Shown: piece by piece, positions 1 to 64,000 of the stretch
Numbering within the stretch: position 1 is the stretch's first letter
How the letters are laid out: each line of letters starts with the position of its first letter
Source: Clarias gariepinus
Lineage: Eukaryota
Assembly: GCF_024256425.1 (NCBI RefSeq)
Contig: NC_071115.1
Coordinates: 12,526,746 to 12,590,745, forward strand
DNA length: 64,000 nt
Reading direction: 5' to 3'
The notes under the pieces: generated by a model
What the model saw: only the letters and a program-made list of their open reading frames with translations
What the model was told of the DNA's origin: nothing
Databases searched by the model: none
Made by a program: the position numbers and the translations under genes

Positions 1-2994
1 GTGCTGTTTCAGACTGTAAACTCTGTCTCACTGAAGCTTTTCTGAAACTAGGATTATTCACCATCACCAGCATTACTGGACAGCCATTTTCTATCATCGT
101 GCTCTGGGATTGATTAATTGAAACCAATGAGGCCGACTCATTTTCCCTGCATCCCCACACGCACACATATAATATACCAGATATTTTTTACATTTACTTA
201 TACACTGAAAATATTGTATATAATTGTAAATATTGGTACCTGGTGCACTGCAGTGTCTATTTTTTGTACAATACACGTAAGCCACTTACATGATTTGTTT
301 GCATCTATGAATGTTCGATCTGCAGTCCGTCAGCATCTGCGAATATTTAAAACATCTATAATAGCTATAGCAATAGCTAATTACTGTGAAAAAGAATAGT
401 CTAAAAAAGATCCCTACACTTTGTTAACCTTACTCAAAGGTTTTGCCTTAATGTACCAGATTTTTTCAAGATGAAAAGAAAAAAAGCATCTCATTCAGCC
501 ATCCCTGAAAGAAAGGAGGAAGCGATGACTTCCACTATCCCAAAATTATCCTCTTAGCCACCATCATTCCGAACATGAGAAAAGACTGCACTAAGTGAGG
601 TAATTCATTGGTGCATCAAAGTAACCAAGCAAAGCAAGTTTACAGTTTGGAGCAATCTCTGTTTCTTAAACATTTGAATACCAGTTAAATATATCTTGCC
701 AGAAGCCAATTACTGTACCTGGACACACAACCAAAAAGAATGAGTAAGAGTACACTCTTGGCACTGTAAGAACACTTAATTTTATTAAACTTAGTTCTTA
801 AAAAATAGGGCAGTCTGTGTATTGGTGAACTGAGACTGAGCATTAAGAGCATGAATGAGTCCTGTGCAAACTCTTATCCCTATTATATATCGGAAATCAC
901 GCTGCCAATATCTATCTTTCTCCCATGAAGCTTTTATATGATCAGAAGAAACCATAACGTTTTGAGTAAATAACAAAACAAATTGAGTAACCAAATGTCT
1001 CAAATAAGTAGGTAATAAAATGCATGATTACTGTACACAGAACTTCATTAAAAAAACTCTAACAAAATGCTGAATCTGAAGATGACAGATAATTGACATT
1101 TGCATCAATAATCAAATCAAAAGATGCAATGTGTCAATCAATGTATAAATCTCTGACTCTTACTGAATTCTGAACAACATGTCATTTGAGCATGTCAGGA
1201 AGAGGAAGTAAGACTAACTCTAGGACAGCAAGACAGCAAGGAGCAAGCTATTTAGACAAAAACTCGATTTTACGCACACTTGTGGGTGCTTTCCATTACT
1301 TCTCCATTATTTATGGCCTACCAATACATCACAGATTTAGAATTGGCTGCCGAGTAATAATGTTGGAACTCTGGTAGGGCAGTAGAGTTTTTTGGCAATC
1401 CAAAGCGTCTTGCATCACAAGATAAAAAGCCTATTTACACTATCCAAAGATTTAAAAAATGAAAACAGAAGACAAACTTGCAAATTCTAAAAGAGATAAA
1501 AAGAAACAAATAATTTTAATTGCATTAACATGATCTGTAAAAGAAAGGGGCAAGTTTCTCTATATTTTAATAGAGGTTTTAAGATTATTTAAAGTTTCAG
1601 TAAATTTAACTTGACTACTAGACTGAGATCTTTAAAAATAAATAGCCCAAGTTAAGTAAAGTGCATCGGTTATTTTAAACGGAAAAGAGACTGAAGAAAA
1701 TGCCTAGAAAAATAGTTTGAAGGGTCAAAAAGAAAACTTATTATAGTTGATTGCATACTTAGTAAAAGAACCAAAATCTCTGAATAAATCAATGAGAATT
1801 GGAAGAAGTGAACACGAACCATCATCATAAACCATCTGCTTAAAAAGGCAACTTTTTGCAACCAATGGTGACACCTTTTATGTTGGGGTAATTACGAAGA
1901 ACATTGAAATGGGGCTAGAATGCAAGATCAAAGTGACGTAAAGGCAGCCCTGTTTGATGCCCTGGTACAAATGAAAGGGTTGTGATTTTTGAGAGGTTGT
2001 GATGATAACAGAGCTTGCAGATTTATATAATATCTATGTGGAAAAACAAAAAATTTGGCCATAGCCAAATCGCTCTAAAACTAAATGCATGTATCCCTAT
2101 TCAATCTGGTCAAATGTCAAGGGTTACACCTTTTCAGCATCAAGGGAGATAAACGTTTTAAAAATACAACAAACATGCATTATGGCTGCCTATTTGTCTA
2201 CTAAGACATGTGGCCAACACCTTGGCCACAATCTTTTGATCACAATTGAGGAGGTTGAGGGGGTGATATGATGAAGGGTCTGTATCTTCCTTACCTTTTT
2301 TCAATATGAGTCATATGTGACTCAAATCGCTCGCAAAATGTTCAGATTAACCCAAGGACCTACTGGAAGATTTAGCTAAAGAGTATTGTTGCAACATTGT
2401 GCAGCATTGCACAAACATCTTCTGAATGTTCATCCAAACATGATCTGTATGGATCATCTTGGAGTGAGAAGAAAGAAACCTTTTCAGTGACCTCATTACA
2501 AAAGTAAACATCTGAAGCATGCAAAACATTATCTAGATAAACCAGAGGAAATTTCGAAACTCATTTCTGTGGACTGATGTAGTAAAAATGAAACTATTTG
2601 GCCACAGCAACGATATAACTTAGTATAACTGTAAAGCCATGTCAGATGAGAAGCTCATGACCACTTATTAAAGCATTTCTACACATCTTTTTCCTTTAAG
2701 GAGATTTCCATAAACATTCCTTTTTAGTGAGGTAAACCAGTGGTGCAGTGCTGAAAATTTATCCCCAGACTCCTTGTAGCTGGTTCAGCAACCGAAAAAA
2801 ACAACCCACCGTATGTTATAAACAGTGACAGTGAGGGCATGGGTGCTGGGCTCGGCTCACCTGAGCTGCTGCTGTTAGGAAAGTTTGCTTCATCTTCCTT
2901 GTTTTTTTTTATCTTAGATTTTTTTCACGAGGGGATGTATATTGCAATAGACTGCCAGGCATGATATAGGAAAAATGTGCAGATATACCTGCAG

Positions 2995-3135
2995 ACATGC
3001 AGATTAGGTTAATTGGCATTCCCAAGTGCCCGTAGGAGTGAGTGAGTGCATGTGTGTGTGTGTGCCCTGCGATGGATTGGCACCTTGTCCAGGGTGTACC
3101 TCACCTCATGACGCATAATGCTCGCACCCTAATCA
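2995..3135 (+). mobile_element. SINE 3'-half fragment
   Basis: cagattaggttaattggcattcccaa...gtgtgccctgcgatggattggcaccttgtccagggtgtacctcacctc. Confidence 0.65.
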
Positions 3136-3631
3136 ATCATCACTCCTAACTAAACCAAAAAACAAACACGGGAAAGTAAACCGGCGTGAGTCCAGCACAT
3201 GACGGTGTATCGGGTTGGCTAGGGGCTTGGACATCTGTCTAGTGCCCCAGTACGACGGAAAAAGCTGTGATTTGTTAGAAAAACAAAAACCAAATCCCTC
3301 CAAAACTAAATGCACATTTTATTACTATTCGATCAGGTCAAATATCTTTATGGCAGCAAGAGAGATGAAGGCTAAAGTAATATCTTTGATTCACCTGGGA
3401 AACATTACAGTGGTACTTCGACATATAACCCCCACACCTTGAGAACTTTTGCCTTAACAACTAAACTTTTGGAAAAAAAAGGAAAGAAAAACCTGAGCCA
3501 GTCACGTGTAATTCCAGTTGAGCATACTTCCTTTTTGTGGTTTTTTTTTTTGGATTTTGTGCAAGATTTAGGCAAGGCAGACTAGACAAGCCAAGCTTGT
3601 GTTTAAATAACAATAACTAAAGTGATAATAC

Positions 3632-3635
<4 letters not shown>

Positions 3636-3680
<45 letters not shown>
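3636..3680. repeat. (TA)22 microsatellite
   Basis: tatatatata... Confidence 0.95.
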
Positions 3681-3681
<1 letters not shown>

Positions 3682-4169
3682 CTACAGCATTGTGGACGTT
3701 CCACAACATTAAATGTACTTGTAATCCATTCCAGAGTGGACATTTCTTGTCCACTTCAACAGTCGTGTTTTTTTTTTTTTGCCTTTAAGGACGTTCTGTA
3801 GTTGTACTTCAGACTAACAAACCGTTTTAGAATGTTCTCGTACAATTCCGCATTGCGCAACATCCCTGTGTGTCGCTGCACTTAATCGAGGAAAACGCAC
3901 ATGAATCTTTTAACGGGGAACTTTTGCTTTAAAAAGTCGTGTTCTCTTGACGCTCGCGGCGACGTCATGTGACACAAACAAGCGCTTTAATTGGTTCGCC
4001 GAGTTCTGATTCGGTGAGTCCGCTGGGATCTCGGCCAGATCTGATGCTCTTCCCGCTCGCGCGCGCACATACACACGATGATGCAGTGTTTAATGCGACC
4101 GTTACTGAGTTGCTCTAACTCTCGGTACGGGGCACGTGAGCGCCGCGACGCTGTTTCTGTTGCGTTTAC

Positions 4170-4347
4170 CTGGCGCTGGAGTGAGAAGTTCTCGGAGCTG
4201 CTGTTTGAGCGTTTCGTTTTCGATGCGTGTCTGCGCGGTCTCTGTGCGGTACTCCGTTATTGTGGCTTCCACCGCCTCCAGGATCTCCCGAACAGCCACA
4301 GCCAGCCGCTCCATCAAATACGAGTTTAAAATCTCTAAATTTGACAT
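4170..4347 (-). CDS. First coding exon of an unidentified gene with a FiNZ-like helical N-terminal domain (as on fish C2H2-ZNF proteins)
   Basis: ATG at 4347. Reads MSNLEILNSYLMERLAVAVREILEAVEATITEYRTETAQTRIENETLKQQLRELLTPAP(G), then a consensus donor CCAG|GTAAAC (GT at 4169-4168). It is embedded in a CpG island (3840-4450) with an ETS ACTTCCGG motif upstream. No downstream exons were found in the window. Confidence 0.4.
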
Positions 4348-4469
4348 TTTGGAAGTAGTTTAAGGGTGAAGGCTACACCAGGGCCGCAGAAGCAGTGTGT
4401 ACCCCTGTGTCAGGGAGAAGCTTCACTCACAGAATCACTTCCGGCTGTCAGCAGAATTGATTTGTGGCG

Positions 4470-5462
4470 TAGAGTGTAATTACTAATGCACAAACACCAG
4501 GGGGCGCCATAGGGGGCTGAGCTGATAACAGACACTGACCAGCCATAATATTATGGCCCCGCCCCCTTTGTCACTATAATATTGATGCACTGTGTTCTGA
4601 CACCTTTGTATCACCACCAGCATTAACCTTTCCATCAATTTGATATATACTAGCTCTTATATTGGATCAGAGTACACCAGCCAGCCTGTGCTCCCCATAA
4701 ACATCATTGGGCCTTGGCCAATCGTGACCCTTTCGCCAGTTCGCTGGTTTTCCTTCTTTTAATTACTTTTGTATGTCCTGAACACCCAAGAGATGCAGTT
4801 GTGGAGGTGCTCTGACCCAGTCCTCTAGCCATCACAATTTAGCTCTTGTCAAAGTCACTTAAAACCTAGCCCATTTCTCTTGCTTATTGCTTTCTGCTAA
4901 ATTTATTAGAGAATTATTGTATTATTATATTGTGCTTGCTGCCTAATATATCACACTGACTTCCAGCCACCATTGTAACAAGATATTGAAAATGTAGCAA
5001 GGCCCACATTGTAATGGCTAAGTTGCTCTGACCCAGCTGTCTAGCTATTACAACATGGCTCTTCCTGAAGTTGTTTGATGTGTTGAAAGCAAAAAAATAA
5101 ATAAAATGGGCAAGCATAAGGATTTGAGTGACTTTGACATGGGCCAAATTGTGATAGTTAGAGACCTGGGAAATTGCAGCTATTGTGGGATGTTCCTGGT
5201 CTGCAGTGGTCAGCACATACCAAAAGTAACTGTTCAACTGTTGAACTGGTGACAAGGTCATAGGTGGCCAAAGTTTACTGATGCACATAGGAATCGAAGG
5301 CTGGCCCATGTAGTCCAATCCAATAGAAGAGCTAGTGGAGATTAAATTGATGAAAAGGTTAATTGAAAAGGTTAATGCTGTTGTAAAAAAAAAATAGGGG
5401 GACCTAGTCAATATTAGTTAAGTGGTCATAATGTTATGACTGATTGGTGTATGTACAGTGGA
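4470..5462. mobile_element. Composite of fragmented Tc1/mariner-like transposon pieces (ITR-like segments plus a transposase N-terminal fragment 5103-5400 on plus)
   Basis: Plus-frame translation gives MGKHKDLSDFDMGQIVIVRDLG..., a typical Tc1-like transposase N-terminus. It is disrupted by stops. Two copies of gctctgacccag(t/c)c(g/c)tctagc(c/t)at(c/t)acaa ITR-like sequence are present. The terminal cactgtacatacaccaatcagtcataacattatgacc sits at 5425-5462. Confidence 0.6.
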
Positions 5463-8400
5463 CCCTCGGTAAATTAATTTAATTGGTTCTGGAGGTGAGT
5501 TCTTAAGGCGAAAGTTCATACTGTGAATTGGATTTCCCCATAAGAAATAGTGTAAATGCAGATAATCTGTTCCAGCCACCCATAAATATGACCAATTTCT
5601 AACACTATAATCATATTTTTGCATATAAAACAATTAAACCATTTAGAAAAGATATGAAATGAAGTAAAATATGAAATGGACTTTAAACCTTACTTACCCT
5701 TAATTTCCTGATTCCTCTTGAAATCAACTGCTTTTTAATGAAAATTTCCATCTTAATTTCCATTAAAAAGGCCCCTTTACTTCTTGCTACCGTCCTTACT
5801 ACCTCTTTTGGGACCCATGGAGCTACGTCTTCATTAGTCTTGTACAAAATGCCCCCCAGCCCCCCCACACTCCCCCCCTAAAAGGAAAAAAAACAAAAAA
5901 ATGTAAAGTTTATAAATTTGCTTTGCTTGGCTTTTCACTGGTGCAAACGAGTTTTGAATGACTTGTGGATGTATGTGCAACTTAGCCAGCATTCCATTCG
6001 TTTGTTCGTTCATAATCTGATCCAAAATTGTTGCAAAATTTTAATTCATACAAGTCACTTAGTCTATGCTTACCGATGTCAGGAAAGAAAAAGACTACCT
6101 TTTTTACAGTCATGCACATCTGTTGCTCTCAAGAACATAAATAATTTTAACATGACCTGGTGAAATCTGGGAGAACAAAAAGTTGAAGTTGTGTTGATGT
6201 CCATTTGGAGACAAGCCCAAGGGAGGGCGGGAGAGAGCAACATAGAAAGAGAAAGTGAGAAAGAAAATGTGGGAGAGTTAACATTTTAATATTAAAACCA
6301 AAATAAGTAGAAAAGCATAGGGGAGTTAAAACATTTTATATTATAAAACAGAAGCAAAACATTCTTCCAGGATGGAAGCGATCCTGTGCATGAAGTAATG
6401 TTCATGCAGACATGACTAGTCAAAGTTGCATCAGAGTGGTGCACAGCCCTGACCTCAATCTCACTGATCACCTTAAGGATGAACTGGAATGCTGAGTTGT
6501 ACCAGGTCTCCTCACTTCACATCAATGCCTGATCTCACTTTCTCTAGTGGGCTCTTGCTGGTTCTAAGTGAGCCCAAACAGATCAGGATGACAATTACAA
6601 CATCACGTCTAATCAGTCTGGTTTTGTTTTAGCGGGCTTGGGGAGAATAAGACAGATAAACTTTCAGAGATAAATTGAGGGTTTGGACTGTGAGAGCAGT
6701 TGTCTTATAGCTATTACTGCTGTTCACTTTCACCCAGTCTTCAGTTCCTGTTACTGTCAAACTAGAGGCCTGTAGCTTGCCAAACACTAGGGAAGGGATG
6801 CAACCTCGCCCACTTATATCAAATTCATCGATTGGGTAATTTTATTAAAATGTATAATTAAATCCCCCTAGGTTAATTTATTTGTACTCTCAGACAGCTT
6901 GTTTATCTTCTCTATCCCTCTGTGACATTTTCTAATCAGTGACCTTTTCTGTCTGCTCTCACTCTCTCCATTGTGTAATGGTGAGCATGTCCACAGGAAA
7001 AACTAGTTGTTACAGAACTGCAATGAATGTGCAGGCAGTAACAGGCAGTTAAAGGGAGTTGTTAATCATTATACATGTAATAATTGTAGGGACTAACAGG
7101 CCACCTCAAAGGGAGCCGTGAATCTGTCACCTTCCAGCGAAACCATGCTGACAACGCTATGTTTCTCAATGGTACGAAGCAACTGGAAGTGTGATCCGGT
7201 CAAAGCAGGAAACCTAGATGGCTTTTACCAAGCTTGACCTCAAACAGTACAAATCAGCAAGTGGTTGTACAAGGAAGAGACAGTTTTACAACATTAGCAA
7301 ACTAGGAAAGAAGCAGTTTTACTGCTTTCTTGTGCAACTCCCTTGCACAAGACAGAAGCAGTTACACATCCCCACTCAAACTGCTCTGGGTTACGTAAAT
7401 TGGCAAGCACCTCACTTGAATAAGGAAGAAGACAGTTTCCTAACCCTCCTGGCAGTTGCTGACCACCAGAACGCATTTCCTGCTTCATCTCTTGGCTCAA
7501 GAACCAAGAACATACCTACTTTAGGGACACTTATAATGCCAATCAGTTAAAGTATGCCAGTAGGGCAAATATAAAATTATATGCATGTATTTATATAGGA
7601 TGTTTGGTATCATTGGGTTGTGTTCAACATGTCTATCCTAAACTTAGGAAGTGTAATCAACATGTATAACCCCTCTCTATAGATGACGGTATCAATAAGT
7701 ATACAAGATATGGGATGCTTGGTATTTAATGAAAGCTTGGTTTATTCAAAGAGCATTGATGTGTATTAAAGTTATATGAACCAGACTCGTGGTAATACAC
7801 TCTTAGTTACGAAAACTCCAACGAGATGTCCTCTCACGTGACAGACCAAATGCTAGATTAATGTATGCACGAAAAGTAGTAACCATGCGGGGCTTGGCTC
7901 TACGCACACAATCATCTCTGATTGAACACCTGTGGAACGGACCTGCTCCGTGGGGTCAAAAACCCCACGTCTGAAATCCTACATCGTCTGAAGTAAGGAA
8001 GCAAGCCCGTCCTGCTTCGGCCCCTGCGGCCGCTCCGCCGCCCTTGTGGGCATTCTATTTGGGACTTTGTATTTTCGCCCTTTGCATCAATGTATATAAA
8101 ATTATATGTATCAATAAGCAACCGGGGCATGCGCTCTTCAAGAACTCTCAACAAGACCTTGTGCCAGAACTCTAAAGTCCTGCAACGAAGAAAACCTTAG
8201 AAGAATTTCCAGAGCTCCACCATTGGTAACCAGGCAACCAACCCCTCACCAAAGGGCTTCCCCGAAAGACGTCATCTCAATAACAACGCACCAACAAATC
8301 AGCAATGGTGTGATTCCCTTCGCTGGAGGAGAACCAACGGATGAGAACGAAACGTATCTCGAGTAAACAAACAAAGCTTTATAAACCGTGAGATTAAACC

Positions 8401-10158
8401 CAAGGCTCTGCTCTTATGACTTCCTCAGGTCTAGTAAACAGTACTAGAAGAACTTCAGTAACTTTCCCCCTCTAAACTGTTTGTGTGTGTGTGTGTGTTT
8501 AGGTAGTGTAGTTTTTATTTATTGTAGATTGGTCAAATAAAATCTGAACTGTTGTCTTGGTCATGTATTTTGAAGTCTAAACATAAACCGAATTGGTAAG
8601 ATACACTACATCGTGTTAAACGCTGAATGGATAGATGATGAAGTGTATTCTATAAATTTTTATGTAGTTTAATAAAGTCAACCCGATTCCCTAAAGATTC
8701 GATTCAGAGCTGAAACCCTTCATAATATAGTTAATGATATATTCATATAGATAGCTAAAACTAATATTATTGACCAATTGTACAGAACAGTCTGTTAAAG
8801 TTACACAATGTAGGATGATTTAAAATATACAGGTATATCTATATAAATAAAAGAAATTTATTTAAAAAGAGGTTTATTTAAAAGGTTTTATCTGGTACAT
8901 TGGTCAGAAAAGTAATGTTATGAACAGTTATGCGCTGGATTTAAATAGGGAGTGTATTTGGCTGACAGTAGGTTGACAGTGTCAACAAGGCGTAACATAC
9001 TCTTACAAAATTTTAGTTCTTTTTATTAATAAGTTGGGCAGAGAGTTGTGCTGTACAGAAAGACAGGCAGATGTATGTGGGCTTAAATAACCTAAAATAA
9101 TATCACTGAATACATTTAAGCTGATCAACTTATTTTTACCTTTTCTCTTATTTCTTCTTCTATCACCACTTAATCTTCATTCCCGATTGTCCATAGGTCA
9201 GTGATCTTAAGTATATATTCATATCACTCTTTTTGCAGTACACTATTGAGTAAAAAAATAATTTTTATGTATGTGTGTACTTCATCCTTCATGCCTCTAT
9301 CATGCATTTTCACTTCCTTCGTTTCAAACTACTGCGTCACCCTCCAGCTATCACCATTTACAGCATCTGAGCCCAGTCCTGTCCCATTTGTCTCCTTCTT
9401 AGAGCCACACTGGCAGAAATGTTTAATTATTCATGTTGTTTTAAAATTCAAGTGAGTTTTTTTTTTTTTTTTTTTTTTACTAACTCCCGTCAGTAACGTC
9501 AGGGTACACTCCCCTTTGCACATCCTCGTTTTATTAGTCCCTCACTCTTTTCTGCTCCTTACCAACTGTTGCCCTGGCAACTGAAACATCCTGGAAGTGC
9601 ATGATGAAGTGGGAGTAGACAAAGAAGTAAGTGGGGGAGAGAGACAGAGCTACAGTACTTAATGAGTGGACAAGCTGAGAGATTAGATATATTTTTATTG
9701 TATACACTTTCTGTTATGTTTTTTGTTATTTTTTTTAATTGGGAAAAGAATCAAATGGAAAAAATGTGATCTTGATCATGTTAAATAGGCGCTTGTAGTA
9801 CACAGCATGACTTACTAGTAACAAGATAAATTTAGGCTATCATTATCTTAAAAGATGTGGGCAAATCATTGTATTCCCTGACCTATTGGACATCTGAAAT
9901 GTCAATCCCATATTTTGTTCGTTCATAAACCTACTTAGCTAGATTTAAACAATTAGCATCTAATGTTTAAGGTATACATACAAGCTTGAAAACCTCTCTG
10001 CAAAAGAATGACAGAAGTAAAAAACCCTTTAATATAATACAATTTATTTAGTATTTCCTATTATATTTAATTAAGTTTATAATAAACTCATCACAAAACC
10101 CTTGAACTTCAAGTGAAAACAGTGACGGAAGCGAAGCCCACTGCAATCGTTCCTGTGA

Positions 10159-10162
<4 letters not shown>

Positions 10163-10197
<35 letters not shown>

Positions 10198-10198
10198 T
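10163..10198. repeat. (ATT)12 microsatellite
   Basis: attattattatt... Confidence 0.95.
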
Positions 10199-10894
10199 TC
10201 AGTGTTAATGTTACTAAAAAGCATTTTACTGCAGGTGGCACCATTTGTAAGTGTTTGTCTGACCAATTAAATTAGAATTTTTATATTTCTAGACAATGCC
10301 ATTCATTTCAAGCTTTAAAAGTCTTGTTTTTGTTGTTAGATAATTTTGTAATTTTAGGAATTTAATCTTAGGAACATTATCGGCCAATAGAACAAAAACG
10401 TTTACAGCTTGATATTAGTAAAAACAAATGACTAGAAATAGGTTAAGTACTCTAATACTAACATTTGGTTTACTGTAATGTCATAACAGAAAATACTAAA
10501 TAAGTTTGACTATATTCAACATTTTCTTTCCAACGAACTAAGATGTTATTTTGTGCAGTGTAAGTGTGTATGAAACCCCTGGGAGCAAAAGCTTTAGTTA
10601 TTATAGATACAATCTTTCTCCTGTCTTGATAATCTCTCTGGTGGTAAAGCCCTTGACCAGACTTTGGCTAAAATTTTTCTATAAGTATGATTGGTGTTCT
10701 TTTGTAGCACATAAAGACATTACTGGAGTCTGGCAACAATCTTCATTTTACCTTGACAAATGTCAAGTGTCAAAATGAGGTGTGTGTGTGTGTGTGTGTG
10801 TGTGTGGCTCCTGGCTCTGGCTCCACCTCAAAGAGTCACCATTTCAGAAAGGCATGCATCAAGAAAAGAATGAACTGGTCAGAACGATGATCAT

Positions 10895-11050
10895 TCAACC
10901 ACTTCTTGCTTAAGAAGTTAAGGCTCAGTGTTACTGATCATAAGGTTGACGGGTTGAGCCCCAGCATCATCAATCTACCAATTATGAGTAAGGCCCTTAT
11001 CCATCTCTCCTCTAGGGATGCTGTATCCTGGCTGACCCTGTGACTTCCTA
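10895..11050 (+). mobile_element. Short tRNA-derived SINE of another family
   Basis: gttaaggctcagtgttactgatcataaggttgacgggttgagccccagcatcatcaatctaccaattatgagtaaggcccttatccatctctcctc. Confidence 0.5.
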
Positions 11051-11249
11051 ACTGGTCCTGCAGTCCCATTTATCATGTACATTTTAGTGGTTTCCCTGCT
11101 CTCTCACAGGGAAAATCATTAATTAGCTGATAAGTAACATAAAGTGTGCTTCACCCATTCATCCATGAAGTTCTGTAGTCCAACTAGGAACTGTGGAGTC
11201 CAATGGTGACCGTTGCTTTTATTCCCATTTGTTCCACTGTGGTAGGAAC

Positions 11250-11660
11250 AAATTTTTAAACACCAATTAGCCTAATCTACATGTTTTTGGACTGTGAGAG
11301 GAAACCCACCAAGCACAGGGAGAACATGCAAACCCCATGCACACAGACCCAACATGGGAATTGACCCAAGGCCCTGGAGGTACAAGGTGACAGTGCTAAC
11401 CACTAAGCCACCGTGCCACTCAAGGTGTGCTGGGAGAACAATGTGCTGGGTAGGGGTACGTTTTCGAAGTTTTCATTGGGAATGCCAATTAGCCTAATCT
11501 GCATGTCTTTGGAAAGAAACCCACCAAACACAGGGGAGAACATGCAAACTTCATGTGCACTGAATCAAGTATGTCCAGGAATCGAACCTGAAGGTGCAAG
11601 GCGACAGTGCAAACCACTAATCCACTGTGCCACCCGAGGTGTGTTGGGAGATAAAAAAAC
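11250..11660 (-). mobile_element. Two tandem 5'-half SINE copies, same family
   Basis: Two direct repeats of gcctaatctacatgt(c)tttgga..gaaacccaccaa(g/a)cacaggg(a)gaacatgcaaac..., each ending in a tRNA-like head (reverse complement). Confidence 0.65.
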
Positions 11661-12187
11661 ACAAAAATGTGCTGGGCAGGGATACATTTTCCAATTAATT
11701 TTGGATAATACTTTAAAAAATGATGATGATCTTCTCCAAAGTGAAACCTTCTGGATAGTAATTTAAAAGCTACAGCATTCCCTGGTCTGAATGACGACAC
11801 TGATGTCTCCTTTTTCTATTAGATATCTTGTTTGACGCAAGTAAATCCTGCTGCTTTTTTGAGATGCATATCACTTTTAGGTGAGACTGCATACTCAGCA
11901 GGGAATGATAAAGTGGGTCATGTTGACATTATATTTATGGACATATTTTGGATTGATATCCCTCTGTAAGCGTTTTGAGTCCTTTTGAGTTTTTTGTGAA
12001 TTAGGGTTTATGGCGATCAGTTTGTAACAATTTGAGATATCATACTATTTTCATTATAGTGATTGCTTGTCATGCTGAAATTATTATACCCTCTTGGAAA
12101 TTCTTACATTGAATTTTTTTTTAAATGGGTACCTGTTTTGTCTTTTTTTTCTTTCTTTTCAATTTCTCTATTAGTTTATTTTGTCCT

Positions 12188-12510
12188 GACAGCCGGGATG
12201 GTGGTTAAGTGGCTAGCACTGTTGCCTTGCACCTCCAGGGTCTGAGTTCAATTTGCGCCCAGGTTCGATCCCTGCCTCTGTGTGTTTGAAGTTTGCATGT
12301 TCTCCCTGTGCTTGATTGGTTTCCTCTCACAGTCCAAAAACATACAGATTAGGCTAATTGGTGTTCCCAAATTACCCGTTGTGTGTGTGTCCTGCGATGA
12401 ATTGGCAGCCTGTTCAGGGTGTACCCTGCCTTGTGCCTTAAGTTTCCTGGGATAGACTCCAGGGCCCCCCGCAACCCTAGATACAGGATGAAGTAGTCGA
12501 GATGATGAGG
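12188..12510 (+). mobile_element. Full-length tRNA-derived SINE (family with core CCTGCGATGGATTGGCACCCTGTCCAGGGTGTACC)
   Basis: tRNA-like head gggatggtggttaagtggctagcactgttgccttgcacctccagggtct..ggttcgatccctgcc. Conserved body ...tttgcatgttctccctgtgcttg..tcctgcgatgaattggcagcctgttcagggtgtaccctgcc...gataaag-like tail. Confidence 0.75.
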
Positions 12511-14774
12511 TTGAGTGATTTTCATCATGTATTTATTTTTGTATTTTCTTTATTTTTAACCTTTTGAGCAAGACTGAACGTATGTCTTTTATCCGCTGTT
12601 CATGTTATAAAGTAAATGGAAGAGTCACACAGGTCCCAGCATAAAGGTGCTTTGTTTAAACAAGTATGCTAATTAAAAGGTTATGTTGTGCAAAAGTCAG
12701 TAAGGGGTGCGGGGATATATCAACAACAGAGGAATCCTGGTGACTGATGTTTGAGCAGCTTATAAATCCAATTTGAGCTCTTTGCCATGAAAACAAATAA
12801 AACCCTGAAAGCCTGGACCTGTAATCTGCTGGTCCTGGATGCTTCGGGAATCCCATCAGAAGTCCTTAAATACAATATTCCATTTTTTTATAAAGCACAA
12901 ACTTTTTTGATTGGCTCTGGACATGTAAACCGTCTCACAGGGCTTTTGGATTCCAGACAACACACACGTGGAGCTGTTGAGGAAGTGTTTATTCGCAATG
13001 CTCACTGAAACATTATTAGTGTCAGTCAAAAGTGAAACAAGATCAATACATACAGTAGGGCTCTATCATACACCTTGTAATACATACTGTGTACATCACA
13101 TATTGTTGGTTAAAAGCAATCCGTTAAGGCATGCACAGGCAAATCTGCACAAAGTCAGGATTATAGAAGCGGTAGGGCTTGTCATAATGCAAGAAACAGT
13201 AATTTTATAGAGAATAAAAGCATCAACCTCTGGCACTGGTGGCTTACCCCAAATTAGGGTGAGAATATGCAGTAAAGGAAAATACATTCACTGGAAGAGA
13301 GGAATGACAAAAGAAAGTGGCACTGACTGCTTTTCACACTCCTTCTTGAAAAATACAGATTTGCATAAGCTAGAAATGAAGAGACACGGCGAAACGCAAA
13401 CGAAACCCAGAGACTGATACTCTGCTGGTGTCACTGAAAGATTAGATGATTCCTTCTTCTGAATTTCACACTAAGCAGCATGTGGATTCTGTAATAAACT
13501 GTGTAAACACTCGAGGTCAAAGTTCCCACCTCAGGATATATATATATATATATAGTCCACTCAGAGGCAGCGATTCTGAAGTACATTACCATAAAAATAT
13601 GTTATAGCGATAAATATAGTATAACAAGAAAATGCATGAAATCACTGTAGTGATAACAGTCAAGAAATTGCATTACTAATAACCTAATATTCATCATAGA
13701 ATAGCACGTGGGCAGAAGGTAGCAGTACAAATATATACATATCGATATGTACATTAGTATATACAGTACATTAGGGAAGCTAGCAGTGCAGGCAGAATAA
13801 ATATCTTCAGCCAGTTACAGCATTTCAAGAGAACAGAAACAAAGCCAAGGTTCTCACGTTGCTGCACGGTATGTTTTTTTTTTTTTTTTTGGATTAATGC
13901 GAATTAAAAGTAAGCATGCTACAGGTTATTCATATTCGAGGGAAGCAAAGGAACTGAACGAAACGGTGCACAATTCAACTCATAGCAGAAGTTGCAACTG
14001 GTGCAAGTGTCAAATGCAGCAAAAGAGTCAGTTCAACACAATTTTGGAGAATTCATTCCTTTTTCCAAACATGCACGTTTATAGATTCCGTCCATCGGTA
14101 AAACGGAACAGAAAAAGGGTCCCTGAACAATGTGTGCTAATGTGTAAAGTATTCATCTCTCAACTGACCTCCAGTTGCATTCAAGCCCAGTCTTAGACCC
14201 AGTTCATTGGTTCTGAAAGAGACAAAAGTCCAGAATATTTCATTTGGAATTTTCCAGTTTCGTGCTCTGGTGCCACCTTGCCCCCTAGTGGACAACACTT
14301 CATTTGTGCAGCTTGAAAAGATAAAATACAGAACAAGCTCTGAAGCCTGCATTTCACTGGCATGACCCAGCATGTGGTCATAGTGCTTAACAATGCTGTA
14401 AACCATGTCGCATACGGAAGTTTGTTCCTTTTTTTTTTTTTTTTTTTTAAGATAATCAACCTCACGTATTTACAAAAGTGCTACAAAACGAAGGACTTTG
14501 CCTTCAGAAAACCTTCAGAAAACTCTTAATCGTCACTTGCTTTTGGCTTTCCTGGAAAAACCAATTATACTGTAAACATACATGAGTATTTTTCGATACT
14601 TAAAAAAACTATTACGTGAGAAAGATTTCACACAGAAAGTACATTTACACAGACATAGTATGATGTATATAAGATGATAAGCAATGTTAAAATAACATCA
14701 GTGTTGCAGACTGGGATATTATGATACTATTATGAACTCAGGAGTATCATTAATTATCTCTATCTCTCACACAC

Positions 14775-14813
<39 letters not shown>

Positions 14814-16444
14814 TATCTTCGGATTCAAAAGAGAAAAACAAAAAGAATATCTTTCAGAGACTTGGCACAGATTCTGTTTTGGCAAAGCTTCCCAAACAGA
14901 AGTGAATTGGATATCGCACCGGTAATTGACTTATAACGACTCGATCAAGGGAAAACATGCAGATGTGTTGATTTCTTTGCATTTAGGGATTCCTTCATGC
15001 ATGATCATACCGGTCTTGTTACCATGAAAATATGCTGTAAACTCAAAAAACAAGACAATACCGGTAACTTTGCACTATTTCCTCTTCGTATGGTTTCACT
15101 GGTGGTGTGGTAAGGAGAGAAGGGGGTGAGAAAAGTGTTCAGGGGGAATACCGCATAACCCCCTCCCTTGTACACACACACACACACACACATAACCACA
15201 CGCTTAAAATATAGGACCAATCAGAACGTGCGCCTGCATCCTTCACCGCAATTCCTTGCATCTCTCCATCTCTAGAGTATCTTTTCATCAGCAGTTTGCC
15301 CCCTCCCTCTTCCTCCTCCCTCTCTCACATCTCTCCATCTGTGTGAAACAAAGAGCTGCAACCCAGTTCAGACAACCCCATTCCTCCTCCCCTCTACACC
15401 ATCAATGCGCTTTAGTTACCGTCAGCCCTCATGTCTGGGAGAAGCTCATGTCTGGGATGTCTGTTCTGTGTGGCTTCGCCTGCATTTCTTGTTCGTCTCA
15501 CACTAATTCCCATCTGATAATGTGTCAAAAAAGACATTACAGACATACATACAGTACTTATTAAGAAGACCAAACCGGTGCAGGAGACGCACCGTAGGAG
15601 TGTGCATGCTAGTTTCCTTTATCGTCTTGCTCCCTTGGGATTCCGATCGTCTCTAGTAGAGAGCGCTGGATTGAGATGCTGCTTGCTGGTTTCATCAGAT
15701 TCTCATCCCGTTTCCATTTCGCCGTCTCTCCTTCATCATTTCAGTAATTGCCTTTCCCGCCATAAATCTACATTAGGCTATTCTTTTTTATCTACGAGTC
15801 TGATGTCATTACTCAGATAGTGTGCAGCCTTGGTAGCAGATGGACACGATGTCTCTACGACTCTCTAAACAAATTGCCTTTCTCAAAACAACATGCTTTT
15901 TTATTCTTTCTGATCTTTCTCGATTTCTCATCCTCTATCTCTCTTTCTCACTCTCTCCCTCCTTACATACACATACAAAGGACTTAAGACGGAAAAATGA
16001 GATCATACTGAATGCCTCATTGATGACATCATTTAAAAAAATGTCATTTTTCAAAATAAAAATAAAATAAACCATGCATTTTATGATTACGCTGGCTGCA
16101 GTCATTTTATACCTCCATTCGGAATGCTGGGGAAGTCTTGACTCCTGATGTTTGCTGATTTTCTTTCTGCGGATGAAAACAATGTGTTTGGTCTCAGGAA
16201 CTTGATCTAGAGTAGAAAAAAAACCCAATCTTGAGGTGCTTCAGTAATATGTGGGAATGCAGGTTAGAGAAGGCCGATGGTCATGTGGATCAGTCGGATG
16301 GTCAGAAATTCCTCCTTAGTTTGATTGTCATGGCAACCCTCAGGACTTTAATATCACTGCAAGAAAAGAAAACAGGCTCGTTAGAGGCAATACTAAAAGT
16401 TAAACAAAGGCTAAGTGGCATAGATGTGATTATTCTCATTCATC

Positions 16445-16785
16445 TTCTATACCGGTTTATCCTGTATTCAGGGTCGTGGGGACCTGGAGCCTATGCCAGG
16501 AGGCTTAGGGCACGAGGCAGGGTACACCCTGGACAGGGTGCCAATCCATCGCAGGGCACACACACATACACACACTACGGGCAATTTGGGATCGCCAATT
16601 AACCTAACCTGCATATCTTTGGACTGTGGGAGGAAACGGGAGCACCCGGAGGAAACCCACCAAGCACAGGGAGAACATACAAACTCCATGCACACAGAGA
16701 CGGGAATCAAGCCAGGCCGGGAATCGAGCCCGGACCCTGGAGGTGCAAGGCGACAGTGCTAACCACTACACCACCGTGTCACCTA
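16445..16785 (-). mobile_element. Full-length SINE, same family
   Basis: Reverse complement of the SINE consensus: ...ggacagggtgccaatccatcgcagggcacac... ...ggtgcaaggcgacagtgctaaccactacaccaccgtg. Confidence 0.75.
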
Positions 16786-17114
16786 GATGTGGTTATTAAT
16801 AAAGAATAATAAGAAAATGATAGAACGATTGCATAGAAGATGCTTTAAGTTAAAAGACTGAGAAACACTATATTTAGAGGAAAAAACATGAAACAGGTTC
16901 GGAATTGAACCATATGCCTTTTTAAAATAATAATTAAAAAAAACAACAATAACAACAAGCATATCATTGGTATTAACTCCTGTATACCAATTATAGGCTC
17001 GTTTTTTTTCCTTTTATCTTATAAATAAAATGATCATTTCACAATTTTCCAATGCATTCCACAGGCTTTTATTTTAAACATTCAGATTTTAATTAGAAGA
17101 CAAGTGAAACTCAC

Positions 17115-17247
17115 GTCCCCAGTTGATGACAATGGTAGCAGCAATGATGAGAACTCCTCCCACAAGAGAGACAATCGAGAGGACCTTTGCGTTGCGTCCA
17201 AGACGCCGCGCTCCATCAACATTATCTTGTTGCAGACTGTACCGAGA
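17115..17247 (-). CDS. prrt2: PRRT2-like coding exon 3 (TM2); may extend unspliced to stop TAA at 17091-17089
   Basis: Reads [44 protein letters not shown]. Matches PRRT2 [44 protein letters not shown]. Acceptor ctttctctcag|TCT. The 3' end is ambiguous: a consensus donor C|GTGAGT lies at 17114-17113. Alternatively read-through gives REFHLSSN* followed by AATAAA (plus tttatt 17068-17073). Confidence 0.7.
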
Positions 17248-17494
17248 CTGAGAGAAAGAAACACAAGAGAAAAGAAACTAAGAAAGATAAAAAGATGACA
17301 GAAAAGCACACAGAAAGTCATTTTGAGTAGATTAAATGAAATCTGATATAAGACTGATTCCAAATAAAACTAATTGTATCGTATTGTAAAAAATAATAAA
17401 AAATGATGCATCAACATACAACCCACTACACACGCAACTGTTTTAACACATTTTTAATCAGGAAAGTTAATCCTAAGCTTCTAAACAACTGTAC

Positions 17495-17802
17495 CATAAC
17501 AGAGAACGTCAAGCCGACGATGTTGATGGGCCAAAGTGGGCAGAAGCAGGCAAGTATGGCCAGGAAAAGGTAATCGTTAGGCTTGGTGTCATCTCCTGCA
17601 TTCTCGGTGAGAGCGCTGGGCTGGCGGCTGAGCGAGGGCCGAGGCGACCCAGCATGGCTCAGTGAACCTGAGCGGCTGCCGATGCGGGCATGGCCATGAG
17701 CATGCACATGGCCAGCCTTGGTATGATGATGATGACGAGGGGGAGAAGAACGGGAAGAGGTTGAAGGAGAAGCATCCACAGCATTGGGACAAACTCCATT
17801 AC
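17495..17802 (-). CDS. prrt2: PRRT2-like coding exon 2 (His-rich region and TM1)
   Basis: Reads (S)NGVCPNAVDASPSTSSRSSPPRHHHHTKAGHVHAHGHARIGSRSGSLSHAGSPRPSLSRQPSALTENAGDDTKPNDYLFLAILACFCPLWPINIVGLTFSVM. Acceptor ctcaccag|GT, donor GTTATG|GTACAG. The C-terminal part matches PRRT2 [27 protein letters not shown]. Confidence 0.75.
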
Positions 17803-17959
17803 CTGGTGAGGATAAAGAAATGACAAGAAGAGGAATTGTTGAGAAAAAAGGAATTGGTTGGGTGGTGACAAATAGTCAGGATGTGAGAGAATTGTGTTTG
17901 GTAGATGGTCAGGTTGCATGCCACAAATGACACAAAAAAGCACATGCTAAGAACTTTAC

Positions 17960-18224
17960 TTGTTTCCATCTTTTCATCAATGACCGACAGGTTGTCTTTG
18001 GCCACGCCGTTCATATGGACTGAGCTTTCCAGAGCAGGAGTCTCCGTGTCTGTGGGTGGATCTTCATGCTCCGTCTTCACTGGCTGTGAGGTTATGGGAG
18101 CCTGGCCAGACACGTCATCTGGTTGTTGATTGGTCATTTGCTCAGTTTGTTGCTGCTCTTCTTCCTGCCCCTGCCCTGCACTTAGGGCAGTAGTTGGTGC
18201 GTCGCTGTCGGTGTTCAGAGCCAT
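17960..18224 (-). CDS. prrt2: PRRT2-like (dispanin family) coding exon 1; exon spans 17960-18310 with an 86-nt 5'UTR part
   Basis: ATG at 18224-18222 (atcaagATGG). Reads MALNTDSDAPTTALSAGQGQEEEQQQTEQMTNQQPDDVSGQAPITSQPVKTEHEDPPTDTETPALESSVHMNGVAKDNLSVIDEKMET(S). Upstream acceptor ctctttcccacag| at 18311-18312; donor ACAA|GTAAAG. Low-complexity acidic/proline-rich N-terminus as in PRRT2. Confidence 0.7.
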
Positions 18225-19176
18225 CTTGATGCAAGATGCAGAGTTTGCAAAAATGCCCAATTTCTTTTTTCAGACTAGTGCTGTACTGTGGCTGTCAAAT
18301 TACTGAATATCTGTGGGAAAGAGTTAAAGAATTGTAATGAATTTAATGTTAAAAATAATGAAACTCATTGGATGTACAGAACATGGCGGGAGATTGTTAC
18401 CAGGATGTGGCCTGTTTGTTTTGGTAAATTGGTGTATGATCTGACAACTTTCTTAATTTGAGACTTGAACAGGTGGGAAGGGCTTGTTAGTTGGACAGGT
18501 AGGACTTGTTGGGTGGGAGGTAAACACTTGTCAATGTCTTCCTTTCGATTGCAATTCACTGTGCAAGCAGCACGGGCATCTTATAATTATAGGTTGGTGG
18601 ACTAACGAACAGACAGATATTGAGCACAGATACTGAGCACATTGAGCTCACTAACTATTTATAGAGGGGAATACATTCTGTCTTGCGTGGGACCTTGGAA
18701 TCTTTTTCAGCATTCTGGACACCAACCAATGCACATGAACCATCTTAAAAAGTTCTTAAAATATTCGGCTGCAACTGTGTGTGTCAGGAAATCATATGGA
18801 AGAGGCTTCATGGCAGACCATCAGCTCCACCACCCTACAACACATCTAAGTGACTCTATTGCTCTGCCATGGATCTGGTCTGAAAGGAAACCATTGTTTT
18901 TAAAAAGCATTTTAAAATTTAAATAAGCCTCTGCTGTTTGTGAGGTGAATTGCAATTTCAGTTAAGACATTAGCAGGCTTTCCACCAGTACAGTGTGTCA
19001 GAACTGTGTACATGGAAACTGTGTTTCCATGAGGAAAAAGGGTGGAGCCAAATATTGTTTCAGAAAAGTGTAAACAAACGGCTAAAAATTAAGACAGTAA
19101 TATCGATTCCATATTAAAATCTGGAATTGGATACATTTCATATATAATATAAAAATAAATATAATAAATAACTTCA

Positions 19177-19210
<34 letters not shown>

Positions 19211-20200
19211 AATGGTGTGTATATATATCACAAACTGCACCTTTAAAATTGAATCAAGGCTGATAATGGCTCATACAGTTTCAACAAACCTGACAGTCCT
19301 ACAACTAAAATATGCAACAGAGAGACTATTTTTATCATACTGCATATCAGTAAAATGAGAGCTCACAATAAAATGGTCAGTACTGCTGTTTCAGCTTTTT
19401 CTAAGTGTTGCTTTAAAGTCAAACATGGTTCTGACTCATTCACTTTGCCCTTAACCTAACCTGACACTATAGTAAAGCTAGTGCACCTGCTACCCCCTTA
19501 TAATATATGCTGAGACAAGATATCTAAACACAAAAATGTGCACAGGAGAACAGATATCTGGCTGCATCCCCCTCACATCATTTCTGTGCTCTAAAAGCAA
19601 GTAAATGCCCATTTTAGCCAGATTTAATTCACACTTCGAGGTTATTTTCTTCGAGAGAGCTCTTTGAACCTCTTCTGCAGCGACCTTTTGTTTGCCTGAC
19701 TAGACATTTGCTTTGATAGTCATCCGAATATGCAAAGAGCCAAATTATGCATTATTTTTTAATTTGTGGCCTGTGATTAGGTTCATATTACAAATAGTTC
19801 ATAATTACGTTTTTGCTCGAAGTGAACATGTGTCTCAAGCACGTTTCCTTTGCTACACCCCAAACAGTGCACAGCATGTTCTGATTTTTTTTTCATTGTA
19901 TCTCTGAAATGACATAAACTTTAGACTGTGCTATAAATCCTGTATTGGCCAGGATTCTATTGCTGGGGATGAATGACTGGTTAAAACAGTAATTTTGTGT
20001 TTTGTTGGGTGAAGGAAAGAGATGAGGGGTGGATCAGATGACACACCTATCTCAAAAGCCCTCAATCCCAAATTAATTAAAAAAAAACAAAAAACCAAAA
20101 CAGTGCACATATTCAAAGGCAAATAATCAAATTGCTAGAAGCATACATGCTCTATAATGTATATATGTATATAAGATCAAGTAATTTCATATATTTTTAT

Positions 20201-20205
<5 letters not shown>

Positions 20206-20244
<39 letters not shown>

Positions 20245-20293
20245 AATAGAACATATATGGATGTATAAAAATATATACAATTACATGATTTTG

Positions 20294-20337
<44 letters not shown>
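20206..20337. repeat. (GA)17 and (AT)20 microsatellites
   Basis: agagagagag... at 20206-20240. atatatatat... at 20297-20337. Confidence 0.95.
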
Positions 20338-20339
<2 letters not shown>

Positions 20340-20937
20340 AGGTATGGGGAGACAGCTACACCTATACAGCACCCCAACACCACTGCTCTGCGTTGTCATG
20401 GAGAGCAAGAGTTTCTGGTATTTTATAGCCTACATTTGGGAGAAGATGTTCAAGCACAGTACTACATTTTCAATTCGTTCCGATGCATGACACACCCTTT
20501 CTTAAAAGCCTTCACATGTAAAGATCTAGCAATGCACACGAACAAAAAAACTCCACAAATAGACGAGTGCAGAAATAAAAACGGCGCGAGTTTGCATGCG
20601 TAACGTTACATAAGCTATCGTGAGACTGTGTTTTCTGGTGCCTGATGAAGTTTTGGGGGAATTTCGGAAACATTCCGCATTGATTTCAGCGAGGAGCGTA
20701 AAAGCGTGACACACCCGCGTTTTAAACAAGGCATCTCTCTGTGCGCTGGCCTCAGCGCGAGCTCGATGCGCAAAAGATGGAACGGAGACATGCAGACCCA
20801 CCTTTAGTGCGAGGTGTAGGAGAATGTTCCAGCGGACCTTATCATGGCGAAATATAACGTAAATGAAGGACTGGAAGGAGCCCGGGACTGGGATGCTGCA
20901 CTCAGGTCGAGTTTGAGCGAAACACACTCGATTTTAC

Positions 20938-21130
20938 GCTGTGTGTGTGTGTGTGTGTGTGTCGGAAGAAAGGAACGGGGGGTGCACACAGAAGGAGGCG
21001 CGATTTCACTCGACGCGCGCGCGCGCGGACTGAGGCGCCACCTGACCGCACCGAAGCGCTCGCGCACTCTCCCCTCGCGCCAGCCTGGGCGTCCCCGTGG
21101 CACTGCGCTGCTGCACATTTTATATAGCAG
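20938..21130 (-). promoter_or_regulatory. Minus-strand TATA promoter plus putative non-coding first exon in a CpG island; candidate exon 1 of the PRRT2-like gene
   Basis: The minus strand reads GCTATATAAAATGTGCAGCAGCGCAGTGCCACGGGG (TATA at plus 21118-21128) with CpG-dense sequence downstream. A possible donor GC|GTAAAATCG sits near 20937. It lies 2.6 kb upstream of the acceptor before the PRRT2-like ATG exon. The CpG island spans about 20560-21110. Confidence 0.3.
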
Positions 21131-21299
21131 TTTTCATATCTGGGCTGGTTTACAGTGACTAATGGTGACAGTTAAAATTATTATCATCCAGGTTGTCATC
21201 CTCACTGAGTCCCCTGATTTAATCTGTTTCGCCAACCGAAATTGCTGTTTACCATCTTAAATCACGTGCCATATGATGCTCACTCACTCACTGTCTATA

Positions 21300-21565
21300 T
21301 TGTGTTATCCTGTATACAGGGTCGTGTGGGGCCTGGAGCCTATCCCAGGAGTATGTGTGCACGAGGCAGGGTACATCCTGGATGGGTTGCCAATCCATTG
21401 CAGGGCACACACATACACACACTCACATGCACACTATGTCATTTAGTTCTAATCTGCATGTCTTTGGACTGTGGGAGGAAACCGTAGTACCCAGATGAAA
21501 CCCACCAAGAAAGTGGAGAACATGCAAACTCCACACAGTGCATATCACTGCGCCACTGTTCCGCC
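21300..21565 (-). mobile_element. SINE copy, same family
   Basis: cctgtatacagggtcgtgtggggcctggagcctatcccagg...ggatgggttgccaatccattgcagggcacac... Confidence 0.7.
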
Positions 21566-22544
21566 TCGCCATATGATGCTGATAACCTTTAATAAATGTT
21601 TCTTGTGCTCAGCCACACTGTCTGTGTGTGTGTGTGTGTATGTGTTGCAGTTCTGTTGTGACCCACTTCTTATATTATGCTGTTACCTTCTTTATAAAGC
21701 ATAAGCCTGAACCTATCCATATTATACATGTTCTTAGATTGCAATTTGTTGTTGGTACAAGAAACCATTTTGCTACTACAAAATGTTTCTAAAGAATTTT
21801 TTTTCTAAGAAAACATTCAAGTATTACAGAAAAACATCACTACAAGAAAATATTTAGTTTTTGTTTAATCAGTATTGTCCAAAATGTTGCTGATCAAAAA
21901 AAACTCTTTTGTTACTACTAAAAACATTTAATTACTAGAAAATAACATTTCAGTTTTGTGTAAAATTTTTTTTTTTTTTGGTGCTACAATAAATTTTATC
22001 ACTATATTTACATTTAGGTATTTGGCAGACGCCCTTAAACCAGAGCGAATTACATAGGTACACTTTGTAGGTATTTAGTATAGTCATTAACACCAACCCA
22101 ATTAACTGTGGCTATGCACAACACCTCAGCCCTTTTCTAACCTCTTAATAGAAAGAGTCCACCATAGGCCAGTCACACATTGCAACTTGCACATAGGAAA
22201 ATACGAGATAGTCTCTTACTCTTGATCTACAAAGTAAGCCTAACAAGATAAATACCTTATTTATGACCAATAATATTAAAAAAAATTTTTTTATACAAGA
22301 TACCTTGATCAGACTTGACCCTAAACGCATTAACAAGTAAATACCATTGATTATCTTCTTTTATAACACCTGTTATTGTTTGGGCAGTTCCAGTATTTCA
22401 TAACAGCAGTGGTCGGTTTCAGGAGGATTTTTGCTACGCTGCAAAAATTGTTCAGGAAAGGTTTGAGGATCATGACCAAAAGTACAAGATGTTGATGCAG
22501 ACTCCAAATTCCCTGGCTCTTTTATGTGATCGGGCATCTGTAAG

Positions 22545-22760
22545 ATGTGCCGAACAAACAAATCTGGTCCTCAAAGGCCCACCTTACATCTCCAGATACC
22601 TCATCACACCGTTAGAGTTCTTGTAGAGTCCATGCCTCAGTGTGTCAGACCATTTTTGGAAGCACAAGAGAAAGCTATGTACATGATATTAAATGAAGCA
22701 GTTATAATACCATGGTTGATCAGTGTATGCATTAGAAGAGATCCACTGCAAACTGGAGTG
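22545..22760 (+). mobile_element. Tc1-like transposase C-terminal fragment
   Basis: Reads ...IPHHTVRVLVESMPQCVRPFLEAQ..., resembling the Tc1-family C-terminus (IPQHTFRGLVESMPRRVRAVLAAKGGPTQY). Confidence 0.5.
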
Positions 22761-23536
22761 GACACATGTTTGATCCACTTATTTCAAACATCATAATAAA
22801 ACTGGTCCTGGACCAGTAAACAATTCATAAAGTGATTGTACAAATAAAAATTGTGGTTGTGCATTTTAAAGTACGTTGAAAAAAAAAACAGTGCACACTG
22901 AAAAAAGAACAGCATTGTCAAAGTCAAACGAAGTTAAAACAAGATTGTCAAAGTGTAATACATTATTAATGATTCAGGATCATCTGTGAAATGGCTTTGC
23001 ATTACATATCAACACTGGTTGTTTCTGCAACATCGTCAGCATTGCTTCATTGTTAACTTTGGCACAAAAATGAACATGCTTTTTTTGACTAACGTTGACT
23101 TTTTCCAGAGCATGGTCGTGAATCACAGTATAGTCACTCTGTCACCCAAAACAGCTGACCATCACAAACTGTAAACAAGCCCGGTTACCAAGTATGTAAC
23201 AGTTAAAGTCATGGGCAGGAGAAAATGTATCATACATTTCAAAGTTTATTTGATACTTATAAATGCACATGTAGTAGACAAAGATACATTCTTTTAGTTC
23301 ACTGCATGTTTCATAAGGCTTTGGTGGGTATGCTAAGAAAATTATTCCTTAAATGTTTAGTCAGGCACCTTGTTAAAGCAAATATATTTGCATAGAATAC
23401 ACTGCAATGTACTATTGCAAAGCATTTCTCTTACTACACCGTTTTCTCTGATAGTAGTAACGTTTTAGGAACTCAAACAACATAAAAGATGTCTGATAAA
23501 ACAAACAAACAAAAATTGCATTATAAGTGGGACGTA

Positions 23537-23542
23537 TTTATT
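23537..23542 (-). terminator. mvp: mvp polyadenylation signal AATAAA (minus strand), about 25 nt after the stop
   Basis: The plus strand reads tttatt at 23537-23542. A second candidate lies at 23246-23251 (plus tttatt) for a longer 3'UTR. Confidence 0.45.
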
Positions 23543-23565
23543 GTCTTGTCAGTTTCCCGGTTCTT

Positions 23566-23688
23566 CTACTTTTCCTCAGGGGTCTTCATCGCCCCCAGCA
23601 GGCCATTAGCAGTAGTGAACAGATTGATAGGAGAGGAGCCATCTGTTATCAGAGTGGATTTAAGACCCAGAGCTTGTAGAAGTTTAAC
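23566..23688 (-). CDS. mvp: mvp terminal coding exon (includes stop TAG at 23568-23566)
   Basis: Reads [40 protein letters not shown]. Acceptor tccatccag|GTT. Matches human [32 protein letters not shown]. Total CDS is 2619 nt, 872 aa. Confidence 0.9.
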
Positions 23689-24136
23689 CTGGATGGAGAG
23701 GGAAAAAAACAGCAGCAATGAGTGAATAAACAGCACTAATAATCAGAAATATAATAAAACACGTTAGAAGTTTAGAAGAAGAAAACGACTGGATACATGG
23801 TGAGCGAATCTCGAAATTTTTTATACCTCCTTGTGTATTACATCATATTAAATTATTAAAATTATTGAATTAATTACTTTATCATGTGGTGGTACAGTAG
23901 AAAAAAATTTAATCAAACACCACAATAACCATGAGATGGTTAAACACTTATCCATGATTTTTTTCTTTAAAGATATGATCATATTCCTTCCCGCAGTCAA
24001 GCCTTTTTACCTACAGTATACTCACTATTTCAGCCAGATCTACAAAGTCAATCCACACGACCTGAGTGCCTGGTGCAATAAAGCTCATTTAACCTAGAAG
24101 AAATACAGGAGGTCTGGGTCTGTGAGTGCCGCGTAC

Positions 24137-24325
24137 CTGTAGCTCTGGTCCAGCTCTGGCCATCTCCGTCAAAGTGCCACTGCCAATAGCTTCTACCAGC
24201 TGCTTGAAACGTTGGCTTTCGATCTCAGACAGTTTCTGCTGCTTCTCCACTTCCTGGCGATCCAGTTCCTTTTTATAATTGAGCTCCTGCTCACGTGCTT
24301 TTGCCAGACGCACCAGTTCAGCTTC
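24137..24325 (-). CDS. mvp: mvp exon 16
   Basis: 63 codons: EAELVRLAKAREQELNYKKELDRQEVEKQQKLSEIESQRFKQLVEAIGSGTLTEMARAGPELQ. Acceptor tatcttag|GAA, donor CTACAG|GTACGC. Matches human [64 protein letters not shown]. Confidence 0.85.
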
Positions 24326-24734
24326 CTAAGATAGAATTAGTGTAGGAAACCATGAGTGTAATACATTATTTCAAAATTAAAATGGCCATACACAGATGAG
24401 ATCATACTTTCAGAAATGTGCAACTACTGCCTTTAAATTTAAATGCAAATCTTGGTGGAGAGAGGCTCAAACACTGGGAGCAATTAATTAATCATCTTGA
24501 TACCCTATTAAAATGAGAGAATGGAAGTACAAAGAAGAGAGAAACAAAGACCGAGAGAGAGACAGCGAGAGATTGTCAAAGATATTAATTACCTAAGAAG
24601 AAATACTGCCAGCTCTGCATACTGTATTCTACTGGGATTATGAAATGCTAATGTACGCGTGCCCACACAAGTGCCTGTGTGTGAGACATGCTGATGAACT
24701 GCACATACGTGACGCTAAGAAAAGAAAGACGTAC

Positions 24735-24861
24735 CGCTTCTATTCTCTGGGCTTCAACTTTGAGTTTGGCCTCTTCAACAGCAGCCTCACCCTGGATACG
24801 TGCTGCCTCTGCCCTGGACTGAGCTTCTGCCTTTGCTGCTCCTGTACTCTCCACTGCAGCA
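24735..24861 (-). CDS. mvp: mvp exon 15
   Basis: Reads (S)[42 protein letters not shown]. Acceptor (GT)14-ttgtag|T, donor GAAGCG|GTACGT. Matches human [41 protein letters not shown]. Confidence 0.85.
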
Positions 24862-24865
24862 CTAC

Positions 24866-24893
24866 AAACACACACACACACACACACACACAC
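24866..24893. repeat. (CA)14 microsatellite on plus, (GT)14 on the mvp strand, abutting the exon 15 acceptor
   Basis: acacacacacacacacacacacacacac lies directly 3' (plus) of the acceptor at 24862-24863. Confidence 0.95.
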
Positions 24894-25468
24894 ATTAATA
24901 CTAAGGAATACACAGTTTGCTGTTTTGTGCTATTGTAGCTGTAATATATAGGCTATAAAAGTAATAATACTTAAGAATAATGCATTAACACAAATCAGCC
25001 ATGACTAACACCATCGCCTGGTGAAATGAACAACACTGATTATCAATTATATACCAGGAAAAAAAAAAAATCAATGCTGGCTGTGATAGAAAGGCACCAC
25101 AACACCCAGTGAATCACAGCCTGCCATGTTCTGGGCCCAATAGGCAAACCGTTGAAGATTGTTGACCTGGCCTACAAATTCCAAAAAGGCCGATCCAAAG
25201 GGGCCCAAACCCAAAGAACTCATGGGTTTGCATCTTTTATCCTGGCGTCAGACATGACAGTACACCCCCATACTGGCCAGAGCTGCCAGAAAGGGGAACC
25301 AAAAAAGCTGGGTGGTTTTAAAAATATAAGTGATTGGTGTATATGGCCAACCAAGTTGAAAACACATTATTGTGACAAACTTCTAACCATACTTTGTCCA
25401 AAGACCCACTTGCATTCTAGTCTCCATTTCTTCAGCCTTGCTGGGAGCGAGAAGCAGCAAGATCTTAC

Positions 25469-25585
25469 CTGAGAGCTTCCAGCTCTAGCAGCTCCTTCCT
25501 GGCCCTCTCAGCATCCGCCTGGTCTGTGATCTTCTGCCTCTCCAGTTTGCCCCGTGCCTCCTGCTCCAGACGCTCCGCCTCATGC
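25469..25585 (-). CDS. mvp: mvp exon 14
   Basis: Reads (R)[38 protein letters not shown](S). Acceptor cactctcag|G, donor CTCAG|GTAAGA. Matches human [40 protein letters not shown]. Confidence 0.85.
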
Positions 25586-26108
25586 CTGAGAGTGTAATAC
25601 AGAGAGAAAGAGTGATTATTCATTATTCACCAAAAACAAATATGAACAAATTAATTCTAAGGGCAGATGCCCAGTGTAATGCATGGGTGAGGTGTTGTGC
25701 TTCCTGTCAACGTTAACATCAACAAAAATAGCCTGAGTCAGGTCAGAACTCGACATTAGCTCAGCAAAATAGCTGATTTTCCAATTGATTTCCTTTGAGA
25801 ATTTGGTATAATGCATTATTGTACCTTAACAATTCTCTTTGGATGCCCATCCCAACATTATCAAGCATGTGACCTATTTATTTATGTCAGTTAAAAAAAG
25901 CTGAAAAAAGGCATGCATGCCAGAACAGCACAGACTGCCAAGGTAGCATATTAATTTAGTTAAAAAATATTGGCAGGAGAACAGAACACCTGTGCAATGA
26001 CTGAAGTTTTCCATCAGCTGAATAACACAAAATCTGATCAGAACCTGAAGGACAACAGGGGATATCATAATGTCGTTCAGCAGTGAGAGGTGAGAGGTGT
26101 ATACTGAC

Positions 26109-26320
26109 CTAGCTGTGGCCTCCTGGGAGTTGGTGGTGATTTCAATGGCAAGCTGGACGCTTTTCTGCAGGGCGTCACGCGTGCGCTGGTCCACCGGCTC
26201 TACTGACTGAATGTCCACACTGCTGATCACCAACCCGTTCTGACTGAAGCGCAGATTCTGTCTTACTGCCAGCTTCTCGTCAAAGCCAAACACGGCTGAG
26301 CAGATAATCCGGTTCGAGTT
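26109..26320 (-). CDS. mvp: mvp exon 13
   Basis: Reads [70 protein letters not shown](R). Acceptor T22-cacgcctag|AAC, donor GCTAG|GTCAGT. Matches human NSARIIRTAVFGFE...[39 protein letters not shown]. Confidence 0.9.
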
Positions 26321-26514
26321 CTAGGCGTGCAAAAAAAAAAAAAAAAAAAAAGGCAAGAGAAGAAGTGAGTGTGTACCATGCATACTGTAGAACCTTTATG
26401 CATGCATGCTATGTTGATTGAAGGGACAGATGGAAAGAACACATGCTAGAATATCAATGGTGGCATTACGAAAGATTTCTATGTATATAATAAACGGAGC
26501 AGCTTTTAATTCAC

Positions 26515-26659
26515 CTTGTGGAAGTCATCAAACTGCACTGAAGCCACAGCTCCTCTGATCCTAGAGGCAATAGCTTTGCAGGCATCACCCACGAAGTCAG
26601 GCACTGAGAAGAGAGCTGCAGCTTGTGCAGGGTCTGACTGGTTCTTAATCTCGAAATGC
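26515..26659 (-). CDS. mvp: mvp exon 12
   Basis: Reads (W)[48 protein letters not shown]. Acceptor cttgttcag|G, donor CACAAG|GTGAAT. Matches human [48 protein letters not shown]. Confidence 0.9.
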
Positions 26660-27482
26660 CTGAACAAGTGCAGAGAAAATGAACAGTAATTCAAAAACAA
26701 TATTTTAGACAATACGTGCAGTTTTATAAATCCATCACTGTCATGACAATATAGAGACAAAATCAATTTGGCAAGCGTGATGGTTTTGAAAACAGTTTAG
26801 TTTTACAAAATTATTTTCTACATTCGAGAACAATACTGGACTTTTTCGATACTATAAAATAACACAAGGCATTAGGGAATTAATTAACAACAACAAGAGT
26901 AAGTTGTTATTTAAAAGGCAGAAAAGTCAGCTATTCTGGAACGGTTCTTGCAAGATGATGAAACTGGCTCTCATGAACCCCGTCCCAGGAAGACCAGACC
27001 AAAACTTACTTCTGCTGCACAGAAAAAGTTCATCGAGTGTTTCCTGCATCACAAGTCACCAATTAACAAACAACACCTCAGATTAGAACCGTTATCAATG
27101 CTTTACAGAGCTTACAGTAGGTAGAGAACACATCTCAATATCAGCTGTTTAAAAGAGATTATTGCATATTGTAAATGCCTTCAGTATTCTTTTATAGGAA
27201 TTAGAAGGTTTGACTGGTAGTGTTAGTTACAGTAATTATTACTGCAGGACAAGTGATGACTGTATAATGAGGACTCGCAGAGCTTCTTGGCAACACATTC
27301 ATTTTTGACTCCCTATAGGGCTTGTACTTGTTATTCTGGCTGTAATCTGTCTGCACGTCCTCTTATTAGACTCTTAGGACCCAAGAGTCCTGCTGTCATG
27401 CATTGCTTTTTACCCCACACTTGGATAAGTAGCATATTTTGTAATGCGTGATATTTTTTATACACAGATACATCCCGGGAAC

Positions 27483-27483
<1 letters not shown>

Positions 27484-27520
<37 letters not shown>
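27484..27520. repeat. Compound (GA)n(GACA)7 microsatellite 11 nt inside the mvp intron after the exon 11 donor
   Basis: gagagagagagagagacagacagacagacagacagacagaca. Confidence 0.95.
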
Positions 27521-27532
27521 TGCGCGCTTTAC

Positions 27533-27730
27533 CAGTTGTAGGCGAGCTGGAGCTGCAGACGGGCATGATCAGCGGTTTCTATGGTGATGATGTCAGTGCA
27601 GAAATCAGGGCCGAGGAGCAGGCAGATGGCTTTAATGACGTTGGCTCGCTTGGGTTTCTCTCCAGATAGAGAGAGTACTGTGAACTGCTCATCAGGGCCT
27701 AGCATCACCATATCAGGTCCAAACACCACC
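27533..27730 (-). CDS. mvp: mvp exon 11
   Basis: Reads (R)[65 protein letters not shown](W). Acceptor ctctcag|G, donor AACTG|GTAAAG. Matches human [66 protein letters not shown]. Confidence 0.9.
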
Positions 27731-28562
27731 CTGAGAGAGAAGGCACAAGATTCTTAAAAACAGCTTTAATGCAAATATTGCCATCGAAGAGAGGAAAAGG
27801 TAGTGGTTGAAATTTAGTTCAAAAATAATTTGAATATTTAGTGACCAAGTGGATTAATAAATTTATTGATCTTGAGTAGGTGCTTTATCTATCCTGGGAA
27901 CACTGGGTGCAAGGTGGGAATGAGATGCTGTGGCAGTTCAATACAGCAGACCATGCACACACTACGCATGTCATAGAATAATGGATACATAACATTTTTA
28001 ATAATGTGTTCTTCTTAAACATTAGATAAGCAAACATTAATAAAAAAAAACCTTCCTGAATAACAGGCAAGTACAGATTCCAAAATGTCCTGTTAGTTTT
28101 TTTTTCTTGTTTATAGCGCCACACAGTCACCATTCACTTTATTAGAAACACCTGTACACATGCACATTCATGCAGTTATCTAATGAGCAAATCATATATA
28201 ATTATATAAAGCAAATTATGTGGCAGAAGAGCAACACAAACCATCATGCATATACAGTAAACATGCAAGTGCTTGTGTGATCTCTGTGATCTTGACATAG
28301 AATGGTCAAATGGGGTAAAAAAGCCGTGTTGATGAGAGAGGGGAAGTCTGTAGAAATTCACAAGCATGCTGAGCGGTAATGCGTCTCAGAACACACAACA
28401 AAGCCAACCTTGAGGTGGATGGGCTACAACAGAAGGTCACATTCAACAACGCATTTCCGTCCACAGAGCTGTTGCTCGCTCAAAGTTTGGTGCAACTTGA
28501 GATTGGCGAGGAGTTTTAGAAATACCTTAACCTGATATTCTTATACAATTACCCATACCATA

Positions 28563-29282
28563 ATAAAATTCACAGAGCCCACACTAAAGCCCAATCCCAA
28601 ATCTACCCCTTACCCCTACCCCTCTGTTTGACGCGTTAACGTGAAGGGGTAGGGGTGTCTCATTTCTCTTTTGGTTGGAGGGGTAGGGGTAAGGGGAAGG
28701 GCCTGATAGCCCTCCAAACGAAGATTTTTCGGGACCTCACTTCAAACGAAGGGCTAACGAAATTTTCAAGATGGCCGCTCACTCGAGCTAGCAGACCCAT
28801 AAATTTAACGAATTTTTGCCATTAATAAGGATTTTTATGACAAGTTTTTATTATATGTATATTAATTTTAGTCTTGTGTTTATGGTGATGTTTTGTAAAA
28901 AAACGTTTGCAAAAAAAACGCTAAAGTTTGCTAGCGGATAGCGCCGATTGCGCAATATTACAAAAATATATTTTTATGTCATATACACTTTACTGCATGC
29001 TACAAACAAATATAAAAGTTCAGTAGCACGGCAGTTTGCCGAGCTTTTGATAACGCATTGTTTGTTTTGCTTACGGCCATACTGTATGTGTACATGTAAA
29101 TGAACGGATACGTATGATGACGTATAACAGTGTTGTAGTGGTGTCCCATTTCTTAGGGGAAATATTTTAACCCTTCCCCTTTCCACTTCGTTTCAAGGGA
29201 CAAGGGGAAGGGGCGAGGGGTAGGGGAAGGGGTAGAAAATAGAATTGGGATTGGGCTTTAGTGTTCATTCTGAATTTTATGC
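28563..29282. mobile_element. MITE-like element with long (about 100-190 bp) G-tract-rich terminal inverted repeats, in mvp intron 10
   Basis: Left end ataaaattcacagagcccacactaaagcccaatcccaaatctaccccttacccctacccc... Right end ...ggggtaggggaaggggtagaaaatagaattgggattgggctttagtgttcattctgaattttat. The ends are reverse complements. Subterminal ccaaacgaag / cttcgtttcaagg are also inverted. Confidence 0.6.
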
Positions 29283-29407
29283 GGATATTAAGTGTGGGAA
29301 TTCTTTTGCATGTGATTAACTGCAATGAGCAGAAGCACAGGTGTTCCTAATGAAGTGGACGGTGACGATACATGTTGCTCTTACTGTGGAAACACATCTT
29401 TTGTTAC

Positions 29408-29643
29408 CTGGCTTTCTTCTCTCTGTAGTCATACACCTGCACTGCAGCATTATGGGGCACACGGTAGGACACCACCCTGGTTTTGTCCCTGTCTTCAGCA
29501 GCGGCCTGTTGGCTACGGTCAGAGCGGCCGGCTAGAGGGTCACGCATACTGCTCAGCAGCTTCTCCACATTAGCAGGGAGTTCCTTTTCCCACAACTCCT
29601 CGTCGTGCGTCAGCATGTATGTGCGGCCAATCACAGCGCGTAC
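29408..29643 (-). CDS. mvp: mvp exon 10
   Basis: Reads [78 protein letters not shown](R). Acceptor ctgggcag|GTA, donor GCCAG|GTAACA. Matches human [23 protein letters not shown]...[25 protein letters not shown]. Confidence 0.9.
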
Positions 29644-30201
29644 CTGCCCAGAGCAACGAGGAGTACAAGAGACAAATATTTACATAAAGCTTTACATAGC
29701 TTCAGGTCTGTTTGCATGTTTTTCTAGCAGAACTCAGCGTGGCGGAGGGTGCAGTCACTTGCTAGTGCAATACTATAGGCAAGCTGATCAAGTAACACCT
29801 GTTATTATGCAGGCTTCCACTGCATTAAGAATTTACAGCTGGAGGTCCACCTGCTTTGTTACTTAATATACAGTAACTCCTTATTGAAGACTCAGCCTTT
29901 TGGGACATTAAATATGAGTTACGATTGTTTAAAGCTTGCTGTTGCTTCATTTATTCATGAGAGACTATAGACACGATCGTGACCTTCCATCCTCTGTAGA
30001 ATGGGATTATATGTTTTAGAAATGCAGGGTGGATCTGACTTTTCTCTGGACATTTCACAAGCCAGATTTCATAAGCCGTCTGTGGGTGTGGACTCGTGAT
30101 CCTACAACAGAAGCATTTCAAGGTCTAAGACTCCTACGCACATTCTCTCCTCCTTGTATGAATTGTGTTTATGAAGAGTATTAAACAAAAAAACTATTGA
30201 C

Positions 30202-30402
30202 CTTGCCAGTCTTGATGTCGCGCACATATATTCCTTCATTCTCATCCAGCGGAATAGCCTGGCGTCGCAGCATGACCTCTACAGTGGCAGGCGGCACGTA
30301 CTCGATTGGCCCACGCAGCATCCAGCGGTCTCCCGGGCGTCTCGGTACACCCTTCTTTTTGGATTTTCCAGCTAGCTCCTCTTCCTCGCCTTCTTCCTCT
30401 TG
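30202..30402 (-). CDS. mvp: mvp exon 9 (acidic linker plus repeat)
   Basis: 67 codons: [67 protein letters not shown]. Acceptor ctgcatcag|CAA. The donor AAG|GTCAAT is weak, but the next exon starts with the expected V. Matches human EEGEDEEK...[43 protein letters not shown]. Confidence 0.8.
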
Positions 30403-31075
30403 CTGATGCAGAGACAGGGGGAGAGAGGGGGTAAGACAGAGAGAAGGAAAGAAAAGGGGGCAAATGCAACGGCTGGAGATGGGAGGAGATATACATGGCT
30501 GCGTGTGAACCAAGCACCGAGTGTGTGTGTAGGGCTGTATGTGCATGGTAATGTGTACGTTTGTGTAAAAAAGCAATGTGAGAGACAAATAATTATAATA
30601 ATAATAATAATAATTAAACGTAAAGCAAATTTTATAAGAATTGAAAAGTAAAATCATTGGGAAAGAGGATTTGATATTTAATCAAAAAAAGGGGAAGAAA
30701 GACAAAGATGATGGTTAATTAATGAATCCCCTGATCACCAAACTATTTCTTTATTCTTAATCAGCATCCAATATTTTATATACATACACAATAGTTTATG
30801 CATGTACACACACATATATACACACACACACACACACTGTGTATATATATATTTTAAAAAATTCACAACGCTCCCTTCTTATACGCTGCATATTTTAAAG
30901 GGCGTGTAGTGTGCATATGAGGTGTTGGCTAATCTGACAGTTTAAACACACCAGCAGGATTCTGGCTAAACGAGTAGTGCGTGCATTTAAGCACGAAAAG
31001 AATTTAATGGTCTATTTATCTTCATGCCAACTTTTCCTCTCTTTACTTTTCAATGCTCATACTGCTCTGTCTCAC

Positions 31076-31201
31076 CGCCTCTGTATCATTGAAGGCCTCC
31101 ACTGCACGCAGCACCAGTCCCTCCTCCTCAGACAGCACATAGACATCCTGGATACCGTTCTCCAGGCGCTCTCCGGGCTGCAGGAAGAATGAGCGCTCGC
31201 C
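31076..31201 (-). CDS. mvp: mvp exon 8
   Basis: 42 codons: [42 protein letters not shown]. Acceptor tctcttag|GGC, donor GAGGCG|GTGAGA. Matches human [34 protein letters not shown]. Confidence 0.85.
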
Positions 31202-31486
31202 CTAAGAGACAGAGAGGGATATACATATTTTATATCACTGGCATACAGTATTTTCAACTTTTCAGTGCTTAGCAAGAGCAACGAGTGTGGCTTGTGGACG
31301 AAACACAAGAGGAAGAACCAGGTTTAACCAAGTTGAATATCTGTGTGAAAATTGCATTTCTAATCTTGACAAATTGGCAATATTTTATTCTATTCTAAAA
31401 TTAAACTTGACCCATGTAGCTCATAATATTGCAGTTTTGTGTTCCTAATTCGGCCAGTTAAGAGGTCTGCGTATAAGAAAAACTAC

Positions 31487-31723
31487 CTTCACCACTCTCT
31501 TCTGTCCAAGCTGGGGCTTTCCATCAGGCCCGACTGGGTCCAAGATCACACAGTACTCCCTGCTGCTCAGCGTGGTCACATCCACAACCCCGACAACTTC
31601 CTCAGCCACAGAGGGGATGTGCGCTTCTCTGTCCGCCACCGTCACCAGCCACTCCTCTCCTGTCCTTCTGTCTCGCCCTCCTGCATCCCGGAATGGACGC
31701 AGAGCACGAACGTGCAGTGCACG
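31487..31723 (-). CDS. mvp: mvp exon 7
   Basis: 79 codons: [79 protein letters not shown]. Acceptor ttttatcccgtcag|CGT, donor GTGAAG|GTAGTT. Close match to human MVP. Confidence 0.9.
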
Positions 31724-31889
31724 CTGACGGGATAAAAGCATTAATGGATTCAAACTTAACGCAATAACAAAAGATCCTCTGAGTAAGCCCTTTTTTTTGG
31801 GAGGGGGAGATATTTTCATAAACGTCATGCATCTGCTCTATGCTACAGTATGCACATTTACAAAATTGGTTATGAAGAAAAGCTGTTAC

Positions 31890-31984
31890 CTTATCAGTGA
31901 GGATGAATGCATTCACAATATCGATGACCTCCTCATGCGCTCCAGGAAGGTATGCTCCAACCTTACTGACCTGCCACTCCTCAC
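31890..31984 (-). CDS. mvp: mvp exon 6
   Basis: Reads (G)[31 protein letters not shown]. Acceptor gcgtcag|GT, donor GATAAG|GTAACA. Matches human [32 protein letters not shown]. Confidence 0.9.
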
Positions 31985-32340
31985 CTGACGCACACAAACA
32001 CATCCACAATCACATGCTAATGTAATCAGCTTGCCAATTATCTTTGCATTATTTAAGCACAATAGGTTCACATTAATAGTGTGTAGAAAATGTGATTCTC
32101 AGGTATTTGTTGAAAAGCCTTGTACCAGCAAAGTATCCAAGTGTCTGCTGTGAACTTTGCTATTTTGCATAACTATTTTGCATGTTATGAGGGGCGTTCA
32201 AGTCAAACTGGGACTACTGTGAATGAAGGAGTAGAACCAATTCTTAGACTTTGCTTTGCCGTAGTAAACATTCAAATGGTGCTCTGGGATAAGTGCATTA
32301 TTTAACATTTTTTTTTTAGAAAAAAAAAAAAAAAAAAAAA

Positions 32341-32785
32341 CGGTTTTCTCCGAGTGGTGCAGTGGTAAAGTGCTCGCCCTATCATCTGGCAATCGCTGGT
32401 TCGATTTCCAGATGATGCTGTAACCTCTCGCAGCCGGAGGTCTAGAGAGAGCTGATTGGCTGAGCTCTCTCAGAGGGGAGGGATGAGAGGTACTTTGTGC
32501 TCCCACATTAATCACAGCTGTACAGCCAATCACGGGCGTCTGTGAGCTCACACAAGCAGAAGGAGTGGATAGTGCTGTCCTTGTAGTGTGTTACGCCGCT
32601 CCTAACGGTGAGTGAGCAAGCAGTTCGAAAAGATGTGACGTCATGTGGTTCGGAGGAAACATGTGATAGTCTTCGGCCCTCCCGACTGAGTGGTACTAGT
32701 AGCCTTAATATGGGAGTCCCCTCGTGATGGGGAGGAATTGAACACAACCAAACCAGGGAGAAAAATAAAAAATAAAAATAAAACA
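32341..32785 (+). mobile_element. Different tRNA-derived SINE with A-rich tail, in mvp intron 5
   Basis: Head gagtggtgcagtggtaaagtgctcgccct..ggttcgatttcc. Tail aaaaataaaaaataaaaataaaa. Preceded by T9/A22 homopolymers. Confidence 0.55.
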
Positions 32786-32947
32786 GTTTTCTAGCATCTT
32801 TTGCACGAAAATGGACTATCCCGGTTTGATTTGAACGCCAGTCATGTATTCCTGGGACAACAATGTAATGGTATTGATTGATAACTTAGGTGTTTGAGGA
32901 AAAACTGTTTTTTACATGTGTGTGACACGTGTCGTGTATATGCTAAC

Positions 32948-33079
32948 CGGTCACTCTTCGAACTCCGCTGCGATCAACGCCCTCTTTACGAGCACGAAGG
33001 CGAATGGCCTGGTTTTCCCGAATCACTGTGGCTTTGATGGTCTCCAGGACAGCCACCTCCTTCTTGGGGATGTATGTTC
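32948..33079 (-). CDS. mvp: mvp exon 5
   Basis: Reads (G)[43 protein letters not shown](G). Acceptor ccttcag|GA, donor ACCG|GTTAGC. Matches human [33 protein letters not shown]...RVTG. Confidence 0.9.
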
Positions 33080-33299
33080 CTGAAGGAGGTCAGAGACTAT
33101 GGGTTAGCCAGGCGTAGGTGATGCGGTGGAAATATATAAAAATATACAAGATTTAGATAAATAATCCACGAACAATATCAGCACAGAATCTAGCTTTGCT
33201 AGTTAACATCATAATACAGTCATATATTTAAAAGTGAATTGTTAAAATATGGAGAATGCTGGTTTTAGTTTGAGGAGGAGTAAAAGAAAGTTAAGCTAC

Positions 33300-33423
33300 C
33301 TGGCCCCTCAAACAGCCACTCATCTCCAGCCACTCTCTTCTCTCCATTATCCTCTTCGAAGTCAAGAAGAGCCTGCAGCCTGAGTGCCGTGTCAGGATAC
33401 ACGATCTGCAGTGGGGTCACTTC
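33300..33423 (-). CDS. mvp: mvp exon 4
   Basis: Reads [41 protein letters not shown](G). Acceptor tattag|GAAGTG, donor CCAG|GTAGC. Matches human [42 protein letters not shown]. Confidence 0.9.
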
Positions 33424-33578
33424 CTAATACGCAGAAAAGGTTATAGGTTAGTAAATATATATTTATGAAGTCCTTTAGGAAAAGCAGTTAGAGGTCACCT
33501 GATTAAAAGACGCTTCTTGTATAAACTCTATAATATAATACAAAATTGAAAGGGATGAAGTGAGATCAAACAGCCCAC

Positions 33579-33774
33579 CTTCTGGATCTCTTCTCCAGGG
33601 TAGAGAGGAAAAGGATCTTGGGTCAGACGGATCTCCAGGTCTGCATGGCGGAGCTTAGCCTGGCCTGAGGTGTCAAACTGGACCTCTCCCTCATCATCAC
33701 GAGCCACCGGGTTCAAAATCACACAGTAATGGCGAGGGGGCACCATGAGCATACGAGTCGGGGAGAAGAGAACC
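33579..33774 (-). CDS. mvp: mvp exon 3
   Basis: Reads (R)[65 protein letters not shown]. Acceptor ttctcag|G, donor CAGAAG|GTGGGC; the phase fits exon 2. Matches MVP repeat 1-2. Confidence 0.9.
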
Positions 33775-34509
33775 CTGAGAAAAGGTGCAAGATGTAGAAG
33801 AGTAAATGAAATACAAGTGCAGATATCATGGCACACTTCAAGATGGGCACAATCCATCCATCTAGGAACCTCTATAATAAAACTGGGGACTGTGGAGGCC
33901 AATAGTGATTACCGTGTGTATACTGTGTGTGTATACAAGTCAATGATTAAGTCAATTAACCTGTCCAACAGGTCTTCGGACTAAAGAAAGAAAATACAAC
34001 TGTAAGGTTTCTGATGTTGTGCAAGCTTTCCCATGTCTCCATGTCCATGAAACATCCTCCTTCACTTCCTCATTTTATATATGGCAATACCTACTATAGC
34101 CTGTGTCTGGATGAACTCATGCAAAGTGCTCGCTGGAACCCTTTTGTTTAACCGAAATAGGCAAATGTGCATCCCATAGTCGGTCTGTCTCTCGGTCTCT
34201 ATATGACCTGCATGTTAATGCAGCAAAAAACAAACAAAACAGGATGTATGTGACAGAGGGCACATGGTCATGCATGTGTCCCTCTCTTCTCGATCAGGGT
34301 CTAGGAATAGTTGAAACAAGGCAGAATTCATACTGAATGGGCTGCGATCAAAAGACATCTTGATTAGAGGACACCAATCACACACTCATTCACGCCTTAG
34401 AGGCAACTGAGTGTAGGCAAATTCACCTACCTGCTGGGTTACCTTTTTTTCCTGGAATAATTGATATAAATAAAAAGACGATGCACACTGGCTTCATGTT
34501 GCCCTACAT

Positions 34510-34750
34510 GTCTAGGGTTATGGGTTTGATTAATTTCTCAGGTCGGTGTGCATGGAGTTGGTCTGTTCCCCTCTGGCTTGGTGGGTTTCCTCTGGGTACT
34601 CTTGTTTCTTTCAGTCCAAATATGTACTGTATAAGCTGACCGGTGTTTCCAAATTGCACAAGTGGGTATGCTTGCACTTTGCGATGAGTTAGTACCACAT
34701 CCAGAGTGTACCCTACCATGTGCACCAAGTTCCCTGGGACAAATTCTACG
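34510..34750 (+). mobile_element. SINE copy (5' truncated)
   Basis: ggttatgggtttgat..gtgcatggagttggtctgttcccctctggcttggtgggtttcctctgggtac...cagagtgtaccctaccatgtgc. Confidence 0.6.
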
Positions 34751-36740
34751 CACACATGTACTTACACAGGATAAGCAGTATAGACAATATATGGATAGGA
34801 TACAAAAGAGAGCAACCCAACCTCCTTGGAGCATGAAACAATAGGCCCACAGTTATACCCACTCTGCCACCACGCCACCCCTGGAAACCTTCTGTTTGTT
34901 GGAAATCTGACCCCAGCCAACAAGCCTACACATGTTATTCCAAACAATGGTTTTGGCCTGGCTTAGAAAGATCAAATTTAGAAAAGGAGAATATTTTTCA
35001 AGCAGTAAGATCACCTCCTCTTAACAGAAACATTAAAGTATCCTTTACACAAAAAGGATTATTATTTTATTCTTATTATTGTCCACAATTTTCATTTTCC
35101 TCATCAGTTCCTAATTTTGGTCATACTGCTTAACAAAATCCTCAGATTTCCACCCATGGAGAAGAGATCACAGATGCCCATGAGAAGCTATGGTCACTGA
35201 CTGGGTAAAGAGAGTATGCTAAGCATCTCTACAGATAACATGATCACCTTTGCTCCGTAAACCTTTGGTGCATGTTAAAAATTCACAACTGAGATCTCTC
35301 AATGATAAAGCGGACACTTTCCTGTACGGCTGTACAAACTCCTCTTTAAGAGAACATCAACAGGTGTTCTTACAGGTGCAGCATTGAATGTTTGTTAATA
35401 GACAAGTATTAATCACAGAATACAAGACACTATGATTTTATTATGCACATATCTGATTTGTTTCTTTAGTTTAGGCCTCAATTTTAGATTTTTCTGACAT
35501 GTGGTTTAGCTTTGTCCTTGGCTCAAACTCCTAAAGAAAAGAGGCTCAGCTTTGTCGATTTTCCTTAAAAAGCAGATCTAGTTTAAAAAAAGGTTTGGGG
35601 CTTTTGGAGAGAAGAGAATGGATCTTTTAATTGCAGTGTAATTGACCTTGCCAGCAGTAAAGGACTTTAAAAATGATCAACAGCTTCTTTAATAGCGATA
35701 TTTAAATCATTGTATGACCTCAATGAATAGATTGTGACTATGTACCTTGTATGATCATAACAGATCATGTTTCTCTCTTTTTAGTGAAGATATAGCTGAG
35801 AGATATCAGTAAATCCTAACAACTATTTTCTTAAAAAACTGCACAAATCAGTGTCTAAAACTCCTGATTTTAAGCATGAGTTTTATTACTCTTTATAGAA
35901 GTTTCTTTTATGCAGAAATGTTTTTAAAAGCATCTTTTGCTTATGCCATATTTTTATATGTGCCCAAGACTTTTCCACAGTACTATAAGTAAAATAGTTG
36001 TTAGGTTTTACTGAGCATGCTGGAGAATATGAGTTCTTCTGGTAACCTTGTCACACTCGCTTCTTTCTATTTTTATGCAAATCCCAGGAGCGTGCATTAG
36101 GTTTTTTGTTTTCTGAAAACTGGTCTGTCTTGTACCATATTTTTTTTCTTTACCACCATACATATGTTCTCCTGTAATGGCAATGTGTATAACAAAATTA
36201 GTATTGGCGACCGCACGAAACCGTGTAGGTGTGATAGGGGTATTAAAAATTGAGGGGATTGCTTTGTTAAGTTGCACAGCATCCTGTGTGGTAAGCAGAT
36301 TGTGCTTAGGTACTTTTCATGCATCTTTACTTGAATGATTTCTATATTTATTACTTTTACTCACTGTATTTATGCTGAAAAACTTCATACATGAAGTAAA
36401 TATACAATCTGCACTGTTTTTCTAACCTAACCGTAATCATTTACGTTATCAACTTACACCATATCAAAACAGACAATTCCACAAGTCCAAGTGGTCCAAG
36501 TTTACAGGAATTTATGTTATGAGGTTATGAAGGCGCAGCTTGATTACTTAAGCAGTGGGTCGCACCCACTTGGTCTGCGGATTCTCCTGACTTTCTGACT
36601 TAATCCTGTCAGAGTATGATTAGAAGTGATCTAATCGTACTAATCTACTCATACTTAAGAACTAAAAGAAAGTCTGCAGATGGTATGATTAGATTAGTAC
36701 AATTAGATCACATCTTGACACTCATTTCATATTTTCATAT

Positions 36741-37261
36741 TCAGTGTTGGGGACCATTACTTTTTAAAGTAACTAATTACATTACAAAATACTATCTTTA
36801 AAAAGTAGTCAGTTACATTACAGCATTACTTTCTGATAAAAGTAACTAGTTAGGAGTACTTTTTCATTGCAGAAAACCAAAACTCCTTTGTGGTTCCTCA
36901 TGCATGTTGTTTTAGTCAAGCCCTTTATAATTATACTAATAACTACTAATACCCCTATCCCCAGTTTCGCGCGGTGGCCGTAAGTACGGTCCATCATGAT
37001 TTACTGCGGGATAGGGGTACAATAGCAGGAATAACGGGCGGGTTATTGGGGGCAAAACTTGTAGAACGACTTTCACAAACACACACAATAACGGATTGGA
37101 AATGACTGCTGTCTGGCTCATGGACTGCATAAATTGTCGGAATAACGGATTACATTTTTAAAAAAAGTAACTAAATACTTAAATGGTGGACATAATGCAT
37201 TAGATTACCCGTTACCTCAAAAAAGTAATCCAAGTACTCTAATGCGTTACACCCAACACTG
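36741..37261. mobile_element. Non-autonomous hAT-like DNA transposon in mvp intron 2
   Basis: Terminal inverted repeats CAGTGTTGGGGACCATTACTT... and ...GCGTTACACCCAACACTG. Internal subterminal repeats gtaactaa/gtaatcc. Flanks ttcatatt / tccatata resemble a decayed 8-bp TSD. Confidence 0.55.
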
Positions 37262-37381
37262 TCCATATACTGCTTTTAATTCCATGATTGATAAATATGC
37301 TTTTTTTTTTGGCTGTACTTAGGTAGCAGCATGATATTGTATTGGGTTGTCCCTGGTAATTCACATCCCTAGAGTGGTTAC

Positions 37382-37542
37382 CTCTCATTATCCTGGCGGA
37401 TGTAGGTGAGGGGTCCAACCTCAACCCGAGCAATGTTGGTGTTCTGATCCAACACATGGATGTAGTGGTGTGGAGGAATCCTGATGATTGAAGCGTCAGT
37501 AAGATCGCTGTGCTCCAGGTGACCTGCAGGTCTCTTCGACAT
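37382..37542 (-). CDS. mvp: mvp coding exon 1 (exon 2 37382-37545; ATG at 37542-37540)
   Basis: Translates [54 protein letters not shown], matching the MVP N-terminus ([16 protein letters not shown]...YIRQDNERV). Acceptor cag|ATCATG, Kozak A at -3; donor GAGAG|GTAACC; ends in phase 2. Confidence 0.9.
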
Positions 37543-40461
37543 GATCTGAGTGGGACAGAGGGGAGCGTTTATTGATTGTGAAGTCAATTATGTGTCAGCA
37601 ATCAATCAGTGATAAAACACTCAACCAAAATCTAACAGCATCCAGGGAGTAAAGTGCTGACTCTGATAAAGCATGTATCAACTTTTTAGCTATAATAAAA
37701 TACACAATTATTCAGCTAAAAGTAAAACAAAATAACATGCTACGTTATTGTAAATATACAGTATGCGGGATAATTATGTTAGCTAAAACTCCTGTAAATA
37801 CAAAAAGGTTGACTTGACCGTCAAATGACAGTAATTATACAGACAAGTGTACAAATAGAGATTTGAAAAACAGCAAAAAAAAAATTATTAATATTTTAAT
37901 TCTGATTTCTCTTACATAACAAGGTTTTAAAAAATGCTTTTAATCATGAAAACCATCTTGCTACATAATAAAAAAATTCTTTGTAATAGGCCATGTAATA
38001 TCTTTATTACCAGACACACCACAATTCTTATCTCTTTATAGCCACAGCAATATGATAAGGTTACTATGGAGGTGAACGTTGTAAGATAGGAAGACTGTGA
38101 ATGAGTGGGTCTCACTAGGGTTCACGGCGAACTTTGACTGTCAAACCTGATCACTGAACCACATAGCGAATTACATACATAAGCGTCTGTACAAAAAACA
38201 TGCACACACCCACACCTGCCTTTCGCAAGCCTAAGAACAAAGAAGATTGCATTTTGTTCCCAGCCCTAACTATACTTACTCAAATGGCCCAGTGCAAATA
38301 AAGGTAGCTAAATGACAAGGTAGTGTTTATTTGACCACCTGACATGTATAAATCATAAAAAGAAAAGAAATAGAGCAAAAGGGCTGGGCCAAGCATGACA
38401 TCGAGATCAAGAATTGCAGATAGACAGGTATGAATTATCAGTTTGTTTTATCATAACTCACCCATAAAACACATTGTCACTTAGTCAGTATGGACAACCA
38501 AATTTTGCTAGGGTTCAAACTGAATTTTCAAAATGACTAGCAAACTGTATTTTTGAAAATTTTGTGAAGTCAATTATTAAAAAAAAATTTTCTGAATGTG
38601 TAAAAGAAGGAGAATCCATCATGTGATTCTTAACGTTGCTGATTACATAATTATTAGTGAGCCTGCTAAGGATTTCTGCCTGCTACTTCTTTTTAAACAT
38701 AAGAGCCAGAAGCAATAGTATTCCATGTCTATGTTCATGACATTTAAGGAAACTTACATAGTTCACTTCTCATACGGCTTTTGTTGTTACTTTATTCTTG
38801 AAATCTGATTTGAAATATGTACCATGCTGATCAGGATTTAGTTCCAAGAAAAGAAAAAAACAACATATATAGATTATACTATTCAAAGTAATGTAAAAGC
38901 AAGACTCGTATGTCTAGATTTAACATTCTATGTAATGCATTAAAACAAGCATTTTAAAAAAGTTTTTAAATTTTTTTAATTTATGATTAAGCACGCATTT
39001 ATACATGTATAAAATACATGCACTTTCCTGTACATCAACTTGAATAAAAGAAATACTTTAACCACTTCCAGCACTTGGGTCATTCTACAGAAAAGGTGGA
39101 ATTTGGGTAATAAAAATCTCCTGAAATGCATTTCTTCTTTCACACCCAGAACTTTTTTTTCATAGCAATAACTTTCTTTTTAACTTCCACTTGAATCCAT
39201 AAAAAATAGAGCTTAATGCCTTTTTTTTAAACATACATTTAATGCTCGCTTTCTAGTAAAACCAATGGCAATTTCTGACAGTTATAATTATAAAAAGAGT
39301 AACACCAATGATGGACTTAAAAGCTTCGCATAGAATTGCGAAATAAATTATGACATTTTTAAATAAATTAAGACAGACATCAGACATACATTTCGCATTC
39401 GTCCAGTTCTCTCTATCTAGTGACCTCTGATGTAGCAACAATTTTAAATTGTCGGAAGTCTTTCAAAATAAAACGCCTGATGTCCAACAGTAACATCAAT
39501 TACATAGTTTGGGGTGACATATCTATTTCATATTATAAATTCCTCAGTTATTGTTTTACAATTTTGGTGTTTCACATATTTTTTAAGACATCAATGTTAT
39601 TGTGAAACAGATATATTTGATAAAAAAAAGCCTTTAGGTGAACAAGTACATAGTACCACTTTGATGTATAATCAAAGTGACAAAGCATTTCTTTGAACTT
39701 GGTCTCGCTTCAATTAAATACTGAACATTGAAAAGAGAGAGAATGTATTTCATGATTGTAAGTACATACTATATTTTCATATACATAGACAAGTAATGTG
39801 TCTGTTATGTTATATATGCCATTTAAATGATTTTGTCATCAGCAAACCTAAATCACAGGACTTTCCACCATCTTTGTGGAATGATTCAAACTCACGTGAT
39901 TTGTTTGTTTGTTTGTCTGTATTTTTTCCCTGTTACAAAATAAAACAAACACGGAAATACTAACCATGTATTAGAATAAACAAAGGCTGTAATTTATTTG
40001 GGGGTAACACAAGTCAAAGCGGTAATTAAAGAAAAACAAACGAAAGAAAGACGCTTCCGCATGGAGGACGGAGGTGTGGCACAGAGTAATGCAGCACAAC
40101 GTTTGCGCTTTATTAACTGATATAAACGGTACAGCCTATAGAATCCTTACAAAACAGGAGCTTTCATGTAGTTTTTTTAAAACAAACATCGAGTTATTAC
40201 AAGCTGTCTAGGTGACGTCGCTCATTTCACTTCCGTATTGCTAGCCTGCTCCGAGGCTGAGGCTAAATCTCCCGACTTTAATTCCTTTCATATTAACTGT
40301 GTATTAAATAAACAACCACATTACATAACTCTTAACCCTAACCGAAACGCGCACTTTTTCCAAATTACTGAGAGTTACGATGTCAACGCAGTTCAATTTG
40401 CTGTCAAAACATAACGCATAATGAAAATATTATAACAAATAAAATTAAAACCAGTACTTAC

Positions 40462-40610
40462 GGAGAATTTGGTGAAGGCGTCAAGGTTGGAGTGAATGGA
40501 AGGAGTTTGTGTCTGGAGTGCGGAGCAATCCTGTGTGTCAATCTCCTTAACCTGTGGGCGTGACGACGCTTTACGCCACATCACCTTCCGGGAAGCGAAA
40601 GAAAACGCTT
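40462..40610 (-). other. mvp: mvp 5' non-coding exon 1 (5' boundary approximate)
   Basis: Minus-strand exon ends AAATTCTCC|GTAAGT; the donor GT is at 40461-40460. It pairs with the acceptor cactcag just upstream of the ATG exon at 37545. A TATA-like/GC-box promoter lies immediately upstream (higher coordinates). Confidence 0.5.
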
Positions 40611-40870
40611 TTTCAGTACAACAGGTTTAAGAATAATGTATGTGTATATCGCATAATATATATGTGCTATTTCCCTCTCTCTCTTTCACTCTCTCTCTCT
40701 TTTTATATATGTGCTATTTCTGTAGGGCTGCGTTATATATATGCGGCTAAATCCGTACATCCATCTGGCAGTGTAGGAAAAGGGGAGGGGGGAGGGGGCG
40801 GGGGTCTGTGGGAAATCCCGGCAGTAACGTCACTTCCCGCGCAATGAGCAAAAAAAAAAAAAAATTTTGG
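40600..40870 (-). promoter_or_regulatory. mvp: mvp proximal promoter: GC boxes, palindromic NF-kB-like GGGAAATCCC (40810-40819), CRE half-site/ETS, TATA-like CATATATAAAAAG, (CT)n
   Basis: On the minus strand these read GGGAAGTGACGT, GGGATTTCCC and CCCGCCCCCTCCCC upstream of the ATATATAAAAAG and (GA)n stretch. A CTTCCGGAAG palindrome sits at the putative TSS, 40585-40600. Confidence 0.45.
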
Positions 40871-41169
40871 AAACCTGAGGAAAAAAAGTGAAAGTGCTCC
40901 TGAACTTAAACTTGGTGTCAGAACTCTGTTTATTTTTCTTAAATATACATGTAAATGAAAAAAAAAAAGCTGTGGGCATATTCTTGGGGTGTAAATTCGT
41001 GATTGAAAATGTATGACGTCACATTAATAATAATAATAATAACAATAGATTTTATTTATAATGCACTTTATATTTGAAGCAAATCTGAAAGTGCTACAAA
41101 TTATTTCAACCCAAAAGCTCTGATAAAAAGATTTAAGACCAGATCTAAAATAATCAACAGTTTGTGGCA

Positions 41170-41900
41170 TCCTCATATACATATGGAGAGCATCCATATC
41201 CATATCCAGGTGCCGCTGAGCAAAAAGCCTGATCTCCCATAGTATGAAGCTTGGTCTTCTGAGGTTTCAAAAGATGAACTGAGACAGAGCGGAGGTTGCG
41301 TGTAGATGTATGTGAAGTAACAAGTTCTTTGAGATAGGGAGAGGCATCCGCATAGATGCACTGGTGGATAAGAAGGGAAACCTTATATCCAATTCAATTC
41401 TGAATGAAACAGGGAGCCAATGAGGATGGGCCAAATTTACGTGCTTGCATCAGGATCCTATCAGTAGCGCAGTTTTGAATATACTGCAGCTTTTAAAGGC
41501 TTTTCCCAGAAGTCTCAAAGAGGAGTACATTGCAGAGTTCCAGCCTGAAGGAGAAAAACACATTGATTAACTTTTCCGCATCTGCAAATGTAAGTGCTGG
41601 ACGCAGTTTAGCAATGTTCCTGACGTGAAAGAAAGATGACTTACACAGATGTTTGATATGAGCCTCATATGTCAAATGAGAGTCTATTTTAAACCCGAGG
41701 TTAATAAAAGGTGTTGACAATGGGATATCCTGACCAATAAAGGTAATGCTAGTGATGCTAGATGTCTAAACCTGTCCAAAGTGTACCCCACCTCATACCC
41801 TAAGGCATCCTGTGACCCTGTACAGAACAAACAATATAGTTTTAAAAAACGAGACATTCCTTGGAAAACTGGGAGGCAGGTGGCAACCTTATTTCTCCAC
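41170..41900 (-). mobile_element. LINE-derived fragment (ORF2 C-terminal-like) with a SINE-core-like 3' segment
   Basis: Minus-frame translation reads ...DSHLTYEAHIKHLCKSSFFHVRNIAKLRPALTFADAEKLINVFFSFRLELCNVLL, a motif typical of fish non-LTR retrotransposon ORF2 tails. Adjacent cctgtccaaagtgtacccc matches the SINE core. Confidence 0.4.
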
Positions 41901-42782
41901 ACTCTGTGAACTTTTAAGATGCATTAAATACCTCTCTGTGATGAGCCTGTGGCTCCCTATCAAGATTGGCAGCAGCTAATATGTGCATCTGGTAATGTGG
42001 TATATGTTATTCAATGGCTTTTGTGTAAATTATTCAAGCACTTGTGCAAGGGGACAGGGCTAACCACTACACCAACGTGCCGCCCCAGAGTTTATAATTG
42101 CACCTTAGAAATGGTGTGTAAGAAATGGTGTGGGTGCTTAAAGAAGTTTTGCTTGACAAATCCAATGACTAGCTTTGCATAGAAGTGTACCACTTTAGTG
42201 CCCATGCTAACACTAACGTGGAACTAAAATAAGGAATTGAAGTTGAATTAAACTGTTAATATTAAGAGAATTTCAGTGATAGTTTTTTTCAATGGAGTGG
42301 CGAATGATATGTTGGGCTGAAAATATTACTAAGAAACTAGAAAACCTAGAAAAAACAGCCTGGTTTAATCACCAAAGGGTCACATCACCCGTCCAGTCCT
42401 GACATCACTACAAGTGACTTTGACATGTTTGGGCCTTTAAAAGAGTTCCTGGAAGGCCAGCATTTCAGACACAGCAGGCAATCTGATCATGGCTCTGGCG
42501 TACTGAATTTTTTTTTTTTTTACCTTAATGGTATCCAAGCACTGGTGAAAAATTGGCAGGTTTAAGAGATAGACTCAGCTTAAACATATGTACATGGCTT
42601 GATGCCTTGGGCCTACACTGGACCCACTCAAACCATCTGTAAAGGTTTAAAACACAAAGTAAAACCTTGTGCAGGCAGTACTGACACCCACACTACTATA
42701 ACAGAACATGTGTGTAGGCTGCTCACAAAACAAAATAAAATCCTCCACATGCCCCAGTTTATCAAATGTATGTGGACGGAAT

Positions 42783-42935
42783 AATGTGGTGGCATGTAGC
42801 TTAGTGGTAGGCACCATCACCTCACAGCTTTAAGGTCAAGGGTTTGATGCTCACTTCTAGTCTGAGTGCATAGAGTTTGCATGTACACCGCTTTGCTTTG
42901 TGGGTTTGTTCTAGGTACTCAGTTTAGGCCTAACC
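42783..42935 (+). mobile_element. SINE head fragment (tRNA-like)
   Basis: tggtggcatgtagcttagtggtaggcaccatcacctcacagctttaaggtcaagggtttgatgctc..gagtgcatagagtttgcatg. Confidence 0.55.
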
Positions 42936-43477
42936 ATTTTTTTGCTTTACTAAAATACTAACAATATGCAAACATCATACACAAAAGCTGCATACAGTCC
43001 TGTGCAAAAGTAAGTGCCCCCTCTTTTCATTCTATGATTTTTTTAAATGTAAAAACATACTGTAATAAAATCATATTATAGCAGCAGGTCTTAGTATTAC
43101 GGTAGGCAAATACAATCAGATGTTTTATAACCTTTTCCAGATTGATGTAAAGGAACAATTGCTTTGTTAAGCCCATTGCTCAGGTCTTTTCCTCTTGGCA
43201 TTGCGTTAACACACAACTGAATGCTCCAGGCCAGCCAGCTTTTATAGAGTACTACACACCTGCTGATAATTAATTAATGATGATTAGCAGCACCCACCTG
43301 GCTGCAACTTACCCTCTTAAATCCTGTGGAAGCAGTAAGAGGGTACTATTATATTTGACTTTATTTATGTGAAAATAAATAATGGCGCTATGAAAAAAGT
43401 TATATGCTGTTGTTCGTTTGAGGTTGTGTTTATTGAATACTAAGACCTGTTACAATCAGATAATTATTATTATTATA

Positions 43478-43483
<6 letters not shown>

Positions 43484-43510
<27 letters not shown>
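43484..43510. repeat. (CA)13 microsatellite
   Basis: acacacacac... Confidence 0.95.
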
Positions 43511-45479
43511 CCCTATAGAATAAATAAAAAGAGGGGGCACTATTTTTTTTACACACGACAGTATATAGAGAATACCAGAAAAATGACTAATTTTAAAAGC
43601 AGAGAGAGTGAGAGCAAAGACAAAAATATGAGAAAAAAAATGAATAACTATGTAACCTCTGTGTAACTATTTTTCTACACCAGATGGCAGTGTGTACATT
43701 TAGTTAAATCTGAATGAATGGCTGCTTAGGAGTTCTGATGGAAACAATGACATCAAATAAGTAGAACAGGGTTTTTTTCCCCCTCAGCTCAAATCATCTT
43801 TCAGTGGCCTCCTTGATGGTTTTGATCTCTCAGATCAAACATGCAGAGAGGAGCTGAATTAATTTAATTTTCAGAAAAGACCTTATTCAATTATGTTAGA
43901 AGAAGAAAGAAGGTTTTATTGGTCATATACACATGATATAGCAGACAGGATTAAGGGGTAAAGGGTCCCCCCCCCCAAAGTCGCAACTTGGTAGTGCTAC
44001 CTCTTGAACCCTTGCCCTTCTGCTCGGTAGACTAGAGTTTTAACCACCACTGCCAGTTATATTATATTTAAGCAATATCACATGAGAGGGAGTGATGTTG
44101 TGCTGATTATCGAGTTCCATAAAAATTCATTATTATGAACAGGTTATGAATTGTTTGTTTATTTATCCAGTTATTATTATATACAGAGAAGAAAGTAGTT
44201 TTGAATTCTCTCTGGTACTATGTAACCAAACCATGAAGGTGGTGGATGGAGTGGTAAATTTGGTAAAAAATGGTAAGTTTTTTTTTTTTATATATATATA
44301 TTTCCAGTTATTCTGCTTTAGAATATCAGCTATGGTAATTTACAGGTTTTTTGGGTTAAATCATCAAGACATGTTAAATGGAAATCTAGTGCACTTGTTC
44401 TTCATGTCAATTAGGGCCCTTGATTACCAAATAGAGAGAGATTTGGGATTCTGCCTTGTGGTAGAAGCTAGTTAGAGCTAGTTGTAGTTTCCTTAGTTGT
44501 AAATACAACACAGCTGATTATGAGACAACTTTGGAATGACTTAAAAGCAATTATTAAGTAATCAAAGTGTTGCTTAAGGTGACAATGGGATCAAAAGTGT
44601 TTTCTTGCTGAAATTTGCTTCCCAGACCGGTTGTAAATGTGAGTTTTGGCAGGCAGTGGCTCTCTCCTCAGTATTGCAGACCATACAGACCTACTTTCAC
44701 CTACAGAGACAGACGTCTATTATAATTAAAAAGTTTTTAGAACACGTTGAGTGATACATGTTGTTAAATGTGCCAGTGCTGTTACTGGCTATTAGCAAAC
44801 TCGTGGAGTGCCTCTCGTTCAATTAGATTGCTCAGTCGGAACTAACTTTTGTATAATATGTATCATCCAGTAAGTGTGTAGTCAGCTGTAACATTATCAG
44901 TTGCTCAATAACTAGCTCCACTCACATGCTTATTAGCATTCTCCGGCTGCCGCCTTAAAACAGCAACTGATTCCTCTCAGGAATCTGAGGCTACAGTAAG
45001 CATTGATTTATCTCCTGGTCCTTTTCCAGTCTTTAGCTGTTCAATTCCTGTAAGCCAATGTCTGGTCTAGCTTCAGATTCCTGCTCTTGCCTGACTATAC
45101 TGTAGTGTCATCTGACACGGTTCTCTGCCCTTCTCTGAGAATCTGCCTTGAGGTTTGATGTACAGGACATTCTGCAATACCAAAGTAGAAAAGGATGGCT
45201 TTATGAGTTCCCATAATCCTTCTGTCAGGAAGATCCAGAAAAATCCTGTCCATTCTCCTTTAACCGCTTAACAAGACATTTCTGCCTGCAAAACTGCCAC
45301 TCACTGGATGTTTTGACATCATTCTGTGTAAACTCTAGAAACTGTGGTGTAAAAATCCAAGCTGTTTCTGGGGAATAAAAATTCACATGTACAACATAAT
45401 ACAAATGAAATCTTTAGATTTTTTAAATATTTAAATAAACAAGTTTTTGGGAATAAATAAATATAGTATTTCTCACTTA

Positions 45480-45650
45480 ATCTTCATTTATACCACTTAA
45501 TCCTGTATACAGGGTCACAGGAGCCGATCCCAGAAAACTTGATGGATGCACCTTGGACAGGGTGCTACTTTATCACAGTGAGTAGACACATATACAGACA
45601 CTCACACACAGACAAATTGGGAATGCCAATTAGCCTAATCTGCAAGACAT
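45480..45650 (-). mobile_element. SINE fragment
   Basis: cctgtatacagggtcacaggagccgatcccag...ccttggacagggtgctac...aattgggaatgccaattagcctaatctgca. Confidence 0.6.
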
Positions 45651-47414
45651 CCAAGACACTTTCAACCTATCTGCTTTGGATGCTGTGTTAGACCACAGCA
45701 CATGTTTTGTGCAATGTCAAATGCTGGTGATTATAGCAGCAGACTAATAACCACAACATAACATAACATGCAACCCAAAATGTAACCCATGGCTTTGCCT
45801 GTGCAGAGGCATCCTCTCTTAAAGTGCTATCAAAGAGCTATTAATTTAACCTCTGTCCAGGGACTATTGCTTTTCATTTTCATCTCCCTTTCTTCCTTTG
45901 TCTTCCTGCTCATTTTTTAACCATGGATCCTTCGCCATACCATGAGATCATGTTGACTTGAACTTCTATATCATGTTGCGAGTGATGTAATGGAAAGTTT
46001 GAAATCTGATTCTAGTGGGTAGAGTGAGACACATCTTTAGGAATTTGATTTTAATTTGATTCCAAACCACGTCTGAATGTGGTTCAAATTGGATTTGCAA
46101 AAATCAGATTCAGTGTGGTTTTTTTCAGTGTTCAGACTACACGCAAGCAATATGATTCCGATCTGATTCCAATTTGGACATGCCAAAAATCAGATATGGG
46201 CTGGCAGTCTGAACAAGGCAAGTAAAAGGAATAAAAACTAATAGACTTTCAGTCATAAACAAAGTGTAAAGAGCCATTAATGCAACTGAAGTTGGTACAT
46301 TCTTAAAAAGAGGACATGCTCTGGTGACCTCAGCAACACCAAATGAAGCAACGAAAGAAAACTAATTTGAATTGGATTGAAATTCTTTGCAACATTTAGC
46401 CAAATCAAGAACACTGTAGAAGAGGTAGAAATATCATTGTACAAACCTATGTATATTCAAAAGACACCTTCATGAATGTCACCTTAAGTTGTAATAGCGC
46501 TAAATAAAAGCCTGTTTAATTTTAAAACAAGATCAAAACATGTTGCATCATCTTTTAAACATGACAGAGGCAGTGTTAAGGCATGAACATGTATGGCTGC
46601 CAATTGATCTGGGCCACTGGTGTTTATTGATAATGTGACTACTGATGGAAGTAATAGGATTGATTCTTCAGGGTATAAGTGCTTTACTTTCTGCTCAGAT
46701 TCAGTCAAATGCTGCCATGACATGTAGAACAAAACTTCACAGTACAATACAATGGTTACACAATACAATATGATTGATAATAGCCCAAAGTGTACAGAGA
46801 TAACTGAGTGCTTTTAAAGGTCCAAGTCATTCACCTGACCTCAACCCAACTTTTACTTGCTGAAGACAAAACAGCTCAACGGAGGCATTTTATTTCAGTA
46901 TTAGGTCGTGTACATGGGTTCCAGTTTTGAATTCATATATAAACTAACATTTTTGATTATGTTAGTGCATAATTACCATTGATCCTGTGAAAATGGACTT
47001 TATACATTTTGGCTGTAATTCCTGGCTGTAAATACTTAATGCAATATCTTTGTTAAACCTCTTGATTTAAATCTAAAACTCATCAATCTTGAGTGCTTCA
47101 TTTTAAATCTGTAAAGTGGTGGTGTACACAATACAATATGAAAATACTTATGGACCAGACTATAAGTCAAGTCTGACATTTACATTTAGGCATTTGGCAA
47201 ATCCAGAGCGACTTACAAAATGCAAGTTAAAGTTTCTGTCTTTGGATAGATCCTTACACTGGTTTACTAGGTTACTAGTGTAATAAATAAAAAATTAAAT
47301 TCAAATTGTATTTGTCATGTACACATCCATACACAGTATATGCAATGAAATACTTATATGATTGTCTAGGACCTAAAATGGAAAGATAGATTACTTTTCC
47401 AAAAAAAAAATCAA

Positions 47415-47650
47415 ATTATTTCCTCCGGGTACTCCAGTTTCCTCCCACAGTCCAAAGACATGTAGGTTAGGTTAATTGGTGTTCTCAAATTGCCTGTAGT
47501 GTGTGAATCGGTGTGTGAGTGAGTGTATGTGTGTGTGCCCTGCGATGGATTGGCGCCCTGTCCAGAGTGTGCCCTAAGTCTCCTGGGATACTGTAGGCTT
47601 CGGGCCCCCGCAACCCTGAAAACAGGATTAAGTGATAATGACGATGAGTA
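47415..47650 (+). mobile_element. SINE copy (5' truncated)
   Basis: tttcctccgggtactccagtttcctcccacagtccaaagacatgtaggttaggttaattgg...gtgtgccctgcgatggattggcgccctgtccagagtgtgccc. Confidence 0.7.
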
Positions 47651-48518
47651 AGTGAGAGCATACAAATGAACAAAAATGAATTTGTTTGATAAACAAATAA
47701 AAATAAAATTAAAAAAAAATTTATACAATTATATAAATGACACAGGATATACAGAAAGTGCAAAATGTTAGTGTAAACTGCGAGGTATAAAATATAACTA
47801 AGTATATAGTAGGATAAAAATATGGTGTTTGGGTACGATCCAGTCATATGATTGAAACATTAAGAATTGAAATAATGTGTGTGTCAGTAGCTGTGTTATT
47901 GTCCATGTTTCTAGGTCTTCATTTTATGTCTAAATGAATAGTGTAGACACACAAACAAGAAATGTGTAACACATGAGCAGTGTGCAAATGTGCAACATAG
48001 CGACAGTATGTGCTACATCATGACTCTGATGTGTAAGTATGAATGTAGTATGTGTGTGTATTTATGGTGTGAAGGATATGGTAATACCTCAAGCTGCTGT
48101 CTGGAACAACAATAATACATAAAATTAAATACTAATAAGACAAATATTCCATGCAGCAGTATTATATTTTGGACACGGGTCGTCTTGTGTCGCCTCCTTT
48201 GTAATGCAAACTACTGCATTATGAATTGCGTTATTAAAAGCCTATTTACCCGACTCAGTACACGACTGCCTATTTCCAGCCTTTAAAAAAATCACAGAAA
48301 ATTCCTTCATCAATCATATTGTTCTTATTGATGGCCACAGCACAAAACACACCACGGAAGATGCTGAACATCACAATACTGAAACATTACGATGGCGAGA
48401 ACAGCCAAGGAAGAAACGATGCAACTGTATTATTCTGTCATTCCAATCACGCTGCTGGGATGAGGGGTATTTTTCCTTCTGCAGTCCATGACAGGTTTAT
48501 TTAGACCTCTCTTATCGA

Positions 48519-48519
48519 T

Positions 48520-48556
<37 letters not shown>
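48519..48556. repeat. (CA)19 microsatellite
   Basis: cacacacaca... Confidence 0.95.
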
Positions 48557-48561
<5 letters not shown>

Positions 48562-49224
48562 TAGCGCAGAGAAGAGGAAAGAAGGAGAAACAGTTCATGC
48601 TGCATGTTACAGTATATACTGTATTCAGGTGCAGACTGAATAAAATATTCATGCTTTTCTTTAAGCATTATTCACAAGATTCAACTTTTATTTTGTTAAC
48701 TAGACAGTTCGCTCTTACTGTATTTTAAGGCTTTTGCGTTCTATCTTATAATGAACTGTGGTACTGTCCAAATACGGTTTACACTAGTATGTGTAAGGAC
48801 ATAATATAGAAATGTTCATTCTTTCTCTGTGGATTGTTCACATGAAAAATGTGAGTCCCATTGAAGCATGTTTTCCCTCATGGTAAATTTAGTCACTGGC
48901 TATATATGAATATTTTATTTACTCTGCTCTGTATGTGTGTGAATTCATGAGAGAGCAAGTGATCTACTGACAAAGAAATAGGGAGAAGAATGGCAGAAAG
49001 AAGGGGGGATAGTGACACAAGAAGAGAAGGAGAGAGAGACACACAGAGAGAGAAACTGTGATGGCACTGAATAAACTCATGGAGAAAAAGAACATCACTG
49101 GCATTTTTCTTGTGCATGTTCAAGCTGTGTTCTTCTCCATGGGATGTGTTTTTATTGGTATTCCCTTGATACGCACTCTCTGACAGGTGATGCACAAGCT
49201 GTGGACCAGCTAACTAAGTGTAAT

Positions 49225-50345
49225 ATTAACAAGCTAGGCTACATTCATATGTAAAGGCTATCTAAACACACATAATGTACATCTTATCGAATCACAAAAA
49301 AACTAAACCCAATCAAATCACACATAATATATACCTAATCTAATCACACCTAATCTAATAACAAATAAACTAATCACACATAATATATACTTAATCTAAT
49401 CACACATAATGTACACCTAATCTAACCACACATAATCTACACCCAATCTAATCACACCTAATCTAATAACATATAATCTACACATAATCTAATCACACAT
49501 AATCTACACCTAATCTAATCACACCTAATCTAATCACCCATTATGTACACCTACTGTAATCTAATAACATATAATCTACACATAATCTAATCACACAATA
49601 TATACTTAATCTAACCACACATAATCTACACCTAATCTAATAACATATAATCTAATCACACATAATATATACTTAATCTAATCACACATAATCTACACCT
49701 AATCTAATCACACCTAATCTAATCACCCATTATGTACACCTACTGTAATCTAATAACATATAATCTACACATAATCTAATTACACAATATATACTTAATC
49801 TAACCACACATAATCTACACCTAATCTAATAACATATAATCTAATCACACATAATATATACTTAATCTAATCACACATAATCTACACCTAATCTAATCAC
49901 ACCTAATCTAATCACCCATTATGTACACCTACTGTAATCTAATAACATATAATCTACACATAATCTAATCACACAATATATACTTAATCTAACCACACAT
50001 AATCTACACCTAATCTAATAACATATAATCTAATCACACATAATATATACTTAATCTAATTACACATAATCTACACCTAATCTAATCACACCTAATCTAA
50101 TCACCCATTATGTACACATAATCTACACATAATCTAATCACACATAATATATACTTAATCTAATCACACATAATGTACACCTAATTTAACTACACATAAT
50201 CTACATCTAATCTAATTACACCTAATCTAAACCTTATCTAATCACACATAATTTACAAATAACCTCATCACACATAATATGCACATAATCTAGTCATACA
50301 TAATATAACAACAGATAATCTATACCTAATTTCATCACATATAAT
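49225..50345. repeat. Tandem satellite with 189-bp higher-order period built from about 12-bp subunits (cacataatctac / acctaatctaat)
   Basis: The marker cacccattatgtacac recurs at 49535, 49724, 49913 and 50102, exactly 189 bp apart. The flanks are degenerate copies of the same short motif. Confidence 0.85.
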
Positions 50346-50714
50346 TCTACAGATACAGGGGATTAGAAATTATATTCAAAAATGCTAGAGTATTCTTAAA
50401 AACATAGTAATCGTGTCGAAGGCAATACTAATATTGTGTTATATCTACAAGCTCGTAAGTGATGAAACTACATGACTTGTTTATGGTATTAAAAAGAAAA
50501 TAACTTATTAAAAAGCTAATTAAAAGCTGCCCTCCTTCCTTACTACTAGTCCAATGCCTTTTAATCCTTTTCCTGCTGTTATCTCCTCCCAGACACGATC
50601 CTCTTTCAGTTGGTCTCTGTGCTCAGAGAAGCAGTGGGATGAGCAAAATTTCCAGTGCTCCTGGTGAGAACCAATCTGTGCACATACTTGGAGCTAGTGT
50701 GGAATCACTCTCAT

Positions 50715-50985
50715 TTATTCTTTCTCTATACCGCTTATCCTGTTCAGAATCGCACAAGGTCTTGACCCTAACCCAGGGCCTTGGTGCATAAGACACATAA
50801 GGACACAAGCACACACTCACTCACACACTATGAGCAGTTTCGAAATGCTAAGTAGCCTACCCTGCATGTCTTCGGACCATGGGAGGACAAACAAGTACTT
50901 GTAAGAAACTCACCAAGCACGGGGCCAACATGCAAACTCCACACACACGGACCCAAAGCGGGAATCAAACCCATACCCTTGGGGG
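50715..50985 (-). mobile_element. SINE copy
   Basis: ccgcttatcctgttcagaatcgcacaaggtcttgaccctaacccagggcc...ctaccctgcatgtcttcggaccatgggagga...gcatgcaaactccacac. Confidence 0.65.
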
Positions 50986-51829
50986 TTGAATAGAAAGGAG
51001 GTATAAGTCTTATAAGTCAAGTTATATGTCTGGCTAGTGCTGCTGGGCAAAATGAAAGAGAGAGAGAGAGAGAGAGAACACATAATGGAAGATATAAAAT
51101 GGGATAGCTTAAATGCACATAGATGTGAGGCAGGTAGAGTGAACCAGAGAAAAAAACATCTAAAGGCAGATCATTTAATCACAGGAAATTTAGACTTCAA
51201 ATTACAGGCATCAGATTTTGCCTACCCTGCACTATTTAAATATATACCTCTGCAGGGCAGAAAGGAGAAACTGCTACCGAAGGGCTTTTTATGTTTGCAC
51301 TGTTATTCAAGTAAACTTCATATAGCCAAGTCTTTTAAGTGTTATTTGATATAGAGCCACAAAGCAACTGTAAAAAATACATTTTTCAGTAATTACCTAC
51401 AAAAATAAAATAAATAAATAAACGCACATACATTTTCAGTGCATCTAGTTAATTTACAATAACAGGAAAACATCTTTTACAATTTAAATTGAAAGTTATA
51501 ACTAATATATCCTGCATTCATGATATGTTGTTAGTCCTTTGGCTGCTCCCGTTGAGGGGTCCATTCAATCCACACAACTTGGCAAAGTTTATATGGCAGA
51601 TGTTCTTCCAAAATGGACTAAGTTATTAGTCCATTTTATCCAGGCTTAAGACCGGCACTGCATCCAGTGGCTGGGCCAAACCTACATTCATTATATGTAA
51701 AGTGAAATATTTCAACCCTTTTCAATAATTATGGCTTACAGCTCATGAATAAAATTAAAATCCAGTATGTCAAAATATCCATTTTGCGTAAATTACTATT
51801 CATACAGTATAAATACCTTGTAGATCTTG

Positions 51830-52830
51830 ACCTAGTTCAGTTCACACATGGGGAAGACTGCTGACGTGACACGACAGTTGATCATCGCAACCCTCCACAA
51901 GGACAGTAAGCACTAAACAAAGGTGTTCAGTGGGGCTGAAGTCAGGGTGCTGAACGGGAGAATCAAATTCCTATGTAAGTGCACCTTAAAATAATGCTAG
52001 AAAGTAGACATGAGATGCACTCGTGTGTAGGGCGCTGGTGCATTTGGAACTTTCTTTCACCAGGTTTTCTAAATGCTATTATAACTGTATAGCCCACATA
52101 CATACACCACGAGTCAAAAGTTTGCACGAGCTGCACAGGTGCACAAACAACAGTGAAGACTGCAAGCTTAAAAATATTGTCAAGCAAAGACTGATTCAAG
52201 ACCTTAAGAGAGCTTTAAAGAAATGGAGTAAGGCTGGAGTCAGTGCATCATGAGCCACTATGCTCAGATATCCTGAAGAAATGGATTGCATTCCTAGTAT
52301 CAAGCCACTCAGAACCACAGACGTCAGAACCATCTTACCTAAGAAATAGAGGAACTGGACTAAGTAGAAACTAAATTTTGCATTTTATTTGGAAAATTAG
52401 GGCTCAGAGTCTGGAGAAAGAGTAGAAAAGCACAGAAGTTGCTTGGAGTCATGTGTGAAGTTTCCATAGTTGGTAATGATTTGGGTTGCAATGCCATCTG
52501 CATATGTTGGTCCACTGTGTTTTAGAGCACTTCATGCTTCCGTCTGCTAGTCCAGCGAGACTAAACACCATTCCACAGTCCCAAAACTACCAGTAACTGG
52601 TTTACCCAACTAACCTGACCTGAACGCCCTAGAGAAACCATGGAATGTTGTCAAGATGAAGTTTCGGAACACCTGACCCAAAAATGCAGATGAGCTGAAT
52701 GCTGCTATCGAAGCAACCAGGTCTTTAATAAGCAGTGCCACAGGCTGATCGCCTTCATGCCATGCCGCACTTACACACCAATTCATGCTAAAGGAGCCCT
52801 AATTAAGTATTGGGTGGATAAATAAACAAT
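51830..52830 (+). mobile_element. Degenerate Tc1-like element (transposase pseudogene)
   Basis: N-terminal MGKTADVTRQLIIATLHKD motif at about 51850. C-terminal NLWNVVKMKFRNT..DELNAAIEATRSLISSATG..HAKGALIKY motif at about 52640-52810. Frameshifts and stops lie between. Confidence 0.55.
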
Positions 52831-54180
52831 TTTCAGAAGATGTACATTTCTGTGTTGTAAATCTTTTTTTTATTGATCTTAGGCAATATTAATATTTTGA
52901 GATACTAAAATATATGAAAGTTTCACTTTAGTACTTATATTCAGGCAGCAGCTTAGGAACCCTGAACTTCATTAAGATAAATTTAGCCTTAATTTAGAAT
53001 TTTAACTTTACTAATACCAGTCAAGGGTTGGGAGTTTGAATCTTGCCTCCAGTCTGTGTGTAGTTTACTTGGTTCTCTCCATGCTTGTTTTTTACCCCAC
53101 AGTCCAATGACGTATTTTAGATGATAGGTGTTTCCAAATTGCATTGAGTGTGGCTGCGTGTAGGTTACTGATAAGCACTGATGTTTACTGAGTAATTTTT
53201 GTTCCAGTTTGTTATGAAGGTGTTCATTTGTTGTAAAGTTCCAAGTGTGTAGCTTCCCTATTTAAAAATGACAAAACGAAGATATTAATTTACATTTCTT
53301 TTTATTTAAAAAGATTTACACTTGTATTTAAATTAACCAACATGGCACACATGATAGAAATGCTGGTTTAGTAAAGAAAACAGTCAGAGATATGGGTAGG
53401 GAAAAAAAAGACATAAAAGTATTGAGGAAATTCTTTAAAACAGATTGCCTGGCAGGCAAAATGAAAGGAAAAAAAATAAGGGGTATTTGAAAATGACAAA
53501 CACGCTTCTCTTTCATACACTACAACACAGGACATATGTTCTTAAAGGAGCAGTTTGTAATTTTAAGAGCCCTCTGCTGCCTCATAAGGCATGAAATAAT
53601 GGGCAGACCTGAGCAGCTCTGATCTGGCTGGGGAGGAGCTTATTTCTGGGCCAGAAAAGTGTAAACAAAAGCCTGAGATAAAGACACTAGCCAATCCAGC
53701 CCATGCCAATACTGTAAATCACAGTTTTTCTAAGGTATTCTTGATGTTATGTGATTATTACAGGTTGACAAACAATTACACATTACAAACTGCACTTTAA
53801 AATCACCTTGGGGTCGAATACTACAGCAGTATGCTACACAGCACACAACAGAATGTGATAAATCCGTTGGACGTAAAATTAATTCCAGGGTCCATCAATT
53901 TCACTGAGACAATTATTAGTAGCTATTAGTCAATACTTTGAATGATGCCCTGCATTCTATGTAAAAAAAAAAGCAGAAAAAAGTACAGTAGGTGAGCTGT
54001 AAACGGCTTATGCTGTCAGATTTTGTCTCAGACATACACACGCAATAAACACACATGCACACAAAAGTCAAGTAGAAAAAGATCTGCATAGCTGAAACAG
54101 TACTGTGAACGCAGGTATATAAATATATAAAAGAAGGTAGTGTGTGAAGGAAGAGGAAAGTGGCTGGAGTGACATCAGCG

Positions 54181-54345
54181 CTAGGAGCACTTCCAAACAC
54201 ACACCGCTAGGCTGCCGCCGAAAAACATGTACAATAGATTCTTTACTTCGTGAGTCACCTCAAATCCAAAACCCTCGCCGATTACTACATGCCAAGAACT
54301 CCCAAACTTCTTATCCATGGACTCCTTTATCATCTTAGCTGCACT
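54181..54345 (-). CDS. dnal4: dnal4 terminal coding exon (stop at 54183-54181)
   Basis: Reads SAAKMIKESMDKKFGSSWHVVIGEGFGFEVTHEVKNLLYMFFGGSLAVCVWKCS*. Near-identical to the human DNAL4 C-terminus ...SAAKMIKETMDKKFGSSWHVVIGEGFGFEITHEVKNLLYLYFGGTLAVCVWKCS. Acceptor tattctcttcctcag|AGT. The protein totals 106 aa. A possible AATAAA lies on the minus strand near 53303-53308. Confidence 0.9.
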   Translation of the reverse strand, partial: SAAKMIKESMDKKFGSSWHVVIGEGFGFEVTHEVKNLLYMFFGGSLAVCVWKCS

Positions 54346-55315
54346 CTGAGGAAGAGAATAATGTAAGTCACTTACAGTAATAGTCAAGTCATCACTAAGT
54401 GATCTCTTACCATATGCATGCAGACATACTTCCTATAACTGTGAACTTCTTAAATAATTTGTTGCCGTTTATAAATAAAAGCTATTGGTATCAGTAAATT
54501 GGTCTACTCACTCTCATAGCTACTCTTTATTTATGCAACAATACACACTCTGATAAAATTTCTGCTTCCTTATGAAATATGTTCTGGATTGAATGCAAAA
54601 TGGTGGAATTAATAATGAACTACTGGGATACCACTGGACAGAACTGTTATATAAGAGCCATTAAAAGCCCTAAATAGTAAGAAAGTCAACATCATACTCT
54701 TAATATTCTTCAGCTGTGCACTGACTTTACCCTTATTTTATTTCAGTTTTTACTTTACTAGTCTTTTAATTTGGTTTCTTAAAATACAGAAAACACAGGA
54801 TGACTATTTAAACAAAAGCTGAAATAAACAGAGTGCAGTCAGTTAACAATTATGATTCATGATTTCATTTTCCCAGACCAATCTGAAAAGCTAAAGGTTT
54901 ATTTAGAAATGACCTTCCGGCAGCTAAATATAAGCTACCTTCTGTTGGATTTTTGTTATTGGCTAGCATCTTTGGGACTGCTATTTAAGCGGATCCAGTC
55001 TGCTTCTAGCAGATTTGGCAACCCTGACACGAATATAAAACTGTTGTGAGTCAATCAGCAGCCCACATTACTAAAGTTCTCAAAGCTAACAGAATGTATG
55101 GTAACGGTTACAAGACGAGTAGGCTACAGTTACTGTCCAGATGGCTACACTATGAGGGATCGGCATGATGTAAGTGTTTAGACTCTGAGCCAGACAGACT
55201 GAGAACCTGTCAACACTCCTACGAGTGTGGGTGGGAAAACAGAGCCATGCACAGAGCCAATTCAGTACCCCTGCCCATACCTGCCCATGTCTGGAAACAT
55301 GCATACAGTTCTAAC

Positions 55316-55399
55316 CTCGTTATTGGTGGCATACTTTTCACAGGCTGTGACACACAGCTCCATGGTTTCGACTCTCATCTCCTCTGGCATGTCTGTGTG
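55316..55399 (-). CDS. dnal4: dnal4 coding exon 2
   Basis: 28 codons: HTDMPEEMRVETMELCVTACEKYATNNE. Matches human HSDMPEEMRVETMELCVTACEKFSNNNE. Acceptor ttctgttgtag|CAC, donor AACGAG|GTTAGA. Confidence 0.9.
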
Positions 55400-58300
55400 C
55401 TACAACAGAAACACGATAAAAATGAGGGTATGTAGATCCAAATATTTTTAAGTGTGTATGACTTCTTGCACTTTTTATATACAGTCATCTCATTTTAGAA
55501 GGACAAAAAGTAACAACAACTGGCGGATCTTTTTCTTTTTGAATGGCAAGATGTGTTACTCTATCATGACTGCAAGTACAAAAAAGCAGATCTAGAGTTA
55601 ATTTCAAGCCTGTAAAGAATCTGCTGCTGTTAATTTGCAGTATGAAAGTTCAAAAAGCTATGCTGTCCGGCCAAAAAAAAAAAAAAAAAGACTCATGCAT
55701 TTATATAGTAGTAACTCTTTCACAATTTGAGTCCTGGAAAATGCGTGTGCCATTAGCAAAGAAAAACTCAAAGATAGTCAAAGATAACCTGGTCATTCAT
55801 TACATTCAGGTCATCAGTTGACTTCATTTTACTGCCATATTTTATTACTATGCCTAGTCCTGACCAATTGAAGCAACCCCACATCATAACACTGCATCCA
55901 CAGACTTGTACAGTAGGCACTATGCATGATGACCGCATTATTTCAAGTGCTTCCCTTCTTAACTCTGATGCACCAATTGCTTTGGAACATGGTCAATCTG
56001 AACTCATCAGACCACATGACCTTTTTATTGCTCCAAAGTCAAATCATAATGCTCCCTATCATATTCAAGCTTTTTTATGATCATCTTACTAACATGTGAC
56101 TTTTTAATGGCCACACAAATGTTTAGTCCATTCAACCAGATTTTAACCATATTAGTTTAGTCAACCACATTTCCTGCACAAAGTTGATGGTTCAGCACTA
56201 TCCTTCTAGGTTTTAATAATGTGTTGAATGTTCTTAACATAGTTTCAGTAATATTAAATCTCCTTAGTTTTCACTTGGTGAAGCTCAATAATCTGTCCTT
56301 CCTGAAATGCAGACTATTTTTTGCCAGGCAGTGTATGACTGCAAGCCACCATTAGATCGAAAAATCTAAAATTCAAGAAACAGAGAACATAGTTGATTTG
56401 GTCACACTCAACTACTATCTCTATACTTTCCTAAAAGAAAAAGAACAAATGCTGAGCTCAGAAACACCAAAAAGCCTGAAAGACCAACTTTTTATATGAC
56501 ACGAGAGTTATTCACTAGTGGAAAAAAAAAAAACCTTCACTATAAGATCAAGACTACCTACTGGGAAGTAGATACATCTGTCAAAGTCAACAATCAAGAG
56601 AAGCCTTCACCAGAATAAATACAAAGGGGTTTGCTGCAAGATGTAAACCACTGGTAAGTTTAAAAATAGGAAAACAGATTAGAGTCCAAAAATACAGTTC
56701 TGAAACTATGTCTACAAACAATGATGGAATAAGAAGAGTACTGGGAAAGGAACTCATAATGATCCGAAGCACACCAATTCAATCTTATGCTGTGGGCATT
56801 TATGGCTGGTAAATGAACAGTTTCCTTTGCATTTACTGAATATTTTACTTATGACTTAAGTAGCAGTATGAATTCTTAAGTGTATAGGGCTAGATTATTT
56901 GCACAGATTAAATTCCAGTCTCATTTGCTGGCATTTAAGTGTGCAGATTGACAATAACCTGATGCATACTTCAAAAGCAACCCAGGAATGCCCTAGGTTA
57001 AAAAATATATATATAAACAAAATGTTGATTTACTTTTGGAGTCTTAAAAATATGAACACATACAAAATCTTGTAATTGACACTGTTAAACAAATTTGAAC
57101 AATCCCCTAAATTAAAGGTCAAAGCTTAAACTTTATAATTATTATCATTATACTGTGAAATATGGTGTTAAACAAAAATAACAGTACCCTCTTCAATGTC
57201 CAAATCCTGTGGATTTGATTACATATTGAGTATTTTATGAGAGGACACAATCCTATTCTTTATGGACCTTTACTGAAATTAAGTAAAATGAATGAGATGC
57301 GTCCGAAACAAAGCTTCACAGATGGGTCTCTGGACTTCTTTTAAAGCAAAGCAGCGTGACTGAGTGTAATGTGCTGTTCTGGGTGGGAGTGTTGTTCCAG
57401 CGCTTTTGCATCTGCAGTGGATGTGCGATTTGACTCTTTTCTTTGAACCTCTTTACTCAAAACACGTCTAAGAAAACTCTAAAACAAAAAATAAATCAGT
57501 ATACTGGATGTTTATGGAAGACACATTTTTGTCATCCAGCTTACACATTGTCATTCAGCTTACTGAATTCTTAATTCTTGGTATAAGGCACTGAAGCAAA
57601 ATAAGTTGTGTCCTAATAATGTGCTACTAGTGACAAACAATAAATAATAAACTTTTCATTTTTTAGCTTTCTTGTATAAAAACCAAAAAGAGAAGCAAGG
57701 TGTCCGACACCCGCATTGAATGATTTGGGGTTCAGCAAAAACAGTGAGCATGCTTAAAATCACAACACAGTGATTTGGAAATGTATTAAATCCTTTTGTG
57801 TTTTTCAATGACAAAGTTGGTATTTTCATTTAGCAGGCACTTTATCCAGATTGACTTACTGTATGTAAGTGCATCACTAAATATCCTTACACTGATTCAC
57901 TAGGTTAATAGCTGGAAGTACCATCAGTCAAACACTGCTGGGAAGTATGGATTCTCCAATCTGTACAATTCTAACAACAGTACATACATATGACATATGA
58001 TCTGAGAAAGTATCATAAAATTTTAAAGTGTATTGAGCTTTTGAGAAGTTCTAGTGAGATTTAGCAGCTGCCCTTATGGATAACTTTTTATACTGAAATT
58101 ATTCACACTGTGTTGTTTTTAATCTGTGAATAAGGTTAGTTGTGTTAAACTGTTTTGCATGCTTCTGTTATTGGCCACTTGAGAGACAACCGATCTGTAA
58201 AAATTAAGTGATTATCATGCAATTTCGATGAGACTGGACTGACTAATCAACACAAGTGCAGACACACTGACCTACACTACCAAACTATAGTACACACCAA

Positions 58301-59084
58301 TCTGTAAATGTTTCACTGTTTATCTCTTTTGCACAATATTCATTACTTTTTGCACTAATTCCTCAATTCTTGCTGCTGTGTTAAGGAATGTTTACTGTTT
58401 CTCCACTACCTCAACACCATATTTTATGTTCCGTTATGTCAGGGTTGTCGCACTGTCACTTTGTTGTTGCTCGTTTGCACATTTGCACGTGCACTTTATG
58501 TTGTCTGTTAAACCTGTAGATAGTCTTACTTAGCTAGTTAGTTTTTGTTCATTTATGTTGTAATTTATATTAGGATTATCTGTCTTGTCTCTGCTAGCCA
58601 GCTAACTAGACCTCTTAGTTAGCTAGTTTAGTTTTTCTGTTAATTTATGGGTCAATTTATGTTGCATGTAGCACCTTGGTCCTGGAGGAACGTTGTTTCG
58701 TTTCACTGTGTACTAACTGTATATGGTTGAAGTGACAATAAAGCCTACTTGAACTTGATTAGGGCACCCTTATTGGGAAGAATTATTAATAGTATTTTTT
58801 AATACTATTACACGCAAATGCTTAAGAAACAGACAGGTCTTTAGCCGTCTCTTAAAGATTGTTATGGCTTGGTTGTACAAAGATCTAGGGGAAGTTTATT
58901 CCAAGATCTAGGTGCCAGAACAGAAAACAGTAAAGATCCCTGAGAGATGCTGTGACCAGTCAAACAGTGCTGGATAATCATGGGGTACGTGGTGCAGTGC
59001 GGGGTGTGATAAGTGTGCATTTGCATTTCTACACACTGAATTATATGATGAAAACTTTAAACATAACAAAAACTGAAAACAAAC

Positions 59085-59156
59085 CCTAATGAGAGGAAAG
59101 CTGTGTAATCTCTTGTAGTCCGCCTCCTCTTTCTTACTTTCTCCTGTTTCTGCCAT
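59085..59156 (-). CDS. dnal4: dnal4 coding exon 1 (exon spans 59085-59168)
   Basis: ATG at 59156. Reads MAETGESKKEEADYKRLHSFPLIR. Matches human DNAL4 MGETEGKKDEADYKRLQTFPLVR. Acceptor ttttttccccttctag| 12 nt upstream of the ATG; donor AGG|GTTTGT. Confidence 0.85.
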
Positions 59157-59835
59157 TTGGATTTCTTACTAGAAGGGGAAAAAAACATAGAAAACTAGAT
59201 GTAAGAGACAATAATTATTTTATTTCCAGATATTTTGATGGGGTGCAGACCAGAAAACAATTTTACTTAACTTGGGTCAACAAGAGAAGTCTAGGCAGTC
59301 AGGGTTATTTTCCCTAAGCACTCTATGTACAGGGAATGCAAGCAGTGATAAAACTTACCGACGCTATAAGAATAAATAAAACAAGATAGTAATTACACAT
59401 GTTTCTCCAGCCATGTAACTTAGACATGCCCATATCTTGCTCTCAGCTAGCTGTTACCTTGGGCTGACTAGCGGGCTAGCAGAACAATGAAAACCAGTGT
59501 ATTAACGTTATGCTTACAAGTGACGCTAGCAAGAAAATGTCTCTTTAGTATTATAATTTTTATTTTCGATATTTCCGAATCAGTTACATTAACCACCGAA
59601 CGTTTAGGAGAAGTAGCCAGAAAAGTGTGTTAGACATAACGGTGCAATTCTGTTTGGGCTAAATGCTAACAGGCTAACATAGTAACCATACAGGCGTTAT
59701 CTACCCAGTCGTGTTTGTGCACAGAACAGACCGCTAGCACTAACGCTAATTAATAATCGTACATTTATTCTATTTAAGCAGTGTACACTGAGTGTGTGTG
59801 ACGTTACCGCTTTCTCGCGCTGCGAGGAAACTTAC

Positions 59836-59930
59836 TTTCTTCAACTACCGTTGACATGGAGACAAACCAGCCATAGCAACCATGGAGGAGGAAACCCACG
59901 TGATCGTGCTACTTCCGTTGTCCTGGCGGG
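59836..59930 (-). other. dnal4: dnal4 5' non-coding exon 1 (TSS approximate)
   Basis: The minus strand reads ...CAACGGAAGTAGCACGATCACGTGGGTTTCC...GTTGAAGAAA|GTAAGT, with the donor at 59835-59834. An ETS CGGAAGT motif and an E-box CACGTG (plus 59897-59902) lie at the start. Confidence 0.45.
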
Positions 59931-60349
59931 GAAAAACAAGGACGAGGAGAAAGCAAGAGAAAAGAAAGAAAGAGTGGTTAAAAACTTTAGGTGGTTGGTT
60001 TGATTGCTTAGTAAACAATTTTCTTTGAGTTTTAACTGCACCCAAGTAAAAATACATTTGAATAGTATAATTTCTTCCTACATTTTTCTTACTCCTTTCT
60101 CCCTATCAATTTTAATAGTCAGGTAATTCTACAGAAAAGGTTAAATTTTGGGTGATAAAAATCTTCTGAAATGTATTTCTTCTTTTACAGCTAGATTTTT
60201 TTAAATAGCAAGAACTTACTCTTAAGCTTGATGAAAAGGAAACATTAAAAAATAAAATCATCACACATATTAAGAACAAAAAAAAAAGAAAAACAGTCAA
60301 ATTTTGCTACTCTGTGTTAAAATCCAGGGAGAAAAGATGAGCGACTGTG

Positions 60350-60530
60350 GCAACACTGAGTCAGGAGTAGCTTAGTGGTTAAGACACTGGACTATGGTTT
60401 GGACGGTCCCAGGTTCAAATCCCACAACCAAGTTGTCCTTGCTCAATTGCTCAGATGTATAGTGAGATAATAATATAAGTTTCTCTGGATAAGGGTGTCT
60501 GCCAAATGCGTAAATGTAAAATATACACAA
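60350..60530 (+). mobile_element. tRNA-derived SINE with (AAATGT)-type tail
   Basis: gagtcaggagtagcttagtggttaagacactggactatggtttggacggtcccaggttcaaatccc...ctctggataagggtgtctgccaaatgcgtaaatgtaaa. Confidence 0.55.
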
Positions 60531-61194
60531 ACCAGGTCAGTTAAACATGCTGGAGCTAAGCCATTGAGAGACTTAAAAACAAATAATAACATTTTTAATT
60601 GGACTCCAAAACTCATTGGAAGCCAATGAAGAGTAGTGAAGGACAGGAGTAATATGGGACCATTTTGAAGTACAGTATTTGTTAAAAATCGAGCAGGAGC
60701 GTTTTGTACAAGTTGAAAGATGGAGGGAAGATTGACTGCTGCCATAATACAAAGCATTACAGTAGTTAGTCTTGAAGTTAAAAATGCATGAATTGCTGCC
60801 TCCTCCCTCCGGCCAAGAAAGGATTTGACCTTGGCTAATAAGCGGAGTTGGAAGAAGCTAGCCTAGACTACGGCATTGATCTGCTTATTAAAATGTAGAT
60901 CATTATTGAAAATCACTCTGAGATTCCTGACCTCAAATTTTCAGGGGCAGAGGCACCACCCCACCTGCCAAAAAATCCACCAATGGTTCTGGAGGGCTAG
61001 GGTAGTCCAGACTAAGTTGAATGTATAACTAAATGCCATTCACGTAACAATGGAATTACAAGTTAAATATACAAAGAAAATAGTAAAGGTCCAAGAACCA
61101 TGCCCTGCGGGACCTCACATAACAGGGGAGCACAAACCACCCTACCTCACAACGAAGGTCCTGTTTAGGAGATAGGATCAAAAAGGGATGTTTA

Positions 61195-61700
61195 ATGCAT
61201 TTTTATTTTTATACATTTAATAACTAGTGTTACTTCGCTTCCTGGTAACACCAATGACAGTAAAAACTGTCCTAAGATCACTAATGTCCTAAGTAACACC
61301 AATGATGGTAAAATAAATGATTTAATACCAATAATGATGACACCAGTGACAGAAACATTAATGACGGTAACACAAATGACAATTTAGAGAATTCATTTAC
61401 ACCTAGAAATTCATTAATAGAAATAGCTTACTCCTAAACTTTATAAATCAATAAACAGTGAAGATTAATGCATTTTAATTTTTAATACATGTCATAACTA
61501 GTGTTATTTCAGATCCAGGCAACACCAGTGACAGTAACACCAATGACATTAACATTAGTGACATAACACCAATAATAGTAAAATCAATGACAGTAACGTT
61601 AATGATGGTAACACCAGTAATGGTAACACCAATGATGGTAACAACGAGAACAGAAACAACAATGATGGTAACACCAATGACAATTTAGAGAAAAATCATA
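61195..61700. repeat. Duplicated block containing a 15-bp minisatellite (ggtaacaccaatgat)n
   Basis: Two blocks, each starting cattttat/aatttt..taactagtgtta and followed by tandem aacaccaatgacagt-like 15-mers: 61240-61390 and 61500-61690. Confidence 0.7.
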
Positions 61701-62469
61701 ACTATCTACAAAATGTTTACGACCACATGTTTTTCAACTATGTCAAAATCAATTAATTATTAGGTGTAACTAGTTTTTCGGACAGTAATGTTTATAAAAT
61801 AAGTAACAACCATGATGCTTAAAAGCTTTACAAAAAATTGCAAAACAAATTCTGGCATTCCTAAACAAATAAAGTGAGTATCTAACAGACCTTTTGCATT
61901 TGTCTAGTGCCCTTCATCTAGTGACCTAAATGAAGAGCCATTAGGGCTAACTGATATTTATTATATATTATTAATAATAAATAATTATTGTTCCATGATT
62001 TTAGTGTTTAACTTATTTTATAAGAAATATATACAAATACATTTATCATGAAAGACATTCTCTCACTTTAATGTTCAATATTTAATGTTGTTGTGAATCA
62101 GATTTATGATTTATGATTTTTCATGAAAAAAATCTCTTTAGATGAAAACTTCCATGTACTGTATGATCAAAGACATTTCTTTGAACTTAACCTTTTTAAA
62201 AATGCTACAATTAAATATTTAACATTAAAGTGAAAGTATGTATTTCATGATTAAACGTACATACTATATTTTCTGAACATATACAAGTAATGGGTCATTT
62301 ATGTTAATTTAAATGATTTTGGCATCAACATCGATAAGTGACAGAACTTTCCACTATTTTTGCAGAATGACGCATTTCCTAAAATAATAATTCATATTCT
62401 GAACCCCATGACCTATCCATGAATCTAATATTTATGGGCTTATAATGTTTTATGTTAGTCTATTCTGGC

Positions 62470-62740
62470 TTGATGGCATTGAGGTTGAGCTTAGTGTATG
62501 GTCTGTGTGGGTTTCCACCAACCTCCTTGGTTTCCTCCTACCTCTTAAAAAGCTACCATAAGGTGGATGGGCTGTGCCAAATTGCTCCTACGTGTGAGTG
62601 AGTGTGTGGATATGTGTTCACGGTGTCAGCTGATGGCTTCCTCCCACAGTGTATTAAGGCTTACATCCAGGGTGCGTGGGATAGGCTCTGGATCCCCCAT
62701 GACTCTGACCACAATAAAGCACTTACTGAAGATAAATGAA
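62470..62740 (+). mobile_element. SINE copy (diverged)
   Basis: gtgtgggtttccaccaacctccttggtttcctcc...cagggtgcgtgggataggctctggatcccccatgactctgaccacaataaag. Confidence 0.55.
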
Positions 62741-63689
62741 TTCATATTTTTCATATGCTTCTCTCTAGTCTGAAAAGATACATTATATGGACAAAAGTAT
62801 TTAACAAACATGTTAATTATTAAATTCAGGTATTTCAATCAGTTCCCTTATCTCCAGTGAAGGCCAACCTTAATAAAAAACCCCAGTGCACAAAGCAAGG
62901 ACTATAAAGACATGGTTTAATGAGTTTGGTGTGAAAAAACTTGACTGGCCCGCACAGAGCCCTGACCTTACCCAGTTGAACACCTTTGGGATGAACTGTT
63001 ATGGAGATTGCAAGCCAGGCCTTCTCGTCTAATATCTGTTCCTGACCTCATAAATACTCTACAGAATGAATGGACATGAATTCCCATAGAATCACTCTAA
63101 AATCTTGTGGACAGCCTTCTTAGAAGAGTGGAAGCTGTTATAGCTGCAAAGGGGGACCAACTCCATGTTGAATTATATGTATTTGGATACATGTATCATT
63201 GCAGGTTTTGCCAAACACTTTCCTCCATATAATGTATAAGATCATGTAGACCTAAATAGTTGTAGATGTTTTTGTAGAAGAACTTATTTCACATTCCCTT
63301 ATGTTTTTTTTTTATTCTTTTTTAAAAAATATCTTATGCATTCAGTATATGCAAGATTAGATGTAATGAATAATTCATGACTAGATGAGGTAATCAATGT
63401 AATTTGTTTTTATTTTTAAGGTTTCATAAGTAGAAGAACTGCACTAGTACAGTAAATGCTAGTTTTCCAGTCTGGTTTCACAAGGAGGACTGAAAGGAAA
63501 GTATGTGTCCCATTTTCTTCAAAAGTAGATCTACACTTCTGACCTGATAAGAGGATCATAGAAAATTGACTTGAGTATAAGTTTCATTCTCCCTGCCCTA
63601 ATTGTAGACCACCATAGCCTGACCCTAATTTTAGTCATGATCTCACTAATGAAGAAAATGTTAATAGATAAATATGACCGATTTACACT

Positions 63690-63990
63690 GTTGGCATGGT
63701 GGCTTAGTAGGTAGCAGTGTCATGTTGAACTTTAAGGGTCTGGGTTCGATTCCCACCTTGGGTCTGTGTGCATGGAGTTTGCATGTTCTCTCAGTGCTTG
63801 GTGGGTTGTTTTCCAGGTTCCTCCCTTAGTCCAAACACATGCAGATTAGGCTAATTGGCTTTTACAAATTGCCTGTATGGTGTGGATGCACTGCGATGGT
63901 GTACCTTGCCTCTCCTGGGAGAAGCACCAGGGCCTCTATGACCCTGTATATACAGGATAAAGCGGTAATGATAATGACTTATTTACACTG
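63690..63990 (+). mobile_element. Full-length SINE copy
   Basis: tggcatggtggcttagtaggtagcagtgtcatg...ggttcgattcccacc..gtgcatggagtttgcatgttctctcagtgcttggtgg...gcagattaggctaattgg...gatggtgtaccttgcc...gataaagcgg. Confidence 0.75.
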
Positions 63991-64000
63991 CATGTAACCT

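Follow-up and report, generated by a model that had tools for sequence, protein, structure and literature searches.

Two kinds of N-terminal sequence described in fish zinc-finger proteins bear on the C2H2 gene considered here. One is FiNZ, a Glu-rich N-terminal stretch of 28 aa that is specific to cyprinids (Wells et al. 2023, PMC10547256); the FiNZ morpholino matches 447 of the 684 zebrafish FiNZ genes (PMC10547256). KRAB-like sequences occur in one or two genes per species, gar, bichir and sturgeon included (Carotti et al. 2022, PMC9101882; PMC11603059), and their key residues are A25, L27, Q29, R37, L45, E48 and L49 (supplement of PMC11603059). We analysed a stretch of 64,000 nucleotides from the catfish Clarias gariepinus, referred to as the window throughout, in which an initial annotation had noticed an exon in CpG-rich sequence and had read its product as a FiNZ-like domain. 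We find that the exon (4431-4170, minus strand) is very probably exon 1 of a two-exon siluriform C2H2 gene, with a helical N-terminal domain that would act as a coiled-coil module.

The peptide quoted in the initial annotation is present as described, in a minus-strand ORF (4347..4102) that reads MSNLEILNSYLMERLAVAVREILEAVEATITEYRTETAQTRIENETLKQQLRELLTPAP and then continues into the intron. A word-indexed protein search returned eleven exon-sized relatives, and DNA was compared for six of these and for one Prochilodus locus. Loci L002-L004 and L006-L008 are catfishes, as judged by their match to Neoarius, Tachysurus, Pangasianodon, Silurus and Hemibagrus proteins. In the seven-species alignment, which includes the window and spans at least two orders, there is no variation in the ATG, reading frame or GGTA donor, and dN/dS is 0.06-0.25 (Nei-Gojobori, every informative pair among the seven species). 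Twelve of the 16 differences between the window and L002 fall at third codon positions, a bias that is general in the alignment, and, of the six frames, the sense frame alone is open across all seven species. The sole indel in the exon is an insertion of 12 nt that preserves the frame; it stands directly ahead of the donor in the two most distant species. The low dN/dS, the third-position bias, the in-frame indel and the single shared open frame establish that the sequence from the ATG to the donor (Table 1) is a protein-coding exon under purifying selection, and the claim of a coding first exon is thus borne out. The Prochilodus sequence also holds an additional, inverted partial copy of the exon.

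Table 1. Features of the locus, in window coordinates.
Feature	Coordinates	Strand	Remarks
Intron 1, partial	1..4169	-	No exon 2 match in the window; collinear with Tachysurus intron 1
CpG-rich stretch	3750..4400 (approx.)	.	Sliding-window o/e 1.0-1.6, GC 0.45-0.58; whole-window o/e 0.42
Proximal intron 1 block	3914..4039	-	CTGGC.GAGATCCCAG, CCAAT (3990-3994), E-box-derived CACATGAC (3964-3971); conserved in 7 species
GGTGAGT	4013..4019	+	At a window-specific 16-nt deletion; judged a chance match that does not belong to the gene
Splice donor GT (CAG|GTAAAC)	4168..4169	-	Last exon base 4170; GGTA same in 7 species
Exon 1 CDS	4170..4347	-	ATG 4347-4345; 59 codons + 1 nt, phase-1 boundary; N-terminal helical domain
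5' UTR of exon 1, minimum extent	4348..4431	-	L011/L013 5' ends aligned to L006 and the window
ETS/GABP-like motif CCGGAAGTG	4436..4444	-	Immediately upstream of the transcript start; unique in the window
CTCF-like motif GGCGCCCCCTGGTG (reverse complement CACCAGGGGGCGCC)	4495..4508	-	About 65 nt upstream of the inferred TSS; unique in the window

Transcript evidence comes from a related catfish, in which a 393-aa protein (P0181) is encoded by contigs of about 1.5-1.7 kb from three independent RNA-seq runs (L011-L013). Residues 1-59 of P0181 are identical to the genomic exon of L006, and the mRNA contigs L011 and L013 equal genomic L006 at the nucleotide level from the 5' UTR through ...ACTGCGAG. 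After this point, the L006 genome reads GTAAAT, whereas the mRNA reads ACCCAGTTC... into exon 2. Hence, the mRNA contigs L011-L013 part from genomic L006 exactly at the donor equivalent to window 4170|4169, and the donor boundary lies at the same exon position in L009 and L010, the genomes of annotated relatives. Judged by the use of the equivalent donor in the mRNA of this relative, the CAG|GTAAAC donor picked out in the initial annotation is genuine, and the spliced transcript, whose absence was to count against the exon, exists in a related species.

The same contigs bear on the 5' end of the gene. The longest mRNA 5' end (L013) is equivalent to position 4431 of the window, contig 5' ends giving only a lower bound for the position of the TSS, and it lies about 5 nt downstream of the ETS-like motif, of which CCGGAAG is invariant in 7/7 aligned species. 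We take this motif to be a candidate site of the ETS/GABP type from its resemblance to the consensus, and transcription would start just downstream of it. The CTCF-like motif, presumably a candidate site as well given its resemblance to the known core consensus, is kept among the catfishes of alignment A2 and, in part, in its two distant species.

The remainder of the gene was traced through its full-length relatives, which were missed by the word-indexed protein search and surfaced in an exhaustive HMMER search. The closest full-length matches of the exon profile, P0014 and P0015, both carry C-terminal C2H2 fingers, and a search with P0014 retrieved annotated orthologs across Otophysi. Among these, 'zinc finger protein 180' of Neoarius graeffei (P0168) starts with MSKLELLNSYLMERLAVAVREIVEAVDATVTEYRTETAQTRIENETLKQQLRELLTPAP|EPAQKSS..., followed by a linker and five C2H2 fingers; it differs from the window at 5 of 59 exon 1 residues, and the exon end RELLTPAP is identical in both. 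Other annotated relatives are 'zinc finger protein 75A' (ZNF75A) of Tachysurus fulvidraco (P0195) and a hypothetical protein of Pangasianodon (P0170), and the remaining exon fragments match the Tachysurus ZNF75A and proteins from Pangasianodon, Silurus and Hemibagrus. Further-off orthologs are named 'ZNF324B-like' in Astyanax and 'zgc:66443' in Hoplias. Over exon 1, identity to the catfish orthologs is 80-88%. The NCBI names (ZNF180, ZNF75A and so on) were assigned automatically from best hits and do not denote orthology to the human genes of the same name.

When P0168 and P0195 were mapped to their own genomes, two coding exons were found, one for residues 1-59, which falls exactly on the exon equivalent to that of the window, and one for residues 60 to the end (60-392). 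Between them, Tachysurus has an intron of 3.6 kb and Neoarius one of 30 kb. The linker encoded by exon 2 contains a conserved motif, LHRVK(L/I)EPEE. This motif was considered as a true FiNZ-like element and rejected, as FiNZ aligns solely to the zinc fingers of the full-length orthologs; zinc fingers occur in some of the FiNZ rows, so the alignment of FiNZ to the orthologs runs through them.

Collinearity between the window and the Tachysurus locus begins at the upstream CD225 gene, whose strand is the same in the two, and extends into intron 1 for about 1.7 kb (window 2487). The window and Prochilodus have conserved non-coding blocks in common; an exonic nature of the upstream blocks was ruled out, as they contain stops in all frames. 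No C2H2 finger was found by regular expression in all six frames of the whole window, and exon 2 of P0168 and P0195 has no match in the window, positions 1-4170 included (tblastx/tblastn). With neither exon 2 nor a C2H2 motif within it, exon 2 is placed beyond the left edge of the window, in agreement with the initial annotation, which had put the rest of the gene outside. The same searches (tblastx/tblastn) found no exon 2 in the 7.8 kb downstream of the Prochilodus exon.

The finger part of the C. gariepinus gene is therefore known through its orthologs, which are 80-88% identical over the exon, and is to be read as a prediction from them. Exon 1 (residues 1-59) would be spliced in phase 1 from 4170|4169 to one large exon past the left edge of the window, which, as in the orthologs, would encode an acidic linker of about 180 residues and five C2H2 fingers. 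This predicted exon 2 would be about 1 kb long, would start in phase 1 and would contain ...SKSGSEEISPCG...LPVVKLHRVKLEPEE... in the linker ahead of the five fingers. The gene is an ordinary one, for which related catfish genomes already have an annotation, and it resembles a conserved single-copy ortholog rather than a member of a fast-evolving array.

We then considered the domain itself. In the exhaustive HMMER search, the exon profile matched 458 cluster representatives with E<=1e-3, of which 91 had E<=1e-10; the clusters were defined at 50% identity, and profiles A1 and A4 delimit the family. Identity between the window peptide and the 51 other members of alignment A4 is 37-88%, and the family ranges from Elopomorpha to Percomorpha, that is, from eels to perch-like fishes. 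The first domain copy begins at residues 1-3 in 104 of 140 proteins, and the window domain begins at the ATG itself (4347). A Pfam scan of the 88 family members of at least 150 aa found C2H2 fingers in 45-46 of them. The reading that the pattern L..L..ERL..A..EI....E.TI.EY.E marks the N-termini of a large teleost zinc-finger-associated family was thus correct. In about half of the longer members no fingers are seen, and two to four tandem domain copies occur in some; the helix domain is therefore not strictly tied to fingers, and some of the fingerless or tandem cases may be merged or truncated gene models. Two members have BED fingers. The HMM check proposed in the initial annotation thus led to a large fish-protein family. 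Pfam-A has no model for the helix domain and gave only coiled-coil matches below threshold. A search of the accessible literature found no published name or function for the domain, and the mildly novel point of this analysis is a large teleost-wide family that has no Pfam model or, as far as we found, published name.

In an AlphaFold2 model (monomer, 52-sequence alignment), the domain forms an uninterrupted helix from residue 3 to residue 55, with a mean pLDDT of 94.8. Strongly hydrophobic columns recur at a spacing of three to four (4, 7, 11, 15, 19, 22-23, 26, 30 and 33), followed by a polar, highly conserved stretch (E36, R41, E43 and the near-invariant N44) and then by L47, L51 and L54. 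A conserved Asn one turn ahead of leucines at a three-to-four spacing recalls dimeric leucine zippers. The weak sequence matches in Pfam and PDB are solely to parallel dimeric coiled coils, namely TSC22, GEMC1, YabA, XRCC4 and BZLF1. The PDB matches have E-values of 0.02 or worse; TSC22 (PF01166) reaches 19.1 bits against a cut-off of 30, with 9 of 88 family members matching at E<=1e-4, and we read the TSC22 matches as a general coiled-coil resemblance only. The single amphipathic helix, its zipper-like end and the weak matches to dimeric coiled coils together suggest that the domain is probably a coiled-coil module for dimerisation or for docking to a helical partner. On this reading, the helix domain would dimerise the protein or dock a helical partner, and would thus provide the protein-interaction end for the finger array, a role like that of SCAN, BTB or KRAB in other zinc-finger families.

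The sequence around exon 1 is CpG-rich, as had been noted. The usual limits for a CpG island (>=200 bp, GC >0.5, o/e >0.6) are exceeded at 3901-4400, where GC is 0.51-0.58 and o/e 1.0-1.55, and the CpG-rich stretch as a whole extends over the coding part of exon 1 and the adjoining ~400 nt of intron 1. The o/e falls to about 0.3 ahead of the inferred TSS, which means that the promoter is not at the centre of the island. In 7/7 species, CCAAT is found in the proximal intron block between +163 and +188 from the donor, followed by CAC[GA]TG in 6/7. The E-box is GTCACGTGAC in most species and CACATGACGTC in the window, whence the CRE-like TGACGTC (3961-3967). The CCAAT and CRE-like motifs listed in the initial annotation are therefore present, the latter being a window-specific variant of the conserved intronic E-box. 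This block could serve as an enhancer within the intron or as an alternative promoter.

Several other origins of these features have to be weighed. The exon could be an orphan or decaying relic, left on its own after the finger exon was lost or disrupted in this species. The 4.17 kb of sequence available downstream of the exon contains no exon 2, even though the Tachysurus intron is just 3.6 kb long, and the inverted partial copy in Prochilodus demonstrates that exon fragments do occur. However, intron 1 varies from 3.6 to 30 kb in catfishes and the window intron has repeat insertions, so that an exon 2 past the window edge is to be expected. In addition, the ORF, the ATG and the donor are intact, the promoter motifs are conserved, and dN/dS between the window and the other catfishes (0.12-0.25) gives no hint of relaxed constraint. 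We consider a relic very unlikely. A still smaller chance is given to the peptide being derived from or encoded by a transposable element and not by a host gene exon. The large multi-copy family, the tandem domain copies in some members and the two members with BED fingers would fit such an origin, but no transposase, reverse transcriptase or integrase domain was found by Pfam among the 88 longer members scanned, so that the TE-encoded protein envisaged as a counter-case in the initial annotation did not appear. Furthermore, the exon is single-copy within the window and under purifying selection, and the locus has a conserved synteny across orders, beside CD225 and flanked by conserved non-coding blocks. 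A transposable-element origin is thus extremely improbable, and the sequence is best read as the first exon of a host C2H2 gene.

Two further readings concern the CpG-rich region and the identity of the domain. The initial annotation had raised the possibility of a bidirectional promoter. In that case, a plus-strand transcript would start at ~3960-3990 and use the GGTGAGT as a donor. The region is indeed CpG-rich, and the conserved block with CCAAT and the E-box is suitably placed for a plus-strand start near 4020-4060. The GGTGAGT is also present (starting at 4013 and not at 4012), but it is one of five copies in the window, is missing from the six orthologous introns and was created at the 16-nt deletion, which argues against a real plus-strand donor. 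No divergent protein-coding gene is annotated at the Tachysurus and Neoarius loci (L009 and L010), where the upstream neighbour, CD225, lies about 10 kb off and points in the same direction, and any such plus-strand transcript would overlap exon 1 in antisense instead of diverging from it. There is thus little chance that the region is a bidirectional promoter. The FiNZ label implied that the exon encodes a FiNZ domain and that the gene belongs to the cyprinid FiNZ-ZNF family, whose members silence transposons at zygotic genome activation. Like the helix domain, FiNZ is an N-terminal fish domain joined to zinc fingers, and the layout is the same, with the N-terminal domain on a small exon and the finger array on a single further exon (PMC10547256), the domain having its own exon in the orthologs of the window gene as well. 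The sequences, on the other hand, are different. Real FiNZ sequences are cypriniform only and begin MAFIKEESEDMKIEE..., their consensus in alignment A5 is MAFIKEESEDMKIEExFRVKHEDTEEQTDL, and the reverse complement of the morpholino, ATG GCG TTT ATT AAA GAG GAG, encodes MAFIKEE. This target has no match in the window with up to 3 mismatches allowed, and the window domain lacks the MAFIKEE start. A comparison of A4 with the FiNZ alignment A5 by hhalign gave a probability of 0.6% over 15 columns, and the E+D content is 0.36 in FiNZ vs 0.18 in the helix domain. The search with the FiNZ sequence found 211 proteins, every named one of them cypriniform, whereas the window is from a catfish. The cypriniforms Carassius and Triplophysa also hold members of the helix-domain family, which implies that the two families coexist as separate ones. 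Hence, the FiNZ label is withdrawn, as the exon almost certainly does not encode a FiNZ domain, and it should not spread to the helix domain, the two being unrelated and FiNZ being cypriniform-specific.

To our knowledge, TRIM28 and canonical KRAB-ZNFs are missing in teleosts, which raises the question of how teleost zinc-finger proteins recruit their partners. The single-helix module of 55 residues, which spans teleosts from eels to perch-like fishes and is carried by hundreds of zinc-finger proteins, offers a concrete and readily testable candidate for this partner recruitment. Our tentative proposal, which we regard as possible and would not press further, is that the domain defines a teleost-wide N-terminal coiled-coil family of at least 458 clusters, with about half of its longer members fused to C2H2 fingers, that is so far undescribed and may be the main module for dimerisation or co-repressor docking in teleost zinc-finger proteins. 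Should it prove undescribed, it would join KRAB, SCAN and BTB as a fourth major partner domain of vertebrate zinc-finger proteins, older and broader than FiNZ.

Compared with the FiNZ-ZNFs, the window gene has in common a fish-specific N-terminal domain on its own exon followed by a single C2H2-array exon, neither domain being in Pfam; this two-exon layout is also common to KZNFs and so does not discriminate. FiNZ is 28 aa long, Glu-rich and cypriniform, whereas the window domain is about 55 aa long, forms one amphipathic helix and is teleost-wide, and, unlike the fast-evolving FiNZ array members, the window gene has only five fingers in its orthologs. KRAB and KRAB-like sequences resemble the helix domain in their N-terminal position in C2H2 proteins of ray-finned fish. 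KRAB itself (PF01352) gave no Pfam match at E<=10, and hhalign of A4 against the KRAB alignment A7 gave a probability of 0.04%; the KRAB-like residue pattern, compared by the published residues alone, is found in 0 of 154 family members, and the window matches it at A25 only. With SCAN, BTB/POZ and the TSC22/bZIP zippers, the gene would share the joining of an N-terminal helical protein-protein interaction module to a DNA-binding part, although none of these has a significant sequence match to the helix domain. SCAN and BTB are globular multi-helix folds, in contrast to the single long helix predicted here, and the likeness to leucine zippers lies in the C-terminal third of the helix domain, with its N-x2-L-x3-L-x2-L pattern.

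In the proximal part of intron 1 of the zinc-finger gene, a block carrying a CCAAT box and the E-box GTCACGTGAC keeps both motifs at a constant distance from the donor in the catfishes and in both distant species (see table). In the window, the E-box is altered to CACATGACGTC, and the CRE-like motif reported in the initial annotation is the product of this mutation. The block may act as an enhancer within the intron or serve as an alternative promoter.

Upstream of the gene, the 12 kb that separate the CD225 gene from the zinc-finger promoter are taken up by conserved non-coding blocks. These show 70-81% conservation against Tachysurus and Neoarius; in the characiform Prochilodus, three of the blocks are conserved as well (~73-83%). 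The CD225 gene of the window is syntenic with the one lying 5′ of the Tachysurus ortholog. Taken together, the PRRT2-like and major vault protein genes may be reminiscent of the region around human 16p11.2, where the genes come in a different order. The interspersed repeat is present in at least eight copies in the window and in about 20 at the Neoarius locus, where such copies account for much of the length of the 30-kb intron 1.

Features of the window and of the orthologous loci L010 (Tachysurus fulvidraco), L009 (Neoarius graeffei) and L001 (Prochilodus)
Feature	Position	Strand	Remarks
High-copy interspersed repeat	2993-3107, 11261-11419, 12283-12509, 16434-16778, 21305-21538, 47419-47574, 50792-50945, 63760-63888		~150-350 bp
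(TA)n microsatellite	3625-3680		~27 repeats; intron 1
Conserved CCAAT and E-box block	3914-4039	-	Proximal intron 1; kept in catfishes and two distant species
Tc1/mariner-type transposase fragment	5106-5252	+	Reads MGKHKDLSDFDMGQIV...
Tc1/mariner-type transposase fragment	62889-63157	+	Reads ...DWPAQSPDL...
Conserved non-coding blocks	6365-7024, 9278-9808, 12935-13927; also 13565-16362 (against Tachysurus)		Stops in all frames
CD225/dispanin-family (PRRT2-like) gene exons	17426-18260	-	Pfam CD225, E=2e-9
Major vault protein gene exons	25874-33902	-	Pfam Vault, Vault_2, MVP_shoulder
Helix-domain copy, start of giant zinc-finger gene	L010:16778-16933; L009:48683-48838		
Inverted partial second exon 1 copy	L001:14447-14629		SVREILEAVEATVTEYRQETAQ...; 4.4 kb downstream of intact exon

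The neighbour 3′ of the ortholog codes for a giant zinc-finger protein, of 2288 aa in Tachysurus and 2659 aa in Neoarius; in Clarias this position lies off-window. The N-terminus of the giant protein is the same helix domain as that of the ortholog (50-52% identity across 52 residues). Since both genes open with this domain, they are tandem paralogs in their 5′ parts. The additional exon copy in Prochilodus could stem from a duplication or from a haplotig, or else be an artefact of the assembly. The full-length protein P0159, whose exon 1 is identical, comes from another Prochilodus contig.

In exon 2, which is off-window, a near-invariant linker, LPVVKLHRVK(L/I)EPEE..IPVSLPD (residues ~154-177), is found in the Neoarius ortholog P0168, in P0159 and in other orthologs. 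Its VK(L/I)E and the acidic residues that follow match the SUMOylation consensus psi-K-x-E. FiNZ likewise contains three motifs of this type (IKEE, MKIE and VKHE). As hhalign gave no alignment between the linker motif and FiNZ, the likeness is one of short motifs only.

What the first reader, a model, noticed from the sequence alone, without database searches (positions are those of the whole stretch)
17089..40610. Conserved PRRT2-MVP neighbourhood (human 16p11.2 block), with rearranged order and orientation
A dispanin gene lies 5 kb from the MVP 3' end. Its two predicted TM helices match PRRT2 nearly residue for residue ([68 protein letters not shown]). In human, PRRT2, PAGR1 and MVP are consecutive on the same strand in 16p11.2. 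Here both genes are on the minus strand, so MVP is transcriptionally upstream of PRRT2. No PAGR1-like exon is detectable between them. This suggests an ancient linked pair with local inversion or gene loss.
Basis: partly seen in the sequence, partly recalled or inferred. Interest (0 to 1): 0.55.

Follow-up and report, generated by a model that had tools for sequence, protein, structure and literature searches.

The report
Catfish MVP–PRRT2 gene neighbourhood, already annotated
This stretch of African catfish DNA carries the major vault protein gene followed 5 kb later by one of two fish copies of the brain gene PRRT2, an ordinary and already annotated case of neighbouring genes staying linked since fish and humans diverged.

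Summary
The window is Clarias gariepinus. On the minus strand lie a complete 16-exon MVP gene (CDS 37542-23566) and, 5,341 bp downstream, a 4-exon dispanin gene (CDS 18224-16340). Its product is identical to RefSeq XP_053370994.1, "proline-rich transmembrane protein 2".

The gene is a PRRT2 orthologue, not TRARG1 or TMEM233. Support comes from a tree (PRRT2 clade, 71% bootstrap), separate trarg1 and tmem233 genes in fish, a shared N-terminal motif and synteny.

No PAGR1, CDIPT, SEZ6L2, KIF22 or MAZ coding sequence is detectable anywhere in the 64 kb.

The interpretation needs three corrections.
- Teleosts have two PRRT2 copies. This one (A) sits next to MVP. The other (B) sits downstream of KIF22, as in human.
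- Only the gene order is swapped relative to human. The shared orientation is kept, so a single inversion cannot explain it.
- PAGR1 is not lost from teleosts, because a zebrafish homologue is published.

The tight MVP→PRRT2 pair was found only in the three Otophysi examined. It was absent within 10 kb in eight other lineages.

The finding's lower coordinate cuts off the last coding exon and a probable 3' UTR of about 2.8 kb. This is routine comparative genomics of low novelty.

The parts
16340..18224 (-). PRRT2 copy A, coding region. Exons are 18224-17960, 17802-17495, 17247-17115 and 16356-16340 (includes the stop codon).
   Evidence: The spliced translation is identical to P0001 / XP_053370994.1. 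Pfam CD225 matches at E=4.7e-22 over residues 162-228. The intron after M191 lies in the loop between the two hydrophobic helices. tblastn matches break at residue 191/192 in 7 of the 11 other loci and within a few residues of it in 2 more.
13547..16339 (-). Probable PRRT2 3' UTR, a non-coding block conserved between two catfish families.
   Evidence: A blastn block of 3,067 aligned columns at 73% identity links window 16385-13547 to the sequence just after the Ictalurus PRRT2 last exon. The UTR assignment is inferred; there are no transcript data.
18225..23565 (-). MVP-PRRT2 intergenic interval (5,341 bp) with no detectable protein-coding gene. It contains the MVP 3' UTR and a probable PRRT2 promoter region.
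   Evidence: Six-frame ORFs of 25 aa or more gave no Pfam family. tblastn with PAGR1 gave no hit. The interval is collinear with Ictalurus at the DNA level in all frames, with the strongest block at window 20126-19229 (74%). It shares nothing with the zebrafish interval by blastn or tblastx. Rfam gave no match.
23566..37542 (-). MVP (major vault protein) coding region, 16 exons and 870 aa in this model. Exons: 37542-37382, 33774-33579, 33423-33300, 33079-32948, 31984-31890, 31723-31487, 31201-31076, 30396-30202, 29643-29408, 27730-27533, 26659-26515, 26320-26109, 25585-25469, 24861-24735, 24325-24137, 23688-23566.
   Evidence: tblastn hits are collinear and all junctions are GT-AG. Pfam matches: Vault 4e-63, MVP_shoulder 1.7e-52, Vault_3, Vault_2, Vault_4. 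PDB MVP chains match at 1297 bits, residues 15-863 against 3-851. The model length equals the 870-residue zebrafish product. The acceptor at 30396 and the ATG at 37542 are the least certain points.
40461..40610 (-). Putative non-coding first exon and promoter of MVP (unverified).
   Evidence: Read directly from the sequence: a CCGGAAG motif near 40590 and a consensus donor CCG|GTAAGT at 40461/40460. No transcript or cross-species support was obtained.
54184..59156 (-). DNAL4-like dynein light chain gene, the next gene upstream of MVP. It is not a 16p11.2 gene in human.
   Evidence: tblastn finds exons at 59156-59085, 55408-55316 and 54405-54184. Pfam Dynein_light matches at E=1.6e-18.
4105..4359 (-). 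First coding exon of a zinc-finger gene downstream of PRRT2 on the same strand. It is orthologous to the Ictalurus C2H2 zinc-finger neighbour.
   Evidence: blastn links window 4511-4310 to L005 21446-21656, where the called Ictalurus zf-C2H2 gene starts. The same N-terminal domain lies next to PRRT2 copy A in Lates (E=2.7e-17) and Arapaima (E=1e-14). No C2H2 finger motif occurs inside the window.

Best explanation
The interval is an ordinary, already annotated gene neighbourhood of the African catfish. On one strand it reads DNAL4 ... MVP → 5.3 kb → PRRT2 (copy A) → zinc-finger gene.

The dispanin gene is one of two teleost co-orthologues of human PRRT2. They most likely arose in the teleost whole-genome duplication. 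After that duplication the two copies of the ancestral 16p11.2-like segment kept different neighbours. Copy A kept MVP. Copy B kept KIF22 just upstream on the same strand, as in human.

In the A segment, at least in Otophysi (catfishes and zebrafish), MVP lies upstream of PRRT2 rather than downstream. Both genes still point the same way. That requires a transposition or two or more inversions, not one inversion. PAGR1 is not in the interval or the window, but it persists elsewhere in teleost genomes.

Shown here: gene identities, exon structures, order, strand, spacing, absence of other coding sequence, the existence and distribution of two paralogues, and the KIF22→B adjacency.

Inferred: the whole-genome-duplication origin of A and B, which lineage made the order swap, and the functions of the products. 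MVP would form the vault shell. PRRT2 would be a CD225-domain membrane protein regulating Nav channels and SNARE-dependent release, as reported for mammalian and zebrafish PRRT2 in PMC13568701.
For: - Species and annotation: P0001 is a 100% match, and RefSeq calls it PRRT2.
- MVP.
- PRRT2 orthology, tree: in a neighbour-joining tree of 70 sequences over 99 columns, teleost A, teleost B and non-teleost PRRT2 form one clade (71% of 500 bootstraps). It is apart from TMEM233 (79%) and from the TRARG1 sequences.
- PRRT2 orthology, identity: the peptide is 63-72% identical to PRRT2 from ray to mammal, against 41-65% for TRARG1 and TMEM233.
- PRRT2 orthology, other genes: fish have their own trarg1a, trarg1b and tmem233, including a catfish trarg1b and a bowfin TRARG1.
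- PRRT2 orthology, motif: the SPRPSL(S/C)RQPS motif is shared by all PRRT2 groups but differs in TRARG1 (SPSRxSL).
- Two paralogues: Clarias has a second PRRT2 (XP_053367959/60) on another chromosome. Each of groups A and B contains elopomorph, osteoglossomorph and clupeocephalan sequences. Only one PRRT2-type sequence each from gar, bowfin, bichir and sturgeon appeared in the hit lists, which is not a copy-number census. B is teleost-wide.
- Synteny: MVP→A on the same strand at about 5 kb in Danio, Ictalurus and Clarias. KIF22→B on the same strand in Triplophysa, and KIF22-PRRT2 fusion mis-annotations in two Silurus species.
- Human order: PRRT2, PAGR1, MVP, CDIPT is the listing order in a 16p11.2 review, taken here to follow chromosome order. 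Human strands come from my own knowledge.
- No other coding sequence.
Against: - The tight pair was not found within 10 kb of PRRT2 copy A in Lates, Esox, Anguilla or Arapaima. It was also not found near the single PRRT2 of gar, bowfin, sturgeon or Xenopus. Continuous retention of the adjacency since the fish-tetrapod ancestor is therefore not demonstrated.
- Tree support is moderate: A 45%, B 60%, A+B+holosteans 53%. The alignment is only 99 columns and the method is neighbour-joining.
- PAGR1, CDIPT, KIF22 and MAZ were searched with human sequences recalled from memory plus Pfam on ORFs. A very divergent or very short exon could be missed.
- PAGR1's position in Clarias was not determined.
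Confidence: 0.85

Rival explanations
1. The MVP-PRRT2 adjacency in Otophysi is a secondary re-juxtaposition, not an inherited one. The two genes were separated early in ray-finned fish and brought back together by rearrangement within the same ancestral chromosome segment.
For: No MVP lies within 10 kb of PRRT2 in eight non-otophysan lineages, including both holosteans, a chondrostean and a frog. The order differs from human. The zinc-finger neighbour is shared more widely (Arapaima, Lates, catfishes) than the MVP neighbour.
Against: Two genes that sit about 10 kb apart in human becoming direct neighbours again by chance is improbable, on the order of 1 in 10,000 for random placement. Absence within 10 kb does not exclude linkage at 20-200 kb. 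Zebrafish 16p11.2 homologues cluster on chromosomes 3 and 12 (PMC3484866), so the block as a whole is retained.
Confidence: 0.12
2. The dispanin gene is an orthologue of TRARG1 (TUSC5) or TMEM233 rather than PRRT2. NCBI names many of its fish orthologues that way.
For: Many group A and B proteins are labelled 'trafficking regulator of GLUT4 1' or 'tumor suppressor candidate 5 homolog'. The peptide's identity to bird TRARG1 is as high as 65%.
Against: Fish have separate trarg1a, trarg1b and tmem233 genes. The tree places group A inside PRRT2. The N-terminal motif is of PRRT2 type. Both paralogues sit beside human PRRT2 neighbours, MVP and KIF22. RefSeq calls this very protein PRRT2.
Confidence: 0.02
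3. One reading: a single local inversion and/or loss of PAGR1 produced the present arrangement from the human-like order.
For: The order differs from human and no PAGR1 is present in the interval.
Against: Simple geometry rules out one inversion. Inverting a co-oriented pair preserves which gene is upstream. Inverting one gene alone makes the pair convergent or divergent, yet both genes are on the minus strand here. A zebrafish pagr1 (c16orf53) homologue exists and has a knock-down phenotype (PMC3484866).
Confidence: 0.03
4. The juxtaposition is an assembly artefact.
For: None specific.
Against: The same arrangement and spacing occur in three independent assemblies of three species. DNA-level collinearity between Clarias and Ictalurus runs through the whole interval and beyond.
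Confidence: 0.01

Closest known systems
Human 16p11.2 segment KIF22-MAZ-PRRT2-PAGR1-MVP-CDIPT
   Same: PRRT2 and MVP are close neighbours transcribed in the same direction. The PRRT2 exon structure, with its loop intron, and the MVP domain order are conserved.
   Different: The order is swapped, with MVP upstream here. There is no PAGR1 between the two genes, and no KIF22, MAZ or CDIPT in 64 kb. The outer neighbours are DNAL4 (22q13 in human, from my own knowledge) and a fish zinc-finger gene.
Zebrafish and channel catfish mvp - prrt2 (copy A) loci (L001, L005)
   Same: The gene pair, strand relation and roughly 5 kb spacing are identical. Non-coding DNA is collinear with Ictalurus, and the downstream zinc-finger gene is shared with Ictalurus.
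   Different: There are only sequence-level differences. The zebrafish PRRT2 copy A gene has much longer introns (11 kb gene).
Teleost PRRT2 copy B (Clarias XP_053367959/60; Triplophysa locus L004)
   Same: It has the same family, CD225 domain, N-terminal motif and exon layout, and it is also a PRRT2 co-orthologue. It is 72% identical to copy A over the 68-residue core.
   Different: It lies downstream of KIF22 (human-like) with no MVP. It has distinct sequence signatures (GFVYS..LEQGNIDGA..RVAKLLS and the C-terminal end NLSINVKS) and forms a separate clade (99.8% bootstrap for the clupeocephalan members).
TRARG1/TUSC5 and TMEM233 (the other dispanin subfamily B members)
   Same: They share the CD225 domain with its C-F-C motif and two hydrophobic helices.
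   Different: Identity is lower. The N-terminal motif is different or absent. Separate fish orthologues exist, and the human chromosomal neighbourhoods differ (17p13 and 12q24, from my own knowledge).

Membership tests
PRRT2 (dispanin subfamily B member 3) | CD225/dispanin domain with two hydrophobic helices and the C-F-C motif in helix 1 | tested here: met
   Pfam PF04505 matches at E=4.7e-22 over residues 162-228. 'ACFCP' is present in the sequence. The C-F-C motif is described as typical of subfamily B in PMC3282796.
PRRT2 (dispanin subfamily B member 3) | Conserved intron in the loop between the two helices (argues against a retrocopy) | tested here: met
   The exon 2/3 junction falls after M191. 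tblastn matches break at residue 191/192 in 7 of the 11 other vertebrate loci and within a few residues of it in 2 more. The feature is described in PMC3282796.
PRRT2 (dispanin subfamily B member 3) | Groups with PRRT2, not TRARG1 or TMEM233, in a phylogeny that includes fish TRARG1 and TMEM233 | tested here: met
   Neighbour-joining, 70 sequences, 99 columns: the PRRT2 clade including the window protein has 71% bootstrap and TMEM233 has 79%. Support is moderate and no likelihood method was available.
PRRT2 (dispanin subfamily B member 3) | Proline/serine-rich N-terminal region with the SPRPSLxRQPS motif before the domain | tested here: met
   The alignment shows the motif in teleost A and B, bichir, gar, shark, frog and reptile PRRT2, with a near variant (SPRGSL) in mammals. 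TRARG1 has SPSRxSL.
PRRT2 (dispanin subfamily B member 3) | Chromosomal neighbourhood shared with human PRRT2 | tested here: met
   MVP is adjacent. The sister paralogue is adjacent to KIF22.
PRRT2 (dispanin subfamily B member 3) | Function: neuronal expression, modulation of Nav channels and of SNARE-dependent release | not testable with these tools
   Only the literature bears on this. A zebrafish PRRT2 of 226 aa promotes Nav1.2 slow inactivation (PMC13568701). That length fits copy B, not copy A (232 aa).
Major vault protein | Vault repeat domains, shoulder domain and C-terminal cap-helix region in the canonical order, full length | tested here: met
   Pfam Vault, Vault_2, Vault_3, Vault_4 and MVP_shoulder all score above their cut-offs. 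There is one collinear match to solved MVP chains, residues 15-863 against 3-851, at 1297 bits.
Human-type 16p11.2 micro-synteny (KIF22-MAZ-PRRT2-PAGR1-MVP-CDIPT-SEZ6L2) | PAGR1 between PRRT2 and MVP | tested here: not met
   No Pfam family, PAXIP1_C included, in ORFs of 25 aa or more from 18280-23570. No tblastn hit. No coding-type conservation with zebrafish.
Human-type 16p11.2 micro-synteny (KIF22-MAZ-PRRT2-PAGR1-MVP-CDIPT-SEZ6L2) | PRRT2 upstream of MVP on the same strand | tested here: not met
   The strand is shared, but MVP is upstream of PRRT2.
Human-type 16p11.2 micro-synteny (KIF22-MAZ-PRRT2-PAGR1-MVP-CDIPT-SEZ6L2) | Other block genes (KIF22, MAZ, CDIPT, SEZ6L2) flanking the pair | tested here: not met
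   Pfam scans of the flanks (ORFs of 50 aa or more on the left, 53 aa or more on the right) found only Dynein_light and a transposase fragment. tblastn for CDIPT, KIF22 and MAZ was negative. Short exons could be missed.

The most novel reading that the evidence does not exclude
Teleosts, zebrafish included, carry two PRRT2 co-orthologues that divided the ancestral 16p11.2 neighbours between them (MVP with copy A, KIF22 with copy B). Zebrafish work on 'prrt2' would then have addressed only copy B. That includes the morpholino study that saw no phenotype and the 226-aa construct used for Nav channel assays. The mvp-adjacent copy A (XP_001338924, now labelled 'uncharacterized protein') would remain unstudied and could mask loss-of-function phenotypes. 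The constant 5 kb head-to-tail MVP→PRRT2 spacing in Otophysi might also reflect shared regulation or read-through transcription.
Probability: 0.35. Interest if true: 0.3.

Novelty: already known. Interest (0 to 1): 0.1.

Why it matters
It matters little beyond bookkeeping. Both genes are already annotated in the public Clarias gariepinus RefSeq, and conserved micro-synteny of 16p11.2 genes in fish has been discussed since 2012.

There are two useful by-products.
- There is a clear statement that fish have two PRRT2 co-orthologues with complementary retained neighbours. This is relevant to zebrafish models of PRRT2 and 16p11.2 disorders. It also bears on the inconsistent 'TRARG1/TUSC5' labels that NCBI gives these proteins.
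- The 2012 dispanin paper stated that subfamily B is tetrapod-only and lost in zebrafish. That claim is superseded.

Tried and rejected
- Look-up of the exact Clarias protein's contig: not on record. The neighbourhood was therefore confirmed through other species.
- Supplementary table of zebrafish chromosome positions in PMC3484866: not held.
- Biopython neighbour-joining with bootstrap: timed out. It was replaced by a numpy implementation.
- First hand-set exon coordinates for PRRT2: wrong by 1-2 bases. An exact-match exon walker fixed them.
MVP, DNAL4 and KIF22 gave the expected hits, which validates those three recalled queries. The weak MAZ hits in L007 and L008 (30-38% identity) are generic C2H2 similarity, not MAZ. 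PAGR1 and CDIPT gave none anywhere.
- Pfam on six-frame ORF packs of the intergenic region and both flanks: nothing beyond Dynein_light, a Sleeping Beauty helix-turn-helix fragment and two sub-threshold chance hits (Interfer-bind, KH_BICC1).
- Rfam on the whole window: no match.
- Tandem repeats in 16-41 kb: only an (AT)20 run and a weak 37-bp repeat.
- Regex scan for C2H2 fingers: none real in the window.
- Gar, bowfin, sturgeon, Xenopus, Esox, Anguilla, Lates and Arapaima PRRT2 flanks (±10 kb): no MVP, PAGR1 or KIF22.
- A third homology search on MVP was considered and rejected as unnecessary.

Full report
**Source and observation.** It is split between two open frames near 17.5 kb and 17.2 kb. 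Reading the sequence gave canonical splice sites. A homology search with the assembled protein returned a 100% match, P0001 (240 aa), from Clarias gariepinus. An exon walker that demands exact identity to P0001 placed four coding exons at 18224-17960, 17802-17495, 17247-17115 and 16356-16340. P0001 is RefSeq XP_053370994.1, 'proline-rich transmembrane protein 2 [Clarias gariepinus]'. The gene is therefore already annotated. The finding's lower bound (17089) cuts off the last coding exon. A block conserved with channel catfish (3,067 aligned columns, 73% identity) runs on to about 13547 and is probably the 3' UTR.

**MVP.** tblastn with a recalled human MVP gave 16 collinear minus-strand exons. 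A splice-aware assembly produced an 870-aa model with GT-AG at every junction, CDS 37542-23566. It matches Pfam Vault, Vault_2, Vault_3, Vault_4 and MVP_shoulder well above their cut-offs. It aligns end to end with solved MVP chains at 1297 bits. The distance from the MVP stop to the PRRT2 ATG is 5,341 bp. Both genes are on the minus strand, so MVP is upstream. I could not verify it.

**Is the dispanin PRRT2?** NCBI labels for its fish relatives are mixed: PRRT2, TRARG1 and TUSC5. I therefore tested the question directly.
- A search of 50%-identity cluster representatives recovered PRRT2, TRARG1 and TMEM233 from across vertebrates. Cluster names identified them.
- Fish have their own trarg1a, trarg1b and tmem233. 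These include a catfish trarg1b and a bowfin TRARG1 distinct from the bowfin PRRT2-type protein.
- In a neighbour-joining tree (70 sequences, 99 columns, 500 bootstraps) the window protein falls in a clade of all PRRT2-type sequences (71%). That clade is separate from TMEM233 (79%) and from the TRARG1 sequences.
- The 68-residue core is 63-72% identical to PRRT2 from ray to mammal. It is 54-65% identical to the tetrapod and bowfin TRARG1 sequences, 41-53% to teleost trarg1a/b, and 41-54% to TMEM233. 'Nearly residue for residue' is an overstatement, but the assignment is right.
- The motif SPRPSLxRQPS just before the domain is shared by all PRRT2 groups and differs in TRARG1.
- The intron in the loop between the two helices is a dispanin hallmark (PMC3282796). 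It lies after M191 in the window gene. tblastn matches break at residue 191/192 in 7 of the 11 other loci and within a few residues of it in 2 more. This rules out a retrocopy.

**Two teleost copies.**
- The representative search revealed a second fish group, B. It includes a second Clarias gariepinus protein (XP_053367959/60) on a different chromosome-scale contig.
- Each of groups A (window type) and B contains elopomorph, osteoglossomorph and clupeocephalan members. Only one PRRT2-type sequence each from bichir, sturgeon, gar and bowfin appeared in the hit lists. This fits the teleost genome duplication, but that origin is inferred and the hit lists are not a copy-number census.
- B is present across teleosts.
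- Two Silurus annotations fuse B with KIF22.
- In Triplophysa the B gene lies 2.5 kb downstream of a kinesin gene on the same strand. That gene's product hits the Pfam kinesin motor, microtubule-binding and HHH_3 families, and its motor region matches KIF22. This is the human-like arrangement.
- Several cypriniform B genes carry the NCBI symbol 'prrt2'. The zebrafish PRRT2 used in a 2026 Nav-channel study is 226 aa. That fits B rather than zebrafish A, which is XP_001338924.4, 232 aa, now labelled 'uncharacterized protein'. This last link is inference.

**Neighbourhood in other species.**
- MVP lies directly upstream of PRRT2 copy A, on the same strand, about 5 kb away, in zebrafish (L001) and channel catfish (L005). 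tblastn confirmed both.
- The Clarias and Ictalurus intergenic intervals align collinearly at 64-77% identity in all reading frames, which marks them as non-coding. Nothing in them is shared with the zebrafish interval by blastn or tblastx.
- No MVP, PAGR1 or KIF22 was found within 10 kb of copy A in Lates, Arapaima, Esox or Anguilla. None was found near the single PRRT2 of gar, bowfin, sturgeon or Xenopus.
- The tight pair is thus shown for all three Otophysi examined. Elsewhere it is either looser than 10 kb or absent. The tools could not reach further.

**What else is in the window.**
- Six-frame ORFs of the 5.3 kb interval hit no Pfam family.
- The left flank (1-17100) gave only two sub-threshold chance hits.
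- The right flank gave a dynein light chain (E=1.6e-18) and a transposase fragment.
- tblastn identifies the dynein gene as DNAL4-like, with exons at 59156-59085, 55408-55316 and 54405-54184 on the minus strand.
- There was no hit for PAGR1, CDIPT, KIF22 or MAZ and no Pfam sign of SEZ6L2-type domains. Rfam found nothing.
- The ORF at 4359-4105 (minus strand) is the first coding exon of a zinc-finger gene. It is orthologous to the C2H2 gene that begins 10 kb downstream of Ictalurus PRRT2 copy A. The same N-terminal domain lies next to copy A in Arapaima and Lates.

**Interpretation.** A 16p11.2 review lists PRRT2, PAGR1, MVP and CDIPT in that order, which I take to follow chromosome order. That all three of PRRT2, PAGR1 and MVP are on one strand in human is my own knowledge. 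In the catfish both genes are still co-oriented but MVP comes first. A single inversion of the pair preserves which gene is upstream. Inversion of one gene alone would make them convergent or divergent. The difference therefore needs a transposition or at least two inversions. Which lineage changed cannot be decided without outgroup maps. PAGR1 loss is unlikely for teleosts, because a zebrafish c16orf53/pagr1 homologue was isolated and gives a knock-down phenotype (PMC3484866). That paper also reports that zebrafish 16p11.2 homologues cluster on chromosomes 3 and 12 with shuffled order. This matches two duplicate segments that retained different genes.

**Comparison with known work, and verdict.** The 2012 dispanin paper stated that subfamily B is tetrapod-only and lost in zebrafish. 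Current annotations and this analysis supersede that. Nothing here is mechanistically new. This is a correctly spotted, already annotated gene pair showing partial conservation of 16p11.2 micro-synteny. The refinement is that it involves one of two teleost PRRT2 co-orthologues. Interest is low (0.1). The only mildly useful lead is that zebrafish PRRT2 studies may have overlooked the mvp-adjacent copy.

Noticed in passing
window 54184-59156 (minus strand): A DNAL4-like dynein light chain gene is the next recognisable gene upstream of MVP. In human, DNAL4 is on 22q13 (my own knowledge), so the 16p11.2-type synteny ends right after MVP. The 17 kb between them holds only transposon debris, for example a Sleeping Beauty helix-turn-helix fragment.
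   Followed up: partly
window 4105-4359 (minus strand); L005 21446-21656; L007 1611-1775; L008 14688-14861 and 17762-17941: A zinc-finger gene with a characteristic N-terminal domain (MSNLEILNSYLMERLAVAVREILE...) neighbours PRRT2 copy A in Clarias, Ictalurus and Arapaima, downstream on the same strand. In Lates it is upstream and divergent. This neighbour is shared more widely than MVP. The domain has no Pfam match and may be the fish-specific 'FiNZ' domain (from memory, untested). The finger exons lie outside the window.
   Followed up: partly
window 13547-16385 (minus strand): A block downstream of the PRRT2 stop codon is 73% identical to Ictalurus over 3,067 aligned columns. It is probably an unusually long, conserved 3' UTR and possibly a target of post-transcriptional regulation.
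   Followed up: no
window 19229-20126 (minus strand): This is the strongest non-coding conservation inside the MVP-PRRT2 interval (74% over about 980 bp against Ictalurus), 1-2 kb upstream of the PRRT2 ATG. It is a candidate promoter or non-coding first exon of PRRT2.
   Followed up: no
L004 (Triplophysa rosa) 1-24680: At the copy B locus the order is KIF22 → PRRT2 copy B → a gene with an EABR (CEP55-type) domain, all on one strand. No MAZ lies between KIF22 and PRRT2, unlike human.
   Followed up: no
database names: NCBI product names for both teleost PRRT2 co-orthologues are inconsistent. They include PRRT2, TRARG1, TUSC5 homolog, TMEM233 and 'uncharacterized protein', sometimes for the same gene in sister species. 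Two Silurus records fuse copy B with KIF22.
   Followed up: partly
window about 11.4-12.5 kb, 16.4-16.8 kb, 21.3-21.6 kb, 47.4-47.8 kb, 50.9-51.2 kb: Several copies, in both orientations, of one interspersed repeat give look-alike ORFs (…CSPCAWWVSSGxSxFLPQSKDMQVRLIGDxKLP… and its reverse frames). It is probably a fish SINE-type or tRNA-derived element. One copy lies just downstream of the last coding exon of PRRT2.
   Followed up: no

What the first reader, a model, noticed from the sequence alone, without database searches (positions are those of the whole stretch)
20560..21130. CpG island with minus-strand TATA box and (GT)11 in the presumptive 5'UTR; likely non-coding exon 1 of the PRRT2-like gene
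A 550-bp CpG-dense block lies 2.3-2.9 kb upstream of the PRRT2-like ATG exon, which itself begins at an acceptor ctctttcccacag. A strong TATATAAAA sits on the minus strand at plus 21118-21128. A GTAAAA donor candidate sits at about 20937, after a (GT)11/(AC)11 run. Human PRRT2 also has a non-coding first exon. Plus-strand ORFs here (MERRHADPPLVR..., MAKYNVNEGLEGARDWDAAL...) could instead mark a divergent plus-strand gene. That would make the island bidirectional.
Basis: inference. Interest (0 to 1): 0.5.

Follow-up and report, generated by a model that had tools for sequence, protein, structure and literature searches.

The report
prrt2 promoter island with leader exon

Summary
The window is Clarias gariepinus DNA. 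On the minus strand lie mvp, the CpG island, then prrt2. The island is real: 52 CpG in 571 bp, o/e 1.22 against 0.42 for the window.

It is the prrt2 promoter plus non-coding exon 1. Four zebrafish transcript assemblies join an upstream non-coding exon to an acceptor 81 nt before the ATG. That exon's end (TTCGCACT...AAG|GT) is homologous to the most conserved block of the catfish island. In Clarias, exon 1 ends at 20802 (AAG|GTGGGT, the best donor in the island).

The TATA-like element is present in only 3 of 7 catfishes. By homology the TSS lies just 3' of the (AC)11 tract (~20925-20940), so the repeat may be promoter rather than 5'UTR; this is unresolved. The plus-strand ORFs are not conserved and have no homologues.

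New here: a 13-codon uORF (20845-20804) ending 2 nt before the donor. It is conserved in position and start context in all 10 species examined. Overall this is an ordinary promoter with a modestly interesting conserved uORF.

The parts
20539..21106 (.). CpG island (CpG cluster). It spans the proximal promoter, exon 1 and the first ~260 nt of intron 1 of prrt2.
   Evidence: 52 CpG in 571 bp, o/e 1.22, GC 0.55, P ~5e-23. It is collinear with the densest CpG cluster upstream of prrt2 in all six other catfishes.
21000..21106 (-). GC-rich core of the island (19 CpG per 100 nt, GC 0.75), including a (CG)7 run at 21014-21027. Inferred proximal promoter, or the 5' part of exon 1 if the TATA-directed TSS is used.
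   Evidence: The motifs GAGTGCGCGAGCG, CAGGTGGCGCC and GTCGAGTGAAATCGC are conserved among catfishes and partly in Electrophorus.
21118..21126 (-). TATA-like element TATATAAAA. Function doubtful.
   Evidence: One search gives the position. C. magur has TATATACAA and Pangasianodon CATATAACA; Silurus, Tachysurus, Neoarius and Ictalurus have none; no TATAWAW within 450 nt of the donor in any other species.
20941..20962 (-). (AC)11 on the gene strand, (GT)11 on the + strand. This microsatellite is conserved in position and lies at or just upstream of the homology-inferred TSS.
   Evidence: An AC tract at the same place is followed by GCGCAGTGAGGG in catfishes, Electrophorus and Astyanax, and is degenerate in Danio.
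20802..20940 (-). prrt2 exon 1 (non-coding), minimal extent. The 3' end at 20802 is firm. The 5' end (TSS) is inferred at ~20925-20940 by homology to zebrafish transcript 5' ends, and could reach ~21096 if the TATA-like element is used.
   Evidence: four Danio transcript contigs use exon 1 at L009 6832/6837/6847/6880-7051. Searches give the homology.
20804..20845 (-). Conserved upstream ORF: ATG ATA AGG ... CAC TAA, peptide MIRSAGTFSYTSH*. The stop lies 2 nt before the exon-1 donor.
   Evidence: a uORF is present in 10 of 10 species, with the uATG 37-55 nt from the donor, a purine at -3, A at +4 and 11-14 codons. In Danio it lies inside sequenced transcripts. It is the only uATG in the Clarias leader under either TSS.
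20796..20804 (-). Exon 1 donor splice site AAG|GTGGGT. The last exon base is 20802 and the GT is at 20801-20800.
   Evidence: 9.8 bits, the best of all GT sites in 21130-20500. It is identical in 9 species, and Danio has AAG|GTGAGT, which is used in transcripts.
20932..20938 (-). Rejected.
   Evidence: 0.37 bits; other catfishes read CCGAGAAGC here, with no GT.
20690..20801 (-). Conserved block at the 5' end of intron 1 (GTGGGTCTGCATGTCTCC, TTTGCGCATCGAGC, GTGGGTGTGTCACGC). Presumed promoter-proximal regulatory sequence.
   Evidence: catfishes; Electrophorus.
18311..20801 (-). Intron 1 (2491 nt, inside the 5'UTR). It contains the microsatellites (GA)n ~20204-20250, (TA)n ~20297-20336 and (CT)n ~19177-19211.
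   Evidence: The Danio equivalent is 2868 nt.
17960..18310 (-). Exon 2: 86 nt of 5'UTR after the acceptor TTTCCCACAG|, then the ATG at 18224 (context ATCAAGATGG) and the first coding segment.
   Evidence: The acceptor is conserved in 9 of 10 species, and Danio transcripts use the equivalent site (81 nt of 5'UTR).
17495..17802 (-). Exon 3 (coding).
   Evidence: the spliced model equals P0001 exactly.
17115..17247 (-). Exon 4 (coding; CD225 domain).
   Evidence: PF04505.
16340..16356 (-). Coding part of exon 5 (...LILKS*).
21280..21580 (.). SINE-family insertion just upstream of the island, shared only with C. magur. It marks the upstream limit of the ancestral promoter in Clarias.

Best explanation

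Transcription starts inside the island. By homology to zebrafish mRNA 5' ends, the most likely start is just 3' of the (AC)11 tract, around 20925-20940. A start near 21096, directed by the TATA-like element, is less likely. Exon 1 ends at 20802 at a strong, deeply conserved donor (AAG|GTGGGT). A 2491-nt intron lying in the 5'UTR is removed, and exon 1 is joined to the ATG exon at 18310.

The last 44 nt of exon 1 carry a 13-codon uORF with a good initiation context. Scanning ribosomes would translate it first, so it probably lowers or tunes translation of the PRRT2 ORF 86+ nt downstream.

Basis for each step:
- Shown: the island, the gene identity, the splice-site conservation, and the exon 1-exon 2 junction and uORF in zebrafish transcripts.
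- Inferred by homology: use of the same junction in Clarias, and the TSS position.
- Inferred from general knowledge of uORFs: the repressive function.
For: - Gene identity and model: the spliced CDS is 100% identical to C. gariepinus prrt2 (P0001 / XP_053370994.1).
- Synteny mvp -> prrt2 -> ZnF gene holds in 8 other species.
- The island is significant. It is collinear with the strongest CpG cluster ~2.9 kb upstream of the ATG in every catfish.
- Four independent zebrafish transcript contigs splice a non-coding exon (L009 ...-7051) to 9920, which is 81 nt before the ATG.
- The zebrafish exon end TTCGCACTGGATTAAG|GTGAGT matches the most conserved catfish block TTCGCACTAGAAAAG|GTGGGT.
- The same block is found by profile search in Electrophorus (E 9e-32) and Astyanax (E 2.5e-7).
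- The donor at 20802 is the best-scoring site in the island.
- The acceptor TTTYCCACAG| is conserved.
- The uORF is conserved in 10 of 10 species.
- Human PRRT2 likewise has a non-coding exon 1 (PMC9712732, PMC7969989).
Against: - No Clarias RNA data were available, so the junction 20802|18310 and the TSS are inferred, not observed.
- Assembled zebrafish contigs may be 5'-truncated, so the true TSS could lie further upstream.
- The landmark motif used to transfer the TSS (GCGCAGTGAGGG) is deleted in C. gariepinus, and a similar motif occurs 20 nt after the TATA-like element. The Danio-vs-C. gariepinus local alignment favours neither placement significantly (z 1.4).
- A 273-nt ATG-free stretch reaches exactly up to the TATA-like element. 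This would also fit a longer leader.
- uORF function is untested. Its peptide is poorly conserved, and part of its nucleotide conservation could reflect DNA-level elements, for example a GATA-like TGATAAGG in catfishes.
Confidence: 0.87

Rival explanations
1. Same promoter and exon 1, but the TSS is set by the TATA-like element at 21126-21118 and lies near 21096. Exon 1 would then be ~295 nt, and the GC-rich core and the (AC)11 tract would be part of the 5'UTR.
For: - TATATAAAA is a strong match and is rare in the window (10 copies on both strands in 64 kb).
- No ATG occurs between it and the uORF (273 nt), and most other catfishes show similar ATG-free stretches.
- A GCGCAGTG motif like the one next to the zebrafish 5' ends lies 20 nt downstream of it.
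Against: - The TATA is not conserved. It is TATA-like in only 3 of 7 catfishes and absent in eel, cavefish and zebrafish.
- Where both motifs survive, zebrafish 5' ends align to the motif after the AC tract (z 2.3-4.3 in Ictalurus, Tachysurus, Pangasianodon and Neoarius). The order is collinear in Astyanax (z 6.4).
- CpG-island promoters are usually TATA-less (general knowledge).
Confidence: 0.3
2. One reading: exon 1 ends at the GTAAAA donor (~20937/8), directly after the (AC)11 tract.
For: A GT is present there, and it sits downstream of the repeat.
Against: - PWM score is 0.37 bits against 9.8 for the 20802 site.
- The GT is absent in all non-Clarias catfishes.
- The zebrafish donor is homologous to the 20802 site.
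Confidence: 0.03
3. The island is a bidirectional promoter that also drives a plus-strand gene, encoded by the MERRH... or MAKYN... ORFs or by a non-coding divergent transcript.
For: - Both ORFs exist.
- CpG-island promoters often fire divergent unstable transcripts (general knowledge).
Against: - ORF B runs through the GT repeat. In C. magur it is broken by +21, +4, +16 and -2 nt indels and by stops, and it is unreadable in other catfishes.
- It has no Pfam match and no homologue among 5.8 billion proteins.
- ORF A is 26 codons, its ATG is Clarias-only, and it overlaps the prrt2 donor and intron.
- No gene is called on that strand between mvp and prrt2 in any of 9 annotated genomes.
- Only ~2.4 kb separates the island from the mvp 3' end, and that stretch is mostly SINE and transposon remnants.
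Confidence: 0.04
4. The island is an orphan CpG island or enhancer unrelated to prrt2 transcription initiation, and the prrt2 TSS lies directly upstream of the ATG exon.
For: None specific. The region 18311-18363 is conserved upstream of exon 2, but that is expected for a polypyrimidine tract and branch point.
Against: - Zebrafish transcripts start in the homologous island and splice to the homologous acceptor.
- The acceptor consensus is conserved.
- There is no CpG enrichment near 18310.
Confidence: 0.03

Closest known systems
Human/mouse PRRT2 gene structure (four exons, exon 1 non-coding, exons 2-4 coding; PMC9712732, PMC7969989)
   Same: Both have a non-coding leader exon separated from the ATG exon by an intron, the same CD225-family protein, and a neighbourhood that includes MVP (16p11.2 synteny).
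   Different: - The fish gene has five exons; its N-terminal coding region is split by an extra intron.
- The gene order relative to mvp differs: here mvp lies upstream on the same strand (the comparison with the human order is from memory).
- Whether mammals carry the uORF could not be checked here.
Zebrafish prrt2 mRNA (Logan transcript contigs L010-L013; gene ID 100329612)
   Same: The exon 1 donor block, the acceptor position (81 vs 86 nt of 5'UTR in exon 2), intron 1 size (2868 vs 2491 nt), a uORF ending just before the junction, and a CpG-rich region around the 5' end.
   Different: - Most of exon 1 is not alignable.
- Zebrafish has a second uORF and only a degenerate AC tract.
- The zebrafish donor is GTGAGT rather than GTGGGT.
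Vertebrate CpG-island (non-methylated island) promoters
   Same: The island meets the length, GC and o/e criteria, spans the inferred TSS, first exon and start of intron 1, and its TATA is not conserved.
   Different: Methylation state is unknown. The gene is neuron-restricted (literature), whereas many CGI promoters are housekeeping.
Conserved vertebrate uORFs acting as translational repressors (e.g. PMC4890304)
   Same: A short AUG-initiated uORF in good context, upstream of and not overlapping the main ORF, with start and stop positions conserved across species.
   Different: The peptide sequence is weakly conserved, so it is not a conserved-peptide uORF. Function is untested. It was not found in the uORF supplement searched or in the PRRT2 literature.

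Membership tests
CpG island (Gardiner-Garden & Frommer criteria) | Length >=200 bp, G+C >=50%, CpG observed/expected >=0.6 | tested here: met
   571 bp, GC 0.55, o/e 1.22. The CpG cluster runs 20539-21106.
CpG-island promoter | Overlaps the transcription start site of a gene | tested here: inconclusive
   There are no Clarias transcripts. Zebrafish transcript 5' ends (L009 6832-6847) lie in the homologous CpG-rich region. Transfer by homology puts the TSS inside the island.
CpG-island promoter | Unmethylated in vivo | not testable with these tools
   Needs bisulfite or non-methylated-DNA profiling.
Non-coding first exon / 5'UTR intron of prrt2 | Transcripts join an upstream non-coding exon to the ATG exon | tested here: met
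   Met in zebrafish, where four contigs from four sequencing runs share the same junction 7051|9920. For Clarias it is inferred by homology only.
Non-coding first exon / 5'UTR intron of prrt2 | Canonical, conserved GT donor and AG acceptor at homologous positions | tested here: met
   The donor is AAG|GTGGGT in 9 species and AAG|GTGAGT in Danio, and is the top PWM score. The acceptor is TTTYCCACAG| in 8 species, TTTTCCAG| in the eel and CCAACAG| in Danio.
Non-coding first exon / 5'UTR intron of prrt2 | Exon 1 contributes no residues to the main protein | tested here: met
   The only uATG opens a 13-codon ORF that stops before the junction. The protein from exons 2-5 equals P0001 exactly.
TATA-box core promoter | TATAWAWR-type motif | tested here: met
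   TATATAAAA on the minus strand at 21126-21118.
TATA-box core promoter | Motif lies ~25-35 nt upstream of the TSS | tested here: inconclusive
   The homology-inferred TSS (~20925-20940) is ~185 nt downstream of the motif. The Clarias TSS has not been measured.
TATA-box core promoter | Motif conserved in orthologous promoters | tested here: not met
   TATA-like in only C. gariepinus, C. magur and Pangasianodon. No TATAWAW within 450 nt of the donor in the other species.
Conserved uORF | AUG upstream of the main AUG with an in-frame stop, within the mature 5' leader | tested here: met
   20845-20804. It lies within zebrafish transcripts and within the Clarias leader under either TSS.
Conserved uORF | Start and stop conserved across species | tested here: met
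   10 of 10 species from Siluriformes, Gymnotiformes, Characiformes and Cypriniformes. Purine at -3, A at +4, 11-14 codons.
Conserved uORF | Ribosome occupancy and an effect on main-ORF translation | not testable with these tools
   Needs ribosome profiling or reporter assays. prrt2 was not found in the uORF supplement searched.
Bidirectional promoter with a divergent protein-coding gene | A conserved coding gene on the opposite strand starting within ~1 kb | tested here: not met
   The ORFs are not conserved. No Pfam match and no homologues. No gene is called there in 9 genomes.

The most novel reading that the evidence does not exclude
The short uORF at the 3' end of the prrt2 leader exon, with its stop 1-13 nt from the exon 1-exon 2 junction, may be an ancient dosage-control element for PRRT2. 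It would act through translational repression and possibly NMD coupling. It has been retained for well over 100 million years in otophysan fishes and could be present in other vertebrates. Human PRRT2 disease is caused by haploinsufficiency, so a repressive uORF would be a handle for raising PRRT2 output. The positionally conserved (AC)n tract and the (CG)7 run next to the TSS might act as a structural (Z-DNA-prone) promoter element.
Probability: 0.3. Interest if true: 0.45.

Novelty: new member of a known kind. Interest (0 to 1): 0.22.

Why it matters
For genome annotation, this fixes the true 5' structure of catfish prrt2: exon 1 ends at 20802, intron 1 is 2491 nt, and exon 2 starts at 18310. 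It also shows that a plausible-looking TATA box and donor were lineage-specific coincidences.

Biologically, PRRT2 is a dosage-sensitive neuronal gene. In humans, loss of one copy causes paroxysmal dyskinesia and infantile epilepsy. A uORF conserved across four fish orders suggests that translation of PRRT2 is regulated through its leader, and this can be tested directly in zebrafish. Otherwise the feature is an ordinary CpG-island promoter.

Tried and rejected
- Exact look-up of the Clarias protein in the contig index: not on record, so no Clarias transcript contigs could be fetched. No catfish cluster had Logan (transcript) members.
- Plain blastn of the island against Astyanax, Electrophorus and Danio found nothing in the island. 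A profile (nhmmer) search was needed, and even that missed Danio, where homology rests on transcripts plus short motifs.
- First blastn run without a low-complexity filter was swamped by microsatellite hits.
- Rfam scan of the whole window: 0 hits.
- Canonical RE1/NRSE (REST) site search with up to 3 mismatches: 0 hits. No evidence for REST control from sequence.
- Pfam scan of all six long open frames across the island: nothing significant. My first attempt failed on a wrong frame.
- Homologue search with plus-strand ORF B: none.
- ORF A was first translated one base out of frame and redone.
- TSS transfer via the GCGCAGTGAGGG landmark. I found that catfishes carry two similar motifs and tested both placements. 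The downstream one is favoured in four catfishes and Astyanax, but the result is not decisive for C. gariepinus itself, which has lost the motif.
- Literature search for a PRRT2 uORF or a promoter description: nothing specific.
- The bacterial promoter/terminator scanner was not used, as it is not applicable to a vertebrate.

Full report
**Source and neighbourhood.** The window is vertebrate DNA (GC 0.38, CpG o/e 0.42). I assembled the minus-strand CD225-family gene next to the finding from four coding segments: 18224-17960, 17802-17495, 17247-17115 and 16356-16340. The first three segments were enough to find the match in the homologue search, and the full model translates exactly to the 240-aa prrt2 protein of Clarias gariepinus (P0001, XP_053370994.1). 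Upstream on the same strand lies mvp. It shows vault repeats, a cap-helix exon at 24092-24325, a stop at 23566-23568 and poly(A) signals at 23542 and 23250. The order mvp -> prrt2 (-> a C2H2 zinc-finger gene where the locus reaches that far) recurs in Ictalurus, Tachysurus, C. magur, Pangasianodon, Silurus, Astyanax, Electrophorus and Danio. The finding therefore sits in the 5.3 kb between the mvp stop and the prrt2 ATG.

**Observation check.**
- The interval 20560-21130 holds 52 CpG (GC 0.55, o/e 1.22). The window average predicts 8.9 (Poisson P ~5e-23). Only one other island in 64 kb is comparable.
- The CpG cluster spans 20539-21106, with a very dense core at 21000-21099 that includes a (CG)7 run.
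- TTTTATATA is at + 21118-21126. (GT)11 is at 20941-20962. GTAAAA reads on the minus strand at 20937->20932. The acceptor ctctttcccacag| precedes 18310. Both plus-strand ORFs read as quoted.

**Comparative anatomy of the island.** I fetched orthologous loci with 10-kb flanks. In all six other catfishes the densest CpG cluster upstream of prrt2 is collinear with this island, ~2.9 kb before the ATG. A seven-species alignment shows that the best-conserved part is neither the TATA-like element nor the repeat. It is a ~200-nt stretch (window ~20880-20690) centred on ...CATGATAAGG..CACTGGAATATTCTCC...TTCGCACTAGAAAAG|GTGGGTCTGCATGTCTCC...TTTGCGCATCGAGC. A profile of the island finds the same region in the electric eel (E 9e-32) and the cavefish (E 2.5e-7), with the same AAAAG|GTGGGT.

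**Transcript evidence from a relative.** Some prrt2 homologues in the protein database come from ~1.0-1.9-kb Logan contigs that carry an uninterrupted CDS, so they are assembled mRNAs. Four zebrafish contigs from four different sequencing runs (L010-L013) map onto the zebrafish genomic locus L009 as follows:
- exon 1, 6832/6837/6847/6880 to 7051;
- a 2868-nt intron;
- exon 2 from 9920, with 81 nt of 5'UTR before the ATG at 10001;
- three further coding exons.

The zebrafish junction context is TTCGCACTGGATTAAG|GTGAGT ... CCAACAG|TTCTC. The Clarias counterpart is CTCGCACTAAAG|GTGGGT ... CCCACAG|ATATTC. The conserved catfish block is therefore the 3' end of a non-coding exon 1 plus its donor.

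In C. gariepinus exon 1 ends at 20802, intron 1 is 20801-18311 (2491 nt), and exon 2 begins at 18310 with 86 nt of 5'UTR. The acceptor TTTYCCACAG| is conserved in all catfishes and the cavefish, and the eel has TTTTCCAG|. I scored every GT on the gene strand between 21130 and 20500 with an approximate vertebrate donor matrix (frequencies recalled from the literature). The 20802 site ranks first at 9.8 bits. Human PRRT2 also has four exons with only exons 2-4 coding (PMC9712732, PMC7969989), so a non-coding leader exon is an ancestral trait of the gene.

**TATA, repeat and TSS.**
- The TATA-like element is TATATACAA in C. magur and CATATAACA in Pangasianodon. It is absent in the other four catfishes, eel, cavefish and zebrafish.
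- TATA-like strings are common in this AT-rich window: TATAWAAR occurs about once per 2.6 kb per strand, and the exact 9-mer 10 times.
- Three zebrafish 5' ends fall within 15 nt of each other (6832-6847), directly 3' of a GCGCAGTGAGGG motif that follows a degenerate AC tract.
- In catfishes, eel and cavefish an (AC)n tract is followed by the same motif.
- The catfish island carries a second, similar motif ~20 nt after the TATA-like element, so I tested both placements with local alignments against dinucleotide shuffles. In Ictalurus, Tachysurus, Pangasianodon and Neoarius the zebrafish segment aligns to the AC-tract motif (z 2.3-4.3). In Astyanax a downstream zebrafish exon-1 segment (CGCAGTGGATCACATGCAG) aligns collinearly (z 6.4).
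- C. gariepinus has lost the motif, so its own alignment is uninformative (z 1.4).

The best estimate is a TSS just 3' of (AC)11, around 20925-20940, giving an exon 1 of ~125-140 nt. This assumes the zebrafish contigs are near full length. A TATA-directed start near 21096 (exon 1 ~295 nt, repeat inside the 5'UTR) remains possible. A 273-nt ATG-free run reaching up to the TATA-like element fits that alternative. I give it about 0.3.

**A conserved uORF.** Read on the gene strand, the invariant CATGA at the start of the conserved block opens a short ORF that stops just before the donor. In C. gariepinus it is 20845-20804, ATG ATA AGG TCC GCT GGA ACA TTC TCC TAC ACC TCG CAC TAA (MIRSAGTFSYTSH*), and it ends 2 nt before the junction. 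All ten species have it:
- uATG 37-55 nt from the donor;
- purine at -3 and A at +4;
- 11-14 codons;
- stop 1-13 nt before the donor.

A 3-nt deletion in Clarias converts TAG AAA AG to TAA AG and still keeps a stop in frame. In zebrafish the uORF (MRRIMLFFALD*) lies inside all four transcripts. It is the only uATG in the Clarias leader under either TSS, and the main ATG has a strong context (ATCAAGATGG).

The peptide is weakly conserved (catfish MIRGTGIFSHASH, eel MIMIIGIFFLVSL, cavefish MSTLTGILPALVSV). What is kept is the uORF itself rather than its product. The ATG survives even where the overlapping GATA-like TGATAAGG does not (cavefish, zebrafish). From established knowledge of vertebrate uORFs (e.g. 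PMC4890304), the likely role is to damp or tune PRRT2 translation. This is inference. I found no report of a PRRT2 uORF.

**Plus-strand alternative.**
- ORF B (MAKYN..., 104 codons) reads through the GT repeat. In the congener C. magur it is disrupted by +21, +4, +16 and -2 nt indels and by stops, and it is unreadable in other catfishes.
- It has no Pfam match and no homologue among 5.8 billion proteins.
- ORF A (MERRH..., 26 codons) has its ATG only in Clarias. It is simply the antisense of the conserved uORF/donor/intron block.
- No gene is called on that strand between mvp and prrt2 in the nine annotated genomes.
- Rfam finds nothing in the window.

A divergent coding gene is rejected. Unstable divergent non-coding transcription, common at CpG-island promoters, cannot be tested here.

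**Other context.** About 110 nt at the start of intron 1 (20801-20690) is conserved as far as the eel. This is probably promoter-proximal regulatory DNA, and its factors are unknown. No canonical REST site is present in the window. A SINE at 21280-21580 is shared only with C. magur, so the ancestral promoter upstream of the island is at most ~150 nt in Clarias. A CCAAT box conserved in C. magur, Pangasianodon and Neoarius is mutated in C. gariepinus.

**Verdict.** The island is the prrt2 promoter with a non-coding exon 1 that splices to 18310. The donor is at 20802, not 20937. The TATA box is probably incidental. The position of the repeat relative to the TSS is unresolved. There is no divergent coding gene. 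The feature is ordinary. The added value is a precise, evolution-backed 5' gene model and a deeply conserved uORF in a dosage-sensitive neuronal gene, which is a new member of a known kind.

Noticed in passing
window 3600-4150 and 4102-4347 (-): A second strong CpG island (up to 48 CpG per 500 bp, o/e ~1.4) lies next to a minus-strand ORF, MSNLEILNSYLMERLAVAVREILEAVE.... From memory this resembles the N-terminus of fish FiNZ-type zinc-finger genes. Orthologous loci carry a C2H2-ZnF gene downstream of prrt2.
   Followed up: partly
window 49260-50304: Degenerate C/A-rich satellite with nested periods of 26, 67 and 378 nt (88% matches at 378). It causes the strong negative GC skew (-0.5) of this region.
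   Followed up: partly
window 21280-21580, 16435-16688, 12318-12489, 47419-47655 and others: Copies of one SINE-like repeat family. The copy just upstream of the prrt2 island is shared with C. magur (L003 6589-6854) but not with other catfishes, so it is a Clarias-lineage insertion.
   Followed up: partly
window ~21080-21089 (-): A CCAAT box (ACGCCCAATCTGG) conserved in C. magur, Pangasianodon and Neoarius (Silurus has CACAATCTG) reads CCCAGGCTGG in C. gariepinus. The candidate NF-Y site has been lost in this species.
   Followed up: no
window 21014-21027: A (CG)7 run is conserved in several catfishes. In the alignment, Ictalurus shows a (CA)n run at that position, which would fit CpG decay. 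Together with (AC)11 it makes two alternating purine-pyrimidine (Z-DNA-prone) tracts near the TSS.
   Followed up: no
window 20941-20962; L008 ~8060-8085; L007 ~6480-6500: The (AC)n microsatellite keeps its position next to the GCGCAGTGAGGG motif across Siluriformes, Gymnotiformes and Characiformes. That is unusually long positional persistence for a dinucleotide repeat.
   Followed up: partly
window 20690-20801 (-): The first ~110 nt of intron 1 is conserved as far as the electric eel (TTTGCGCATCGAGC, GTGGGTGTGTCACGC). The function of this promoter-proximal block is unexplained.
   Followed up: partly
L009 6872-6937 (Danio exon 1): Zebrafish exon 1 carries a second, longer uORF (uATG 180 nt before the donor) that has no counterpart in Clarias.
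   Followed up: no
L003 1-3283 (C. magur annotation): The C. magur gene model upstream of prrt2 fuses pentaxin, dynein light chain and vault domains into one 1443-aa product. This is almost certainly an annotation merge of neighbouring genes. Pangasianodon shows a similar dynein-mvp fusion.
   Followed up: no
one search hit list: Many fish prrt2 orthologues are named 'trafficking regulator of GLUT4 1' or 'tumor suppressor candidate 5 homolog' in NCBI, although they are syntenic with mvp and closest to PRRT2. The automated naming is inconsistent.
   Followed up: no
window 22351-22793 (+): Open frames such as ...AKIVQERFEDHDQKYKMLMQTPNSLAL... look like a decayed Tc1/mariner transposase (recognised from memory) lying between the mvp 3' end and the prrt2 promoter.
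   Followed up: no

What the first reader, a model, noticed from the sequence alone, without database searches (positions are those of the whole stretch)
23515..40870. Complete major vault protein gene reconstructed (17 exons, 872 aa)
Sixteen coding exons on the minus strand join in consistent phase through canonical GT-AG junctions. They give a continuous 872-codon ORF whose every exon aligns to the human MVP sequence that I recall (human MVP is 893 aa). The matches run from MVP repeat domains and shoulder through the cap-helix to the C-terminal ...[20 protein letters not shown]. The gene spans about 17 kb. Its introns hold at least two SINEs, one hAT-like and one MITE-like element. The exact exon boundaries listed in the features are testable predictions.
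Basis: partly seen in the sequence, partly recalled or inferred. Interest (0 to 1): 0.5.

Follow-up and report, generated by a model that had tools for sequence, protein, structure and literature searches.

The report
Catfish major vault protein gene

Summary
The finding holds. I rebuilt the gene independently on the minus strand. It has 16 coding exons (37542..23566), and all 15 introns between them are GT-AG in consistent phase. The CDS is 2,619 nt and gives 872 aa with no internal stop. Pfam finds every MVP module: Vault repeats, Vault_2/3/4 and MVP_shoulder. The protein aligns in one stretch (15-865) with solved human and rat MVP (E = 0). It is an exact suffix of RefSeq XP_053370824.1, "major vault protein [Clarias gariepinus]" (913 aa), so the window is C. 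gariepinus and every internal junction matches the public model. The one difference is the start. That extension has no counterpart in other catfishes, whereas the MSKRP/MSKKG-type start is shared across teleosts. The 872-aa form is therefore the conserved core, and whether the extension is translated is untested. The transposon side-claims are only partly reproduced. There is one clear tRNA-derived SINE, one doubtful tRNA-like head and two elements with terminal inverted repeats. No hAT-type element with an 8-bp target duplication was found. The gene is ordinary and already known, so interest is low.

The parts
40462..40581 (-). Exon 1, minimum extent (5' boundary unknown). It holds the in-frame upstream ATG at 40581-40579 that RefSeq uses as the start (adds 41 aa). 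The donor GTAAGT follows 40462.
37382..37545 (-). Exon 2. The acceptor AG lies just before 37545, and the conserved start codon ATG (MSKRP...) is at 37542-37540. This is coding exon 1 of the 872-aa model (161 nt from the ATG).
33579..33774 (-). Coding exon 2 (196 nt)
33300..33423 (-). Coding exon 3 (124 nt)
32948..33079 (-). Coding exon 4 (132 nt)
31890..31984 (-). Coding exon 5 (95 nt)
31487..31723 (-). Coding exon 6 (237 nt)
31076..31201 (-). Coding exon 7 (126 nt); it ends at the start of the variable acidic loop
30202..30402 (-). Coding exon 8 (201 nt)
29408..29643 (-). Coding exon 9 (236 nt)
27533..27730 (-). Coding exon 10 (198 nt)
26515..26659 (-). Coding exon 11 (145 nt; shoulder domain)
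26109..26320 (-). Coding exon 12 (212 nt; shoulder domain)
25469..25585 (-). Coding exon 13 (117 nt; cap-helix)
24735..24861 (-). Coding exon 14 (127 nt; cap-helix)
24137..24325 (-). Coding exon 15 (189 nt; cap-helix)
23566..23688 (-). Coding exon 16 (123 nt including the TAG stop at 23568-23566; cap-ring)
23537..23542 (-). AATAAA polyadenylation signal 24 nt after the stop codon; it implies a 3' UTR of roughly 50 nt
34497..34793 (+). Diverged copy of a tRNA-derived SINE in intron 2, antisense to the gene. The family has at least 13 copies in the window.
28581..29264 (.). 684-bp element with 43-nt terminal inverted repeats (84% complementary) in the intron between coding exons 9 and 10; MITE-like, class not determined
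35806..36014 (.). 209-bp element with 24-nt terminal inverted repeats (96% complementary) in intron 2; MITE-like, class not determined
39078..39884 (.). Segment of intron 1 that is a diverged copy (66-78%) of window 60122-62370; a dispersed repeat of unknown class

Best explanation
The region is the single-copy, intact mvp gene of Clarias gariepinus. It has 17 exons over about 17 kb on the minus strand. It encodes the major vault protein, the roughly 100-kDa subunit that builds the shell of the vault ribonucleoprotein particle. By homology with the solved rat and human vaults, 78 copies assemble into that shell. Nine N-terminal repeat domains form the barrel, with the N-termini meeting at the waist. 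A shoulder domain follows, then a long cap-helix and a cap-ring at the C-terminus. Shown here: the exon structure, the intact ORF, the domain content, identity with the public RefSeq protein, and colinearity with solved MVP structures. Inferred from homology: particle assembly and cellular role. The conserved product is 872 aa starting at MSKRP (ATG 37542). An in-frame ATG in exon 1 (40581) could add 41 non-conserved residues, as in the RefSeq model.
For: The independent exon model gives 2,619 nt and 872 aa, all GT-AG, with no internal stop. Pfam finds Vault (4 stretches, 1e-61), Vault_2 (1.4e-35), Vault_3 (6e-37), Vault_4 (3e-22) and MVP_shoulder (1.7e-52). A PDB sequence search matches human and rat MVP chains at E = 0, in one stretch from residue 15-865 to 3-851. 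The best database hit is XP_053370824.1 / KAM9457874.1, major vault protein [Clarias gariepinus], at 100% identity and 100% coverage, and the model is an exact suffix of it. All 15 junctions align without gaps to transcript-derived orthologues P0004 and P0015 and to other fish and human MVP. The only exception is the naturally variable acidic loop at junction 7. Orthologue N-termini (MSKRP..., MSKKG..., MAAKKG..., MANRKG...) support ATG 37542 as the conserved start. The Clarias extension has no significant similarity to the extensions in the Pangasianodon and Silurus models.
Against: No transcript or protein data from this species were available here, so the junctions rest on homology and on agreement with a computational RefSeq model. 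RefSeq's start (913 aa) differs from the 872-aa start. The upstream ATG has a purine at -3 (GGTGATGT). TATA-like motifs lie 75-160 nt upstream of it, so it may well be inside the mRNA and used first by scanning ribosomes.
Confidence: 0.97

Rival explanations
1. The main product is the 913-aa N-terminally extended protein of the RefSeq model, initiated at ATG 40581 in exon 1, and not the 872-aa protein.
For: The ATG at 40581 is in frame with no intervening stop, and exon 1 splices with a GTAAGT donor to the acceptor before 37545. It has a G at -3. TATA-like motifs at 40709-40703 and 40662-40656 would place a transcription start upstream of it. RefSeq chose it. Engineered MVP with N-terminal additions has been solved (a 934-aa chain, 6bp7), so an extension is structurally tolerable.
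Against: Tachysurus, Hemibagrus, Trichomycterus and an unnamed catfish transcript (P0004) start at MSKRP. Other teleosts start at the equivalent position. The extensions in the Pangasianodon and Silurus models are not significantly similar to the Clarias one (118/500 and 198/500 shuffles reach the observed score). This is the pattern expected for 5' UTR read as ORF. The transcription start is unknown.
Confidence: 0.35
2. The locus is a non-functional or decaying duplicate (pseudogene or teleost ohnologue) and not the working mvp gene.
For: Teleosts underwent a whole-genome duplication, and at least one species in the hit list carries a 'major vault protein-like' second entry (Megalops).
Against: The ORF is intact, all splice sites are canonical, and identity to other catfish MVPs is 90-93% along the full length. 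Only one set of MVP exons is present in the window. One neighbour is a CD225/PRRT2-like gene; from memory, PRRT2 lies next to MVP in human 16p11.2, which fits orthology. Only one C. gariepinus MVP appears among the hits.
Confidence: 0.02

Closest known systems
RefSeq XP_053370824.1 / GenBank KAM9457874.1, major vault protein [Clarias gariepinus], 913 aa
   Same: Residues 42-913 are identical to the 872-aa product reconstructed here, so all 15 internal coding junctions and the stop codon are the same.
   Different: The public model starts 41 codons earlier, at the ATG in exon 1 (40581).
Human MVP (893 aa; PDB chains such as 11dr_A) and rat MVP (861 aa; 4V60, 4HL8, 7PKR)
   Same: They are colinear over residues 15-865 versus 3-851 in a single HMMER stretch (E = 0). 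Global identity to my recalled copy of the human sequence is about 71%. The repeat domains, shoulder, cap-helix and cap-ring are the same.
   Different: The fish protein has about 12 extra N-terminal residues, a longer acidic loop (residues about 352-372) and a shorter loop after the shoulder. It lacks the Pro/Gly-rich C-terminal tail of human MVP.
Other catfish MVPs (Silurus meridionalis, Hemibagrus wyckioides, Tachysurus fulvidraco, Trichomycterus rosablanca, Pangasianodon hypophthalmus)
   Same: They are 90-93% identical over the full length, with the same MSKRP start in most.
   Different: Indels are confined to the N-terminal 20 residues and the acidic loop. Some models carry unrelated N-terminal extensions, or fusions with the upstream dynein light chain gene that look like annotation artefacts (P0123, P0124).

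Membership tests
Major vault protein (MVP) | Array of N-terminal vault repeat domains (R1-R9 in the rat structure) | tested here: met
   Pfam Vault PF01505 (4 stretches, 1e-61), Vault_2 PF17794 (2 stretches), Vault_4 PF17796 and Vault_3 PF17795 all score above their curated cut-offs.
Major vault protein (MVP) | Shoulder domain after the repeats | tested here: met
   PF11978 MVP_shoulder matches residues 543-661 over the full profile 1-118/118, E 1.7e-52.
Major vault protein (MVP) | Long C-terminal cap-helix followed by a cap-ring, colinear with solved MVP | tested here: met
   A single alignment stretch, 15-865 versus 3-851 of human MVP, includes residues 662-865. There is also a match to a C-terminal fragment chain, 9z5n_B (767-865).
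Major vault protein (MVP) | Intact full-length ORF of about 860-900 aa with functional splice sites | tested here: met
   872 aa, no internal stop, 15 GT-AG introns. The junction-flanking residues are conserved in orthologues.
Major vault protein (MVP) | Self-assembly into the 78-subunit vault shell; association with PARP4, TEP1 and vault RNA | not testable with these tools
   Inferred from about 71% identity to proteins whose assemblies are solved. No vault RNA (Rfam) hit in the window, which is uninformative because vault RNA genes need not be linked.
Orthologue of vertebrate MVP (not a paralogue) | Reciprocal best similarity and conserved neighbourhood | tested here: inconclusive
   The top 120 hits are MVP or unnamed, apart from one entry mislabelled as a sodium channel, which carries the MVP Pfam domains (P0035). 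A CD225/PRRT2-like exon lies 5 kb downstream, and from memory PRRT2 neighbours MVP in human. No whole-genome check for a second copy was possible.
tRNA-derived SINE (intron 2 element 34497-34793) | Multi-copy dispersed family with a tRNA-like head carrying box A and box B | tested here: met
   The family consensus carries TGGCTTAGTGG and GGTTCGATTCC. There are at least 13 copies in the window, and the intron copy matches consensus positions 29-331 at 69%, E 1.7e-35. ARAGORN and Rfam do not call the heads as tRNAs.
Two scans of 23000-41500, one starting from the inverted repeats and one from the duplication, found no such element. Old degraded copies would escape this test.
   Terminal inverted repeats are present at 28581-29264 and 35806-36014. 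There is no clear target duplication, and no further copies occur in the 64-kb window. Genome-wide copy number is not testable here.

The most novel reading that the evidence does not exclude
In Clarias gariepinus a lineage-specific in-frame upstream ATG in exon 1 is really used, so vaults in this species are built from a 913-aa MVP. Its 41 extra, non-conserved N-terminal residues (78 copies per particle) would pack into the lumen at the particle waist. This would be a natural analogue of the N-terminal tags used to engineer vaults.
Probability: 0.3. Interest if true: 0.2.

Novelty: already known. Interest (0 to 1): 0.07.

Why it matters
It matters little beyond validation. It shows that the first-stage reader can reconstruct a 16-exon vertebrate coding sequence exactly, from raw sequence and memory. 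It identifies the window as Clarias gariepinus. It also flags a small annotation question, the 872-aa versus 913-aa start, that affects how the public protein record should be read. MVP itself, its structure and its gene organisation are well known.

Tried and rejected
1. Look-ups of the encoding contig failed. No transcript-level confirmation from this species could therefore be obtained.
2. A homologue search with the 59-residue N-terminal extension returned no candidates at all, not even the RefSeq protein. It is uninformative.
3. ARAGORN and Rfam found no tRNA, vault RNA or other RNA family in the window, at gathering threshold over the whole window and at E-value threshold over 34300-35100. 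The only weak hits were U4 (E 0.26) and lincRNA-p21_2 (E 9.6), which I dismiss as chance.
5. The sigma-70 promoter and terminator scan does not apply to a eukaryotic gene, so I ignored it.
6. Two hAT-type searches (8-bp target duplication plus terminal inverted repeats) were negative.
7. My first exon-7 donor was off by 3 nt and gave 873 aa with a non-GT donor. I corrected it to the GT donor, which gives 872 aa.
8. I considered a pseudogene or paralogue reading and rejected it (see the rival explanations).
Full report
**Observation.** The ORF listing of 23000-41500 already shows MVP-like peptides on the minus strand ([16 protein letters not shown]..., [23 protein letters not shown]). The base composition is 32-44% G+C, and the coding pieces are short and interrupted, as expected for a vertebrate gene. 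I used my recalled human MVP sequence only as a lead. A tblastn with it against the window placed 16 colinear blocks between 37500 and 23566, all on the minus strand, with exon-level E-values down to 1e-30. No second set of blocks appeared elsewhere.

I then read the flanks of every block and fixed the boundaries by hand. My first attempt at exon 7 gave a non-GT donor and 873 aa. Moving the boundary 3 nt to the GT donor gave the final model.

The final model has these 16 coding exons:
- 37542-37382
- 33774-33579
- 33423-33300
- 33079-32948
- 31984-31890
- 31723-31487
- 31201-31076
- 30402-30202
- 29643-29408
- 27730-27533
- 26659-26515
- 26320-26109
- 25585-25469
- 24861-24735
- 24325-24137
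- 23688-23566

All 15 introns are GT-AG with polypyrimidine-rich acceptors. The phases are consistent, the CDS is 2,619 nt, and the product is 872 aa with no internal stop.

**Identity.** Pfam finds every MVP module above its curated threshold:

| Family | Stretches | E-value |
|---|---|---|
| Vault | 4 | 1e-61 |
| Vault_2 | 2 | 1.4e-35 |
| Vault_3 | 1 | 6e-37 |
| Vault_4 | 1 | 3e-22 |
| MVP_shoulder (full profile) | 1 | 1.7e-52 |

A sequence search of the PDB matches human (893 aa) and rat (861 aa) MVP chains at E = 0. The match is a single stretch from residues 15-865 to 3-851, so the cap-helix and cap-ring are covered as well.

The large protein database gives a 100%-identity, 100%-coverage hit to P0001. 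That protein is XP_053370824.1 / KAM9457874.1, "major vault protein [Clarias gariepinus]", 913 aa. The next hits are other catfish MVPs at 90-93% and other teleost MVPs at 85-89%. My 872-aa model is an exact suffix of P0001. The window is therefore from C. gariepinus, whose genome is published and annotated (PMC11458897). Every internal junction I derived equals the public model.

As a check independent of that gene prediction, I aligned the model to orthologues, including two proteins called on short RNA-seq assembly contigs (P0004 and P0015). The ten residues around each of the 15 junctions align without gaps. The only exception is junction 7, which abuts the acidic loop that varies in length among species.

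**The start codon.** This is the only real discrepancy. P0001 carries 41 extra N-terminal residues (MWRKASSRPQVKEIDTQDCSALQTQTPSIHSNLDAFTKFS-I). They come from an upstream exon with an ATG at 40581. That exon ends at 40462 with a GTAAGT donor and splices to the AG just before 37545, so the junction reads ...TTC TCC | ATC ATG TCG....

Evidence that ATG 37542 is the ancestral start:
- Hemibagrus, Tachysurus, Trichomycterus and the transcript-derived P0004 all begin at MSKRP.
- Thunnus (MSKKG), Megalops (MAAKKG) and Chanos (MANRKG) begin at the equivalent position.
- The extended Silurus and Pangasianodon models carry different sequences. The Clarias extension is no more similar to them than shuffled sequences are: 118/500 and 198/500 shuffles reach the observed score.

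Evidence on the other side:
- The upstream ATG has a purine at -3.
- An in-frame stop lies 16 codons upstream of it, so 913 aa is the maximal ORF.
- TATA-like motifs lie 75-160 nt further upstream, so the ATG may well be in the mRNA.

I therefore treat 872 aa as the conserved functional core. I give about a one-in-three chance that the extended form is the main product. Only data on the transcription start or on the protein N-terminus can settle this.

**Gene ends.** An AATAAA lies at 23542-23537, 24 nt after the stop. The supported span is at least 40581 to about 23515, roughly 17 kb.

**Mechanism.** The steps below come from established knowledge of rat and human vault structures and are not shown here. 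MVP is the shell subunit of the vault particle. 39 copies form each half-vault. The repeat domains build the barrel wall, and the N-termini meet at the waist facing the lumen. The shoulder domain leads into the cap-helix, whose coiled-coil bundle drives assembly, and the cap-ring closes the particle. The catfish protein keeps all these modules colinear, at about 71% identity to my recalled human sequence. The same assembly is therefore the expected function. The differences are confined to the N-terminal ~15 residues, the acidic loop (about 352-372), a shorter loop after the shoulder, and the absence of the human Pro/Gly-rich tail.

**Intron repeats (side-claims).**
- A self-comparison of the window revealed a dispersed family. 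Its aligned consensus is about 330 nt, with box A-like (TGGCTTAGTGG) and box B-like (GGTTCGATTCC) motifs, so it is a tRNA-derived SINE.
- A search with that consensus finds at least 13 copies in the 64 kb. Only one lies inside mvp, at 34497-34793 on the plus strand in intron 2 (69% identity, E 1.7e-35).
- A tRNA-like head abuts it on the minus strand (about 34890-34800). It has no significant match elsewhere in the window, and ARAGORN and Rfam do not call it. A second SINE is therefore doubtful.
- Two elements have terminal inverted repeats: 28581-29264 (43-nt repeats) and 35806-36014 (24-nt repeats). They lack clear target duplications and have no further copies in the window.
- Intron 1 holds a diverged copy (39078-39884) of a repeat that also occurs at 60122-62370.
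- Two scans for hAT-type architecture (8-bp duplication plus terminal inverted repeats) found nothing in 23000-41500.
- Overall, one SINE is confirmed, MITE-like elements are plausible, and the hAT claim is not reproduced.

**Surroundings.**
- Downstream on the same strand lies a CD225-domain exon (17426-17779; Pfam CD225, 2e-9) that resembles PRRT2. From memory, PRRT2 neighbours MVP in human 16p11.2.
- Upstream on the same strand are two exons of a DNAL4-like LC8-type dynein light chain (55399-55316 and 54390-54202; Pfam Dynein_light, 4e-26).
- Some public catfish models (C. magur P0123, Pangasianodon gigas P0124) fuse this dynein light chain, and in C. magur also a pentraxin-like gene, to MVP. 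This looks like an annotation artefact.

**Verdict.** The observation and the interpretation are both correct, and the gene is ordinary and already annotated. The small open points are the start codon and the repeat classification. Interest is low.

Noticed in passing
window 40594-40586, 40819-40810, 40803-40795, 40832-40827, 40709-40703 (minus strand): Consensus-type promoter motifs lie in or upstream of exon 1: a GAS/STAT-like TTCCCGGAA 5 nt before the upstream ATG, an NF-kB-like GGGATTTCCC, a GC box CCCCGCCCC, a TGACGT half-CRE and a TATATAA. From memory, human MVP is interferon/STAT1-responsive. These are pattern matches only.
   Followed up: partly
window 2993-3110, 11251-11651, 12195-12508, 16437-16783, 21285-21533, 41771-42925, 45481-45644, 47419-47647, 50717-50984, 53031-53161, 62476-62738, 63692-63977: A tRNA-derived SINE family of about 330 nt, with box A and box B, is very dense in this window: at least 13 copies in 64 kb at 61-90% identity to the consensus. 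The copy at 16437-16783 is the youngest (90%).
   Followed up: partly
window 49260-50355: A satellite-like tandem array of about 1.1 kb lies in the intergenic region between the dynein light chain gene and mvp. The basic unit is about 26 nt (ATCTAATCACACATAATCTACACCTA), with higher-order periods of 67, 189 and 378 nt. The 378-nt period shows 88% matches.
   Followed up: partly
window 17426-17779 and 17799-18260 (minus strand): A CD225/dispanin-domain exon (PRRT2-like; Pfam CD225, 2e-9) lies 5 kb downstream of mvp, preceded by a low-complexity Pro/Gln/Glu-rich ORF. It suggests conserved linkage with the human 16p11.2 PRRT2-MVP neighbourhood (the human arrangement is from memory).
   Followed up: partly
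window 55399-55316 and 54390-54202 (minus strand): Two exons of a DNAL4-like LC8-type dynein light chain (Pfam Dynein_light, 4e-26) lie 14 kb upstream of mvp. Public models in Clarias magur (P0123, 1443 aa) and in two pangasiid catfishes, Pangasianodon gigas (P0124) and Pangasius djambal (P0125; both 955 aa, only P0124 read), appear to fuse this gene to MVP. These are probable annotation artefacts.
   Followed up: partly
window 39078-39884 and 60122-62370: These are two diverged copies (66-78%) of an unclassified dispersed repeat. The second copy is interrupted by a short internal tandem array (61180-61692). No ORF of 110 aa or more lies in either copy.
   Followed up: no
window 36622-36715 and 36758-36852: There is a 94-bp near-perfect hairpin (33-nt arms, 91% complementary, 28-nt loop) in intron 2. 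Next to it is a 37-nt tandem/palindromic repeat (AAAGTAACTAGTTACATTAC...). This is possibly the internal structure of an old DNA transposon.
   Followed up: no
P0035 (database hit): A Sarotherodon galilaeus entry named 'voltage-gated sodium channel type V alpha' is 878 aa, is 88% identical to this MVP and carries the MVP Pfam domains. The public name looks wrong.
   Followed up: no

Follow-up and report, generated by a model that had tools for sequence, protein, structure and literature searches.

The window, by which we mean the whole 64,000-nucleotide stretch of DNA analysed, carries the gene mvp on its minus strand. Coding blocks were located by tblastx against orthologous loci and all splice sites were then read. 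This gives 16 coding exons (37545..23488, c1-c16 in coding order) and an open reading frame of 872 residues, which aligns over its whole length with MVP residues 3-851 (E = 0). Among named matches the C-terminal 255 residues fit best to MVP of Tetraodon nigroviridis (87% identity; a turtle and a bat protein reach 75% and 66%), and the host gene can be assigned to a teleost. Two spliced products of relatives, P0025 from a transcript-like contig and the Tetraodon protein P0027, contain the exon that concerns us here, with the same junctions. Downstream of mvp, again on the minus strand, are the conserved exons of a CD225/PRRT2-like gene (about 17100-18200), syntenic with one of the orthologous loci, L006; the arrangement matches the PRRT2-MVP neighbourhood at human 16p11.2. 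At about 17640-17790 in L006 a long GT repeat, of more than 60 units judging by the tblastx signal, comes right after the PRRT2-like exon, and no such repeat is present at the corresponding place in the window. Two further tandem arrays lie elsewhere in the window, one complex and about 1 kb long (49260-50304; nested periods of 26, 67, 189 and 378, with a unit like ATCTAATCACACATAATCTACACCTA), the other a 160-nt array of 15/44-nt units (61521-61682).

Our interest is in the 14th coding exon and the intron in front of it (Table 1). In human and rat MVP the exon peptide finds its match at residues 715-754 (E = 3e-8), and the exon encodes MVP residues about 728-770. Both of its boundaries are validated by the MVP alignment, which runs unbroken across LEALS/AAVESTG and RIEA/EAEL (the slash marks the junction). 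An earlier note on this DNA had named the gene as mvp, had given the exon as 127 nt long and had stated that skipping it would shift the frame. The identification is secured by the alignments of the exon peptide and of the 872-residue coding sequence to MVP, and the length is as given (24861..24735). Omission of the exon in turn yields a frameshifted product of 770 residues; its stop codon falls in the following exon, some 54 nt short of the final junction. The label 'exon 15' is plausible for what is the 14th coding exon, since the ATG exon has an acceptor of its own and at least one non-coding exon must therefore lie upstream. Only one exon of the gene is richer in purines than this one (purine fraction 0.66, with 9.4 GAR motifs per 100 nt), although its composition may simply follow from the coding of a Glu/Ala/Lys-rich coiled coil. 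A CAG lies within it, 8 nt past the acceptor (TGCTGCAG then TGG; 24853-24861), and is a potential cryptic 3' splice site, use of which would shift the frame and let the exon start at 24853. The donor of intron 14 matches the consensus at 8/9 positions, the best in the gene. Other microsatellites are also seen at or near mvp splice sites: on the coding strand, a (T)21 run at 26331-26351 forms the pyrimidine tract for the exon starting at 26320, and (GTCT)9, which is (AGAC)9 on the plus strand, occupies 27484-27520, starting 12 nt into the intron past the donor 27533/27532.

Table 1. Positions in the window of the mvp exon studied, its acceptor and nearby elements.
Feature	Position	Strand	Remarks
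Upstream mvp exon, 13th coding	25469..25585	-	ends ...LLELEAL-S(AG/T)
Intron 14, 607 nt	24862..25468	-	donor CAG/gtaaga
A/C-rich stretch (…acagctacaatagcacaaaacagcaaac), lying 20-60 nt 5' of the repeat	24915..24952	-	preferred predicted partner of the GU tract when 1143 nt are folded, and only then; not robust
TTAAT, sole yUnAy between upstream AG and 3' splice site	24894..24898	-	putative branch point
(GT)13, (UG)13 in RNA	24868..24893	-	spans branch-point candidate to 3' splice site; pure AC x13 on the plus strand; TRF 24864-24894
TTGTAG, final 6 nt of the intron	24862..24867	-	acceptor AG at 24863-24862; junction backed by continuous MVP alignment
Target mvp exon, 127 nt, 14th coding ('exon 15')	24735..24861	-	donor GCG/gtacgt
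CACACACA, downstream intron	24676..24683	-	complementary to GU tract; predicted pairing in the 286-nt context only; not robust

On the coding strand the intron ends ...ccttagtattaat(gt)13ttgtag and the exon follows as TGCTGCAGTGGAGAG; in its shortest form the junction reads ...attaat(gt)13 ttgtag and then TGCTGCAG. The plus strand is accordingly a pure (AC)13 at 24868-24893 and the coding strand an uninterrupted (GT)13, read 24893..24868, while Tandem Repeats Finder (TRF) reports an imperfect AC/GT array of 15.5 copies at 24864-24894. The earlier note had described (GT)14 ending 5 nt before the AG. There are in fact 13 uninterrupted units, 14 being reached only if the GT within ttGTag is counted, and the pure run ends 4 nt short of the acceptor AG; the interval given for the feature, 24862-24893, is exactly (GT)13 plus TTGTAG. 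The main point of the note, that a GT repeat takes the position of the polypyrimidine tract and that no such tract is present, is borne out. Pyrimidines make up 0.55 of positions -23 to -4, and at this authentic 3' splice site the longest pyrimidine run is 3 nt, with GT-repeat hexamers falling inside the last 40 nt of the intron.

The same two measures, pyrimidine content at -23 to -4 and the length of the longest pyrimidine run over the final 40 nt, were taken for all 16 mvp acceptors. Clear tracts are seen at 14 of them, with contents of 0.65-0.90 and runs of 5-23 nt. Besides the target (24861), the acceptor of the fifth coding exon, c5 (31984), has a content of 0.50 and a longest run of 3 nt. 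This second acceptor without a pyrimidine tract is also GT-rich: the minus strand at 31985-32015 reads gtgattgtggatgtgtttgtgtgcgtcag, after which the exon begins with G (31984).

The AG nearest upstream of the target 3' splice site is 39 nt away from it. Within that interval the only plausible branch point would be A 24895 (uauuaAu), 33 nt from the end of the intron and directly 5' of the repeat. Because the sole yUnAy of the interval, TTAAT, immediately precedes the repeat, the repeat would fill the whole spacer between branch point and AG.

Runs of this kind are not rare in the region. The 64-kb window has 10 AC/GT runs that reach 8 units or more, with many more in the TRF output, so that the repeat has the look of a neutral microsatellite: a pure dinucleotide run of a type abundant elsewhere. 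Its position at the acceptor is unlikely to be due to chance. In the approximately 11.4 kb of mvp intron, which has 15 acceptors, two GT runs on the coding strand reach 8 units or more, and by our estimate, assuming uniform placement, one such run would end within 6 nt of an AG with a probability of about P = 0.02. Chance is in any case an unnecessary explanation, because the same acceptor is GT-rich in most orthologues.

These orthologues were found through a protein search with the exon peptide, which led to short open reading frames on fish genomic DNA in public assemblies; 22 loci were fetched. In all 22 the exon measures 127 nt and begins at one and the same codon position. At the orthologous acceptor, 9/11 other fish lineages have GTGTG within the final 32 nt. 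The GT runs there comprise 0-7 units, and the (GT)13 of the window is the longest run among the loci compared. Runs of seven units are found in L001, where the intron ends gc(gt)7tgcag, and in L003 and L005; L002 and L004 have (GT)6; and L016-L019 have gtgtgCgtgtgtgt, an interrupted run of seven. Shorter runs are seen in L009, with (GT)4, and in L020, L007 and L022, with (GT)3, while L006 has ggtgtgcgtgtttcccag at the orthologous acceptor. L010 and L011-L015 combine two GT units with U/C-rich sequence, and L021 has an ordinary pyrimidine tract and no GT run. Since nucleotide identity between the exon of the window and those of all the other loci is no more than 70-82%, the GT-rich acceptor is common to well-diverged lineages. 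The orthologous introns are of 82-158 nt (362 nt in L022) compared with 607 nt in the window. A transposon was considered as a candidate origin of this greater length; no second copy of the extra intron sequence (24862-25468) was found in the window or the fetched loci.

Variation is also visible at much closer range. The exons of L002-L005 and L016-L019 are 100% identical to one another, and these loci stand for three alleles, from a single species or from very close ones. As (GT)6, (GT)7 and gtgtgCgtgtgtgt thus accompany identical exons, repeat length is polymorphic in one relative at least. The length of the orthologous site therefore differs both between species and between alleles, the latter in a relative only, and such variation is typical behaviour for a microsatellite. 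Contigs of the window's own species, on which further alleles might be read, were sought by an exact look-up of open reading frames and two metagenome scans, which gave no hit, and the homology search had no match at 100%.

The neighbouring mvp acceptors provide a control. The final 32 nt at five acceptors in the same loci were scored for GTGTG or TGTGT, and the motif is present in 1/6 loci at c12, 3/11 at c13, 9/11 at c14 (the target), 7/9 at c15 and 0/9 at c16. L002, for example, has aa(tg)8cag at the c15 acceptor, one exon after the target, and in L001 the acceptor region of c13, one exon before it, is almost entirely GT-rich (gtacgtgtgcgtgtgtgtgtgcgtgtgcgcag). GT-rich or GT-repeat acceptors therefore recur in this part of fish mvp and shift from one intron to another; between lineages, the repeats seem to change places among the 3' splice sites of the gene. 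The exons behind these acceptors are all needed for the full-length protein, and their recurrence on such obligatory exons argues that GT-rich acceptors would generally be harmless.

A setting for these observations is provided by Lin et al. 2016 (Genome Res, PMC4691745), who found that GT repeats peak directly upstream of zebrafish 3' splice sites as a genome-wide teleost feature; their enrichment in fish introns had been found earlier by Yeo et al. 2004, as credited in PMC4691745. Where (AC)m and (GT)n co-occur in an intron, the two form a helix which bridges it and makes U2AF2 dispensable, and the pyrimidine tract is absent from 61% of such (AC)m-(GT)n introns as against 23% of all fish introns (PMC4691745). 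The mvp intron resembles the introns of that study in belonging to a fish gene, in having a long GT run that masks the pyrimidine tract before the AG and in preceding an exon required for the frame. It differs from the (AC)m-(GT)n introns in having neither the AC partner nor the bridge. ACACAC and CACACA are absent from the whole 607-nt intron, and hence from the neighbourhood of its 5' splice site, both within 40 nt and within the 200 nt used in the co-occurrence analysis. The minimum free energy (MFE) of the intron, -176.7 kcal/mol, is not distinguishable from that of shuffled sequences (z = -1.3, 20 shuffles), nor is there a significantly stable fold that pairs AC and GT tracts. Membership of the bridged class is thus ruled out: lacking both an AC repeat, whether near its 5' splice site or elsewhere, and any significant bridge, the intron is a GT-only case.

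It could still be supposed that structure assists recognition of the acceptor, with the GU tract pairing to an A/C-rich intronic partner in place of U2AF2 and a pyrimidine tract. We regard this as very doubtful. The AC-GT precedent, in which U2AF2 becomes dispensable, does speak for it, as does a context of 1143 nt in which the GU tract has a predicted paired probability of 0.67, mostly with the A/C-rich stretch at 24915-24952; the MFE folds of L001, L002 and L003 also each contain a small local hairpin between GAAACAC(AC) and the GU run. However, the predicted partner differs in every folding context. In the MFE fold of the intron alone, the tract pairs with scattered upstream segments, and the predicted centroid fold leaves it unpaired. 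When 286 nt are folded, it pairs across the exon with a segment of the downstream intron that includes CACACACA (z = -0.1), but this 'exon looping' is lost in the 1143-nt context, in favour of 24915-24952, and was discarded as a candidate. The last 120 nt of the intron with the start of the exon give z = +1.2. The short orthologous introns, at z = -0.8 to +1.2 and with nothing beyond the small local hairpins, likewise offer no bridging structure, and the lack of any AC hexamer in intron 14 counts further against this explanation.

What we consider probable is that the repeat is an ordinary intronic (GT)n microsatellite, a lineage-specific expansion to 13 units of a 3' splice site that was GT-rich ancestrally in teleost mvp, and that the exon behind it is most likely constitutive. 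According to this model, the GT-rich 3' splice-site region would have been present in the intron of the ancestral teleost gene and would have reached 13 units in the lineage of the window, the GT tract taking over from a conventional polypyrimidine tract across the interval from branch point to AG. A GT repeat contains no A and therefore cannot create a competing AG or branch point. Expansion would accordingly alter only the spacing, which at 33 nt is within the usual range, and lower the density of pyrimidines; U would be kept at every second position and the tract would still end UUUGUAG. Definition of the exon would probably be favoured by the strongest donor in the gene (8/9 consensus) and by the purine-rich, enhancer-like composition of the exon itself. 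Fish are, according to the literature, less dependent than mammals on U2AF2 and pyrimidine tracts; in this model their splicing machinery tolerates the expanded GT-rich 3' splice site. Constitutive inclusion is suggested both by conservation of the exon and by its necessity for the frame.

There is a partial parallel in man. The acceptor of human APOA2 intron 2 is (GT)16GGGCAG and its exon is normally included (Shelley & Baralle 1987; Mercado et al. 2005, as cited in PMC4691745 and PMC1524908). From what these sources relate, the two cases share a GT repeat in place of the pyrimidine tract at the acceptor of a normally included exon, along with an enhancer-rich exon context. They differ in gene and lineage and in the tail, GGGCAG in APOA2 and TTGTAG in mvp; in addition, TDP-43 binding and enhancer dependence have been demonstrated for APOA2, as those sources describe it, and would be conjectural for mvp.

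Other considerations count against constitutive inclusion. The only direct experiment on a GT-repeat 3' end of this sort is the CON-GT chimera, which joined a GT 3' half to a 5' half without AC; it was spliced inaccurately, with use of a cryptic 3' splice site (PMC4691745), and the mvp intron likewise lacks an AC partner. Furthermore, by analogy with the CFTR exon 9 system, (UG)13 with three U's would be strongly prone to skipping. In that system, as reviewed in PMC1524908, TDP-43 bound to the (UG)m of the (UG)m(U)n tract at the acceptor promotes skipping (Buratti et al. 2001). GU-rich RNA is bound by CELF1, MBNL1 and TARDBP, of which TARDBP promotes the skipping of CFTR exon 9 (PMC4691745). 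The earlier note had drawn the analogy with TDP-43 on (UG)n at 3' splice sites, and legitimately so, CFTR exon 9 being the standard example in the accounts consulted (PMC1524908, PMC4691745); it had gone on to suggest that repeat length might tune inclusion of the mvp exon. In those accounts CFTR intron 8, with its (TG)m(T)n, offers a UG repeat of similar length (11-13 units) beside a short U run before the acceptor, and length polymorphism, which for mvp is seen at the orthologous site in a relative. The cases part over the outcome, since skipping of CFTR exon 9 is described as in frame and has been observed directly, while skipping in mvp, like TDP-43 binding there, is hypothetical and would shift the frame.

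Extended to mvp, the analogy would have a single-stranded (UG)13 recruiting TDP-43 or CELF-type GU binders, with U2AF and U2 blocked; skipping would then depend on repeat length and yield an unproductive frameshifted mRNA, and the repeat would tune MVP output. This seems to us unlikely. A tract of at least about 6 UG units beside the 3' splice site would be needed for such a role; the 13 units here are enough, abut a weak UUUGUAG acceptor without a pyrimidine tract and, being long and unpaired in the predicted intron centroid, are probably accessible. Skipping would indeed produce a frameshift and a premature stop, the polymorphism in a relative would supply the variation in length, TDP-43 orthologues are present and important in zebrafish (PMC13343711), and besides the CFTR precedent there is the mis-splicing of the GT-only chimera (PMC4691745); the CAG within the mvp exon would be a candidate cryptic site. 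Against this, GT-rich acceptors persist at the target exon and at adjacent mvp exons in divergent fish with unchanged exon boundaries, and the spliced products of relatives include the exon. Repeat-bearing zebrafish introns turn up in roughly equal proportion among constitutive and alternative events (PMC4691745), rather than being enriched among the latter, and the (GT)16 acceptor of human APOA2 is, as cited there, normally used. The premature stop, moreover, is borderline for NMD at about 54 nt before the last junction. Taken together, the comparative evidence leans against length-tuned inclusion as a notable property of this acceptor.

A more elaborate proposal would see here a natural GT-only acceptor, without pyrimidine tract, AC partner or stable structure, on a frame-required exon and read by a GU-binding protein that replaces U2AF2. 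The tract would then act as a length-polymorphic rheostat through competition from TDP-43 or CELF proteins, the frameshifted product setting the dosage of vault protein between individuals. The identity of the protein that would read the tract is conjectural in any of these schemes, and we think this one decidedly unlikely. Least credible by far is that the feature is an artefact, with the true acceptor elsewhere or the repeat an assembly error. Microsatellite lengths are certainly error-prone in assemblies, and the CAG lying 8 nt downstream might be the real site. Yet only the AG at 24863-24862 keeps the frame, giving LEALS/AAVESTG as in human MVP, all 22 orthologous loci put the acceptor at the same codon position, and GT runs are there in independent assemblies of other fish.

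The acceptor therefore adds one more case to a pattern already described in teleosts (Lin et al. 2016, PMC4691745), of the GT-only variety and not of the AC-GT bridged class. Were repeat length to modulate inclusion of the exon, the repeat would be a heritable variant of MVP dosage, although none of our findings suggests this. Should the exon be constitutive, as we expect, it provides a further example of teleosts tolerating GT microsatellites in place of pyrimidine tracts. For annotation, the case is of value in that splice-site predictors trained on mammals would score an authentic acceptor poorly. It may also be useful as a test case: a GT-only 3' splice site occurs here naturally, before an exon critical for the frame, and the one published GT-only construct was mis-spliced. 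The case so bears on the question of whether fish can recognize a GU tract directly, without an RNA bridge.

Follow-up and report, generated by a model that had tools for sequence, protein, structure and literature searches.

The closest described relatives of the element considered here are small transposons of the PIF/Harbinger type, in particular maize mPIF, rice mPing and zebrafish Harbinger3_DR. The terminal inverted repeats (TIRs) of mPing/Pong start with GGCC, and the consensus target of PIF is CWCTTAGWG. Sinzelle et al. are said to have found in 2008 that Harbinger3_DR requires a Myb-like partner which binds to subterminal sites. In Tourist-like MITEs the duplication is 3 bp long (TTA/TAA), and the target preference of PIF and mPIF extends over 9 bp (PMC6327408); Harbinger3_DR integrates at a palindromic 15-bp consensus (PMC3016246). 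Stowaway-like (Tc1/mariner) MITEs, e.g. Angel of zebrafish, are also small, hairpin-forming, intronic and abundant in fish, but have a TA duplication and other TIRs.

The window, i.e., the whole stretch of 64,000 nucleotides (64 kb) that was analysed, is from the catfish Clarias gariepinus and has the mvp gene on its minus strand, as the open reading frame (ORF) fragments correspond to exons of the major vault protein (MVP). Together, 16 coding exons located between 37.6 and 23.6 kb give a protein with 100% identity to C. gariepinus MVP (XP_053370824.1). One intron of this gene holds a 670-bp, non-autonomous element which is very probably a PIF/Harbinger (Tourist-like) MITE, inserted at the TAA of CAC-TAA-GTG and nested in the remnant of a Tc1-like transposon. 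The intron is:

27731-29407, minus strand: mvp intron of 1677 nt between coding exons 9 and 10 (GT at 29407-29406, AG at 27732-27731)

An initial annotation of this DNA had placed the element between exons 10 and 11, which is the same intron (coding exons 9 and 10) if a non-coding exon 1 is present. The right end of the element is 150 nt from the mvp 5′ splice site. In C. magur, Silurus meridionalis and Pangasianodon hypophthalmus, the orthologous intron has, judging from alignment coordinates, a length of about 0.5-0.6 kb. A protein-to-contig look-up gave no contigs on record that encode the MVP of C. gariepinus or of Hemibagrus. The gene at 10001-57820 of the C. magur locus (QNUK01000068.1, here L008) is annotated as encoding a protein of 1443 aa (KAF5903758.1) with pentraxin, dynein light chain and MVP domains; this triple-domain model looks like a gene-fusion artefact of annotation. 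In the next intron of the window there is a dinucleotide microsatellite (27483-27518), which matches many microsatellite runs in other catfish loci.

The limits of the element are given by an allele in which it is absent. The 76-aa ORF of the upstream exon, searched by exact look-up, led to Logan contig L011 (SRR30889352_174503, 1716 bp), which has 97.0% identity to window 30534-29260 and 98.4% identity to window 28587-28155, the two blocks being joined directly. The empty site in L011 reads ...CACAGAGCCCACAC TAA GTGTTCATTCTGAATTTTATGCGG... (core CACAC-TAA-GTGTT), and the filled site in the window reads ...CACAC TAA AGCCCAATCCC ... GGGATTGGGCT TTA GTGTT..., the element itself being AGCCC...GGGCT. 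The junction in L011 is recreated by deleting 28588-29260 from the window. The k-mers of this junction are absent from the filled allele and, thus, L011 did not arise by collapse of the inverted repeat. As L011 joins 29260 directly to 28587, the insertion comprises 28588-29257, with TAA and TTA as flanking triplets. The resulting features are as follows (none has a strand assigned):

28588-29257: mobile element of 670 bp, a non-coding, probable Tourist-like (PIF/Harbinger-type) MITE, identified from the empty allele L011 and related copies
28585-28587: left target-site triplet TAA, as in the empty site of L011 and on both sides of the related copies L013 and L015
29258-29260: right target-site triplet TTA, with one mismatch to TAA (the middle base)
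28563-28584: left flank, target DNA outside the element, which mirrors 29261-29282 (ATAAAATTCA ... ACAC) and is present in L011
29261-29282: right flank, target DNA outside the element (GTGT ... TGAATTTTAT), mirroring the left flank and likewise present in L011

Both flanks are also found in C. magur, diverged and of equal length. The boundaries first proposed for the element (28563-29282) are, therefore, 25 bp too far out on each side, since the empty allele identifies 28563-28587 and 29258-29282 as target DNA. L011 itself ends at window 28155, inside the terminal repeat 28126-28168 of the Tc1-like remnant, which is expected if its assembly broke at a repeat.

The initial annotation gave the termini more than 100 bp of reverse complementarity. 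They do match in inverted orientation (28563-28624 against 29215-29280; 69 columns, 78% identity, blastn E 4e-9), but the match is only 62-66 nt long, of which 37 and 43 nt belong to the element:

28588-28624, plus strand: left TIR of 37 nt, AGCCCAATCCCAAATCT followed by three units of ACCCCT[T]
29215-29257, minus strand: right TIR of 43 nt, conserved in the related copies L012, L013 and L015

A gapped alignment of the left TIR with the reverse complement of 29215-29257 has 36 matches, 0 mismatches and 3 indels; the TIR consensus of the family is GGCCCAATCCC. The remainder of the match lies in the target: the outer 25 bp on each side were quasi-palindromic before the insertion. Outside the 9-bp target core there is a perfect 10-nt inverted pair, ATAAAATTCA and TGAATTTTAT (28563-28572 and 29271-29280), of which 8/10 positions match in the empty allele. 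An inverted match of 10 nt between 25-nt flanks is found at 0.26% of random window positions (p about 0.003). The additional apparent TIR length is presumably the product of a preference of this family for palindromic targets.

Evidence that the element belongs to a family came from its translated left arm (window 28640-28822, 61 aa), which was used as a HMMER query against 1.84 billion representatives. There were five specific matches (E 1.6e-12 to 1.2e-5), all of them unnamed ORF calls on the assemblies GCA_977065575.1 and GCA_977066275.1; a sixth match, to a repetitive bacterial calcium-binding protein, was rejected as unrelated. The five related copies in these two assemblies comprise three complete copies (L012 3052-3727, L013 3066-3871 and L015 10027-10909) and two partial copies (L014 and L016). 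Their ends, with flanking triplets, include:

L013: AAAG TAA GGCCCAATC ... GGGATTCGGCC TAA GTCA (short form of the right end, GGATTCGGCC)
L015: ACACTC TAA GGCCCAATCCC ... GGAATTGGGCC TAA GACA (short form of the right end, AATTGGGCC)
L012: TTAA TGA GGCCCAATCCC ... GGGATTCGGCC TCA GTGTG
L014, left end only: CTT TAA GCACAATCCC ...

In blastn alignments of the Clarias copy with L012, the left end has 88% identity (174 nt) and the right end 80% (162 nt); identity to the remaining copies is 71-86%. When the four complete copies are aligned (A2), conservation is high over about 120-170 nt at either end, and highest in columns 60-190, whereas the interior is variable and rich in indels; the Clarias interior aligns with the others weakly and in patches. 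Beyond the GGCC... ends the copies have no sequence in common, their flanks are unrelated, and the MITE is the only repeat that the loci with the other copies have in common with the catfish loci. Neither the 64-kb window nor the mvp loci of other catfishes (C. magur, Silurus, Pangasianodon; 139 kb) contained a second copy. According to the initial annotation, single-copy status in the genome would make a structural palindrome more likely than a mobile element; for the family, this point is answered by the five related copies in two other assemblies. An exact metagenome scan with the 19-mer CACTAAAGCCCAATCCCAA gave 7 contigs with matches of just 19-24 nt, i.e., chance matches. Within the element, the longest internal ORF (70 aa) had no relative in the protein collection by word-indexed search, none of the 10 ORFs was in that collection by exact look-up, and no ORF had a Pfam domain. 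The Rfam matches were hairpin-like and sub-threshold, the best being 30.8 bits compared with a gathering score of 77.

With its 670 bp, its TIRs of 37 and 43 nt and the lack of Pfam domains, the element is short, non-coding and bounded by inverted repeats, and its presence and absence are separated by a clean boundary, both in L011 and in the equal-length empty site of C. magur. Its first description as a MITE-like insertion is supported by the empty allele, by the absence of the element in three catfishes, and by related copies with TIRs and TAA duplications. The TAA/TTA duplication, the GGCC TIRs, the small size without Pfam domains and the palindromic target indicate, as features of sequence, that the probable superfamily is PIF/Harbinger. 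The target-site duplication, which the initial annotation had left to be defined from further copies, can be read from the single TAA of the empty site and from the perfect TAA on both sides of L013 and L015. It is a 3-bp TWA duplication as in PIF/Harbinger elements, with one mismatch each in the window (TAA/TTA) and in L012 (TGA/TCA); that two of the four complete copies (window and L012) lack a perfect direct duplication counts against this assignment. An extended palindromic target is seen at four sites: CAC-TAA-GTG in the window, ACACTC-TAA on the left of L015, TCA-GTGTG on the right of L012, and AAG-TAA-GTC in L013. Read on the opposite strand, the empty site (CACTTAGTG) agrees at 9/9 positions with CWCTTAGWG, which we take to be the PIF consensus.

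Other classes of transposon were considered and rejected. A TA duplication (Stowaway-like) does not fit, as three nucleotides (TAA) remain at the empty site and TAA also flanks the other copies; an 8-bp duplication (hAT) does not fit, as the 8-mers at either candidate boundary are not direct repeats. For a CACTA/EnSpm element with the termini CACTA...TAGTG (28582-29263), the flanking triplets mismatch and the empty site contradicts the ends. Duplications of TA, AT, AATT or 8 bp at the boundaries first proposed are likewise ruled out by the empty site.

The likeness to maize mPIF and rice mPing is in being small and non-coding, in the TAA/TTA triplet, in insertion into the middle of a short palindrome, in conserved ends with a variable interior and, for the consensus of the family, in TIRs that start with GGCC. 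The differences are the catfish host, TIRs that are unrelated past the first bases, and subterminal repeats that are rich in G4 motifs. The TIRs are also longer (37-43 nt compared with 14-15 nt in mPIF and mPing), because they run into tandem ACCCCT units, and the window copy starts with AGCC rather than GGCC. With Harbinger3_DR the element shares a teleost host, PIF/Harbinger type, the 3-bp length of the duplication and a marked preference for a long palindrome (AAACACCWGGTCTTT; PMC3016246); compared by description only, it differs in the triplet (TAA rather than CWG), the target core and the TIRs.

The DNA into which the element was inserted is itself a transposon remnant, preserved in two parts:

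28126-28540, plus strand: 5′ part of a degraded Tc1-like transposon, about 80% identical to 4379-4690 of the Pangasianodon locus (L010)
29283-29366, plus strand: 3′ part and end of the Tc1-like remnant, 90% identical to C. magur L008 52968-52908

The ends of this remnant are inverted (28126-28168 against 29324-29366), it is internally deleted, and the MITE is nested inside it. Its right part is also present in C. magur, and the introns of Silurus and Pangasianodon lack the remnant. In C. magur, a (CA)n run (L008 53140-53105) inside the orthologous intron occupies the position of Tc1-like sequence in C. gariepinus. A further, older Tc1-like copy lies upstream of mvp (window 42940-45370, minus strand; L008 37387-38945; Silurus L009 5987-7077; L010 4340-5400). 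It is orthologous in all four catfishes and, thus, predates their divergence; the Pangasianodon copy has an internal inverted duplication (4723-4745/4800-4822).

Comparison with the other catfishes also bears on the age of the insertion. The C. magur locus has about 79% identity to two blocks of the window, 27058-27954 and 29313-30148, and the gap between them is 176 bp in C. magur vs 1358 bp in the window. The diverged site in C. magur has the same length (ACACCAAAGCTTCATT vs ACACTAAGTGTTCATT), and blastn found no sequence of the element in the loci of Silurus meridionalis (L009) or Pangasianodon hypophthalmus (L010). Given the equal-length empty site in C. magur, the empty state is, most simply, ancestral. 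The idea that C. magur retains the outer 21 nt of the left TIR, from an ancestral element that was then deleted, was discarded, as L011 shows these bases to be flank. Between the filled and the empty allele, flanking sequence differs by 1.6-3%, and the k-mer heterozygosity reported for C. gariepinus is 1.56% (PMC11458897), so L011 could be a conspecific haplotype. If so, the insertion would be polymorphic; L011 could also come from a close relative. As an allele with a difference of just 1.6-3% lacks the element, the insertion is, by this sequence measure, young.

An unlikely alternative is that the element was ancestral in Clarias and was later lost, both from the lineage of L011 and from C. 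magur, by precise excision or by a hairpin-mediated deletion. Excision of PIF/Harbinger-type elements can be precise, the breakpoints of L011 are symmetrical within the palindrome, as they would be in a deletion across the stem of a hairpin, and the C. magur site (ACACCAAAGC) is similar to the start of the filled junction (ACACTAAAGC). However, this history calls for two independent losses after which the remaining sites have exactly the same length, and Silurus and Pangasianodon lack the element as well. Furthermore, the outer 25-bp flanks contain no conserved sequence of the family; thus, the empty alleles retain no remnant of an element.

The non-autonomous element would have been mobilised in trans, by a PIF/Harbinger DDE transposase and a Myb-like partner encoded elsewhere, with about 120-170 nt at each end acting in cis. 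Transposition proteins usually bind to subterminal repeats that occur in both direct and inverted orientation, and the AGGGG repeats of this family are putative binding sites of the transposase or of its Myb-like partner.

The flanking triplets of the window copy (28585-28587 and 29258-29260) and of L012 (TGA at 3049-3051, TCA at 3728-3730) are reverse complementary to each other, whereas those of L013 and L015 are direct TAA repeats. With n=4 copies, the complementary triplets may be due to chance mutation. They would also fit an intermediate with donor-derived overhangs in which the central base was mis-repaired. This is part of a reading, to which little weight is given, that the family differs mechanistically from textbook PIF/Harbinger elements, in its complementary triplets, in a targeting of cruciform-prone DNA, and possibly in horizontal transfer. 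The hint of such targeting is that the window insertion lies at the centre of a palindrome far exceeding the 9-bp core, and the 88% identity of the subterminal region of about 130 nt between Clarias and a genome without any other common repeat could reflect horizontal transfer.

There are 15 tracts of G4+/C4+ in the 670 bp of the element, compared with 1.9 expected from the density in the window. The pentamer AGGGG occurs 15 times, usually as AGGGGTA or AGGGGAA, 11 times on the plus strand and 4 times on the minus strand, and always within about 120 nt of a terminus. Canonical G4 motifs, defined as four or more G3+ tracts with loops of N1-7, were identified by a regular-expression scan for motifs in the 64-kb window. 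The subterminal features are:

28680-28701, plus strand: G4 motif GGGGTAGGGGTAAGGGGAAGGG, on the mvp template strand; this is the run quoted in the initial annotation
29197-29232, plus strand: G4 motif with six G-tracts, on the mvp template strand
28590-28622, minus strand: G4 motif on the mvp sense strand, the sole one expected in the pre-mRNA
28603-28699, strand not assigned: left-arm subterminal hairpin, in which the C-run 28603-28624 pairs with the G-run 28678-28699 (22 nt, 95%)
29162-29240, strand not assigned: right-arm subterminal hairpin, in which the C-run 29162-29188 pairs with the G-runs 29195-29240
28715-28751, plus strand: second subterminal motif CAAACGAAG, present twice (28715-28723 and 28743-28751) and conserved across copies
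29186-29196, right arm: CTTCGTTTCAA, an inverted relative of CAAACGAAG

The internal palindromes that had been noticed in each arm are located at 28603-28624/28678-28699 in the left arm and at 29171-29188/29195-29212 and 29162-29180/29222-29240 in the right arm. In DNA folding, the left arm (28588-28712) has -26 kcal/mol (z = -2.8), the right arm (29145-29257) has -19.3 kcal/mol (z = -3.2), and the 720-nt strand has -125.8 kcal/mol (z = -8.7 vs shuffles). Three of the five canonical G4 motifs of the window are inside the element, in agreement with the earlier suggestion that its arms are prone to G4; the two outside it are at 5852-5878 (minus strand) and 40782-40812 (plus strand). As mvp is on the minus strand, two of these three motifs are on the template strand and only 28590-28622 would be in the pre-mRNA. 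For the G4 structures claimed on the template or the pre-mRNA there are motifs (two and one, respectively), but the G-runs are not exposed G4 arms: they are subterminal repeat units, all with a complementary C-run at a distance of 40-60 nt, and duplex or hairpin formation competes with G4. The G4 motifs and arm hairpins would be by-products of subterminal repeats in direct and inverted orientation, i.e., tandem AGGGG units would give G4 motifs, and units in opposite orientation would give arm hairpins.

That the hairpin and G4 arms have been co-opted for regulation of mvp, as a pause site, a modulator of splicing or a precursor of small RNAs, is very improbable. The three G4 motifs, the strong predicted folding, the 150 nt to the 5′ splice site and the weak scores (30.8 bits) of miRNA-precursor-like Rfam models speak for it, but those scores are far below the gathering thresholds, the C-runs next to the G-runs favour duplex over G4, and the element, being absent from an allele of 97-98% identity and from all other catfishes examined, is not needed for mvp function. 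None of the results supports the suggested hindrance of transcription or replication, or the suggested small RNAs. MVP, as annotated, is an intact protein, and the element is most likely, from the sequences compared, a neutral intronic passenger.

Still less credible is a Stowaway-like (Tc1/mariner) MITE at 28566-29277, near the boundaries first proposed, with a TA duplication and TIRs of 60 nt. There is a TA at 28564-28565 and at 29278-29279, just outside the common ATAAAATTCA/TGAATTTTAT, and the element does sit in a Tc1-like remnant; nevertheless, the empty allele, which retains 28563-28587 and 29261-29282, refutes this reading, and the other copies end at GGCC... with nothing in common beyond and are flanked by TAA, not TA. 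A locus-specific structural palindrome that was never mobile, e.g. an inverted duplication, might account for the lack of a second copy in the window and for flanks that are palindromic beyond chance (10/10 nt, p about 0.003), but has next to no probability in view of the five related copies at unrelated loci, with their own TIRs and TAA flanks, and of the clean boundary in L011.

The biological importance of the element is small: it is an ordinary transposon of known type, one more intronic MITE in a repeat-rich fish genome (about 44% repeats in C. gariepinus; PMC11458897). The case shows how a preference for palindromic targets can inflate the apparent length of TIRs and shift the boundaries of a MITE when a single sequence is read, and that subterminal repeats of a transposon can be all there is to a cluster of G4 motifs in a fish intron. 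The insertion may be usable as a presence/absence marker, and its youth suggests that a PIF/Harbinger source has recently been active in this lineage.
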